Below are positions 1-64,000 of a DNA stretch of 64,000 bases, piece after piece. The first letter of the stretch is position 1. The number at the start of each line of letters is the position of its first letter. The notes under the pieces are model-generated. The model was not told the origin of the DNA. It saw only the letters and a program-made list of their open reading frames with translations, and made no database searches. Origin of the DNA: Eledone cirrhosa (lineage: Eukaryota); contig OZ024754.1 of the NCBI GenBank assembly GCA_964016885.1, positions 27,528,001 to 27,592,000 of the forward strand, given 5' to 3'. A program made the translations under genes and the position numbers.

Positions 1-100
1 CCTAGGTGTCAAATGTTTTTGTAAACATTGTATACAAAACGTACATATATGTGTATAGCGCAATGTTGGAGGAGCATGAATACTAATTTTATGTATATGC

Positions 101-104
<4 letters not shown>

Positions 105-184
<80 letters not shown>
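105..184. repeat. (TG)n microsatellite
   Basis: Direct dinucleotide run. Confidence 0.98.
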
Positions 185-187
<3 letters not shown>

Positions 188-724
188 CCTGCATGATTTA
201 GAGTGTTTATATTTAGATATGAGTGGAGAATTTACAGCAGAGGAATAACGTCAATAGATAGATAATTTCCACTACATCACTTCAACTCTTGCCATGAAAT
301 CACGCAAAGCTGTTTATTCTATTTATTTAAAAAAAAAATCATATTTTTAAATGTTTCCCAAAACACTTCAAAATCAAAGAGTTAACGATTTATAATCTAT
401 TAGAAGCTCATTACTGATCAATAACTGAAAATGGAAGGGCCCGTGGGAATAGATTGATAAAATAGTCATGACGTGAGTGTGAAGGTGTCGTGTGGCTCTC
501 TATCTATTCAAACAAATAAATCAAATAAATTGTTTAACATTTGGTTTTATCACAAATTGATTCTGATGACTAACTATCGCAAGAAGTCGACATGTATAAT
601 AATATAATATAATATATTTTCTTGAAATACCTTGTCAGAACTGTAATGTGTTTTATTTGGTAAAAGATATCTGACATTTTCTCACGCAATTTCATATGAA
701 AATATAAGAAAATATATGCTTTCA

Positions 725-840
725 TTGCTTGGTGGTTAGATTGTTCCGACACGATCGCAATGTCGTGAGTTCGCTTCACACTCGCAACAAGTGGCATGTA
801 GTGTCCTTGAGCAAGATGCTATATTTCATGTTACTCCAGT
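725..840 (+). mobile_element. Degenerate tRNA-derived SINE fragment
   Basis: A-box-like tggtggttag, B-box-like gagttcg, then gtgtccttgagcaaga. Same family occurs reversed at 18140-18307. Confidence 0.55.
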
Positions 841-932
841 GGTCTCATCACTTATCATCCCTTTCTACTGTGTTAGCGATATCGTAAGCTCTAGTAACAG
901 GAAAAATTGATATGTTGGTGAGGCTTCTTTAC

Positions 933-967
<35 letters not shown>

Positions 968-989
968 GATTTGTATTCCAATGTTACTA

Positions 990-2548
990 AGTAGTTGCAT
1001 TGGATGGAGTCAAAATATATCCATAAGGATCTCCCGACTGTCGTCTAATTTGCAGACCTTCAACGAGCATGCTGAATATTATAATGACGCACTTAGAAAA
1101 GCTGGTTACTGCGAGAAAATTGAATATCTAGACGATAACCACATAAGTACTATGATTAAAACACATCTAAGTCGAACTAGTATTGCACCACACACACACA
1201 TCAATAGGCATACTAATAGGTGCAAACCAGCAAATGGAGTCAGACGTAGAGAGTACATATGGTATAACCCCGTGTACAATATTTCTATTAGCACAATTCT
1301 ATACACTAATCAATAAACACTTTACAACTTCACATAAATACTATAAAATCTTTAACTCGCGCACCATTAGACTCTCATACTCCACTGCACCTAACATAGA
1401 GCAACTAATTAAAAAACTCAACTCAGCAATACTAAATAAGTACATCCCTAATGACTCAGCGCACCAGCATAGCAACATACAACGCACTAACACGCAACTA
1501 CAACCCCACCAAACTATCCAGGATTCTACTGCAAAACATAAAAATAATTGTAACTGCACCAAACCAGGTACGTGCCCACTGAATAACCAGTGCCTAGCAC
1601 GCAATATTGTCTACCGATAAATAATAAATTCCGGAACCAACAAATGGTATTACGTCGGATGTACCGCAACTTCTTTCAAAGCTCGCCTATACCAACATCG
1701 ATCTTCGATCAAGCACGAGAAAATGCGCTCCGTAACAACCCTCGCCGATAAAGCCTGGCAGCTCCGGAGGAACAATCAAGCATTCTCCCTTGATTGGCAA
1801 ATTATTGCAGCTGTGCCTGCATGTAAACAAAATCATCGATTCTGCAAATTATGCAATTTGGAGATATACTGCATTTTAACGTCGGTAAACAAACTTTTGA
1901 ACAGCAAAATTGAACGTTCACTATACTGTAACCAACGTTTGAAAACGACTTTTTCTTTTTTTAAATGCATATAATGTTACCTTTTTACACCACCGTTTGC
2001 AAATTTCTGTTTTATATGTTTATACACACGATATGGCTTTCTATAATAATAGTACTAAACACTGTTTTCTGGACCCCTTTAGAAATAACCTGCTACTATA
2101 ATAGCCCCAATAACTTGTCTGTAATTCTGTACCACTTTGACCCCTTTAACTAAATTTTGTCCGAACAACACCACTAGAAGAATTTACTTCCCCCGCCAAC
2201 CCTAACACGCCTCATTATGCTAACTGCTGCCAAAACATTCTCTCCTTACAATCTCTACTAGTCTGACAGTCTTAAATCCTAGGACTCCCTCCCCCTTACT
2301 CACTTCCCTCTCCCCCTTCTGTTCCTACCTCCTTCTTTCTCTTTTATCTAGTGTATAAAATATTTTCATATCATTCCAATACAAAGGTCTGACGACATGG
2401 TGTGTTTGCTTGCAGTGTACCTTCGGTTTATGATAATATTTTTTATATTATTCAAATAGCGAGGTATAGGTAACCCATACACTATAGAAACAATTGTTAC
2501 CTAATAAATTTTTTATACCCGCATTTCCGTTTCATAAACTTCTTCTCC
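990..2548 (+). mobile_element. 5'-truncated Penelope-like element (Naiad-type): RT thumb/linker, GIY-YIG endonuclease, 3' pLTR
   Basis: Frameshifted ORFs 981-1316, 1183-1620 and 1723-1974 give IWYNP, KHF..HKYYKIFN..TIRLSYS, CNC...CPL...CL..NIVY, YVGCT..FKARLYQH, W.II..CKLC..E...LLN. Flanked by (TA)n, with a hammerhead near the 3' end. Confidence 0.85.
2385..2502 (+). ncRNA. Type-I hammerhead ribozyme motif with long stem-II insert
   Basis: AGGT-CTGACGA-[catggtgtgt...atacactata]-GAAAC-AATT-GTT-ACCT. Stem I aggt/acct; palindromic stem III ACAATTGT. Confidence 0.7.
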
Positions 2549-2564
2549 ATATATATATATATAT

Positions 2565-2728
2565 TTATTAAAATAACAGATTAAAGTTTAAGCAAAGAAT
2601 CGGTAGTTTCAGAAGATCCCGCTAAGGGTGAAGGCAGCGATTCTTTGCTTAAACTTTAATCTGTTATTTTAATAAATATTTGCTCTACGGTTCTTATATA
2701 TTTGATATATATTTATCCTTATCGAGCC
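2565..2728 (+). mobile_element. Short Penelope pLTR derivative with inverted 5' duplication (family P1)
   Basis: ttattaaaataacagattaaagtttaagcaaagaatcg is inverted around a hammerhead-like core. Matches the terminus of the element at 25592-27380 and copies at 4288, 16778, 16938 and 18393. Confidence 0.75.
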
Positions 2729-2730
2729 AA

Positions 2731-2920
2731 GGAACCAGTAGGACCCCGACGGCTGAGCTCAAGCCGTTTCGATGGCTAATTAGTCCAGAATTAGCCGTCG
2801 AAACGGCTTGAGCTCAGCCGTCGGGGTCCTACTCGTTCCTATTACCCACTCTACTACCCTAAGTATTGAGTACTTTGGTGCGTTATGGTCCATCTGGTTC
2901 CTTACCACATTTACTTCGTT
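2731..2920 (+). mobile_element. Fold-back palindrome element (family P2) containing a hammerhead 3' half
   Basis: ~50-bp near-perfect arms around agtccag plus an ~80-bp unique tail. Near-identical copies at 13651-13843 and 27624-27818. Confidence 0.8.
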
Positions 2921-3012
2921 ATATATATATATATATATATATATATAGATATATAGTTGTAGGGTTGCAAGGTGAATGCGTTTCGTAGGCGGTATGCGGT
3001 GAGTAATCTCAT

Positions 3013-3475
3013 TTATAATAGAAAAGAAATAAGATTTCGCTTCAAGCATAACTTTATACAATATGTATAGAAATTTCGTATTTCTAAAAAAAACGGTTTT
3101 AGGAAGCCGTAGCTATGCAAACACCGGGGGGCTAAGGTCCTCTGGTGGTGTCCAACAGAAGCAAGGGGGACAACCATCTATGCATTTTATAAAGCTATGC
3201 TTGAAGCGAAAGCTTATATCTTTTCTATTATAAGTTGAGCCAACTTATGCACCTTCATATGCAAATGAGATTAATCACCTTATTTACACAGACGAGAAAA
3301 CTATATATTCTCGCCTGTCTTCAAGTCCAACAGAAGCAAGAGGTGGTGAAGGCCAGTCAAGCCTAAAATGCATAGACGGTTGTCCCCCTTGCGTTAGCCC
3401 CCACCCCGGTGTTTGCATAGCTACGGCTTCCTGAAACCGTATTTCTTTAGAAATATGAAATTTCTATACATATAT
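3013..3475. repeat. Interleaved inverted-repeat cluster, probably rearranged pLTR pieces
   Basis: Inverted pairs 3013-3058/3187-3233, 3061-3135/3394-3472 and 3160-3188/3364-3392. gtccaacagaagcaag is repeated directly at ~3150 and ~3325. Confidence 0.7.
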
Positions 3476-3539
3476 ATAAAACTGTAGTTGTCTGTGCTAT
3501 AGCAATATTATAACAATATGACCCACCCTAAGTATAACA

Positions 3540-3594
<55 letters not shown>

Positions 3595-3595
<1 letters not shown>

Positions 3596-4285
3596 TAGCA
3601 GTGGATCCCGGCGTTGTACGGGTAAGAACATTGGTAATAGCACCTCCAATGAGAAACGTTTATTTGTGAGTGCCTGTTAAAAACTCACGAAAATATACCG
3701 CCACGAAACTTGTTTTATTTGGAGAAAATTAAGAAGTTGAAAGTACAGTTTAGCTGTCTACGGGCATTGTTCATAGAAATATTGTTGAGCCCCTTCTTTT
3801 CATACTCCTCTGTTTTGGCCTTTTGGAGTAAATGTGAAAGAGAAAGTCACAGGTTAAGTTGGCAGAAGGTTCCAGTGTCATAGTAGTAAGGTGTAGGCTA
3901 CATACTTAAAAGTTCGTTCGCACTCTTTCCACTAAGTTACTCTTTCTCTCTATCCCTCTCGGTGCAGTCACTTGCGAAGTTCTCGCGTAGGCCTAGTGTA
4001 GATTTGCACACGATCCATCTGCCCGATGCACATGACCACTTTTGGAGGAAGGAGTGACCAGCAGTAAGTTGTTCGGTATTATTACGAAAAGGTGTAGCAG
4101 AGAATACCGCGATAACTAACAGCTCGGGAGGAAACTGCTTACCTCGAAGATTCATTCGCCATCGTTCTTGTCAACGCTCCGTTTAGTTGGTATTTGTTGG
4201 TCTACAGTTAGATGAATGGCGCACAAAAGGTTAATGTTTATTGGCAAGAAGTGGCAACTGGGCTGGCTTCCCTCACTTATATTAT
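3595..4285 (+). mobile_element. Possible non-autonomous Helitron/Helentron-like element
   Basis: Begins directly after (TA)n with ACTAGCAG..CCCGGCGTTGTACGGG, a subterminal hairpin resembling such termini. The right end is uncertain. Confidence 0.35.
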
Positions 4286-4287
4286 AT

Positions 4288-4600
4288 ATTAAAATAATAG
4301 ATTAAAGTTTAAGCAAAGAATCGCCGCTTTCACCCTTAACGGGATCTCCTGAAACTAAAACAATCAATCTATGAACGCAGAAGTAAATATTTCGAAAAAC
4401 GTTGCAACCGAAGGAAAACAGGAAGACGATACTTTGGTTCGTGAAGACGTTCCCTGGCAATGAACGGAAAATAGCGAACATAATACGTCATCAATGTTTG
4501 TCATAATGTAATGCATAATGTAATGCAGACAGATATTATAAGAGCGCGACGGAGATCGATAACCAGCGCCTAACACACCTTTAACAACAGAAAATTAAAA
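4288..4600 (-). mobile_element. Penelope 3' UTR/pLTR fragment (family P1)
   Basis: 4288-4490 aligns by eye with 25685-25890. Confidence 0.7.
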
Positions 4601-6099
4601 AATAAAAGCGGCAGTTAATATCTTTAGACTGCAAGGTATATATAAATGCAAGTTTGAAGTCAATCGGAGTAGAAATGTGGATTTGTATAGACTTTGCAAA
4701 AATGAGGACACACACACAGACAATTACAGTTTTATATATATGTATAGATATATAAATGTGTGTGTGTGTGTGTGTAACAATGAAAACAAAATAAAAGCCA
4801 GAGGTAGGTATTTAATTATTTCACTGTTTTACGATCATTTCAGAGGGTCGATTGATCATGAAAAATCAATGTATCGACTAGCATGGTAGTGGTTGCCATA
4901 TATCAATATATGTGTATTTGTTCACATATGTGTATGTATGTGTATATATGCATACACATACTTTGATGCTTCTATATTTTTCTCAATTATGTTAGGTGTA
5001 CTATTTTTTAATGTGGAAGAATCATTTGAACCATTAAAAAGCATAAAAAACAATCAAATATATGTTACACATATTACATGGTATCAACATTTTTTCTGCA
5101 CTGGTCACTGCCATATCACTGAGAGATAAATGGTAAATACTTGTCACATAAAAATAATAGCTGTTTCTGTTTCTTTTGAATGGCTAAAATAACACGTAAA
5201 CGATGTAATTGCTTAAGTTTCAAAACATGGTCTTAGATCAATTCAGAGAAGAACAACGCCTACATTTATTATTTGTGTTTGTATAAATCCCTATAGCTTG
5301 TCTTTTATATTCAAAGTTAATGTACGATACATCACTAAAATGGTGTCTGGTGAAGTTGAGCGGTTAGAAATCGGCACCCAACTGTGTTTGATATTGTACT
5401 AAAGTGCTGTACATTATTTATACTCAACTGCTGCCAAATAGAAAGCAAAACCAACAGTCTGTGTCTTGAGAGATGCACTTAACGAATATAAAATATGTTA
5501 CGAGGAAGGATTAATTATCTAAAGGAAATGTAAATTTATGTTCCAAATGTATTTATGTTCCATAAACAAAATCAAACTCCCACGGGAAGAGAATTAAAAT
5601 ACGGTAGACTTAACATTTGAAACTAAATATTGGCGAATTTTGATGGAGATAAGTTCGATCTAATTATCAATTGATACAGCTTTATAGAGCAAGAAATCTG
5701 CATAGTATTCCGATATTTTATCGATTTACTGACACAGAATGTATGTTAATGTTCATATGATAATCATTATAATAAAATTAATAGTTTGTTTACCTCCGTT
5801 CCTTATTCTTTAAATAAGGCAATCTACAAAACATATATGAACTGTCTACAAACTTCAGTTTTCATCAGTTGTTATCTCTCTAGATAATAGCAAGGCTGTG
5901 ACCTGCGTTACAGATCAACTCATATATATGAGGTGAAGTATATATTGGCAGTAATTATTCCCACCAGATTGAATATCATGGATCACGTTACTGCCATCCA
6001 CGGTTATCTATGAGGAAGTACAGGATGGGGCCATAATATGTTGATAGGTATTGATGGAATTAGAATTTAAATTATGAGGCGCAAGTTATTCTCTCTCTG

Positions 6100-6292
6100 A
6101 CACTTTATGTCCAACGCTCTACCGATACTGCCAATCTACCGCCCTTAAAGGATTCCGTCCCTTTACTATCTGAGTTCAAATCCCGCCGAGGTTAACTTTG
6201 CCTTTCATCCTTACGGGGTCGATAAAATAAAGTACCAGTAATGTACTGGTTAATTGCTGGCTTTGTGCCAAAGGTAGAAACAATTATTAATA
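6100..6292 (+). mobile_element. tRNA-derived SINE (family S1) with inverted 5' head
   Basis: Body ctgagttcaaatcccgccgaggttaactttgcctttcatcc...gataaaataaagtaccagt...gtagaaacaattatt. 6100-6143 is the reverse complement of the head seen at ~20570. Confidence 0.75.
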
Positions 6293-6349
6293 TTCGAAAA
6301 ACTCAGATTACATTTATTGTATTCAGCCATGTAGAGCGAAATTTTCTTT

Positions 6350-6413
<64 letters not shown>

Positions 6414-6598
6414 GATAAACTACAAAAATGTACGGTAGTGTCCAATCCGTATGAAGAACTCAATGTAATCCGAATATCATGAAAAGAGAAGATGTATTCA
6501 AAAAATTTTTTAGATGAAAAACACAGGAAAACAGAGTCAAGATAAATTAATAAAAATAATGAATAAAAACAAAGAAACAGTTCCTTATATTAAAAAAT

Positions 6599-6726
6599 TC
6601 ATCATTTTACGATCGTTTCTAGGATATATATGTGTGTGTTGGTATGTATATCATATAGATCTATGTAAAATTTTTACAAACTATCAGAGGGAATATACAT
6701 ATATATGCTGTCTTCAGAAATAATGA
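6599..6726 (-). ncRNA. Hammerhead motif (inverted pLTR copy)
   Basis: Reverse-complement copy of 8254-8389. Confidence 0.65.
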
Positions 6727-6931
6727 TATTTGTTTATTGAAAAAAACCAACAAAGATTCAATATAATAGGTCTGTTTGGGAACAGGTTTTGAATTGACCA
6801 ATAGAAAGATAGTAAGTGGTCAAGATGGTAGAATAGTAGTAATGGAACTTTAATTTAGGGGTAGAGGAAGGCAAATAGATCAACGGTTAAATTTTCCTAC
6901 TCAACAACCAAAAATATACAACAAAATATAA

Positions 6932-7510
6932 GTGCCTATAATGCATATAAATGTAAAAAAAACCATGAATATACCACGAATACATCAAACTAACCATAAT
7001 ACTAAAATAAACCACAGCAAACCACCATCTCATTCACATACAACAAGTCGTGAAAATTCCACACCTAATTTGACTATCTCCTCTGATACAGCATTCACGA
7101 AAGGTTGTAACTGTAGAAACAAAGCAAATTGTCCATTAAAAGGAAATTGCCTTATTAATAACATAGTATATAAATGTAAAATTAACACTAAGGACTCAAC
7201 TTATTCATATATAGGAGCTACTTCTAACCAATTTAAAGTAAGATTTAATACCCACAAACACAGTTTTAAAAATGCCGCATTAGCTAATACAACATCCTTA
7301 GCTGAAATAATTAATAATTATAGAAAAAGGAATATAGATTATAACCTGACCTGGAGTGTGCTCAATATATGAATGTAGATTATGAATGTAGATTATGTTC
7401 CCAGGAACTTTTTGAAATAATGAAATCTAAGGATATCCTATTAAATAAGCGACAGGAATTAATTATATAATGTAATCATAAATTGAGAAGAACTTTTAAA
7501 TATTATAAAC
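6932..7510 (+). pseudogene. GIY-YIG endonuclease domain remnant of Penelope-like element
   Basis: Motifs as above; disrupted after 7372. Confidence 0.8.
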
Positions 7511-8253
7511 CTAATTAATATACACTTTACAAATTATTATAATAACACTTTTTTTTAATTAGTTAACCTATAATTAATATTCTACTACTAATGAACTGCA
7601 TAATTTTATTTCCCTTTTACAGCTATCTTTTCCTAAAATTTATACCAATAAGTATACATATAAACTATTTTAATTTCAGGTTATGAATCTATATTCCTTA
7701 TAATCTATATAAATTTGTTATTTCTCACTAATAAATTTACCCCCCCCCCCCCAATAATAATAATTATTATTTTTTTATTTTCCTTTCGTTTTTAACAGCA
7801 TTCTTCAATTACATCTAACTCTTATTTATCATATCTATATGAATTAATATAAATTTATAATATAAATATACCTATCAATTTAATTAATTTATTTTCTTTT
7901 TATAGATGTAAATTCCTTATGTTTTAAATAAGATTGATATTTTTCACTAACACTTTATCGTAAAATTTTATTATCCTTAGATATTTACATTAGCATTATT
8001 CTTTTATAACTTCAAATTTTCGTGTACCTTTTACCGACTTGACCTATTTTCATCCCCAAAATAATCTTTTCATTCATTATACTCTTTCCATTCAAAACTG
8101 AAATCTGTCTTCCTCTACCCCTAAATTAAAGTTCTATTACTACTATTCTACCATCTTGACCACTTACTACCTTTCTATTGGTCAATTCAAAACCTGTTCC
8201 CAAACAGACCTATTATATTGAATCTTTGTTGGGTTTTTTTCAATAAACAAATA

Positions 8254-8389
8254 TCATTATTTCTGAAGACAGCATATATATGTGTAAGTATGTATATTCC
8301 CTCTGATAGTTTGTAAAAATTTTACATAGATCTATATGATATACATACCAACACACATATATATCCTAGAAACGATCGTAAAATGATGA
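8254..8389 (+). ncRNA. Type-I hammerhead motif with ~100-nt stem-II region
   Basis: TCATTATTT-CTGAAGA-[cagcatatatatgtgt...acacatatatatccta]-GAAAC-GATC-GTA-AAATGATGA. Confidence 0.7.
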
Positions 8390-8539
8390 ATTTTTTAATA
8401 TAAGGAACTGTTTCTTTGTTTTTATTCCTTATTTTTATTAATTTATATATATATATATATACTTAGGGTAAATATTGATGCAATTCAATTCAAGCACTCA
8501 ACGTACTTATTCCACATAGGAGTGACGGAGTAAATATCG

Positions 8540-9010
<471 letters not shown>

Positions 9011-9264
9011 AATGAATGGTTATGTGTGTGCGTGCAAGCGAATCAGTTGACATATCTGTTATAGAATTTAATAGTCTAATAATATAAGGGAGATTGAAAA
9101 AGATAGCTTATATATTCCTGTATTTGTTGATCAATTACAAAGCAGTATTGTTAGGTAGTATATTCCATATTAAAAACAATTGAAAACATGTTCTGTAGAG
9201 GAGGAAATGAAGCCGATTGTGAATACATGATTTATTCTATAGTTACAGGATATCTCATTTCTTT

Positions 9265-9520
9265 CCCCTCTCTCTGTGTCTCTCTCTCTCTCTCTTTCTT
9301 TCTCTCTCTCACTCTATCTCTCTCACTGGGTATCACTCTCTCTATCTCTCTCACTGGGTCTCTCTCTCTCTCTATCTCTCTCACTGGGTCTCTCTCTCTC
9401 TCTATCTCTCTCACTGGGTCTCATTCTCTCTCTCTCTGGGTCTCACCCTCCCTCTCCCTCTCTCTCTCTATCTCTCTCACTGGAATCACTCTCTCTCTCT
9501 CTCTCTCTCTGGGTCTCTCT
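9265..9520. repeat. CT-rich minisatellite, ~30-bp unit tctctctctctctatctctctcactgggtc
   Basis: cactggg recurs at ~9324, 9353, 9383 and 9413. Confidence 0.85.
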
Positions 9521-9639
9521 TTTTCTTGTTCAGTTTTAATTGTTACAACACCATCATCTGTATATACACTCGAATATACACACCTACACAAATGTTTATA
9601 GTCACACACGCACACGTACTCACATACATGCATACACAC

Positions 9640-11497
<1,858 letters not shown>

Positions 11498-11904
11498 CCA
11501 TACGTATTTTATATTATATTGTGTTTCGTCGTATCTCACGCTAAATTTACATGAATTTTGTTTTATTCTACAACCAGTCGAGTCCTCCGAGACAACTGGA
11601 AGGGGACTGCATTAATCTTAATTCGATATTTCTATATTTCAAGATGCAAATAGTGCATAAAATTTAACATTATCCACATAAATTCTCCAGGTGTAGCTTT
11701 GTGGATCAGTGTTTCGCCTTGCAATCTCATGTTTTCGGGATCCTTCCCATTGCATGGTACCTTGCTTTACTATATTTTACTATAGCCTCAGCGTAACCGA
11801 TGAGACGTGAATTAAATTTAATTTATGGCAGCAACAGAAGCATGAATCGCTCTACCTGCCGTTCATAAACATGGGAAGGTGTGAACACCTCTGAGCAAAA
11901 CAGC

Positions 11905-12590
11905 TTAATGCTATAGAGGGAATGCTTCTGGCTACACAGGAGCAATCCCTCAGAATGAAGTAGGTGAAACACCTTATTGACTAGGAGGAGGCTAGCCCAT
12001 TCTGTAGAATCTGTGGAGAGAGAGAGAGAGGAAACTGTGGCTCGCATCGTATCCGAGTGTAAACACCTAGCCCAGACTCACTATAAAGGATGGAGGCACG
12101 ATATAATAGGAAAGGTGATCCACTGGCATTTATGCAAACTAAATAATTGACCAAATTCTGAGAAGTGATATGAGCATAAGCCACAGTCGGTGATAGAAAA
12201 CAATCGAGTGAAGGTGTTATGGGATTTCAGGATACAGACAGACAAGAAATTAGAATACGATAGGCCTGACCTGGTGGTTTATGACAAGGAAAAAAGATCG
12301 TGCCTAATTGTCGATGTAGCCTGCCCCTTTAACACAAGAGTGCAGGAGAAGAAGAAAAGTAATCGAATCCATGATTAAAGTGCGAATTAAAAACGATTTG
12401 GGACCGTCATGAGATCAAGGTCGTCCCGATTGTCATAGGAGCACTAAGTACTATCTCGAAGTCCCCTTTTTTGAAACACTTCAAGAGTCATGCTTTCAAG
12501 AGGCTGAAGGTAGCGGCTTGATGTTCATTTGAACTAACTTTCCAATGACTGAGACTCAAAGAAAATATTAATAATAATATTAATAATAAT
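11905..12590 (+). mobile_element. Old 5'-truncated R4/Dong-like fragment (family of element at 51496-55409)
   Basis: VKVLWDFRIQTDKKLEYDRPDLVVYDKEKRSCLIVDVACPF closely matches the REL domain of ORF 51570-54962. Ends aatgactgagactcaaaga plus degenerate (TAA)n. Confidence 0.85.
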
Positions 12591-13144
12591 ACGATTGATA
12601 ATCATGCGCTCAATTGATTCTGCTGTCTCAAATTCTTTTAATAATTAGTAGACTCATTAATTCATCCATTATCCGGTTAGAAATGTATTTGACTAAATCT
12701 TCACTTACTATTTCATACTATTTCAAATTTCTTAAATATGGCAGCCGAATCGCAATCAATATTCACTAAAATATTGTCTAGACTAGTTAATCATCTTTCA
12801 GATTTAATAATTAATTGATTACATATTTTATATATATTAAATATATACTAATTACATGCGAATCAATTACAAAGAATGAGATGCATCAATTATTTTTCTA
12901 CACTTTTTTTTCATAGATTTTTTTTTGCTTTCAAAATTTTGTTCTTATAATAAATATAATTTCATGCATGTGGACAATACCACACATTTATATGGAAGAG
13001 TCGTTAAAATCTACTACACACCCGGCCTTCCTTGTAAGTGAATTAAATTAGATTAAACCAGTAGTGAAATTGGACTAAATGACTTTGCATACAAGACGAT
13101 AGTCTCTCTCTCTCTCTCTCTTTGATTATGGATGTCAGGAGATG

Positions 13145-13300
13145 TTGATGTACAGACGTTAGAACGTCGGATAGAATGGTTTGCGTTGTACGTCCATGTT
13201 TCTGCACCCTGAGTTCAAATCTCGCTGAGCTCAATTTTGTCTTAAAGACTTTCGAAGTTGATAAAATAGAAGATCAGTACTGGGGCTGGTTTCTCATTCA
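13145..13300 (+). mobile_element. Degenerate SINE S1
   Basis: ctgagttcaaatctcgctgagctcaattttg...gataaaata. Confidence 0.6.
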
Positions 13301-13618
13301 CTCTTTCCCTACTCCAACCATGCCCCTCTCTCTCCCTCAAACACATTCTCGGTTACGCTTAAACGTGAAAAGAGATGGGCTCCACTATGTTTAAAATGCT
13401 TATAACATGACATTGAAGCTACAATGCACCAGAGGTATAGGGCCCATTGGTGGAATGTGGTAGATTAAATCTCGCATGCGAGCATGCGAGAAAAACTACA
13501 AATCTCAATTCTACTTTTGAAAAGCATAAGAACTGTGAAACCGGTAAAGGAAACAAATAAATATTCTTAAAAAAGACTCCAGTTGCATTTTCGATTTCTT
13601 TTCCTTATATATATATAC

Positions 13619-13650
<32 letters not shown>

Positions 13651-13651
<1 letters not shown>

Positions 13652-13839
13652 ACGAAGGAAATGTGGTAAGGAACCAGGTGGACCATAACGCACCAAAGTA
13701 CTCAATACTTAGGGTAGTAGAGTGGGTAATAGGAACGAGTAGGAGCCCGACGGCTGAGCTCAAGCCGTTTCGACGGCTAATTCAGTCCAGAATTAGCCGT
13801 CGAAACGGCTTGAGCTCAGCCCTCGGGGTCCTACTCGTT

Positions 13840-13843
<4 letters not shown>
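13651..13843 (-). mobile_element. Fold-back palindrome element P2
   Basis: Copy of 2731-2920 in the opposite orientation, embedded in (TA)n. Confidence 0.8.
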
Positions 13844-13890
<47 letters not shown>

Positions 13891-14242
13891 TTCAATTTGA
13901 TTTTACTATCATGTTTTCATTTCAAAATAACATTAATATTAATCATTTTACTTTCTTTTATTACTTTCCTTAATTTCATTTCATTTTGAATTCAATGTTT
14001 GTTTCAGAAACGATATTTATCATCATTCCTAATGTCTTCCGAAAAATATGCTTTGTTTTATTGAAATAACACTAGCGAAATCTTTAATAATGTTGAACAA
14101 AAATTGTTCTCCTCTTTCTCCTCCCCCAAGTTACCATCAACATCATCATCTTCATTATGTTATTATTGTTATTTTGTAATATTTCACACACGCACATTTT
14201 TCATATGTTGGCAAATGAATAGTAAACACATCGAAAGTCAAC

Positions 14243-14702
<460 letters not shown>

Positions 14703-15391
14703 GCGTGTGTTGTGGGTGTGTGTGTGTGGGTGAAAACATATGTACACACATTCATATAATTATTAACATAAATATGTATATGTAGGCCTGTATTAATATT
14801 TAATTACGTTTACATATATTATTACATGTGTATGTATGTTTTTGTAAGAGGAGATGATGGGTGCGCTTATATATATATAACATATATATATATGTGTGTG
14901 TGTGTATAATATGTGTGTGATTGTTTAGTGTGTGTGCATGTGCCTGCGTGGACAGCAAAATGTTTATAATAAAATAAAACATAAAACTTAAAAATTTAAA
15001 TACCAAATGACATGTTATGTTATTTTATTATTTCAAAACAACCACTAGAACAAAAATGCAAATTACTTGCATATATTCATTCATTATGTATTCATTATTT
15101 ATTTTATTGTGTATTCACTTATTTATGAATTTACTTTGTTTTTAATTATCGGTTGTAGGATTGTCATTGCATTGTGTCTTACGCAATTTCATAGTTATAA
15201 CAATATTTTACCAGAAGATTGTGCAGCTGTGGTTTTATATTTTCCCATCCAGAATTTGCTTTTGATTATATCCTTATAAATCCAGCTTTATCATAGGAAC
15301 GTTAGAAAAGATGTGTACAAAATGAAATAAATATATGAAAGTATTTTGCCGACGACGTGGGCATTGTCTCGGCGTTCGACTTGTTTAGAAT

Positions 15392-15858
15392 ATGACTTGA
15401 TCTGAAATCATGTGTTGAAACTAGAGCAATTACACCGTGGAAGAAATATTTCAGACACTCAAAATAACAACATGTGTTAAATTTGCTTTAGATTTAACAG
15501 TTATTTCTTGGTGTCAAACGATTCGTCACAATGTTTCTGATTGTAGATCAAGTGATCCGAGACCGTGTTCTGAAACCTGATCAAATACATCATGGAAGAA
15601 TCATTTTAACCAACCAAAACTATACCAAATTTATTAAATTGACTTTACATTATACAGTTATTTCTTGGAGTCAAAATTTTCGTTGCACTATTTGAAATCT
15701 AAATCCTAACGGCAAATGACTTGATCTGAAAACAAGGTTTTATACTGAGTTAATTATTTCGTGGAAGAGTAATTTTAGCCACACACAAATACACGAGAAC
15801 TGTTAAACTGACTCTACATTCAGCAGTTATTTCTTGGTGACAAATTTTGTTTGTTACA
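15392..15858. repeat. Degenerate tandem repeat, ~160-170-bp unit, 3 copies
   Basis: cagttatttcttgg at ~15498, 15655 and 15824; atgacttgatctgaaa at ~15392 and 15717. Confidence 0.75.
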
Positions 15859-16361
15859 GAAACATCTTAAGAAATGAAAAGAAGATATAATCACTGTTGA
15901 AGAAAAACATTTGGAGCAGATATCTTATCTTAATTATTTGAAACGGTATGGTGTTGTATATACATATATTGTAATGACATGCTGTCTCTAACATTAAACA
16001 TCTCTTTCTTAGGAGTTTTGTTCCATATTAGTTTTTCTTCTTACTTATTTTAAATCAATATATCTGGTATATACCTTTGTATTCTGTTGATCAAATTGAC
16101 ATTTATGTACCTGCAATTAGTGAAAGTACATTTATCCCACAATTATCCTTCGCTCAATACTATATTAATCTACTAATGCTCTGTGAAGTTACATTCATTC
16201 AAGTTATTGTATATTACCCGAAGTGTTGTACCTCGGATATACATGCTCTTCTTAATTGCTGAATATACAAAACATTGAGCTTTAAATCCACTTGTCATAT
16301 TATAAATTGATTGCTCAACCAGTCAAACCTGTTTTTATATACATACACGCGCGCACGTACG

Positions 16362-16487
<126 letters not shown>

Positions 16488-16494
16488 ATATCAA

Positions 16495-16617
16495 CCATAT
16501 TAATAAATGGAAAATATCTTTATAATACCATATTTATTTTATTTCAAGGATACTAAATTTTAATATGCTTTCATCAGATAAAATATAGTATTTGGTGCTA
16601 AGATATTGACATACCTT
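16495..16617 (-). mobile_element. pLTR-like fragment with partly deleted hammerhead (family of 18940-19082)
   Basis: Minus strand TATTTTAT-CTGATGA-aag...ctt-GAAAT, but stem III is missing. Confidence 0.55.
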
Positions 16618-16711
16618 AGCGTAAACTTAATACTATAAGCCCGCTATCGCCGATAGAGCGCTTCAAATCTGTTATGAAATTAACTCTGTTGAACAAACCA
16701 TATAACTCATT

Positions 16712-16777
<66 letters not shown>

Positions 16778-16781
<4 letters not shown>

Positions 16782-17130
16782 AAAATAACAGATTAAATAA
16801 CAGATTAATCTGTTATTTTAATAAATATTTGCTCTACGGTTCTTATATATTTGATATATATTTATCCTTTTCGAGCCCTCTTTGGAGTTTAGTCTTCAAA
16901 TTTATTATTATTACTATATATATATATATATATATATATTAAAATAACAGATTAAAGTTTAAGCAAAGAATCGCTGTTTCAGAAGGTCCAATTAAGGGTG
17001 AAAGCAGCGATTCTTTGCTTAAACTTTAATCTGTTATTTTAATAAATATTTGCTCTACGGTTCTTATATATTTAATATATATTTATCCTTATCGAGCCCT
17101 CTTTTGATTTTAGTCTTCAAATTTATTATT
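16778..17130 (+). mobile_element. Two tandem P1 pLTR derivatives in (TA)n
   Basis: 16778-16915 and 16938-17130, each with a fold-back 5' end of different length. Confidence 0.75.
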
Positions 17131-17150
17131 ATATATATATATATAATATA

Positions 17151-17574
17151 TATTGTTATACTTTGGGAGGGTTATGCAGCCAATAAAAACACACGCACCT
17201 GTTGGATTTCACTTCAATTTATTCTAAGTCTCCGTGTAAGTGAACACTAGCGAGAACTCCAGGCTGGGAAAATCTGATCAGTACTCCATCAACATGCCAA
17301 AATAGAACATAGGGTTATATTAGAGAATATAAAGATAAAAATTATATCCACACACACAGAAAAAAGGCAACGCTCAGACAAATCACAGAGGCGCCAAATA
17401 TAAACGAACTCCAACCAAAATTGAACAGAAAGCATGAGTGGAATAGAAACATCACAACTAGAAATTAAGGACAAAATGAAGACATACAGACACACGCAAA
17501 AACCAAACTAACAAAAGAAATCGGACATACACAGATAGAGCAAGCAACCAACTCGTGACAAGTAAATAAACACA

Positions 17575-17605
<31 letters not shown>

Positions 17606-17622
17606 AAGCAGACACACATACG

Positions 17623-17710
<88 letters not shown>

Positions 17711-17962
17711 TGTAACGCATGCGCAAAGTAAGCACACAACACACAAAACCAAGATGGTGTAGGACAGAACAAAGGAGACACACAAAAAACCCTAGTCACT
17801 GAGGAGGTCAGAGAATGTGTGATGAAAGAGCTTTGACAATATATAAACAACCTTTAGGTTATCGGAGCAACCAACCAACCGGAAAATTATAATATATTGA
17901 CTTGAAAACATCATGTGCGTGTGTTTTTATTGGCAGAGTGACTCTCCCAAAGTATAACAATA
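17151..17962. mobile_element. Element bounded by ~45-bp imperfect terminal inverted repeats (MITE-like or inverted pLTR)
   Basis: tattgttatactttgggagggttatgcagccaataaaaacacacgcac versus gtgcgtgtgtttttattggcagagtgactctcccaaagtataacaata. Confidence 0.6.
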
Positions 17963-18033
17963 TCTGTTTCAACACACGTCTTCAGATAAGAAATCTCGCA
18001 AAACAAATTCAAAAACGAAATATATATATGTAT

Positions 18034-18084
<51 letters not shown>

Positions 18085-18139
18085 TTTTTAATCGATCGAC
18101 TTTTCGTCAAATCGGACCGAGGAAACAATGTTTCCGTTG

Positions 18140-18307
18140 GTCTTTCCAGTTGCTAGTACTATCTATCGGTCGCAACTCCAGGTAGAAGGAGCAATGTGAA
18201 ATAAAGTGTCTTGCTCAAGGACATAACGCATCGCCCGGTCCAGGAATCGAACTCACAAACTCAACATTGTGAATCCAATTCTCTAACCACTCAGCTACAC
18301 GCCTTCA
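18140..18307 (-). mobile_element. tRNA-derived SINE
   Basis: Minus strand ggcgtgtagctgagtggttagag (A box), gagttcgattcc (B box), gtccttgagcaagacacttt. Confidence 0.75.
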
Positions 18308-18326
18308 CAATATATATATATATATG

Positions 18327-18357
<31 letters not shown>

Positions 18358-18392
18358 GTAATGTATGTATATATATATATATATATATACAT

Positions 18393-18556
18393 TTATTAAA
18401 ATAACAGATTAAAGTTTAAGGGTGAAAGCAACGATTCTTTGCTTAAACTTTAATCTGTTATTTTAATAAATATTTGCTCTACGGTTCTTATATATTTGAT
18501 ATATATTTATCCTTATCGAGCCCTCTTTGGATTTTAGTCTTTAAATTTATTATTAT

Positions 18557-18560
<4 letters not shown>
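18393..18560 (+). mobile_element. P1 pLTR derivative
   Basis: Same sequence as 2565-2728 with a shorter spacer. Confidence 0.75.
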
Positions 18561-18607
<47 letters not shown>

Positions 18608-18775
18608 GAGAGAGATTCTGAACACAGTCATACACGGGTTGAAAATATACTAGGTGAAATTCGTGTTCACGAGTATGGTTTGTTAAATTGTTGTGGAACT
18701 AACTCTTTACCGAACGAAATCGACATCTAGACTGAGTGATCTACTTACTACGGATATAACCTCCCGGTTTTTTAC

Positions 18776-18815
<40 letters not shown>

Positions 18816-18877
18816 TACACACACACATATTTATATATATATACATATATACATAAATGGTATATATATATATATAA

Positions 18878-18935
<58 letters not shown>

Positions 18936-18977
18936 CAATATATTAACAAATGGAAACTATATTTATAAAACCATATT

Positions 18978-19043
18978 TATTTTATTATACATATTTCAAG
19001 GGCCACCAAGGCAAATTATGGTGCGCTTTCATCAGATAAAATA
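18978..19043 (-). ncRNA. Type-I hammerhead ribozyme, intact core
   Basis: TATTTTAT-CTGATGA-AAGcgcacca...tggtggccCTT-GAAA-TATGTA-TA-ATAAAATA: 8-bp stem I, canonical CUGAUGA/GAAA, AUA cleavage triplet. Confidence 0.8.
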
Positions 19044-19155
19044 CAATACAGATTAGTTTTATAAATAAATATTGACATACCCTGAAAAAAGGCAACCTTA
19101 ACGGTTGGAGCTTCCTGGATAGCTTGTTGTATCCCAACAAATTAAATATAACCTC

Positions 19156-19233
<78 letters not shown>

Positions 19234-19242
19234 TATATATTA

Positions 19243-19293
<51 letters not shown>

Positions 19294-19669
19294 ATATCAC
19301 GTATATACAAATATAGATGTATAGATGTTACATCTACATTAAGAGGGAGACAGGTAAATCTCTATATATGTGTGTGTATATCGACAAATATTTATGTGTG
19401 TGTGTGAGTGTGTCGGTGTAACATAATGCTGAGGTAGTGTAGATTCAATTAGTTAGGTTTATTGGATACCGGATCACACGGCTAGAGGTGATGTTACCTG
19501 GAATTTATTGAGATGTTACCTGAGATTTATTGGTTGGCAGTCAAAGTAATAACAACATTGATTTATTACTTTCGTACAGATCGAAGTATAATGTAGCGAG
19601 AGAGATAAAATGTCTTTTACATATTTGGTGACACCGTTGTCTGTGACGTTAGTAGGGAGATTAGAGGTG

Positions 19670-20045
19670 AGTAGAAGGAGGAGGGGGAGAAAGCAGAAGA
19701 AGAAGAAGAAGAAGAAGAAGAAGAAGAAGAAGAAGAAGAAGGAGGCGGAGAAAGAGAAGAAGAAGAAGAAGAAGAAGGATGAGAAGTGAGCCAAGGTGGA
19801 GGTGGAGGAGGAGGAGGAGAAATGAGCCAAGGGGGAGGAAGAGGAAAAATGAGCCAAGAAGAAGAGCATGTGCAAGAAGAAAGGGTAGAAAAATAGGTGG
19901 GGTGAGGAGAATGAGTAATAGGAAGGGGAGGAGAGAGAAGAGACTAGAAAAAGAAAATTAAGAGAAAAGAGAGAACAAGGATGAAAATTAAAAATATAAA
20001 AGAAAAAGATGAGAAAAAGAAAGAGAGAAAATATAGAGAACAGAG
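19670..20045. repeat. Purine-rich (GAA)n/(GAG)n low-complexity tract
   Basis: Direct; tgagccaag occurs three times. Confidence 0.9.
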
Positions 20046-20454
20046 TTGAGGGGGGATAAAATGGTTATATTCTGTTATAGAAATATGTGCACTTATCGTT
20101 TCACCGGAACGTAACCTGACCTATACAGCGTAGAGCAGAGCTATTATTGGTAAAGATATTATGTGCTAGGCTTTTTCGGTGAACAGCAGAGACAGCGACC
20201 TAATTTAAATACCAACGCCAACACCTACACATCTCTTTATGCTATTTACTTTATTTAATTGATCCCAGTCGGTTTTGGCGATGAGTTTTCTACTTGTTCA
20301 ATTAACGTAAACAGTGAAATTTTAAACAAGCCATTTCATAAAATTTGAATAAATGTCATGGACAACCATTTGCTTTAAACTGTCTCTTCCAGTTGTTTGG
20401 TCAATGGTATGTCCTGTTCATTGAATAAACGTAGGTGTATATTCCACAGAGAAG

Positions 20455-21165
20455 GCCCGTGTACCTTTAACGTAATGTCAGAGGGATTCAGCGTCGTGAC
20501 AATGTGTGAAAAGGCTGGGCCTTTAAATTACTGTGCTAGTCTATCTTGTATAATGTTAATTACGGCGTTTGGGCGGGTTATTGGCAGAGTCGGTAGAGTG
20601 TCGGACAAAACGCTGTGAGGCATTTAGTTACGGCACTTTACTTTCTGAGATCAAATCACACTGAGATCAACTTTGCCATTGATCCTTCCGGGATCGATAA
20701 AATAATGTATCAGTCAAGTACAAGGGCCGATGCACTCGGTTTTCCCCTCCCCCAAATTGCTTAACTTGTGGCTAAATTAGAAACCATAATGGGTACGTGA
20801 ATAAGTACTCCACAGACACGTGTACCCTTAACATAATTCTCATAGAGATTCTGCCAGACGTAGCATCTCATGAGACAGGCCGTTGTGAATTACAAGTACA
20901 GTTCATCATGTTCATTGAATAGTTCATTGAATAGTACGTGACTGAGCATTCTACAGACTGGTATATCCATAACGTAATTCTCAGAGTGATTCAGCTTCAT
21001 ACGGTGTCTGACTATTCTGACCTTTGAATTGCAGGTACAGTCAGTTTTTATTATACCGAGAGTGGCCGAGACTTCCACAGAAACATGGACGTTTTTATTG
21101 TGATTCTCGGCAAAATTTTGCGTTACAAATCGTCTGTCAAGGCTAGACCTTTGAATTACAGGCTC
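20455..21165. repeat. Dispersed degenerate ~80-bp unit (4 copies) interrupted by a SINE
   Basis: taacgtaattctcagag.gattcagc...aggctgg.cctttgaattacagg-like units at ~20460, 20820, 20965 and 21100. Confidence 0.65.
20570..20790 (+). mobile_element. SINE S1, near full length
   Basis: Head ttggcagagtcggtagag, body tctgagatcaaatc...aactttgcc...gataaaataa, tail ttagaaac. Confidence 0.7.
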
Positions 21166-23732
21166 ACCCCATCCGAACGGCGCTTCAAAGCAATGTCCCT
21201 CTACCCACTTTATCCCATGAAGCTTTGGATGATAAATATGAGATCCTATATACACGCACAGCTACGGAAATTGTAGGGGCATATTACAGAAGAATAGCTT
21301 TATTGTTAACTTGCAAATCCAAGCAGATTGCAGAATATCTTATTACGTCGAAGAATAAGATACTTATCAAAACCTATTCGTAGCATCAACTCATCAAAAG
21401 CAAAATCGATTATACATAGAATAAATAATTTTCTGTAAACGTTTTAGCAATATTTGATCAGTAAATCCTCCTACTGATTACATTGTAAAACGGTCTCCTT
21501 TTATGGGGGGAATATTGAGAGATTTATGACTACGTTAACAATAAAATTTGTACTGTTCGACGATAAGTAAAATCGAACTTCAATAGGCTAAAGAGAATGT
21601 TTGCTCCTCTCGCCACAAACCTCACCTCTCCAAAGAAAATTATTTTTATTAATATCCTAATTATTAAAGAAATTATGCATTAATCAATCATAAACTTTCG
21701 AAAGAGGTAACTTCTGTGTATTCCGTAAATATGAAATTCTAATTAAGTTTGACATTAATAAGGTATTATTTAAATATAGAAAATTTATTGAAACCTATTA
21801 TATTACAAATGGAACTTTATGAGATCAATATAATATTATTAATCTATCAAACCACACAAAAAATAATAAGTTGTACAATATACATGTAGCAATTGTAGTT
21901 ATGATAAATGTGTTTATTAATTAAATATCAATGTTCTCATTTATGGTTTATTACAAATTTTTCAAAATCGTTTAACAGTAATATCAGATATTAATGGATA
22001 TTGTATAATTAGATTCTTAAACATTCGTATTTCCTAATGGAAATGAATTAATATGAATTTCTCTCTGACATATGATATTTTCTTTAATATAATACATTGA
22101 CAAAAAAATATTTCATATATTTTGAAATAGTAAATTATTGAAGTTCAATGCAGTTATACAAGCCAAAAGGGACGGGAATGTTGGATGGAAAAGTTGGCAC
22201 GGACCTACGATTTTAAAAGAGTGTACGCCCCAAATTCTAATTTCTGTTGTATGTTCTATTAGTTGTAGATAAAACATGCACACTACATATACATGTAACC
22301 CTTACATAAACCATATGCATTTAGCACCGGTTACTATAAAGAGGTCTATCCATAGCTATGGGGCCCTTCTTTTCAGATGTATTCTAAGGTCAACCATTGT
22401 TTTCTTGAGCCTGGTTAGTGTCATGGGAGTAGTATCCTCTGACGAAAACCTAGCCTGGATGCAAATTGGGTAGGCGGAAACTGCCCGTAAGCTCGTCGGA
22501 TTGATTCTACTCGTTATTTAAATGTCTGAACTTATTACACACCTGTGTATCTAGAGTACTCAACTAGATACACGTTAATTCACCAGCTGAACGTTCAGTT
22601 GACAGGAGAACTCAATGATCATCGTCGAAGCCGAAGGAATGTCTATCATCATAATAGCATGCCTTTAAGTCAATATTTTAATAACGATTTATGCTCGTCT
22701 ATTTTCTTTCCTATTTCCGTAATCAACGTTATCCCGTTTTCATATGAATATTAAATATTTACAGCCCAAGGGAATCATAAACACTTGGCTAGTGATAGAA
22801 GAACGGAAAAAGAGTTTGAAAGAAAGCAATTTAAAGTTTGTCATTAATTAATAATATTTTGTATTGACGGTATGAAGTGCAATGGACGGGATCATTACAT
22901 TAGTATAATTGACAGTATCGTTAATAATGCCCCAATGTTCACTTCTGACTATATATATGCTGATGGGAAGAAAAGTAATAATAATTTCTCCTTACCCAAC
23001 AATTTCTCATCATTAATATCATGATATCAGTATTTTAAACTGGGGTGAGGTGTTGCAATTAAACCAGTGACAAGTGGAGAATTTAATGATATAAAACGAA
23101 TTATGTGAATGTTTATTTCAGTAAAGTAGTATTGTAATTAAGCAAAGTATAATTTTGAACACTTTCACGATACTTTTAATGGTACAGCTTAAAGTTTTCA
23201 ATGAGATCTGAAAATAATAAGAATTTTGAGAGCTTTATTAATATAACTGACTTTCTCATTGCTAATTTGTTGTTTGGAATATAAATGTTCTTACATAAAA
23301 TTATAATGAAACGTTTTAAAATAGATATAACACTTTAAACATTTCGTAACGTTAGTTCTAACGAAATGCAGTGTCTATGATTTTAAAAATATTTTTTAAA
23401 TAATAAAAAATTTGCTAATATAACTATAATTATTAATCTGGTCTTTTCAATATACACTAACAAAGTAGTCTTAGATGAAATCATGAAAGAATGTCTTTCA
23501 AAGAATATAAAACTTTAAAAAAGACACCCCTTAGTATCACAGAGCGACAGACAGTTTCAGGATATGTGGTATGATAAGGATTAAGCTGCTACTATAACTA
23601 AGAACATTATCACTGATGTTTAAAACTACTGGATAGCAATAACGTAAGGAATACATTGTAAATATATATCATTTATTCATCTAATTATCTGATACACAAC
23701 AGTAATTATTAAAGCTATAAAGATAATTTTAA

Positions 23733-23890
23733 ATAATTGTTTCTACTTTAGACACAAGGCCAGTAATTTGAAGCGAAATACGATTAAATCGACCCCAGTG
23801 CTTACTGGTACTTTATTTTATCAACTCCGTAAAAAGGCAAAGCTAACCTCAGTAGGATTTGAACAGAGAACGTAAAGGGCCGTAATTCTA
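23733..23890 (-). mobile_element. SINE S1
   Basis: Reverse complement of the S1 body and tail. Confidence 0.65.
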
Positions 23891-24371
23891 TGAAGATAAT
23901 TTTTGACGTAGATTGTTCCGTTTCTTTCGACCGAATAAACAAAAATTGGGTGAGGAGGAGAAAAGAGAGATGGAAGAATCTGTTGATGAAATTAACATGC
24001 AATTGGCCAGAGTATTCAATAGAAACATTCCCTCTTCAAATAAGTTTCTGTTTGTTATTCAGAGTGGGAGTGTGTAACAAGACTAGCCGCTTGAGTTACA
24101 GGGGCTGTCCATCCGGGGCACCCCCAAATAGTTTAGGTTTACCCTATTGTCCTTGGAAGGCTTCAGTCGACGAACAGATACGTCAAGTGATACTTATTGA
24201 AGATGTCGCAAGATGTCGCTAAGTCGGTACCCTAAGATTGTGGCGTGAACATCTTAATCTTTTGGCCATGATGCATCCAAACGTAACGTATTAGGGAGTA
24301 TATAACCGACGCGTCTTTCCGCACAAATCTGAAGCCTAATGTCTGTATTAGAAACAACTATATTGTAGTTG

Positions 24372-24575
24372 GAGGGTAGTAGATTGGCAGAATTGTTAGT
24401 GTCGAATACGATGCTTGTGGCTGTTACATTCGGAGTTTAAAACCCGCTGAGGTCAACTTTGCTTCTCATATTTTCTGCAGTTGATATTATTAAGTATAAG
24501 ACAACTACCGAGGTAAATTTAAATGACTTTTCTCCTCTCCTTGAATTTGTTTTTATTTTTTGTCTAAATTAGAAC
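24372..24575 (+). mobile_element. Degenerate SINE S1
   Basis: gattggcagaattgttag...gaggtcaactttgc...aaattagaa. Confidence 0.6.
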
Positions 24576-25469
24576 CCCTTATATTAACTATTTGAATAAT
24601 CGTCTTATTTGCTGCAACTATTCATTCTACAAGACATTCTAAGCAAAGATCGCTCTTTGCTTTAGAGAATCTGCTATCCATGGGTTTTACATAAAAACCC
24701 ATTATGTAAATATCTTACAGATATTTGGAACCTGTGTGGCAAACGAAATCCATGGTTTGCCTCTATAATTACCTTTCTTATAAATGGATTTCTACTTTCT
24801 TGATGTGAAGGTGCTTTTATTATGAAAACGTTTACGCCTCTTCAAAATATTTACCAAACGACTTAATGGCACTTAAACGGAAAATATTATTTAGAAGGCC
24901 ATAATTCCTTTGAAGTGGGGCATAATGTATTTTCTGAACACCCAAACACAGTCACCCTTTCTGAACAAGTACCCTTTTCTGAACATCCAAACACAGGCAG
25001 GTTTGCGTTTAAATGCATATGAAACATCGCAGGTATAAAATATATGTAAATACATTCATCATAACGAATAGGAAATAGATATATAATGTTTTTAGACTTT
25101 AAACAGAAAATGGAATGTTCACTCTGGCTGAACTTGTGTATAATTAAATGTATATATTGATATATGTGCTACGTTTTCCATTACACAAAACAATTATTAA
25201 AAACAATAAGTAGAGCTGTAATAAATATACATAATTTTTTGTATTTGACGCTAAAAAATAGAAAACAAATTGTTGCATTCATTTTAGCCGACCCTACATA
25301 TAATTAGATAGAGAGAAATAATATGGTGACTAGGATAATATAAATATGCGTTTCACTTTTACTGTCCACACACACGTACACAGGAAACACAAATATCATA
25401 TTTTAATTAAACATGATAAAATGGCTTCAAAATAAATATATCACGTCCGCACACACACACACGCACACA

Positions 25470-25568
<99 letters not shown>

Positions 25569-25701
25569 ATATATATGTATATATATATATAGTAATAATA
25601 ATAAATTTCAAGACTAAAATCCAAAGAGGGCTCGGTAAGGATAGATATATATCAAATATATAAGAACCGTAGAGCAAATATTTATTAAAATAACAGATTA
25701 A

Positions 25702-25752
25702 AGTTTAAGCAAAGAATCGCTGCATTCACCCTTAACGGGATCTTCTGAAACT
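25702..25752 (-). ncRNA. Hammerhead-like motif with CAGAAGA core variant (P1)
   Basis: Family consensus AGTTT-CAGAAGA-TCCCgttaaGGGT-GAAA-GCA..TGC-TT-AAACT. This copy reads GAAT. Confidence 0.55.
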
Positions 25753-26627
25753 AACAAAGTCAATCTGCAAACTTAGAAGTGGATATTTCAAAAAACGTTG
25801 CAACCGGAGGAAGACAGGAAGACGAGACTTTGGTTCGTGGAAACGTTCGCTGACAAAGAACGGGAAAAAACGAATAAGATACGTCATTAATAGGAGCGGT
25901 GAAAAACAATTACACGCAAACACAGAACCACGTTTATGGTATAAAAGAGGTCGTAGACTAATGTTCTCTTAGGTGGTTCATAGAGACGTTCTCTGGCAAT
26001 GAACGAAAAAAAACGAGGATAATACGTCATATGTGGAGCGTAGAGAACAATAGCACATGAATATCCGCTACAGAGTTAAGAACAAAGTAAATAAATACAA
26101 TACAGAAGTCATAGAAATAAATAAATACATACACGCAAACAAATACGTACATACACAAGCATACACGAAACACTTACCATAGGTATACAAAACCACGCAC
26201 ATATAAATATGTGTGTGTGTATGCGTGTATACAAATAAATAAATAAATATAAACGTATATAAATAAATAAATACGTATATAACAAGCGCACACACATACC
26301 TACATGTAAATACACGAATGTTCGGAGACGTAAGTCAACCAAAACATGAAGTACACACATACACACACCCTACATACGTACAAACCTGCATACTCACACA
26401 GACGCAAAACTCCCGTATACACATAGCCAAACCATATGTACCAGAATAAAAAAAATTAAAAATTATACGCCATAACATAAACAATCAAATAAACGTACGA
26501 GAAGGTATACATACCTTCACGAAACATACGGGTAATATATACTTACCTATGCAAATAAGTAATGGTATAAACAAAACATATACTTAGCTCCCACATCAAG
26601 ACGTAAAATATCCACGTATAGATCGTA

Positions 26628-27376
26628 CTATCCGTTAGGGTATAACGTGGGGCTGTAATACAGGAAAGTTTTGTGCAATTTATGTTTACAAGCCGAAATT
26701 GCCTCACATTTTTTGTTTAAGATGTGGTCTGTGGCGTAGAGTATTTCCAGGGCCTCAGCGGCGCAGAGGTCACATGGTCTTTTATTTCCGTTATACGATC
26801 TAGCCCTAGCTAGGATCTCCCAGTGTAACTTATATTGGGTGTGGTTGTCTTTTAGACTCCAGATATAAGCTGAAAGTGACGTCATATTCCTTCTTAGAGG
26901 GTAACGAAAAGAATGGGTATGCGTGTAAAGACGCTGCTTGAATCTATTGACGGTTAACCCTATGTAGGTCCTACGGGACGTGGGTGTTACAACCTTACAT
27001 TTGTAGACAATGTTACTAGAGAGGCATTTCCCGGATAGGGGCAATCAACCCGATTCCTACAATTACAGTTAGTACTACCTACAGGGTTTCACGTGTTCCT
27101 ACTGCTAGGTGGTTTAGCTAAATTTGAAGCTGTGATGTTATATGCAAGGTTAGGAGTCGTAGAGTAAGAAATTTTAATAGTATTTCTATTAAAAATGTTA
27201 CTATATTTATGTGTAGGGGGAAAATGCTTCGTAATAAGGGAAAGAAAGATCTTAGCTAATGGTGTGGCCACCTTCATATTATATGGTGGGTTATACCAAC
27301 AAATGCGACGGGATCTATTTTCGTACTCTGTATATGCATCCTTATCGACAAATCCACTTCGAGCAAGGTGTCCCAA
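26628..27376 (-). pseudogene. Penelope-like linker + GIY-YIG endonuclease, frameshifted
   Basis: Motifs as above. Confidence 0.85.
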
Positions 27377-27623
27377 AAGTATGTATACACACTTTGATTA
27401 CCTGTACAGGCAATATTTATTAGAAGCATGTTGAAGTATGTATACATTTATTGGGACAACTTGTATTTATAAATACTGTTTGCATAATTGTATTTATAAG
27501 ATACTGTTTGCATAATTGCAAACGATTCGAATATTATTATTAATATTCGAAAAGTTCAGATTTACATTTTTATATATTTATGTATATGTAAATATATATA
27601 TGCATATATATATATATATATAT

Positions 27624-27814
27624 AACGAGGGAAATGTGGTAAGGAACCACATAGACCATAACGCACCAAAGTACTCAATACTTAGGGTAGTAGAAAGGGT
27701 AATAGGAACGAGTAGGACCCCGACGGCTGAGCTCAAGCCGTTTCGACGGATAATTCTGAGTCCAGAATTAGCCGTCGAAACGGCTTGAGCTCAGCCGTCG
27801 GGGTCCTACTCGTT

Positions 27815-27818
<4 letters not shown>
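27624..27818 (-). mobile_element. Fold-back palindrome element P2
   Basis: Third copy, embedded in (TA)n. Confidence 0.8.
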
Positions 27819-27898
<80 letters not shown>

Positions 27899-28099
27899 TA
27901 TTTGTATAAATATGCTCATTTTAATCAGATATATATATATATATGCAAGCATATATATATGTATATATATATTTATATATACATACATTTATATATATAT
28001 AAAACCATATTATATATATATAATATATTTATATATATATTATATATATAATATATGTATATATATATTATATATATATAATATAATTAATATATATAG

Positions 28100-28149
<50 letters not shown>

Positions 28150-28202
28150 ATAGATTTATATATATATATTATTATATATAATATATTTATATATATACAT
28201 TC

Positions 28203-28348
28203 GGCATGCTTTACAGCAATGAGTTACGGCCTTTATGGTCTGAGTTCAAATACCGCCGAGCTTAATTTTGCCTTTCATCCTTACGAGGTCGATAAAATAA
28301 AGTACCAGTAATGCACTGAGATAATTGACGGCCATGTGCCAAAAGTAG

Positions 28349-28350
<2 letters not shown>
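28203..28350 (+). mobile_element. SINE S1 whose tail runs into the (TAA)n landing tract
   Basis: S1 body and tail, followed by (TAA)n 28351-28418. Confidence 0.75.
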
Positions 28351-28420
<70 letters not shown>

Positions 28421-28659
28421 TTTCTTTATTAAGGTTTTCATAAAGTAGACATTAAGGACAGTGCAGGACAATACAGGACGGTACAAATGGGCATTTCTGC
28501 GTGTAAAAAACAAAAACAGAGGATCTAACAAAAAATAACAATGAAAAATTGCCCAATAGGGGGGAGACTTCGGAGGTACATTTGTGGCGAAAGCCCAGTA
28601 AAAGGCCACAATGACCCTGACCACCAAGGCAAGTGCCCTCTCCCAGTTTTCCACCTTTA

Positions 28660-31600
28660 ATTTACAGATATATACTCAGAGTAGGCCCATTCACTCGGGT
28701 CATTCTTGCTTCTCTCACCCATCTTTCAACAAAATGCTGGGGAGAGCACTTCCCTCTCTACTCTGATTTTCCTTTTCAAATGAAATTTGAAAAAGTCAAT
28801 CAGAGCATCACCGAAGAGGTAAGTGCTCGTCTTCAGCCCTTTCAAACGTGTCCACCATACTATCTCTTTCACCATGGCCACCAGACAGATAAAAACTGCC
28901 TGTCCTTCCCGGCTAAAGGAGGAGGGCGGGCCAATCCTCACGATGGACTCAGATGATAGCCGGATCCGTCCTACACGCGACAGCAGGTGTTCGACATAAA
29001 CCCACAAGTCAGCAATTTTCGGACACTGGACGAGTGCGTGCAGGACGGTTTCGTCGCCCTGCGCGCATCTCGGACATGCCCGGCTGACGGCACCTCCATG
29101 CCTGTAGAGTTTATCCCGAACTGGCAAGGCTCCTCGGTAGCACTGCCAGGCCAGAGATTTCTGGAAGTTGTCCATAGGCCCTGGCCCGAAAGTTCTTCCG
29201 GGTTGATTTTCGTCGACGCCTAGAGTTTCCCCAAGTACGTCGTCGCTCTTCCCCTCCACTAATCCTCTATAGAACGCCGAGGTGGAATTTCCACCGATCA
29301 CATTGCCCTATTGGTCGAGGGCTGTGAGCGCCTGAAGACATTCCAGTCTCCAGGCGCTCCCTCTCTGTATTCCCTTGATCCAGGACTGCAGCTCCGTCAA
29401 GGAAACGAGCTGGGGAAATACGTGTCTAGCAAACGGCGACCACACCTGATCACCGTCGAGGAAGAGGTGGAGATGTCGTATCCTGAGCGCGTGCCTGCGC
29501 ATAATCAGCCACGGCATGCCCAGCCCTCCACGTAGCGGGTGTTGACAACAGATGGACCGCCTGACCATCGGAGCGCGTCCCTTCCACAAAAAGCGAAAGA
29601 GCAAACACTCCAGCGCAGTCAGTCGAGGCTTAGGACAAGGTACAACGGTCAGGCGGTAGCAGATGACAGACACGATGTACGCGTTAGCCACCTCCGCTCG
29701 ACCTTTCAGGGATAGCTTCCTCTCCGCCCATTTCTGGGTGAGAGAAGCCACCCTGCTCGTCACCTCGTCCCAGTTTTTGTCCGTCTGGAGGTCCGGACCG
29801 AACCAGACCCCTAGCAATTTAACCGGTCCGTCCGTCCAGCGTCCGACGACGCTGTTGGACGGCATGGACCTGCCTCTCCAGGTGCCTAGCTGCAGGCCCA
29901 CTGACTTTTCCTGGTTGATCATTGCTCCTGTCACCGCTTCGTATTCTCTTAGTGTAGTGCCGATCGCCTCGATGTGTTTGGCGTTCAACACCACTACGGT
30001 GACATCGTCCGCATATGCTGACACGGATCTTCCGCATCCTAGTTCGCGCGGGATGCCCCTCAACGTCTCCAGTTTGTGCAGTAATGGCTCGAGAGTCAAT
30101 ACGTACAAGAGGGACGAGAGGGGACATCCTTGGCGGACCGAGCGCATGATGTTGAACGGTTCCGACAGGTGACCGTTCACTCTCACCACAGAGCAGATGT
30201 CGCTGTGCATGGCAGCGATCCAGCCTCTGAAGACGGGCCCAAAGCCAGCCGCCCTCAGGACTGCCGCTAGTTAACGATGGTCGACCCTATCGAAAGCTTT
30301 CGACTGATCTAAATTGATCAAGGACCCACTCGTACCAGGTTCCCTAGCTACCCTCTCTACGATGTATCGCATGAGGTGGAGGTTGTCGTGGATGGATCTG
30401 TCGGGAATGGCGCATGTCTGCGCCTCTCGCACCAGACGACCAACGACAAGCGCCAACCTCTTTGCTAGCACCTTGGCCAAAATCTTGAACTCTGTGTTTA
30501 GCAGAGTTATGGGCCGGAAATTATCTATGTTATCCCCCTTGTTCGGATCCTTTCTCAGCAGTGCCACCGCTCCTCGGCTCACAGAACTGGGAATTCTCCC
30601 GTTCTGTTGCCAGTTGCAGTAGACGTCCGCCAAGAGGCCTCCGAACAAGTCTGGCATCTGTACGTAAAGTTCATAGGGCAGACCATCCAAACCAGGCGAT
30701 TTACCCCTTGTGCAGCCAGTCATTGCCTCCCTTACTTCAGCGGCTGTTATCGGCTTTTCGCAACACTCCGCCTCAGTGGCCGAGAGCCGCGGCAGTCCGT
30801 CGAGGTAGACACTAAAGTCCATCCCTCGACCCGGCCCACCGCTTCCCCCGAACAGCTGAGCGAAGTGTCGCTGAAAAGCTTCACACATTTGCCCGGGATC
30901 GAGTAGCATGCGCCCGTCGTGGTCCACCAAAGACCGGATCGTGGCTTTTTGCCACGACGCGCCTGCGCCACTCGGGCCCATTGAACGGCTTTCGTCCCCT
31001 CGTGTCTGAGAGCACGCACCCTTGCTTTGACAACGCAGCCTTCGTGCTTTGCATTGAGAATTGGTCAAGGGCCAATTTCGCCGCAAGCACGTCGGTCGCA
31101 ATGCCTTTGCTAAGCGCCTCGTCTAATTTTCTAACTAGCTCTCCCTCTGCTCTATTTTTCTCTATTGCTAAAGCCTTACTAAACCTAATGGATTCTATTT
31201 TAATCGCTCTTTTCAGAGCAAACCACCACTTGTTGTTGACGATGATCCCCGTCAACGCACGCTTAACTAGTTCGCTAATCAGGTCTCTGTAGGCCTTGCG
31301 CGCTGGTAAGGACGCGTTTAGCTTCCAGTAGCCGGGTCCTCGTCTATGAAGCCTATCTGAGTCAAGCACACAGATCACGAATTTGTGGTCCGTGTAACTG
31401 ACTATCTTGAATTGTGGACAGCCTATGCTAGACCTATCTATTTCCCTACAAAATACTCTATCTAGATATGATCTGGATGACCCTACGCGATTTGTCCAAG
31501 TCCACATTGGCACATTCGGCAAATCCAATCGGTACCTGTCAGACAGTTCAAAACGCCTAAGCAGGTTGGTGAGGCTTTTGCACCCTCCACCCCTATCCGC

Positions 31601-31905
31601 TAATCCCACACAGTCCCAGCGTGCATCTAAGATCCCGTTCCAGTCGCCCACTAACACTAAAGAGCGGGACGTTCCAAGAAAGGTCTCCAGACGCTGGAAG
31701 AAATCAGGCCGCCCTGCTCCTGTCGGAGCATAGACGGCAACTAGCCTGAAAGCTTGCCCGTCTGCGCTGGTCACGTCCAGCACCACCAACTTACCTTCTG
31801 GGTCCAGGAAGATGGCCCGTATGGCGATATCCAAACCTCTCCGAAAAAGCACAGCAACTCCTCCCCCGATCCCGGACTGCTGGGAGATGCGTACGCATTG
31901 TAGCC
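28660..31905 (-). pseudogene. Tx1-like ORF2 (APE endonuclease-RT-zinc finger), disrupted
   Basis: Pieces 31852-30881, 31101-30271, 30210-29308 and 29301-28726 with GDWN, YTDH, QGCPLS, YADD, CPRC..H..C. Confidence 0.92.
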
Positions 31906-33460
31906 GGTGGTGTAGGTGATGGTGGTGTTGGGGTTAATGATGGTGATGGCGTTGGTGTTTGGGGTGATGGGGTTGGTGATGCTGGTGTGGATGGTGGCAT
32001 ATCTGTCCTAACTTTTTTGTTTGATAGTTTATTTGTTTCCCTCTGTTTTTTGTCTTGGGAGGGGGAGGAAAGAGAATTTTTTCTTTTTTGATTTCTTTTT
32101 TTTTTTCCTCATACCGTTTCCCACTCCTCGTCGTTACAATCTGTCTCCAGTTGCGATAAGCCGGGGAGTGGAAAATCCTCCACAGGCGTTGGTTTTGCTT
32201 GTTGCGTGGTGGATGGTGTAGGCGCTGGTGCTAGTTCTGGCGCGTTGGGTGGTGGTGGTGTTGGTTTTGCTACTGTTGCTGGGGATGTTGCTGTTACAGT
32301 TGCTTCTGTTGTTGCTGCTACAGTTGTTGCTGCCATCTCTGCTGCTGGTGGTGTTGATGGTTGAGTCACTGGGGTGGGTAAGAGAGGTGGCCTCAACCTT
32401 TTAGACTGAGGGCAGAAAGCCCTTAGGTGGGTTCCTTCACCACAAACGACACACCTAGGCCTTCTGCCCTCGACGATTACGGCTGCCGTCAGTGAGGTCT
32501 ATTACCTCTGGGATCTCCTCAATGCTTTTTTGGTCCGCTTGTATCAGGAGCTCCATCCCAGATCCGCACCAGTTCTCCTGCTTTTCTTTCGCTATTTCGA
32601 TTATCTTGGTGTTGGCTTCGATGCCGGCGAGGACGGCCGCTATTAGCCAGGGAATGTCGATGGCCGGTGGAACGTGGGTCACCCTGATCTTCACGAGTCT
32701 CTGGCCACAATAACTTGGGACGAGTGTGAAGTCGTCACTTCTTAATGGGGCCATGGGGTGTTCTCTGGCCGCCTGTGGTGTTTCAAAGAACACTCCACGG
32801 TTCAATATTTCTGCCCACGTCTGATGTGGGGTTTTTTTGCCCACACATGTCCCAAAGCTTTTTGGATTTGGGACTCGGATGCCCGTTCCACTCGGCGCGA
32901 TTTTATGCTAATCGTCCGATAAGACACGGTGCATAGGCGCCGATGCTCCATTTTATTAGGTGTGTGGAGGGGGAGGGGGAGGCTGACCCTGTACCTATCT
33001 TTCTTTACCATTTTGGGGGTTTCTAATTCCTCCTGAGTTACCTGGAATGCTTCGCACTGTTTTGCTACTCTGGCAAAACTCAGGGTGGTTTTCTTAATTT
33101 CATTGTTGCTGTTGGTGTTATCGTTACTTTTGTTATTGTTAATTTTAGTTTCAGTTGTGGTGGTGGTGGCGTCAGTGGTGTTCGGTGTGGAAGAGTTCAT
33201 TTTGGTTGAATTCATTTCGATATCACGAGTTAATTTATTTTTTTCTTTTGTTTCTGTTGTCGCTGTGGTGGTGGTGGGGGGGGGGCGGCTTTAACACCTG
33301 TAGTCATTGGTAATGGCGGGAAATGAATGTCTGCCTGAGACAAATTTAAAATATTGCTACTGCTTATATTTTTAGTGTTGGCAAACGTAGTAATATTTAC
33401 AATGGTGGTGTCGGTGTGAGGTGTTAGTTTGTGAGGAAGGAGTGAGTCTGAGTCGGCCAT
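31906..33460 (-). pseudogene. Tx1-like ORF1, disrupted
   Basis: Pieces 33475-33230, 33215-32802, 32844-32455 and 32396-32109, homologous to ORF1 of D and F. Confidence 0.85.
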
Positions 33461-33712
33461 GATTTTTGAAAGCAATTTTTTTTTGTTTGATAATTATGAA
33501 AAGTTTAAATTTTGGGCTCAAGGCCCCAATCTTTTTGAGTGTCCATTTCAGAAATCAATGTATGTGCACTTATATATAATTAACAATAAAAATTTTCCAT
33601 AAATGGCAATTTTAAACAACTGAAAATAACAAACCTTTGCGGAGCTCACGATGATACGTAGGTCGCCAATAATAATAATAATAATAATAATAATGATAAT
33701 AATAATAATAAT

Positions 33713-36700
33713 GATTTCATTTATTAGCCACAAGGGCCGACATGTAGGGGACAATACAAAGACAGGGACAGTGGGGGTTTACAATAAGGTCGAGTAAAAG
33801 TGCACAATGGCAAGACTAATTTAACAATGAAAGTATAAAATATAAAATAAACTATGCAAAATATAACAAAATAAATTTCCCGATAGGGGGTGGGCGACCC
33901 TGGGGTGATTCGGGTACCCCACCAATCCTGAACCACCCTGCGCTTCTAGGGCACCCAGGAGAGCACCCCTCTCCTCAAGTTAGCCAGCCTATAGGCGCAT
34001 GGTCAGAGTAGGCCCACTCACACGAGCCATTCTTGCCACATTCACCCACCTTTTAGCAAATGTACTGGGGGGAAGCACTTCTCTCTCCACCCTCACCCTC
34101 CTTTCCAGGTGAAACTTGAAGAAGTTGATGAGGGATTGGCCGAAGAGAAAAGTGTCTGTCTTTAGTCCTTTCAACCTGGTCCACCATATAATCTCTTTCG
34201 CAACTGCCACCAGACAGAGGAAAATGTCCTGCTCTTCCTGACCTATGGAAGGTGGCGGCTCGATCTTCACTATGGACTCGGCCGATAACTGGATTCGTTC
34301 CACACGCGACAGTAGCTGTTCGACATAACTCCACAAGTCAGTAATGCACGGACATTGAACAAGTGCGTGCAGAACGGTTTCGTCGTTCTGTGCGCATCTT
34401 GGGCAGGTCCGTCTGACAGCACTTCCGTGCCTGTAGAGTTTATCCCGAACCGGCAGTGCCCCCCGGTAGCACTGCCAAGCGAGGGATTTCTGGAAATTGT
34501 CCATCGTCCCCGGTTCAAAAGTCCTCCGGTACAGACTGGTCAGTTCGACTTCGTCGAGGCCTAAAGCTTCTCCGAGTGCGTCATCGCACTTGCCCACCAC
34601 TAATCCTCTATAAAACTCGAGAGTGGAAGTTCCACTGATCGCATTGCCCGCTTGGTAGAGGGCAGTGAGTGCCTGGCAACATTCCAGGTGCCAGTCACCC
34701 AGTCTCGGTCTCTTCTTGACCCAGGACTGCAGCTCAGTCAAAGAAATGAGCTGCGGAAAGGCCCGTCTGATAAACGGTGACCACACCTGTTCACCATTGA
34801 GGCAGAATATCTGGAGATGTCGCAGCCTCAACGCATGTTTGCGCATCATTAGCCACGGCATGCCCAGCCCTCCGTGTAGAGGGTGCTGGCAGCAGATGGA
34901 CCGCCTCACCAACGGAACTTGTCCCCTCCACAAGAATTTGAAGAGGAGCCGTTCCAACTTGACGAGGCGCGGACGGGGGCAAGGCACGACAGTTAGGCGG
35001 TAATAGATGACGGACGCGATGTACGCATTCGCCACCTCCGCGCGACCTTTCAGTGATAGCTTCCTCCCAGCCCATTTTTGGGTGAGACTGGCTACTCTGC
35101 TCGTTACCTCGTCCCAATTCTTTTCCACCTGGAGGTCTGGTCCGAACCAAACCCCGAGCAACTTTACTGGTCCGTCCGTCCAGCGCCCCACGACGCTGTT
35201 GGACGGCATGGGCTTGCCTCTCCAGGTTCCGAGCTGCAAGCCCACCGACTTTTCCGGGTTAAGTTTGGCTCCTGTCAACCTTTCATATTCTTTCAATAAG
35301 GTGCCGACCACCTCGATTTCTGAGGTGTTCGACACCATCACGGTGATGTCGTCCGCATAAGCCGACACCGCCTTTCCACGTCCCGGTTCGAGCGGGATGC
35401 CCTGCAACAGCTCCAGCTTCCGCAGTAAAGGCTCGAGAGTCAATACGTACATAAGGGAAGAGAGAGGGCACCCTTGACGGACCGATCGGGAGAGCCGAAA
35501 TGGTTCCGAGAGGTGGCCATTAACTTTGACCACCGAGCGTGTGCCGCTGTGCATTGCAAAGATCCAGCTTCTAAAGACAGGGCCGAAGCCAGCTGCTTTG
35601 AGGACAAACTCCAGATACCGATGGTCGACCCTATCGAATGCTTTCGATTGATCTAAATTGATCAGTGCCCCACCGAAGCCAGGTTTACACCCTACCCTCT
35701 CTATGATGTATCGCATGAGGTGGAGATTGTCGTGTATGGACCTGGCTGGGATTGCGCAAGTTTGCGCCTCCCCAACCAAATCCTCGACGACAAGCGCCAA
35801 TCTCTTTGCTAACACCTTGGCCAAAATCTTAAACTCTGTGTTGAGCAGAGTTATGGGCCTGAAGTTGTCTAATGTATCCCTCTTGTTCTCGTCTTTCCTT
35901 ATCACCGTCACCACTCCCCTGCTCACAGAACTGGGAATACTCCCATTCTGCTGCCAGTTACAGTAGAGTGCTTCAAGGAGTTCGGAGAACAAGTCTGGCA
36001 TATTTACGTAAAGCTCGTAGGGCAGGCCATCCAAGCCTGGTGACTTGCGCCTCATGCAGCCGACAAGGGCGTCCTGAATTTCGGCTGAAGTAATCGGCCT
36101 TTCGCAGCGCTCAGCGTCGACCGTCGAAATGCGCGGCAAGCCGTCAAAGTAGGGTCTGAAATCCGCTACTCTCTCTGACCCGCCACTCTCCCCGAACAAC
36201 CGAGCAAAGTGCTGGCGAAAGACCTCACACATCCGCTTGGAATCGCTTATCTCGTGTCCGTCTCGGTCCGCCAAAGACCGAATTGTGGTTTTATTACCAC
36301 GCTGCGCCTCCGCCACGCGGGCCCATCGAACAGCTTTAGTTCCCTCGTTTCTCAGCGCACGCGCCTTAGCTCTGATAATGCAACCTTCGTGTTTGGCATT
36401 GAAGAAATGGTCTAATGCCATTCTCGCCGCTAGCACGTCAGTTGCGATGCCACTACAAATAGCCTCGTCTAACTTATCTACCAGCTCCCCTCCTTTCTAT
36501 TTTTCTCTAACGCTAGTTCTTTGCTGAACTCTATCGAAGTTACTCTAATCTCTCTTTTGAGATCTCCCCACCATCTGTTGTTGATGATCCCCCTGTCAAC
36601 TTTTGCTTAACTAACTTATTGACTCGGTCCCTGTAAGCCTTACGTGCCGGAAATGACATGTTCAGCTTCCAGTAACCCGGTCCTAACCTACGCGTTTTAT

Positions 36701-37619
36701 TTAGGTCGACCGTACAGATCACAAATTTGTGATCTGAATAGGCGACCGTTTTAAAAAGTGGACAGCCCACACTATTTCTATCTATTTTCCTAATGAAGAT
36801 TCTGTCTATATACGATCTAGATGACCCCATTCGGTTGGTCCATGTCCATACTGGCACATTGGGGAAATCTAGTCGATACCTGTCAGACAGTTGGAACTGG
36901 CTGAGTAGGTGCTTGAGGCTTTTGCACCCCCCGCTCCTATCGGCTACTCCCACACAATCCCAGCGTGCGTCTAAGATGCCATTCCAGTCCCCCGCTAACA
37001 GTAAAGGGCGAGACGTACCCAGAAAGGTCTCCAGGCGCCTAAAGAAGTCAGGTCATCCGGCCCCTGTAGGGGCGTAGGCGGCCAGCAGTCTAAAGGCACC
37101 ACCTTCGCTACTGCTCACATCCAAGACCACCAACTTACCGTCCGGGTCCCGGAAGATCCACCTTACCTCGAGATCCAGTCCTTTCCTAAACAGCATGCCA
37201 CCCCACCCCCATTCCCGGCCTGCTAACAGATTCGAAGATCTGATAGTCGTCGAAAATGGGGGCTAGTGCACGCGTGTCGGAAATTCTGGTCTCGCTTACG
37301 GCAATCACATCCATTTCCAGCGACGGAGGTCGTTGAGCAGGCGACCCTGCTTCCATGGTGACCCCAGGCCGCGAACATTTAAACTTCCTACTCTTAATAT
37401 GGCCATATTGGTAAGCTAAGAGAGAGAGAGGGGAGGTTTACTTACCTCCCGGGTCTTGTGAAGGTCGGGTGGTTCGACCTCCATGGTTGGTGGGGTTACT
37501 TTTGGGAACCCCTTTAAAAGTCTTGATGTGGGTTTCACATTCGGGTTTCCCACGTCTTGAGGAAAGCTCTCTCGAATTTCTTTGAAAGAATTGAGTGACA
37601 TTCGGACCAGAAGCAAATC
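33713..37619 (-). mobile_element. L1/Tx1-like element B (divergent family), 5'-truncated within the end of ORF1
   Basis: ORF2 starts at ATG 37406 (MAILRVGSLNVRGLG) with frameshifts; 815-aa RT part 36436-33989 is open. (ATT)n on both sides. Confidence 0.92.
33989..37406 (-). pseudogene. Tx1-like ORF2: frameshifted APE domain, open RT/zinc finger
   Basis: KSPGLDG, FRPITLLN, DQSKAFDRV, QGCPLS, YADD, CPRC..H..C. Confidence 0.9.
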
Positions 37620-37674
<55 letters not shown>

Positions 37675-38480
37675 GGGAAGAAGACGCACGAGGTGGTAGA
37701 ACGTCACGAAATTGCTCCCGTAAGTTTTTTGATTTTTAACATATTTAAATCAATTGTGAAAGAACAATTCTTAGCACAAATGTTGCATAAAGGCACCGAA
37801 TGAGGTCCCATAAAGTTTCGGATCCATATTATATTGTTGTATCGCTCAAATATTCAATTTTGTATTATATATTTTGTATTCAAAAAAAGAAAATGGTTAT
37901 AAATGGAACAAAACACCCTCTGTCTACACTATATAGAACAGCAGCAATTTCAATTTCACCAACACCAGAAACTTGATACACTACCTATCCCATCACACTA
38001 AATATAACACCCAGATAACGGCAATTTCACCAGCATCATAATAATAATTACTATTATTATTGTCTCAATTTTAAAAAATGTTTAATTCAAAGTTTACGGG
38101 AATATGTCAACACAAAATATAATAAAAATATATATCAAACATACGAACACAAACTCATAGATACTATATCAGTAACCACAACACCACCGCTGCCACCACC
38201 CCACCACATCCATCATCGCCGCCACCACTCATTCAATGCTACTGACACTATTCCCCTGTTAACTTGAGAGAGAAAAGGGAAGGTGGCGGTAGCACTAGAC
38301 AAGAGAGAGGCTAGCAAAAGATATAAATAGATTGATATGGTGACCTTGCCACCCACCGGCCAAACGTCTACATCAACAATTATGGGACTGCTGGCTCACC
38401 CCTTCCTCACCAACAATATAAAAAGCCCCGGCACCACCACCGACATAGCCAACAACAATAACAGCCAACTACAACAAAAA
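37675..38480 (+). mobile_element. Possible decayed 5' end (UTR + ORF1 start) of another Tx1-like family
   Basis: gctcccgtaagttttttgatttttaac resembles the 5' UTR motifs of A/D and F. Followed by A-run+ATG and T/P/N-rich low-complexity sequence. Confidence 0.35.
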
Positions 38481-38630
38481 GTATATTATATTGTTGTAAT
38501 GCACTGGGTGATTGCTGGCCTTGTGCCTGGAGTGGAGACAATTATTAATAATTTCATTCTTAAGCCACGCAATGCTCACATTAAGGAACCACTCATGATA
38601 ATAACAATTTAAAAAAAAACAACAAAAAGA

Positions 38631-41600
38631 AAACCCCGTGACCAAGAAATACCGGGATGGCGGCCGGCGGGGAATAGCCATGTCTCTAGGGGAGAACGAC
38701 CCCTCTAGTCTTGGTTGACAATCGTTCTAGAAGTGGTAACACGAAATGATTACCCCTTGGCGGATAAGGATAAAACGCGACAAAATAAAGTAAATGTCTA
38801 ATGATAAAATCTCATACCGGATCGGCCGTGACCCGGGTAAAAAAGGGCCGCGTCCCTCAGAGAGGAACCAGACTGGGGTCGAAAAATCAGCTAATGGTTC
38901 AAACCTTCCCATCACTTCGGAGCTGGAGACCTCCCATAACCGGAATACTCCTACTGTTGGCCCTCCATGCTCACCACCAAGAAATCCAAAGAAAAAGAGA
39001 GAAAAATGGTCAAGGGAAGATAATAAAGAAGTCCTTGAGGCTTTCTACACTGCCATGTACTACCCATCAAATACATCGAATACAGAACAAACATATATCA
39101 ACTGGAAAAAGAAACATCCCGAAAACAGAGGCTATATTGACAGTAACAAACTAGCCAATATACGAAGAAATATTGTAAGAAAAAAGTTACTAACTGATAT
39201 AGAAATTGATCAGATCAAGCTAGTAGCACAAAGTCAGCGAAGGGAAAATGAAGCATGCGTCAGTGAAAACGAGGTAAACTGTAACACTTCGAATCCCAGG
39301 GTTGGGGCGGAATCACTGGCAACAGAACAAATTAAAGAAAGGAGCGAAAAAGTGGAGGGAGTGCATGCTCAGGATGGAACTCCAAATGAAAATAATGAGA
39401 TCGTAAATGATAAAGAAATGAATGAGAATGAACTTGCCAACTTGAAGGATGAAATTATGATCGAATGGATGAAAATGAAAGAATCTGACATGGGGCAACG
39501 AGACACCCTCCCTAAGATCCAGAACTCCAAACAGAACCAAAAGATAATACACAAGACTAACATAATTCTCAAAAACATTATCATCACAAACAAACTAAAC
39601 ATTACTGACTTAAATCATCTCTATTATGCATCGGCTAAAGTCACCACTCACTTATGTGGAGTGAAGATGAAAAAACAAAGGAATTCCCACAAGAAATCTA
39701 CTTGGCAAGATAACATCAATCGCCAAATAAACCTTCTCCGATCTGACATAGAAATTTTAACAAACTATAAAGTAGGTGAACATGTTAAACAAACTAAACT
39801 TAGAAAATTGAAAAAAAAGTACAGTATAAGATCAACATGTGACATAGACATGCTGATAGAAACAATCAAGCAAAAAGTGTCGGCCAAAGCTGCTCGTATT
39901 ACGCGCTTTGAAAAACGATCTAGATTCTATAAGGACAATAATATGTTCAAAAACAACCAAAGAAACTTCTACAGAAAAATTGGTAAGTCAACAATAACTG
40001 CTAAATCAATACCACCCAAGGAGGAAGTGAAAGAATTCTGGGAAAAGATCTGGGCCGAAGAAAAAGTTCATAACATACATGCCCCATGGATAGACAGACA
40101 AATGAAAGAAACAGCTCACCTTGAAGAACAAACATGGGAAAATATAACAGTTGAACAGCTGCGCTTGGCTCTAAGAAAAACCAGCAAATGGAAATCCCCA
40201 GGAAAAGACAAAATACAAAACTTTTGGATAAATGCCTTCACAGAGTCTCATGAGCTGTTAGCCCAACTTTACAATGAAATAGTTAAGGAGCCAGAAAAGA
40301 TACCATCATGGCTAGTTAACGGCATTACATTCCTGCTACCGAAGAATGATGAGACAAACAATCCCAAAATTACAGACCGATAACCTGCTTGACCACAATG
40401 TATAAAATTTTAACATCAGTCCTAACTGAATACACATATGACCACCTGATAACAAATGACCTATTTCCCATTGAGCAGAAAGGGTGTAAACGAGGCTCAT
40501 ATGGCTGTAAGGATCAGCTTCTGGTTAACAAAATGATACTGGAAGATTGTCATAATAGACACAAAAATCTATCGATTGCTTGGATAGATTATAAAAAAGC
40601 ATTCGATAGTTTGCCACACAGTTGGATTGAAAAATGTTTAGAGATTTTCAAAATATCCCCCGTTGTCAGGAGGTTTTTATCATTCAGTATGAGGACATGG
40701 AGAACGACACTCCTTTTGAATAGTGAAACAAAATCACTGGAAGCTGGAGAAGTTAACATTAATTGTAGAATTTTTCAGGGTGACTCTTTATCACCGCTTT
40801 TATTCTGCATCGCACTTATACCATTAAGTAAAATGCTCAATGAAACAAAACATGGATATAGAGTCTATGACAAAACCATTAATCACCTGTTCTACATGGA
40901 TGACCTGAAACTATTTGCAAAAAATGATGAACAATTGCAAGGGCTATTATCCACTGTGAAGCAGTTCAGTGATGACATTAAAATGGAGTTTGGACTGGAT
41001 AAATGCGCCAAAGCAACGTTCACCAGAGGAAAGCTGCTGAAGAGTTCAGACATTAATCTTGATCGGGGGAACGTGATAAGAGAGCTTGATCAAGAAAAAA
41101 CTTACAAATATCTAGGTGTTTGTGAAGGAGACGGAATCAAGCACTCGACAATGAGGGAAAGGATAAGGAAGGAATGTTACCGCAGAGTCAGAGCAATCTT
41201 AAGAACGGAATTGAATGCAAGGAATAGGATCGATGCCATAAACACGCTTGCCATACCAGTAGTAACCTACAGTTACAATGTCATCAACTGGTCAAGCACA
41301 GAGATCCGTAGGCTCGATACAAAAATCCGAAAATTCTTAACCATGCACAGAATGCATCACCCTAAGGCAGACATAGATAGAATATATCTCCCTAGGAAAG
41401 AAGGAGGACGTGGGTTAATCCAGTTAGACATTGCGTTGAAAACTGCAACAATTGGATTATCCACATATCTATGGGAATCACATGATTGGATGATCAAACT
41501 CGTTTTGAAACACGAAAGCACCAAAAGATCATATTCCATTACAAAAGATGCACAAAGATACAGTAATGGACTACAAATTTCAGAAGTCCCATTTACTGCT

Positions 41601-42583
41601 GAAATGGAAAACACAGAAAAAGCAAAGCAGGTAAAAGTAACTGCAAAGAAAGAACTGCTACAGAAACTGGCTAAGAAATGGCAAGAATTTCCTCTGTATG
41701 GAAAATACTCAGAGCGAGCTAACGATCCTGATGTTGACAAAACTTTAACCCATCAGTGGTTGGCATCCTCTGGACTGAAATCGGAGACTGAAGGACTGAT
41801 TATATCGGCACAAGATCAGTGTCTGCCAACAAAAAATTACCAAGCCAACATAATAAAAAATGGGTGCAGCCCATTATGCCGTGTATGCAAAAAACAACCA
41901 GAGACCATTGACCATATAATTTCAATGTGCAGTCCTATAGCTCCAACCGAATACTTAAACAGGCATGACAGAGCTGCACAATACATACATTGGATAATGT
42001 GTAAGCATTTTGACCTGCCCCATCAAAAGAATTGGTGGGAGCATCAACCACCTCCCATACTTGAAAAAGATCACATCTCAATCTTGTGGAACTTTAGCAT
42101 CCAAACAGACCGAAAAATAGATGCAAATAGACCTGATATAATATTGAAGGACTTTCAAAGGAGGGTATGCCTGCTAATTGATATGTCTGTTCCAATAGAC
42201 AAGAACGTATCTATAAAAACATTTGAAAAATTGAGCAAGTATAAGGACCTGGAGATAGAAATTGGAAAAATGTGGAAATTGAGAACTAAAACAATACCAG
42301 TGGTTGTAGGCGCTCTGGGAATGATACCTAAGGGGTCTAACGACTACTTATCGCAAATCCCAGGAAACCCGGGTATAGGAGAAATACAAAAGATAGTACT
42401 AATGGGAACTGCCCATATACTAAGGAAGATCCTGTCAATATAAGTACATCTCAAGTCTAAACACTAAGGATGCATGTGTGAATATGTATGTTCTTTCTTG
42501 AACATGGCGGACCTTGTTGTCTCTTGAGGTCACTGGTTGTGACTTGGTGATAACTCGTATGAACATAAAGCAAGATAAATGCA
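38631..42583 (+). mobile_element. R4/Dong-like non-LTR retrotransposon C, full length
   Basis: Single RT+CCHC+REL ORF with one frameshift; (TAA)n at the 3' end. Confidence 0.93.
38794..42443 (+). pseudogene. R4/Dong-like RT + restriction-like endonuclease ORF, single frameshift near 40368
   Basis: WKSPGKD, NPK/(N)YRPITCL split across frames, QGDSLSP, YMDD, CRVC..H..C, RHD, RPD..D..K..KY. Confidence 0.92.
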
Positions 42584-42846
42584 AATAATAATAATAATAA
42601 TAATGTTTTCTTTATTAACCACAAGGGTTTACATAAAGTAGACATTAAGGACAGTACAGGACAATACAGGACTGTACAAATGGGCATTTCTGCGTGTAAA
42701 AAACAGAGGATGAAATAAAATAACAAAGAAAAATTCCCCAATAGGGGGGAGACTTCCGAGGGACATTTGTGGAGAAAGCCCATTAAAAGACCACAGTGAC
42801 CCTGACCACCAGGGCAAGTGCCCTCTCCCAGTTTTCCACCCTTAAT

Positions 42847-45800
42847 TTACAGACACATACTCAGAGAAGGCTCATTCATTCGGGCCATACTTGCTTCTCT
42901 CACCCATCTTTCAACAAAATGCTGGGAAGAGAGCATTTCCCTCTCTACCCTGATTTTCCTTTTCAAATGAAATTTGAAAAAGTTAATTAGGGCATCACCG
43001 AAGAGGTAAGTGCTCGTCTTCAGCCCTTTCAAACGTGTCCACCATACTATCTCTTTCGCCATGGCCACCAGACAGATAAAAACTGCCTGCCCTTCCCGGC
43101 TAAAGGAAGAGGGTGGGGAAATCCTCACGATGGACTCAGCTGATAGCTGGATCCGTCCTACACGTGACAGCAGGTGTTCGACATAAACCCACAAGTCAGC
43201 AATGCTCGGACACTGGACGAGTGCGTACAGGACGGTTTCGTCGCCCTGTGCGCATCTCGGACATGCCCGGCTGACGGCACCTCCATGCCTGTAGAGTTTA
43301 TCCCGAACTGGCAAAGCTCCCCGGTAGCACTGCCAGGCCAGGGATTTCTTGAAGTTGTCCATAGGCCCCGGCCCGAAAGTCCTTCCGAAGAGATTGGCTA
43401 GTTGATTTTCGTCGACGCCTAGACTTTTTCCAAGTACCTCGTCGGTCTTCCCCTCCACTAGTCCCCTATAGAACGCCAAGGTGGAGTTTCCACCGATCAC
43501 ATTGCCCGATTGGTCAAGGGCTGTGAGCGCTTGAAGACATTCCAGTCTCCAAGGAAGCCCGTCCCTTCCACCATCGGAGCGCGTCCCTTCCACAAGAAGC
43601 GAAAGAGCAAACGCTCAAGCGCAGTCAGGCGGGGCTTAGGACAAGGTACGACGGTCAGGCGGTAGTAGATGACGGACGCGATGTACGCGTTAGCCACCTC
43701 CGCTCGACCTTTCAGGGATAGCTTCCTCTCCGCCCATTTCTGGGTGAGAGAAGCCACCCTGCTCGTCACCTCGTCCCAGTTTTTGTCCGTCTGGAGGTCC
43801 GGACCGAACCAGACTCCTAGCAATTTAACCGGTCCGTCCGTCCAGCGTCCGACGACGCTGTTGGACGGCATGGACCTGCCTCTCCAGGTGCCTAGCTGCA
43901 GGCCCACTGACTTTTCCTGGTTGATCATTGCTCCTGTCACCGCTTCGTGTTCTCTTAGTGTAGTGCCGATCGCCTCGATGTGTTTGGCATTCGACACCAC
44001 TACGGTGACATCGTCCGCATATGCTGACACGGATCTTCCGCATCCTAGTTCTCGCGGGACCCCACCTCAACGTCTCCAGTTTGTGCAGTACGTACAATAG
44101 GGACGAGAGGGGACATCCTTGGCGGACCGAGCGCATGATGTTGAACGGTTCCGACAGGTGACCGTTCACTCTCACCACAGAGCAGATGTCGCTGTGCATG
44201 GCAGCGATCCAGCCTCTGAAGACTGGCCAAAAGCCAGCCGCACTCAGGAATGCCGCTAGATAACGATGGTCGACCCAATCGAAGGCTTTCGACTGATCTA
44301 AATTGATCAAAGACCCACCCGTGCCAGGTTCCCTAGCTACCCTCTCTACGATGTATCGCATGAGGTGGAGGTTGTCGTGGATGGATCTGTCGGGAATGGC
44401 GCATGTCTATGCTTCCCCCACTAGACCACCAACGACAAGCGCCAACCTCTTTGCTAGCACCTTGGCCAAAATCTTGAACTCTGTGTTTAGCAGGGTTATG
44501 GGCCTAAAATTATCTATGTTATCCCCCTTGTTCGGATCCTTTCTCAGCAGCGCCCCCGCTCCTCGGCTCACAGAGCTGGGAATTCTCCCGTTCTGTTGCC
44601 AGTTGCAGTAGACGTCCGCCAAGAGGCCTCCGAACAAGTCTGGCATCTGTACGTAAAGTTCATAGGGCAGACCATCCAAACCAGGCGATTTACCCCTTGT
44701 GCAGCCAGTCATTGCCTCCCGTACTTCAGCGGTTGTTATTGGCTTTTCGCAACACTCCGCCTCAGTGGCCGAAAGCCGCGGCAGTCCGTCGAGGTAGACA
44801 CTAAAGTCCACCCCTCGATCCGGTCCGCCACTGCCCCCGAACAGTTGAGCGAAGTGTCGCTGAAAAGCTTCACACATTTGCCCGGGATCGAGTAGCATGC
44901 GCCCGTCGTGGTCCACCAAAGACCGGATCGTGCCTTTGTTGCCACGACGCGCCTCCGCCACTCGGGCCCATTGAATGGCTTTCGTCCCCTCGTGTCTGAG
45001 AGCACGCACCCTAGCTCTGACAACACAGCCTTCGTGCTTTGCATTGAAGAATTGGTCAAGGGCCAATTTCGCCGCAAGTACGTCGGTCGCGATGCCTTTG
45101 CTAAGCGCCTCGTCTAATTTTCTAACTAATTCTCCCTCTGCTCTATTTTTCTCTATTGCTAAAGCCTTACTAAACCTAATGGACTCTATTCTAATTGCTC
45201 TTTTCAGAGCAAACCACCACTTGTTGTTGACGATGGCCCCCGTCAACGCCCGCTTAACTAGTTCGCTAATCCGGTCTCTGTAGGCCTTGCGCGCTGGTAA
45301 GGACGCGTTTAGCTTCCAGTAGCCGGGTCCTCGTCTATGAAGCCTATCTGAGTCAAGCACACAGATCACGAATTTGTGGTCCGTGTAGCTGACTATCTTG
45401 AATTGTGGACAGCTTATGCTAGACCTATCTATTTCCCTACAAAATACTCTATCTAGATATGATCTGGATGACCCTATGCGATTTGTCCAAATCCACATTG
45501 GTACATCCGGGAAATCCAATCGGTACCTGTCAGACAGTTCAAAACGCCTGAGCAGGTTGGTGAGACTCTTGCACCCTCCTTCCCTATCCACTAATCCCAC
45601 ACAATCCCAGCATGCATCTAAGATCCCGTTCCAGTCACCCACTAACACTAAAGAGCGGGACGTTCCAAGAAAGGTCTCTAGACGCCGGAAGAAATCAGGC
45701 CGCCCTGCTCCTGTCGGGGCATAGACGGCCACTAACCTGAAAGCTTGCCCGTCTCCGCTGGTCACGTCCAGCACCACCAACTTACCTTCTGGGTCCAGGA

Positions 45801-46057
45801 AGATGGCCCGTATGGCAAGATCCAAACCTCTCCGAAAAAGCACAGCAATTGCCTCCCCCCGATCCCGGACGGCTGGGAGATGCGTACACATCGTAGCCGC
45901 CGAAGATCGGTGCGAAGGCCCGTGCTTCGGAGATTCTGGTCTCGCTGATGGCCACTACATCTATGTTTAGTGACCTGAGGTCGTTGAGCAGGTGGCCCTG
46001 CTTCCATGACGACCCCAAGCCACGCGCATTTATGCTGCCTATTCTGAGTGAGGTCAT
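42847..46057 (-). pseudogene. Tx1-like ORF2, disrupted
   Basis: Near-identical to 57793-61212, with frameshifts, a stop and a deletion near 43560. Confidence 0.92.
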
Positions 46058-46091
46058 GTTGAAAAGGAGTGGAAAAAATGGGAAAGACCAC

Positions 46092-48054
46092 TTACCTTAC
46101 TTCTCGTAGGGGAAGTACGGTTTTTCCATCCTTTTCACTGCTTGTGGCCTCCTCAGGAAGGATGTCCTTATAAATCCTCCTGGAGAGTGCTTGTCGGAAG
46201 TCTCCGATGTCTTTGGGGAATTTTTGTTTTAGTGTCATGTATGTTTTCTGTGTGATGCGAGTGATTTGTATGTGTGGAGGTGGTGTGAATTTTTGGGTTG
46301 TTGTGTAGTCTTTTTCTGTGATGCTGGTCTTGTGTTGGATGTAGTGTAATAATTGCTTGTTCAAATTTAATGCTGTGTAGTGTGTAACCTTTTTTGGTTG
46401 TTTTGTTTTGTTTGCGTTTGTTGTGGGTTTGTTTCTGTTTCGCATTTTGGTGACTTTTGTGGTGTAGGTGATGGTGGTGTTGGTGTTAATGATGGTGATG
46501 GTGTTGGTGTTTGGGGTGATGGGGTTGGTGATGCTTGTGTGGATGGTGGCATATCTGTCCTAACTTTTTTGTTTGTTAATTTATTTGTTTCCCTCTGTAT
46601 TTAGTTTTTGGAGGGGGAAAGAAGAGAATTTTTTCTTTTTTGGTTTCTTTTCTTTTTTGCTGATACCGTTTCCCACGCCTCGTCGTCACAATCTGTCTCC
46701 AGTTGTGATAGGCCGGGGAGTGGAAAATCCTCCACAGGCGTTAGTTTTGGTTGTGGCGTGGTGGATCGTGTAGGCGCTGGTGCTAGTTCTGAAGCGTTGG
46801 GTGGTGGTGGTGTTGGTTTTGCTACTGTTGCTGGGGATGTTGCTGTTATAGTTGCTTCTGTTGTTGCTGCTACAGTTGTTGCTGCCATCTCTGCTGCTGG
46901 TGGTGTTGATGGTTGTGTCACTGAGGTGGGTAGGAGAGGTGGCCTCAACCTTTTAGCCTGAGGGCAGAAAGCCCTTAGGTGGGTTCCTTTACCACAAACG
47001 ACACACCTAGCCCTCGACAATTACGGTGAGATGTCTGCCGTCAGTGAGGTTTATTACCTCTGGGATCTCCTCAATGCTTTTTTGGTCCGCTTGGATCAGG
47101 AGCTCCATCCCAGATCCGGACCACTTCTCCTGCTTTTCTTTTGCTATTGCTATTATCTTTGTGTTGGCTTCAATGCCGGCGAGGACGGCCGCTATTAGCC
47201 AGGGAATTTCGATGGCCGGTGGAACGTGGGTCACCCTGATCTTTACAAGTCTCTGGCCACAATAGCTTGGGACGAGTGTGAAGTCGTCACTTCTTAATGG
47301 GGCCATGGAGTGTTCTCTAGCCTCCTCTGGTGTTTCAAAGAACACGTCCACGGTTCCATACTTCTGCCCACGTCTGATGTGGGTTTTTCTTGCCCACACA
47401 TGTCCCAAAGCTTTTTGGATTTGGGACTCGGATGCCCGTTCCACTCGGCGCGATTTTACATTTATTGTTCGATACGACACGGTGCATAGGCGCTGATGCT
47501 CCATTTTATTAGGTGTGTGTGTGTGGGGGGGGGGCTGACCCTGTCCCCATCTTTCTTTACCATTTGTTTGGCATTTTCTAAATCCTCCTGAGTTACCGTA
47601 AATGCTTCGAACTGTTTTGCTACTCTGGCAAAACTCAGGGTGGTTTTTTTATGTCATTGTTGTTGTTGTTGCTATCGTTATTTTTGTTATTATTAATTTT
47701 AGTTTCAGTTGTGGTGGTGGTGACGTCAGTGATAGTCGGTTTGGGAGAGTCCATTTTGGTTGAAAATATTTCGAGATCACGAGTTGATTTATTTTTTCCT
47801 TTTGTTTCTGTTGTCGCGGTGGTGGTGGGGGTGGTGGTTGTCGCGGTGGTGGTGGTGGTGGTGGCGTCTTTAACACCTGCAGTCATTGGTAATGGCGGGA
47901 AATGAATGTCTGCCTGAGACAAATTAAAAATATTGCTAGTGCTTAAATTGTTTGTGTTGGAAGACGTATAATCATTCACAATGGTGGTGTCGGTGTGAGG
48001 TGTTAATTTGTGAGAAAGGCTTTCAGCTGCTTGGTGCAGTGGTGAATTAGCCAT
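46092..48054 (-). pseudogene. Tx1-like ORF1 with CCHC knuckle, disrupted
   Basis: CVVCGKGTHLRAFC; central domain homologous to ORF1 of F. Confidence 0.88.
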
Positions 48055-48300
48055 TTTTTTTCAAAGAAATTTTTTGATAATCATAAAAGTTTAAATTTTG
48101 GGCACAAGGCCCCAATCTTTTTGGGTGTCCTTTTCGGAAAACAATGTATGAGCGCTTATATATAGTTAAAAATAAAAATTTTCCATAAATGGCAATTTTT
48201 AACAAACGGAAATAACAAACCTTTGCGGAACTCACGATGATACGATTTACTACGTAGGTCGCCAATAATAATAATAAGAAGAAGAAGTAGAAGAAGAAGA

Positions 48301-48420
48301 AACACCCTATTTACAAGGAGGAGGCTAGCCAACTGTGTAGGATCTGTGGGGAGAGAGAGGAGACTGGCTCACATTGTATCACTTTCCAGTTAAATAACAT
48401 CAATGACTGAGACTCAAAGA
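48301..48420 (+). mobile_element. Tiny internally deleted Dong-like remnant (E family)
   Basis: Zinc-finger coding piece fused to the 3' UTR end (actttccagtt...aatgactgagactcaaaga), followed by (TAA)n. Confidence 0.75.
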
Positions 48421-48435
48421 ATAATAATAATAATA

Positions 48436-48498
48436 ATTGTTTCTACTTTTGGCACAAGGCCAGTAATTATCCCAGTGTATTACTGGTACTTTATTTTA
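48436..48498 (-). mobile_element. SINE S1 3' fragment
   Basis: Reverse complement of the S1 tail (compare 48810-48872). Confidence 0.7.
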
Positions 48499-48608
48499 TA
48501 ATAATAATAATAATAATAATAATTATTATTATTATTATTATAAATATATATGTATATATATATGTATGTATATATGTGTATATATATATATGTATGTATA
48601 TATATATG

Positions 48609-48687
<79 letters not shown>

Positions 48688-48759
48688 CATATATATGTGT
48701 ATATGTATATGCATATATATACATGTATGACTTCCTAATTATGGCATTATATTACAGAA

Positions 48760-48875
48760 TCTGAGTTCAAATCCCGCCGAGGTTAACTTTGCCTTTCATC
48801 CATACATCGATAAAATAAAGTACCAGTAATACACTGGATAATTGCTGGCCTTGTGCCAAAAGTAGAAACAATTAT
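48760..48875 (+). mobile_element. SINE S1, 5'-truncated
   Basis: Near-identical to 6169-6288. Confidence 0.75.
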
Positions 48876-50130
48876 ATTACAGAATCAGTGGTTTAAATTC
48901 AATAATACTTTCCATATATATTAAAACAATTATTTATGGTTGGCTATTCGCATTTTAATGAATATGAACTGATAAGAACATCTTTATGAATAATAAATGT
49001 GTAATGTACTGTGGTATGATAATAAGTTTTACTTTAGGCACATAGCCAGGAGAAGAGAAAGCCGATTAAATCAGCTCCAGTCCGTGATTGGTATTTTAAT
49101 TATCTGATGCGAAATGATGAATCAGAGATTACCTTGGTAGAAATTTAAAATAGATCGCAAAAATGCATAAGTATTTACCCCAAAAACATATTGTTTGATA
49201 ATTTAATGATTCTGTGAATCCACTACTATAGAATGTGTCGATAAAATACACATTTATTTACATTGTCACTAAATGTTTAATCGTAAACCTGCATGTCTGA
49301 GGCAGGCCATTCAGACACTGGAAGTTTAATCAACATCAAAACACACCCACGGAAATGTGTTTGTATAAACAACAACCTAAGAATTTCTCAAGAAATAACC
49401 AATCGACCGCGTTGTAGAGAGGTTAGTTCTCACAAATAGAGAAATACAGTCTAATCAAACGAATACTGTGGTCAAAGAGCAACAGAAAAACACATATTTC
49501 CCAATCGAAGAATTGTAAATAGCAATAACTTCCACACCAGATAACATGAATTTTGCTTACATTCTTTGTCTTTAAATTATTTCTAAGTTATTATTTGTTA
49601 TTATTATGTTTCTCTTTTTGCGCATTATATGACAATCTCACATTGTGTCAAGGCAAGAATAATGCAAGCCATTAAATTGATGGAATATGTACAGTGAGAG
49701 AAAGTCCATTGACCAGAATGTTCTAAACATCCACCGTAACATATCATCAACCATAAGAGTACATATCAACGTAGTGGAGATTCCTAAAATTGTTATAGCT
49801 GAGGTACACCACCGGAAAAGTTAAAACTTTCTAGATAATATGGCAACAGAAATATCTAGTGACTTCATGAAAGACTCAGAAAAGACACGTGAATTGATAA
49901 GCGAGGCGAAACATTGTTAATCTTTGAAACAAAATATACAGCATTCCTCCCAAAATGTAAACATAACATGCTCAGCATAAATCATTATCTTGGAAATATC
50001 CTTCACAAACAAATAGATTCGACAAAACCATATATGTCCCAAAAGATTAGGTTATTTATCACAAAATCTTACCGAGTTAATATGAAATAAGTTAAGAATG
50101 CCAAAGAAAGAAAACTAACCATTAGCTATA

Positions 50131-50192
<62 letters not shown>

Positions 50193-50205
50193 ATTATTAT
50201 TATTA

Positions 50206-51461
50206 CAGTTGCATTTATCTTGCTTTATGTTCATACGAGTTATCATCAAGTCACAACCAGTGACCTCAAGAGACAACAAGGTCCGCCATGTTCAAGAAAG
50301 AACATACATACTCAGACATGCATCTTTAGTGTTGTTTCCTGGGATTTGCGATAAGTAATCATTAGACCCCTTAGGTATCATTCCCAGAGCGCCTACAACC
50401 ACTGGTATTGTTTTAGTTCTCAATTTCCACATTTTACCAATTTCTATCTCCAGGTCCTTATACTTGCTCAATTTTTCAAATGTTTTTATAGATACATTCT
50501 TGTCTATTGGAACAGACATATCAATTAGCAGGCATACCCTCTTTTTAAAGTCCTTCAATATTATATCAGGTCTATTTGCATCTATTTTTCGGTCTGTTTG
50601 GATGCTAAAGTTCCACAAGATTGAGATGTGATCTTTTTCAAGTATGGGAGGTGGTTGATGCTCCCACCAATTCTTTTGATGGGGCAGGTCAAAATGCTTA
50701 CACATTATCCAATGTATGTATTGTGCAGCTCTGTCATGCCTGTTTAGGTATTCGGTTGGAGCTATAGGACTGCACATTGAAATTATATGGTCAATGGTCT
50801 CTGGTTGTTTTTTGCATACACGGCATAATGGGCTGCATCCATTTTTTATTATGTTGGCTTGGTAATTTTTTGTTGGCAGACACTGATCTTGTGCTGATAT
50901 AATCAGTCCTTCAGTCTCCGATTTCAGTCCAGAGGATGCCAACCACTGATGGGTTAAAGTTTTGTCAACATCAGCATTGTTAGCTCGCTCTGGGTATTTT
51001 CCATACAGAGGCTTTTCTTGCCATTTCTTAGCCAGTTTCTGTAGCAGTTCTTTCTGTGCAGTTACTTTTACCTGCTTTGGTTTTTCTGTGTTTTCCATTT
51101 CAGCAGTAAATGGGACTTCTGAAATTTGTAGTCCATTACTGTATCTTTGTGCATCTTTTGTAATGAAATATGATCTTTTGATGCTTTCGTGTTTCAAAAC
51201 GAGTTTGATCATCCAATCATGTGATTCCCTTAGATATGTAGATAATCCAATTGTTGCAGTTTTCAACGCAATGTCTAACTGGATTAACCAACGTCCTCCT
51301 TCTTTCCTAGGGAGATATATTCTATCTATATCTGCCCAAGGGTGATGTATTCTGTGCATGGTTAAGAATTTTCGGATTTTTGTATCGAGCCTACGGATCT
51401 CTGTGCTTGATCAGTTGATGACGTTGTAACTGTAGGTTACTACTGGTATGGCAAGCGTGTT
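50206..51461 (-). mobile_element. 5'-truncated copy of Dong-like family C
   Basis: Near-identical to ~41243-42583, with an ~90-bp deletion over the stop codon. (TAA)n on both flanks in element sense. Confidence 0.92.
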
Positions 51462-51495
51462 TATTATTATTATTATTATTATTGTTATTGTTATT

Positions 51496-54400
51496 CCTTG
51501 AATCTCAGTCATTGATGTTGGTTAACTGGAAAGTCCGTTGGATTGAATATCGAGCCACTACCTGCAGCCTCAGATATTCAGGACGTATCGGAGGGTTCTT
51601 GCTGTTCCAAGCAAGCATGCCTTTTGAAGCGTTCCAAAAAGCGTGAAGGGGCCGATTTTCTTTAACCATCCCTGGAAACTTTTGGAGATAGTCCCCAGTG
51701 CGCCTATGACAATCGGGATCACTTTGACTTCATGGCAGTTCCAAATCCTTTTCACCTCCCACTTTAGGTCCTGGTATCGGTTAATTTTCTCCCTCTCCTT
51801 CTCTTGCACTCTCGTGTCGAACGGGCAGGCCACATCCACAATCAGGCACGATCTTTTTTCTTTGTCCACAACCACCAGGTCAGGTCTATTGTGTTCCAGT
51901 TTTTTGTCCGTCTGTATCCTAAAATCCCACAGCACCTTCACCTGATTGTTCTCCATCACCGCCTCTGGCCTATGCTCATACCATTTCTCAGAATGTGGTA
52001 GATTGTTTACTTTGCACAGGTGCCAGTGGATCACCCTGCCCATCACATCGTGTTTCCAGCCCTTATAGTGGGTCTGGGCTAGGTGTTTACACTCGGACAC
52101 AATGTGAGCCACAGTCTCCTCTCTCTCTCCACATATCCTGCACAGTGGGCTGGCCTCCTCCTTGTAGATATGGTGCTTCAACCACTTCGTTTTGAGGGCC
52201 TGCTCCTGCGCAGCCATTAGCATTCCTTCTGTAGCCTTTTTGAGGTCTCCTCTTCTCAACCAGTTCCATGTCTGTGGATCTCTAAATTCAGTTTTCTCAA
52301 AGAAGGTACTATGAAGGGGTTTTCCCTTAAGGCTGCTCTTCCTCCTTGATGTTATTTCCTCCCTGGACATCCCCTGGCCTACTGTCCCCTCCTTCAGTAC
52401 AGCTCTGAGCATTGGCTCCTTACTATAGGTCACGTATTTGTATAGGTTGTTTTTCTCCATCTGAACACAGTCCTCTATGCTGATAAGACCTCTTCCACCC
52501 TCAGATCTCCTTAGGTAGAGTCTATCGACATCACTCCTCTTGTGGAACATGTTGTAGATAGTCAATAGCTTCCTAGTCTTCCTATCCATTTCTTTCTGTT
52601 CAGCAACATTCCATCTCAGAATTCCCGCACTGTACCTAATAATAGACACAGCTCGGGAATTTACTGCGCTTATGGCATTTCTGCTGTTCAGATGTGACTT
52701 CAATACGCTCCTTACTCTCCGAATGTATTCAGTTCTTAACAATTCCTTCATTTTTTTGTTCTTTATGCCATCAGCCTCCAGAACGCCCAAATACTTGTAT
52801 CCTTCCTCAGAGTCAATTTCCTTTATCATCTCACCTGTTGGTATCTGGATCCCGTTACTTCTGCTCAACCTACCCCTCTTCATCACAATGACTCCACATT
52901 TACCAATACCAAACTGCATACATATATCACTGCTGAAAATACGGACAGTGTCAACAAGCACATCCAACTCCTTCTCACTTTTCCCGAAGAGCTTAAGATC
53001 GTCCATGAAGAGGAGGTGATTGATGGTAAGCTCTCCCCTTCCCAACTTGTATCCTGCTCTCACTTTTCGCAGCATAATGGTCAAGGGCATCAGGGCAAGG
53101 ACAAACAACAGAGAGGACAGGCTATCTCCCTGGAAGATACCTCTCTTGATCTTCACGCTTCCCAAGGATACTCCAGTTGATGTCAACTCTGTCTCCCAGG
53201 ACCCCATACTCCTGCCTAGCAACTGTCTGATGTTATCCGCCACCCTGAAGATCTCCAGGCTTTTGGTGATCCAGGAATGAGGCACCATGTCAAATGCCTT
53301 TCTGTAGTCTATCCATCCCATGGCAAGATCAGTGTGTCTCCTCCTGCAATTCCCCATTACCATCTTATCAATAAGCAACTGGTCCTTTGTACCACGTGAC
53401 TTCTTTCGGCATCCTTTCTGTTCGTCCGGTAACAAGTTGTTTGTGTGGAGGTGGTGGTAGATTTCCTCAGACACAATGCTCGTCAACAGTTTCCACATTA
53501 CGGGCAGACATGTGATAGGTCTATAGTTGGTAGCATCATTACCCTTGATTCGGTCTTTCATTATCAGAACTGTGGTACCTTTTGTCAACCACTCTGGCAC
53601 CTCACCCGACACCAAGCAGTCATTGAACATGGCCGTCAGCTTCGGGTGGAGGGATGTTAGATGTTTAATCCAATACCCCTGCACACCATCTGGGCCTGGC
53701 GATTTCCAGTTGGTTAGATTTTTGGCTTGTCCCTTAAGAGTTTCAACTGTGATACTCAAATCAGTCTGTTGCTGTGCCTGCTCACCGATCTCCCTCTGTA
53801 CTGTCTCAATCCACCCTGCCTGGGCATTGTGTCTAACATCCTGCTCCCATATTCCTCTCCAGAATGTTTTAGTTTGCTCCGCCCCAGGGATCAAGTCGTT
53901 GCCTCTTTCTTTGCCCTCAAGCTGTCCAAACAGCATCTTCTGGTTGTTGTCGAACATGCGGTTCTGTTTATACTGACTGACTCTGTTCTCGTATCGCCTG
54001 ATTTTTGCACTCTTTGCTACAATGCGTTGCTTCAATTCCTCTATGATAATATTTAGCTTTTTACTCCTAGTTTTGTATTTTATTTCCAGTCTATTTTTAG
54101 TGCCTATGTTTTTTAGTGTCCCATTCAGTAGTGACTCAAGCTTTCCTATGTCATTTCTCATTTCCCCGATTTGCCCACTCAGTCGCTTCTTCCACCACGG
54201 CTCTGCTCTTTCTTGTCTGTTGTTTCCTCTCGCTTTTATACCAAGTAGTTTCCTCACCGTATTTGCTGTTGCTCTGAGGATATTGTTGCACTGGTGAAGG
54301 CTCCTCGCCTCAAGGTATGGGATGACTTTGTTTACCTTAGCTGTTGTTTCTTTTAACTTTTTCCTGTCTACAAATCTTAGGTTCATAGGTCTCCCACTAT

Positions 54401-55405
54401 CATTGTTCAATTCATCTACCACTAAATTTAGGATGTCAACCGAATCTTGTCCTAGCCCGTCAGCATTCATCTCCTCAGTGGCCGTATCTCTGTTCCAGGT
54501 ATTATTTATCTCAGTACTCAGATCATTGTCTGCTTCGGGTGGTTCCTCCGTTCTCAGGACCTCCTCACCTTCATTTCCCACCGGCTCGCTTGTCTGGCAT
54601 ACTACACCCGCCATCTCCAAGCCATTCTCTCTGCTCAGTTCCTCCAGTTCCAGCTCGCTTATCCACCCATTAGTTCTTATTACCCGAGCCTGCCCGGCCA
54701 ATTTTTGTTCATCTAATTTAAATAAACCAATCTCGTTCCAGATGTTATGCATCCGTCTCCTGTAGCCCCTCTCCTTGGGGTTACTTTTCAGGTAGCATTG
54801 CATAACAGTTCTATTCAATTCTTTCGTCCAGTTGGTTCTGGCCCCTTTCCTTCCTCTCCTTCCTCCAACATCAGCAGTATTTGGTTGACAGTCAGGTTCC
54901 TGCTGCTGAGCCAGGGGGCACCTGTTGGGTGAGAGTCTGTCACATGACGTTCTAGTCTCCATTTCACCGTTATTCGAACTGTTTATGTTCGATATTTAAA
55001 CACTCTTATCGAGGATTGGCGAATGTATGTTTACATAGCCATCTGTGGATCCGCCATCCCACTTGGCCCTTGTGTGGCATTATCACCACGCTGTATACGA
55101 ACACACATAAACAAACAAACACACAGGCAGAAAGGGCCCCAGAAATGAATAAGCATAAGTTTCATTGTAATGTAGTGTTCGAATGTCTGACTTAGTTTTA
55201 TTTTTTTAAGTTTTACTTTTTCCCCCCTCTTCTCTGTCCGTCCGCCTGCTTCTCTCTTCATTCTTATTTTCTTTACGTTTTTGGGGTTTCTTTTTTTTGT
55301 TTTTGTTTTTCTCGTTTTTTGCTGTTGTTGCTGTGCTGCTTTGGTTTTGTTGTTTGTTTTTTCTTTTTTCTTTTGGGTCTATCTATATATTTTGATGCCT
55401 TCCTC

Positions 55406-55409
<4 letters not shown>
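51496..55409 (-). mobile_element. R4/Dong-like non-LTR retrotransposon E, full length
   Basis: Intact single ORF; (TAA)n on both flanks in element sense. Confidence 0.94.
51570..54962 (-). CDS. R4/Dong-like protein: N-terminal domain, reverse transcriptase, CCHC finger, REL endonuclease (1130 aa)
   Basis: WKSPGPDG, NYRPITCL, IDYRKAFD, QGDSLS, FMDD, YKYLG, CRIC..H..C, KHD, RPD..D..EK..RY. Confidence 0.95.
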   Translation of the reverse strand: METRTSCDRLSPNRCPLAQQQEPDCQPNTADVGGRRGRKGARTNWTKELNRTVMQCYLKSNPKERGYRRRMHNIWNEIGLFKLDEQKLAGQARVIRTNGWISELELEELSRENGLEMAGVVCQTSEPVGNEGEEVLRTEEPPEADNDLSTEINNTWNRDTATEEMNADGLGQDSVDILNLVVDELNNDSGRPMNLRFVDRKKLKETTAKVNKVIPYLEARSLHQCNNILRATANTVRKLLGIKARGNNRQERAEPWWKKRLSGQIGEMRNDIGKLESLLNGTLKNIGTKNRLEIKYKTRSKKLNIIIEELKQRIVAKSAKIRRYENRVSQYKQNRMFDNNQKMLFGQLEGKERGNDLIPGAEQTKTFWRGIWEQDVRHNAQAGWIETVQREIGEQAQQQTDLSITVETLKGQAKNLTNWKSPGPDGVQGYWIKHLTSLHPKLTAMFNDCLVSGEVPEWLTKGTTVLIMKDRIKGNDATNYRPITCLPVMWKLLTSIVSEEIYHHLHTNNLLPDEQKGCRKKSRGTKDQLLIDKMVMGNCRRRHTDLAMGWIDYRKAFDMVPHSWITKSLEIFRVADNIRQLLGRSMGSWETELTSTGVSLGSVKIKRGIFQGDSLSSLLFVLALMPLTIMLRKVRAGYKLGRGELTINHLLFMDDLKLFGKSEKELDVLVDTVRIFSSDICMQFGIGKCGVIVMKRGRLSRSNGIQIPTGEMIKEIDSEEGYKYLGVLEADGIKNKKMKELLRTEYIRRVRSVLKSHLNSRNAISAVNSRAVSIIRYSAGILRWNVAEQKEMDRKTRKLLTIYNMFHKRSDVDRLYLRRSEGGRGLISIEDCVQMEKNNLYKYVTYSKEPMLRAVLKEGTVGQGMSREEITSRRKSSLKGKPLHSTFFEKTEFRDPQTWNWLRRGDLKKATEGMLMAAQEQALKTKWLKHHIYKEEASPLCRICGEREETVAHIVSECKHLAQTHYKGWKHDVMGRVIHWHLCKVNNLPHSEKWYEHRPEAVMENNQVKVLWDFRIQTDKKLEHNRPDLVVVDKEKRSCLIVDVACPFDTRVQEKEREKINRYQDLKWEVKRIWNCHEVKVIPIVIGALGTISKSFQGWLKKIGPFTLFGTLQKACLLGTARTLRYVLNI

Positions 55410-55444
<35 letters not shown>

Positions 55445-55657
55445 GAATGCCATGGTTGACGGAGGCTCGGCTCTGTAAGGTATAGTAATTTTTAACCGTT
55501 AAAACAATTGTAAATTGTTTAAAACTTGAACCAAATTGTTGATAAAGACACCCTCCTCCTCGTGAGAGGGGTCTTTCTGTCCGTTATTTGGCCCTTCGGG
55601 GTTAAATAGCCAGTTATTGGGGTTTTGTACCCAAAATTTCATTTTAAACAAAAAAAC

Positions 55658-57757
55658 ATGGCTACCAAAAAAAAAAAATTTCACACGTCACTCCCACTCA
55701 TTCCGTCTTCTTCTTCCTCAATCATCACTACAGGAGAGAGAAGATTGTCTCTCTCCCTCCCTTCTTTAAATGTGTCTCTCTCCCTACCTTCTCTTTCGCA
55801 AGCGACGAAAGAAAAGAAAAGTCTCGTGCAAAGCGTGCAAGGTTTCTCCACGACGACGACGACAGCGACGAAACAGGTGTGCGGGAAATACGAAAACCCA
55901 GTTCATTCGTCTGACGTCAGGAATAATAGCAGTAGCAGCCGTAATAACAACAGCAACAGTGACAATGAAAACAACAGTAGCAGCCGCAACAGCATCACCA
56001 GCAGCATAAACAACAACAGCATTAGCAGCAGCAACACCAACAACAACCACAGCAACAGCGGCGGAGGCAGTAGTCGTAGTACCTGCAGCAACAACAAAAG
56101 TACCAGCAGCTCTGACGACAACAACAACAGCAGAGAAAAACCAATCTCATTTGCAGGTATTGCGAAAAACCTGGAAACAATCCTCATAACAAATGAGGAA
56201 TTAGAGGAAGCGAAGAAGATGGTGACAAAGAACGGACACCGAGCAATCTGCAAGGCAGCGAAAAATTTTTTCGAAACCCAAGAGCACTGTACGGTCACGT
56301 ACCGTACAGTAAGTACAAAATCCCGTAGGGTGGAAAGAGCCACAGAGGCCCAAATACAAAAAGCCTTGGGGTCTGTGTGGCAGAGGAAAACGCACATCAC
56401 CCGAGGCAAAAAATACGCCACCGTAGACGTACTTTTTGCCACACCCCAGGAGGCAAAGGCCCAATCAGTAGTGACCCTAAGGAGCGAGGAAATGGTGTTG
56501 GTGCCCTCCTACTGCGGGCAAAAAATTGTGAGGGTCAAACTGACCCACGTCCCCCCCGGAATGACCCCTTCTTGGCTGGCCGCGTCTGTCCTCGTCGGAA
56601 TCGAGGACAAAACAACTGTACTGCAAGTACAGAAAAAAGTAAGAGAAGATTGGGTCGGCTCCTCCATTGAGATGCTAATCCAAACCAACCAGGAGTGCAT
56701 CGAAGCTATCCCGGATGTGATAGACTTCGATAACGGCACTCAACTGCCCATAAGTGTTGAGGGCAAACGCCCGAAATGCTTTCGCTGTGGATCGAAGACT
56801 CACCTCAGGGCCTTCTGCAACGAGAAGACCCTGAGAAAGGAGAAAACCCCCCTCCTCCCGAATCCGGTTCCACGGCTACCAGCAACAGGACAAGCGGCAA
56901 CCAGGAACGATAGGTCCGTGGCACCCATACCCACTCCACGGAAATCAAAGACAGCAGCAGCAGTGGAAATATTAACAACAACAACAGCAATACCAAATGC
57001 AGCTGCAACAGAGACTCCAGTGCAAACATCACCAACAACAACAAGTGAAAGAGTGGAGCTGGTACCCCTCCCCGACCTCACAGAATCAGACATGGAGTGT
57101 GAGGTGGGAGAGGGATGGCAAAAGGTCTCAAGAAGGCACAAACGCAGAAGCAGCGCATCGTCGCCTTTGAAAAGGGAGGAAAGAAATGAGAAAAGGGTAA
57201 AGTCTACTGCAAAGAGACCCACAGCAGCAACACCACCAACACCATCACCACCCACACCAGCACCACCATCACCACCGGCGACAACCCCACCGCCAACAAC
57301 ACCTTCAACACCACCACCACAAGCACCAACATCGCAAACACAACAACAAAACACACACACCCAGCAACAACGACAAGAAAATAGCAGAACCACACCCCAC
57401 CCCCAGAAAAACAAATGCACGGCAATAAACACACACAACAAGAAACTAATGACTTACATAATTGAACACACAGACATTTCACAACAGGACTACATAATAC
57501 CAGCACCAATCAAAACGCCAACTAACATAAGACTGCTAAAAATAGCACAGAAACAATACACAAACATTAAAACGAAATTCCCCAACGCAGTTGGTGATTT
57601 CAGGGACCTAGGAGGAACCATTAATCGAAGAGTATATTCAGACATTCTCTTAGAAGAGCCGACGACCAGCCGAAGGGACGATTCAACGGTCCCTTCACCA
57701 GACGATCAAGTGAAAAGGGATGTAAAAACCATCCCTCCTCTACCAAAAATACGGTAA
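55658..57757 (+). CDS. Tx1-like ORF1 nucleic-acid-binding protein (S/N-rich N-terminus, globular centre, CCHC knuckle, P/T-rich tail)
   Basis: First ATG at 55658 in a 710-codon frame; CFRCGSKTHLRAFC. Confidence 0.88.
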   Translation: MATKKKKFHTSLPLIPSSSSSIITTGERRLSLSLPSLNVSLSLPSLSQATKEKKSLVQSVQGFSTTTTTATKQVCGKYENPVHSSDVRNNSSSSRNNNSNSDNENNSSSRNSITSSINNNSISSSNTNNNHSNSGGGSSRSTCSNNKSTSSSDDNNNSREKPISFAGIAKNLETILITNEELEEAKKMVTKNGHRAICKAAKNFFETQEHCTVTYRTVSTKSRRVERATEAQIQKALGSVWQRKTHITRGKKYATVDVLFATPQEAKAQSVVTLRSEEMVLVPSYCGQKIVRVKLTHVPPGMTPSWLAASVLVGIEDKTTVLQVQKKVREDWVGSSIEMLIQTNQECIEAIPDVIDFDNGTQLPISVEGKRPKCFRCGSKTHLRAFCNEKTLRKEKTPLLPNPVPRLPATGQAATRNDRSVAPIPTPRKSKTAAAVEILTTTTAIPNAAATETPVQTSPTTTSERVELVPLPDLTESDMECEVGEGWQKVSRRHKRRSSASSPLKREERNEKRVKSTAKRPTAATPPTPSPPTPAPPSPPATTPPPTTPSTPPPQAPTSQTQQQNTHTQQQRQENSRTTPHPQKNKCTAINTHNKKLMTYIIEHTDISQQDYIIPAPIKTPTNIRLLKIAQKQYTNIKTKFPNAVGDFRDLGGTINRRVYSDILLEEPTTSRRDDSTVPSPDDQVKRDVKTIPPLPKIR

Positions 57758-57759
57758 GT
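57752..57759 (+). promoter_or_regulatory. Candidate splice donor / U1-binding site CG|GTAAGT overlapping the ORF1 stop
   Basis: Perfect intronic consensus, positionally conserved in D (46095, -) and B (37445, -). Confidence 0.45.
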
Positions 57760-57792
57760 GGTCTTTCCCATCTTTTCCACTCTATTTTAAAC

Positions 57793-60700
57793 ATGACCTC
57801 ACTCAGAATAGGCAGCATAAATGCGCGTGGCTTGGGGTCGTCATGGAAGCAGGGTCACCTGCTCAACGACCTCAGGTCACTAAACATAGATGTAGTGGCC
57901 ATCAGCGAGACCAGAATCTCCGAAGCACGGGCCTTCGCACCGATCTTCGGCGGCTACGATGTGTACGCATCTCCCAGCCGTCCTGGATCGGGTGGAGGAG
58001 TTGCTGTGCTTTTTCGGAGAGGTTTGGATCTCGCCATACGGGCCATCTTCCTGGACCCAGAGGGTAAGCTGGTGGTGCTGGACGTGACCAGCGGAGACGG
58101 GCAAGCTTTCAGGCTAGTGGCCGTCTATGCCCCGACAGGAGCAGGGCGGCCTGATTTCTTCCGGCGTCTGGAGACCTTTCTTGGAACGTCGCGCTCTTTA
58201 GTGTTAGTGGGCGACTGGAACGGGATCTTAGATGCACGCTGGGACTGTGTGGGATTAGCGGATAGGGGTGGAGGGTGCAAGAGCCTCACCAACCTGCTCA
58301 GGCGTTTTGAACTGTCTGACAGGTACCGATTGGATTTCCCGAATGTGCCAATGTGGACTTGGACAAACCGCATAGGGTCATCCAGATCATATCTAGATAG
58401 AGTATTTTGTAGGGAAATAGATAGGTCTAGCATAGGCTGTCCACAATTCAAGATAGTCAGCTACACGGACCACAAATTCGTGATCTGTGTGCTTGACTTA
58501 GATAGGCTTCATAGACGAGGACCCGGCTACTGGAAGCTAAACGCGTCCTTACCAGCGCGCAAGGCCTACAGAGACCGGATTAGCGAACTAGTTAAGCGGG
58601 CGTTGACGGGGGCCATCGTCAACAACAAGTGGTGGTTTGCTCTGAAAAGAGCGATTAGAATAGAATCGATTAGGTTTAGTAAGGCTTTAGCAATAGAGAA
58701 AAATAGAGCAGAGGGAGAACTAGTTAGAAAATTAGACGAGGCGCTTAGCAAAGGCATTGCGACCGACGTGCTTGCGGCGAAATTGGCCCTTGACCAATTC
58801 TTCAATGCAAAGCACGAAGGCTGCGTTGTCAGAGCTAGGGTGCGTGCTCTCAGACACGAGGGGACGAAAGCCGTTCAATGGGCCCGAGTGGCGGAGGCGC
58901 GTCGTGGCAACAAAGCCACGATCCGGTCTTTGGTGGACCACGACGGGCGCATGCTACTCGATCCCGGGCAAATGTGTGAAGCTTTTCAGCGACACTTCGC
59001 TCAGCTGTTCGGGGGCAGCGGGGGGCCGGGTAGAGGGATGGACTTTAGTGTCTACCTCGACGGGCTGCCGCGGCTCTCGGCCACTGAGGCGAGGTGTTGC
59101 GAAAAGCCGATAACAGCCGCTGAAGTACGGGAGGCAATGACTGGCTGCACAAGGGGTAAATCGCCTGGTTTGGATGGTCTGCCCTATGAACTTTACGTAC
59201 AGATGCCAGACTTGTTCGGAGGCCTCTTGGCGGACGTCTACTGCAACTGGCAACAGAACGGGAGAATTCCCAGTTCTGTGAGCCGAGGAGCGGTGGCACT
59301 GCTGAGAAAGGATCCGAACAAGGGGGATAACATAGACAATTTCCGGCCCATAACTCTGCTAAACACAGAGTTTAAGATTTTGGCCAAGGTGCTAGCAAAG
59401 AGGTTGGCGCTTGTCGTTGGTGGTCTGGTGGGAGAGGCGCAGACATGCGCCATTCCCGACAGATCCATCCACGACAACCTCCACCTCATGCGATACATCG
59501 TAGAGAGGGTAGCTAGGGAACCTGGCACGGGTGGGTCCTTGATCAATTTAGATCAGTCGAAAGCTTTCGATAGGGTCGACCATCGTTACCTAGCGGCAGT
59601 CCTGAGGGCGGCTGGCTTTGGGCCCGTCTTCAGAGGCTGGATCGCTGCCATGCACAGCGACATCTGCTCTGTGGTGAGAGTGAACGGTCACCTGTCGGAA
59701 CCGTTCAACATCATGCGCTCGGTCCGCCAAGGATGTCCCCTCTCGTCCCTCTTGTACGTATTGACTCTCGAGCCATTACTGCACAAACTGGAGACGTTGA
59801 GGGGAGTCCCGCGCGAACTAGGATGCGGAAGATCCGTGTCAGCATATGCGGACGATGTCACCGTAGTGGTGTCGAACGCCAAACACATCGAGGCGATCGG
59901 CACTACACTAAGAGAATACGAAGCGGTGACAGGAGCAATGATCAACCAGGAAAAGTCAGTGGGCCTGCAGCTCGGCACCTGGAGAGGCAGGTCCATGCCG
60001 TCCAACAGCGTCGTCGGGCGCTGGACGGACGGACCGGTTAAATTGCTAGGGGTCTGGTTCGGTCCGGACCTCCAGACGGACAAAAACTGGGACGAGGTGA
60101 CGAGCAGGGTGGCTTCTCTCACCCAGAAATGGGCGGAGAGGAAGCTATCCCTGAAAGGTCGAGCGGAGGTGGCTAACGCGTACATCGCGTCTGTCATCTG
60201 CTACCGCCTAACCGTCGTACCTTGTCCTAAGCCTCGCCTGACTGCGCTGGAGCGTTTGCTCTTTCGCTTTTTGTGGAAGGGACGTGCTCCGATGGTCAGG
60301 CGGTCCATCTGTTGTCAACACCCGCTACGTGGAGGGCTGGGCATGCCGTGGCTGATGATGCGCAGGCACGCGCTCAGGCTACGACATCTCCACCTCTTCC
60401 TCGACGGTGATCAGGTGTGGTCGCCGTTTGCTAGACGCGTTTTTCCCCAGCTCGTTTCCTTGACGGAGCTGCAGTCCTGGGTCAAGCGAAGACCGAGAGG
60501 GAGCGCCTGGAGACTGGAATGTCTTCAGGCGCTCACAGCCCTCGACCAATCGGGCAATGTGATCGGTGGAAACTCCACCTCGGCGTTCTATAGAGGATTA
60601 GTGGAGGGGAAGAGCGACGACGTACTTGGGGAAACTCTAGGCGTCGACGAAAATCAACTAGCCAATCTCTTCGGAAGAACTTTCGGGCCAGGGCCTATGG

Positions 60701-61212
60701 ACAACTTCCAGAAATCTCTGGCCTGGCAGTGCTACCGAGGAGCCTTGCCAGTTCGGGATAAACTCTACAGGCATGGAGGTGCCGTCAGCCGGGCATGTCC
60801 GAGATGCGCGCAGGGCGACGAAACCGTCCTGCACGCACTCGTCCAGTGTCCGAAAATTGCTGACTTGTGGGTTTATGTCGAACACCTGCTGTCGCGTTTA
60901 GGACGGATCCAGCTATCATCTGAGTCTATCGTGAGGATTGCCCCGCCCTCCTCCTTTAGCCGGGAAGGGCAGGCAGTTTTTATCTGTCTGGTGGCCATGG
61001 CGAAAGAGATAGTATGGTGGACACGTTTGAAAGGGCTGAAGACGAGCACTTACCTCTTCGGTGATGCTCTGATTGACTTTTTCAAATTTCATTTGAAAAG
61101 GAAAATCAGAGTAGAAAAGGAAGTGCTCTCTTCCCAGCATTTTGTTGAAAGATGGGTGAGAGAAGCAAGAATGGCCCGAGTGAATGGGCCGACTCTGAGT
61201 ATATATCTGTAA
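57793..61212 (+). CDS. Tx1-like ORF2: APE endonuclease + reverse transcriptase + C-terminal zinc finger (1139 aa)
   Basis: SINARGL, SET, VYAP, GDWN, SYLDR, YTDH, PGYWKLN, QGCPLS, YADD, CPRCAQGDETVLHALVQC. Confidence 0.96.
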   Translation: MTSLRIGSINARGLGSSWKQGHLLNDLRSLNIDVVAISETRISEARAFAPIFGGYDVYASPSRPGSGGGVAVLFRRGLDLAIRAIFLDPEGKLVVLDVTSGDGQAFRLVAVYAPTGAGRPDFFRRLETFLGTSRSLVLVGDWNGILDARWDCVGLADRGGGCKSLTNLLRRFELSDRYRLDFPNVPMWTWTNRIGSSRSYLDRVFCREIDRSSIGCPQFKIVSYTDHKFVICVLDLDRLHRRGPGYWKLNASLPARKAYRDRISELVKRALTGAIVNNKWWFALKRAIRIESIRFSKALAIEKNRAEGELVRKLDEALSKGIATDVLAAKLALDQFFNAKHEGCVVRARVRALRHEGTKAVQWARVAEARRGNKATIRSLVDHDGRMLLDPGQMCEAFQRHFAQLFGGSGGPGRGMDFSVYLDGLPRLSATEARCCEKPITAAEVREAMTGCTRGKSPGLDGLPYELYVQMPDLFGGLLADVYCNWQQNGRIPSSVSRGAVALLRKDPNKGDNIDNFRPITLLNTEFKILAKVLAKRLALVVGGLVGEAQTCAIPDRSIHDNLHLMRYIVERVAREPGTGGSLINLDQSKAFDRVDHRYLAAVLRAAGFGPVFRGWIAAMHSDICSVVRVNGHLSEPFNIMRSVRQGCPLSSLLYVLTLEPLLHKLETLRGVPRELGCGRSVSAYADDVTVVVSNAKHIEAIGTTLREYEAVTGAMINQEKSVGLQLGTWRGRSMPSNSVVGRWTDGPVKLLGVWFGPDLQTDKNWDEVTSRVASLTQKWAERKLSLKGRAEVANAYIASVICYRLTVVPCPKPRLTALERLLFRFLWKGRAPMVRRSICCQHPLRGGLGMPWLMMRRHALRLRHLHLFLDGDQVWSPFARRVFPQLVSLTELQSWVKRRPRGSAWRLECLQALTALDQSGNVIGGNSTSAFYRGLVEGKSDDVLGETLGVDENQLANLFGRTFGPGPMDNFQKSLAWQCYRGALPVRDKLYRHGGAVSRACPRCAQGDETVLHALVQCPKIADLWVYVEHLLSRLGRIQLSSESIVRIAPPSSFSREGQAVFICLVAMAKEIVWWTRLKGLKTSTYLFGDALIDFFKFHLKRKIRVEKEVLSSQHFVERWVREARMARVNGPTLSIYL

Positions 61213-61472
61213 ACTAAAGGTGGAAAACTGGGAGAGGGCACTTGCCTTGGTGGTCAGGGTCATTGTGGCTTTTTACTGGGCTTTCTCCACAAATGTCCCT
61301 CCGAAGTCTCCCCCCTATTGGGGAATTTTTCATTGTTATTTTCATTGTTATTTTTGTTACATCCTCTGTTTTTGTTTTTTTACACGCAGAAATGCCCATT
61401 TGTACCGTCCTGCATTGTCCTGCACTGTCCTTAATGTCTACTTTATGTAAACCCTTGTGGTTAATAAAGAAA

Positions 61473-61528
<56 letters not shown>

Positions 61529-61529
61529 A

Positions 61530-63121
<1,592 letters not shown>

Positions 63122-63122
<1 letters not shown>

Positions 63123-63135
63123 ATATATATTTGTG

Positions 63136-63213
<78 letters not shown>

Positions 63214-63214
63214 C

Positions 63215-63251
<37 letters not shown>

Positions 63252-63252
63252 C

Positions 63253-63341
<89 letters not shown>

Positions 63342-63350
63342 CGTGTGTGT
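63122..63350. repeat. (TA)n-(TG)n microsatellite
   Basis: Direct. Confidence 0.97.
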
Positions 63351-64000
63351 ATAAATTATTTGAGGTATTTTCATATTTCCTATGTAAATTTGTATTCAGT
63401 GCAGGGAATTATCATTTTTATTATTTTTGTCTAAATTATTTATTCTGCTATTATTGGCGCCAAATATATCTCCTTTGCTTTACTGAATATTCATTACATT
63501 AGAAGATACTATCAAATATAAAACACGTATGCTAATTACATTTACCTGCGCCCGCTTACTTCTTTCATACCATGGTCACGTGCCACACACCATTTTATCT
63601 TACTTAAATGTTTCTTTATAAACAGAAAACGTTGAAATTTTTCACGCGAATGTCAATCTTTGTTGTGATCAGTGTTTAAATGTTACCCAAGCCCCACAAC
63701 ATCTTGTCCTCATACCAATCTATCCAACATATTTCTGACCTTCAGATTGGTTATAGCACACACAGACTTTATCCTACTTTATTTGAATCTTAATTTTATT
63801 TTTCACTTCTCCATATTTATTTTCATTACCTTTTCACGAATTTTTCATTTATTTTTTATTCTCTATTTATTATTTATTTTCTGTTTTCTTCATTTATTGC
63901 CTTATATTTCTTCATATACATGGAAGAACCCCCCCCCCCCCCCACACCACCACTATGAGAGATGGTGGCAGGAGGGATGAAGAAAAAACACACACAGATA

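Follow-up and report, generated by a model that had tools for sequence, protein, structure and literature searches.

In the octopod Eledone cirrhosa a Tx1 retrotransposon family of the octopod branch appears to use (TAA)n/(TTA)n microsatellites as insertion sites, always facing against the Dong-like elements of this locus, and nicking of the (TAA)n strand by its own APE nuclease is the likely cause, a reading in which we have somewhat better than even confidence. It is likely, then, that a Tx1 family evolved its own preference for the opposite strand of a target that until now was associated with Dong alone, and (TTA)n is probably a target not yet described for elements of this familiar type. 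The window, i.e., the whole stretch of DNA analysed, is 64,000 nt of the forward strand of GCA_964016885.1 (OZ024754.1, 27,528,001-27,592,000), and the evidence is limited to this one locus and to three independent head-side tracts within it (Table 1).

Table 1. Repeat tracts, LINE copies and SINEs of the window (positions are those of the window; unit counts of tracts as on the forward strand)
Feature	Position	Strand	Remarks
SINE-like repeat	28216..28351	+	5'-truncated; its end runs into the first tract
(TAA)22 tract	28352..28417		3' flank of A
Tx1-like copy A	28418..33669	-	5' end same as D; ORF1/ORF2 boundary deleted, frameshifts, 2 stops
(TAA)8 TGA (TAA)5 tract	33670..33711		tail of B = 5' flank of A
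Tx1-like copy B, second subfamily	33712..37620	-	starts 214 nt before ORF2; without ORF1; 4 stops in APE region
(TAA)18 tract	37621..37674		5' junction of B; independent head-side tract
Dong/R4-like copy C	38600..42585	+	frameshifted once, near 40370; approximate 5' end
(TAA)6 tract	42586..42603		C and D tail to tail around it
Tx1-like copy D	42604..48265	-	full-length ends; internal deletions and frameshifts
(TAA)4 then (GAA)n	48266..48299		between heads of D and E-family fragment; independent head-side tract 48266-48277
E-family Dong-like fragment	48300..48419	+	5'-truncated, internal deletion
SINE	48420..48540	-	5'-truncated (48438-48497); (TTA)n both sides, Tx1 polarity
(TTA)6 tract after (TA)27	50188..50205		3' flank of C-family fragment
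C-family Dong-like fragment	50206..51460	-	5'-truncated; 97.5% to C
(TTA)7 plus degenerate units	51461..51495		tail of E = 5' flank of C-family fragment
Dong/R4-like copy E	51496..55409	-	single open frame, 1141 codons: RT, CCHC, restriction-like nuclease motifs
(TTA)11 tract	55410..55442		heads of E and F on either side; independent head-side tract
Tx1-like copy F, intact	55443..61475	+	ORF1 55658-57757, ORF2 57793-61212, 3' hairpin near 61450-61462
(TTA)17 tract	61476..61526		3' flank of F
Old E-family fragment	11905..12563	+	80% to E; decayed tail; exception to the rule

Tracts with at least 5 perfect TAA/TTA units number 12 in the window, all of them inside 28352-61526, and in the window as a whole a LINE end adjoins 10 of the 12 and a truncated SINE 2 of the 12. 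When junctions are scored on each copy's sense strand, with perfect units counted 5'/3', the Tx1-like copies have TTA counts of 8/22 (A), 18/5 (B), 4/6 (D) and 11/17 (F), and TAA is at neither end of any of them (0/4), just as the preliminary description of this DNA had stated for their polarity. On the 5' side the perfect (TTA)n is of 12-54 nt in all four, D with 4 units having the shortest, and this contrasts with a background in which a 12-nt perfect tract lies 5'-side in Tx1 polarity at 30 of 65,674 strand-positions (0.046%; 32,837 non-LINE bases), a figure that excludes the tracts actually hit and comes from a window chosen after the fact. The description had also given both ends of most copies as abutting the repeat, and this stands for A, B, D, F, the C-family fragment and the 3' end of C. 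The 3' end of E passes first through degenerate units. An amendment is needed for A, whose 5' tract is the tail of B and hence no independent head-side tract; just three of the head-side tracts are not the tail of a neighbour.

Is the repeat a target, or just a tail that the element encodes for itself? The 5' junction sequences are of three kinds, that of A and D, that of F and that of the ORF1-less B, and as B and F belong to two subfamilies (76.6% DNA identity) and the flanks differ, the Tx1-like copies count as separate insertion events. From the missing ORF1, B is probably 5'-truncated; its leader gave no score against the ORF1 of F above those of shuffles (96 of 300 as high). Because three 5' tracts are not a neighbour's tail and one of them belongs to the probably truncated B, the evidence supports (TAA)n/(TTA)n as insertion target rather than self-encoded tail alone, as had been claimed, at this locus only. 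A (TTC)n run is present only beyond the 5' tract of D; the Tx1-like flanks are themselves (TTA)n, and flanks of the (TC)n/(TTC)n type of Kibi and Koshi were not encountered.

For the Dong-like copies sense-strand (TAA)n had been claimed throughout, and it holds for C, E, the C-family fragment and the fragment at 48300, with the fragment at 11905, which has no 5' tract and a decayed tail of at most 3 perfect units, falling outside it. C has TAA 6 on its 3' side and, in agreement with what was said of it earlier, only A-rich sequence and no tract on its 5' side, where Rfam gave only chance matches upstream and so no ribozyme to fix that approximate end (at gathering score Rfam gave nothing in the window or in three outside loci). 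E has TAA 11 on its 5' side and a degenerate AAC/AAT run leading into TAA 7 on its 3' side, the C-family fragment has TAA 7, the tail of E, and TAA 6, and the fragment at 48300 has TAA 5 at its 3' end and (GAA)n with TAA 4 beyond it at the other. The tail-to-tail pairing of C with D and the head-to-head pairing of E with F, each around a single tract, are as first described. Among outside loci, 6 of 16 Dong-like hit clusters have sense (TAA)n no more than 200 nt from their 5' end and 0/16 have (TTA)n, with the G001 regions in this count having been picked for containing tracts, so that only their polarity is informative.

The initial clade calls, APE-RT-zinc finger with an RRM/CCHC ORF1 as against RT-CCHC-restriction-like nuclease, are both supported. 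C and E, at 41% protein identity two Dong-like families, have a one-ORF layout of RT, CCHC and PD..D..K nuclease whose motifs C, E and L146 all conserve; a Pfam domain search found no APE domain in either, and their best PDB matches are R2 proteins (102 bits vs 50 for L1). Nuclease layout and sense-strand (TAA)n support placing them in the R4/Dong clade. For F, Pfam finds Exo_endo_phos, RVT_1 and zf-RVT in ORF2, i.e., APE, RT and C-terminal zinc finger; the catalytic motifs of the APE (57793-58521) are intact and in register with human L1 endonuclease, which is also the best fold match of the predicted model (TM 0.78-0.80). RRM folds and a CCHC knuckle are a feature of Tx1 ORF1. Pfam found no match in the ORF1 of F, and its model (pLDDT 76), with two predicted RRM folds, resembles tandem-RRM proteins (best E 2.5e-4); of the 7 ORF1 stretches aligned, 6 contain the CCHC motif, that of D stopping short of the motif position. 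By phmmer the RT of the family matches all four proteins with the automatically annotated names YTX2/TX1 at 232-259 bits, vs 127-129 bits to human L1 ORF2p. In a 70-row quick tree, which has no Repbase, named Dong or mammalian L1 row, F and B cluster with proteins named as Tx1 and with a third, unnamed group (SH-aLRT 93, unstarred), F being in an invertebrate branch separate from the named vertebrate Tx1 proteins. Two ORFs, APE-RT-zinc finger and RRM/CCHC ORF1 support membership of F in the Tx1 clade.

How might two clades come to use one repeat in opposite directions? In target-primed reverse transcription sense-strand (TTA)n means that the (TAA)n strand served as primer, and for a Dong-like copy the primer was the (TTA)n strand, so that, given the sense-strand polarities, the Tx1 primer strand is the opposite of Dong's. 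The Tx1 APE would nick the (TAA)n strand of the microsatellite and the nicked (TAA)n 3' end would prime reverse transcription of an RNA held through the predicted 3' hairpin, the choice of site presumably being made by the nuclease with short tail-primer pairing assisting; inside pure repeat neither the nick position nor a target-site duplication is readable. Every insertion would leave tract on both sides, on which later copies of either clade could land, giving mixed arrays of two or three, and the stacking of copies with tract on both sides agrees with the earlier proposal that arrays are built in regenerated tract. In the APE nuclease family a hairpin loop sets specificity, and PDB entry titles among the fold matches of the F APE name hairpin-exchange variants. 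F and B have nearly identical loops, which are shorter by two residues than those of sister families, with model confidence in that of F below 50 (residues 193-197).

These sister families, on a sister branch to the octopod family (SH-aLRT 100), bear on when the preference arose. Among Tx1 relatives whose flanks could be read, the closest are 41% identical and from another animal; the repeat is at 0 of 39 distinct 3' junctions of the sister families, which possess the 3' hairpin but stop, tailless, just past the poly(A) signal. A 240-nt stretch between G001 copies was considered as a target and rejected, since terminal copies have it too and it is thus 3' UTR. As the sisters are without a repeat target, the (TTA)n preference looks like an independent gain, probably made on the octopod branch, and the convergence proposed earlier is in this respect upheld. 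Of 84 loci of distant relatives (22-39% identical), from metagenomes and elsewhere, 5 had any 4-unit tract, with no pattern; viral contigs contained no relative, only 2 pattern matches without LINE sequence, and the octopod junction patterns gave 1 chance match and 0 matches in prokaryote genomes. Reads from 4 of 20 listed sequencing runs were aligned to F; X9 and X3 yielded 52,278 and 66,190 contigs, and X14 gave low-complexity matches only, the F element being absent from it.

Tail-primer annealing requires just a few bases. Could a relaxed nuclease then nick AT-rich DNA, with only those primers that pair with the RNA's (UUA)n tail being extended and the polarity coming from annealing? The tail phase is indeed the same in all four Tx1-like copies, a SINE sharing the hairpin ends in short ATT at tract-less sites in 6 of 7 cases, so that a tail can be RNA-borne, and repeat-tailed LINEs exist, the I element with TAA and UnaL2 with TGTAA being described in part of PMC3747384. 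However, short matches would be expected at most insertions, yet in 4/4 copies the far side has a perfect tract of at least 12 nt, and in the sister families the hairpin comes without a tail; we consider choice by the tail unlikely, though deserving to be taken seriously.

Opposite polarity would also follow if Tx1 used breaks that others make in the tract, whether the cut that the Dong-like nuclease makes in the second strand, which would presumably fall on the opposite strand, or those of a fragile repeat. That 2 of 3 arrays contain both Tx1-like and Dong-like copies is in keeping with such borrowing, but the APE of F is intact and the A/B array has no Dong-like copy between its tracts, and borrowing seems to us highly improbable. 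To the idea that the family inserts broadly and the window is an unusual cluster, or that contigs were joined through repeats, we give very little credence. It is a single window, picked as striking, and even F is spanned by no listed read or contig, but a mis-join would still require a tract beside each 5' end, three such junctions are almost never expected under random insertion, and the window is free of N and includes simple repeats that are far longer.

If it is the nuclease of the octopod Tx1 family that picks the site, a new target joins the Tx1 list, and intact (TAA)n-preferring and intact, about 40%-identical sister APEs form a rare matched pair for specificity mapping. No new mechanism is opened thereby, as both ingredients, APE and RLE nucleases on one site and one repeat used in opposite directions, are precedented. 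The preliminary description named Kibi and Koshi as microsatellite precedents and under-weighted Keno/Utopia and TRAS/SART. Kibi, Koshi and crocodilian Tx1 families, like the octopod one two-ORF APE elements within microsatellites, have targets written (TC)n, (TTC)n and (TTCC)n/(TTTC)n in parts of PMC4494074 and PMC3812793, the former also describing gain of microsatellite targets by Tx1 families. Octopod (TTA)n is, as written, one base from Koshi (TTC)n; it is another repeat, with a gain that looks independent. Where PMC4494074 takes a family as target-specific with >20% of copies flanked by the target, here 4/4 Tx1-like copies are so flanked, counted in this one window. Keno (Tx1, APE) and Utopia (NeSL, RLE) have parallel specificity for one site (described in PMC4640811), a U2 snRNA gene, where identical 3' flanks mean the same orientation, whereas here the target is a microsatellite and the orientations are opposite. 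TRAS and SART form arrays in one simple repeat in opposite orientations (per part of PMC10088271), but both are of the R1 clade and the repeat is telomeric, not an interstitial microsatellite shared by unrelated nucleases. Dong of silkworm, mosquito and snail targets TAA, according to part of PMC3812793; C and E are like it in single-frame layout and sense (TAA)n, their sole novelty being two families that share tracts with Tx1. For Octopus vulgaris, passages of PMC13282606 give Dong-R4 and L1-Tx1 as both recently active, with 1,129 and 421 insertions, and the proposal, if true, would explain how two such LINE groups pile into an abundant repeat without hitting genes.

The window's SINE-like repeat, which presumably resembles CORE/OR2, has a 3' hairpin like that of Tx1 and ends in a few ATT units, yet just 1 of its 7 copies has a 5' tract, so that ATT tails evidently form here even where no tract served as target. 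The common hairpin suggests that the Tx1 lineage mobilises the SINE and would identify a partner LINE for an octopus SINE, a candidate pairing like that of crocodilian Tx1 with SINEU, which likely borrows its machinery (so described in part of PMC4494074), with a short hairpin as the link here. A recent switch of the Tx1 nuclease from unrelated sites, like those of its sister families, to the (TAA)n strand, in convergence with Dong from the opposite side, with the same lineage mobilising the abundant SINE, whose ATT tails would seed new tracts for both clades, might even form a three-way loop through which octopus genomes gain mixed arrays of LINEs as well as (AAT)n microsatellites, a scenario that we find rather doubtful. 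Local alignment of the SINE with the tails of F and B was non-significant (p 0.33 and 0.098; one B comparison p 0.026), and end-anchored alignment gave p 0.014 and 0.0005.

All four Tx1-like copies (A, B, D and F) carry perfect TTA units at both ends on their sense strand, 8, 18, 4 and 11 respectively on the 5′ side and 22, 5, 6 and 17 on the 3′ side, and at none of these ends is there TAA on that strand; the preliminary description, which had them reading an (ATT)n-type tract in sense, is borne out. Its companion claim, that Dong-like copies read (TAA)n, stands for polarity, as their sense strand reads TAA, and has two exceptions: the 5′ end of C is approximate and the old fragment at 11905 is without a 5′ tract. 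The opposite polarity of the tracts in the two kinds of element is real. In the whole window, all 12 tracts of at least five units lie inside the region of the arrays and 10 of the 12 are at a LINE end; the background is 30 in 65,674 strand-positions, with the hit tracts excluded and the window a selected one.

The window, animal DNA rich in AT, has no N and numerous long (TA)n runs. Self-comparison and translated searches delimited the copies, which fall into three arrays: A-B, C-D-fragment and fragment-E-F. Frames are intact in F and E, while A, B and D have stops, frameshifts or deletions.

Coordinates of LINE copies, head-side tracts and 3′ hairpins (window positions unless a locus is named)
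Feature	Position	Strand	Remark
Tx1-like A	28418-33669	-	APE-type
Tx1-like B	33712-37620	-	APE-type
Tx1-like D	42604-48265	-	APE-type
Tx1-like F	55443-61475	+	APE-type
Dong-like C	~38600-42585	+	RLE-type; one frameshift
Dong-like E	51496-55409	-	RLE-type
C-family fragment	50206-51460	-	RLE-type
E-family fragment	48300-48419	+	RLE-type
E-family fragment	11905-12563	+	RLE-type
Independent head-side tract	37621-37674
Independent head-side tract	48266-48277
Independent head-side tract	55410-55442
Conserved-loop 3′ hairpin	61450-61462
Conserved-loop 3′ hairpin	33726-33738
Conserved-loop 3′ hairpin	48846-48858
Conserved-loop 3′ hairpin	3690-3702		outside locus L017

ORF2 of F has APE, RT and zinc finger domains. 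Catalytic motifs of the APE line up with those of human L1 endonuclease, whose structures are also the top fold matches of the APE model; the ORF1 model has tandem RRM folds and a CCHC knuckle. Against four proteins named YTX2 or TX1 the RT of F reaches 232-259 bits, compared with ~128 for human L1. Its closest named relative is from Argonauta hians (73%), and a short stretch matches an Octopus sinensis protein, which makes an octopod the probable host. In a quick tree of 70 rows, one branch (100) unites F and B with the protein P0001 and the Argonauta protein; its sister is an invertebrate branch (100), and the F group joins named vertebrate Tx1 at 93, unstarred. E and C have CCHC and restriction-like nuclease motifs in common, with R2 proteins closest among solved structures; they are R4/Dong-like, a label based on layout and target. 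Between F (55443-57760) and both A (31907-33669) and D (46140-48265), the 5′ UTR and ORF1 are just 44-64% identical and ORF2 and the 3′ UTR 91-99%, the change falling at the ORF1/ORF2 boundary, which is, by its sequence, an ORF1 swap between Tx1-like subfamilies.

What chooses the site? In target-primed reverse transcription the (TAA)n strand primes a copy reading (TTA)n, and the opposite strand primes a Dong-like (TAA)n copy. Since 3′ tracts could be tails, and the 5′ tract of A is the tail of B, the independent evidence is the three head-side tracts, which adjoin three different 5′ sequences. One is that of B, which begins 214 nt upstream of ORF2, is without ORF1 and appears to be 5′-truncated; alignment of its leader to the ORF1 end of both D and F is in register but no better than shuffles (for F, 96 of 300 as high). 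That the APE domain would choose the (TAA)n/(TTA)n site of the Tx1-like family is the reading we moderately favour, because the domain is intact, target choice by Tx1 nucleases is known (PMC4494074), and annealing alone, as in the main rival whereby tail guidance decides the site, should accept short matches; that rival we hold improbable, though far from negligible. The specificity hairpin loop is almost the same in F as in B, and shorter by two residues than in sister families, a weak hint of an APE-set target in a part where the model is unreliable. Insertion inside a tract would leave tract on both sides and so account for the arrays and their tail-to-tail and head-to-head pairs.

Is the association old? 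A scan of the genome collection gave 44 loci, 40 of them (L001-L039 and L041) from one record, G001, which is titled as a bacterium; its Tx1 arrays are evidently animal DNA, in what looks like host contamination. Its contigs have head-to-tail arrays of Tx1 copies ~41% identical to F (unit ~6.4-6.8 kb, with short array-specific spacers; Dong-like fragments are also present). These copies, placed by the quick tree on a branch sister to the F/B branch, terminate shortly past the poly(A) signal, and none of 39 distinct 3′ junctions, many of them near-copies within arrays, is followed within 40 nt by three TTA or TAA units. On the evidence of one other animal, this suggests that neither the tail nor the repeat target is ancestral in the Tx1 group of F. 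In 16 Dong-like match clusters from G001 and three other loci, sense (TAA)n lies no more than 200 nt from the 5′ end in six and (TTA)n in none, counts informative just for polarity and not frequency, as the G001 regions were chosen for holding tracts. The same compound (TAA)n(GAA)n run lies 5′ of a 5′-truncated Dong-like fragment both in the window (48266-48299) and in L047 of G001 (10735-10810), and L045 and L046, on G001 contig C16, have three repeats of an 8.16-kb tandem unit that includes a decayed Dong-like piece besides a long (TAA)n tract.

A 4-bp hairpin with a loop of five bases terminates F, D and B; A has lost part of this hairpin. The SINE-like repeat of the window and the G001 Tx1 families end in it as well. 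With 14 of 19 rows used, anchored by hand on the loop, 92.9% of cells pair, a share reached by none of 500 shuffles, and three of the four pairs change on both sides; D, the SINE copy S48.4 and outside loci L023 and L001 were omitted as repeats of other rows, and SINE copy S20.7, which has a broken stem, was also omitted; its inclusion would lower the 92.9%. SINE tails locally aligned to Tx1 ends outscored shuffles at p <0.05 in 7 of 32 comparisons; against Dong ends none of 8 did so. This suggests a SINE-Tx1 partnership. For tract targeting the SINE flanks cut both ways: of seven copies, one is flanked on either side by (TTA)n in Tx1 polarity, and six are not.

Full-text literature searches, with passages from PMC4494074, PMC3812793, PMC4640811, PMC13282606, PMC9115989, PMC8967140, PMC4758252, PMC3747384, PMC11481361, PMC10088271, PMC8869645 and PMC5035012, yielded neither a Tx1 family targeting (ATT)n or (TTA)n nor a target analysis for cephalopod Tx1; nor did these searches show unrelated nucleases combined on the opposite strands of a single microsatellite. 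We judge it somewhat unlikely that this Tx1-like family is already catalogued with its (TTA)n target. Each part of the Tx1/Dong combination has precedent, the nuclease role here being putative: TAA is the target of Dong (PMC3812793), Keno and Utopia have APE and RLE nucleases at one shared U2 site (PMC4640811), and TRAS and SART have one repeat in common in opposite orientations (PMC10088271). The tract-flanked Tx1-like copies are a real feature, and (TTA)n is probably a target not yet described for elements of a known kind.

Elsewhere in the window, the 820 nt at 37675-38495, from the 5′ tract of B to a SINE fragment, have no self-match and no Rfam family, and may be either unique DNA or a longer 5′ UTR of C. 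The open frame at 61527-62178, directly after the 3′ tract of F, has no significant Pfam match; it may resemble a Penelope GIY-YIG nuclease fragment. A short repeated element within (TA)n runs (2549-2728, 16805-17153, 18377-18582 and 25569-25753), with (TAA)4 close to its end and inverted copies, is possibly a MITE.

F or part of it is present in 13 of 20 sequencing runs listed, from seven studies, with at least half of its words in nine of those. Contigs were examined for four of the 20: X9 has 52,278 matching F (11,986 at ≥99%) and X3 66,190, those of X12 tile almost the whole of F, and from those of X14 it is absent. Summed depth, which is not copy number, is several-fold higher over ORF2 than ORF1, and this fits many truncated or ORF1-swapped copies. 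X9 contigs also connect the 3′ end of F back to 61380 (61380-61470), which suggests rare F copies with the last 95 nt duplicated.
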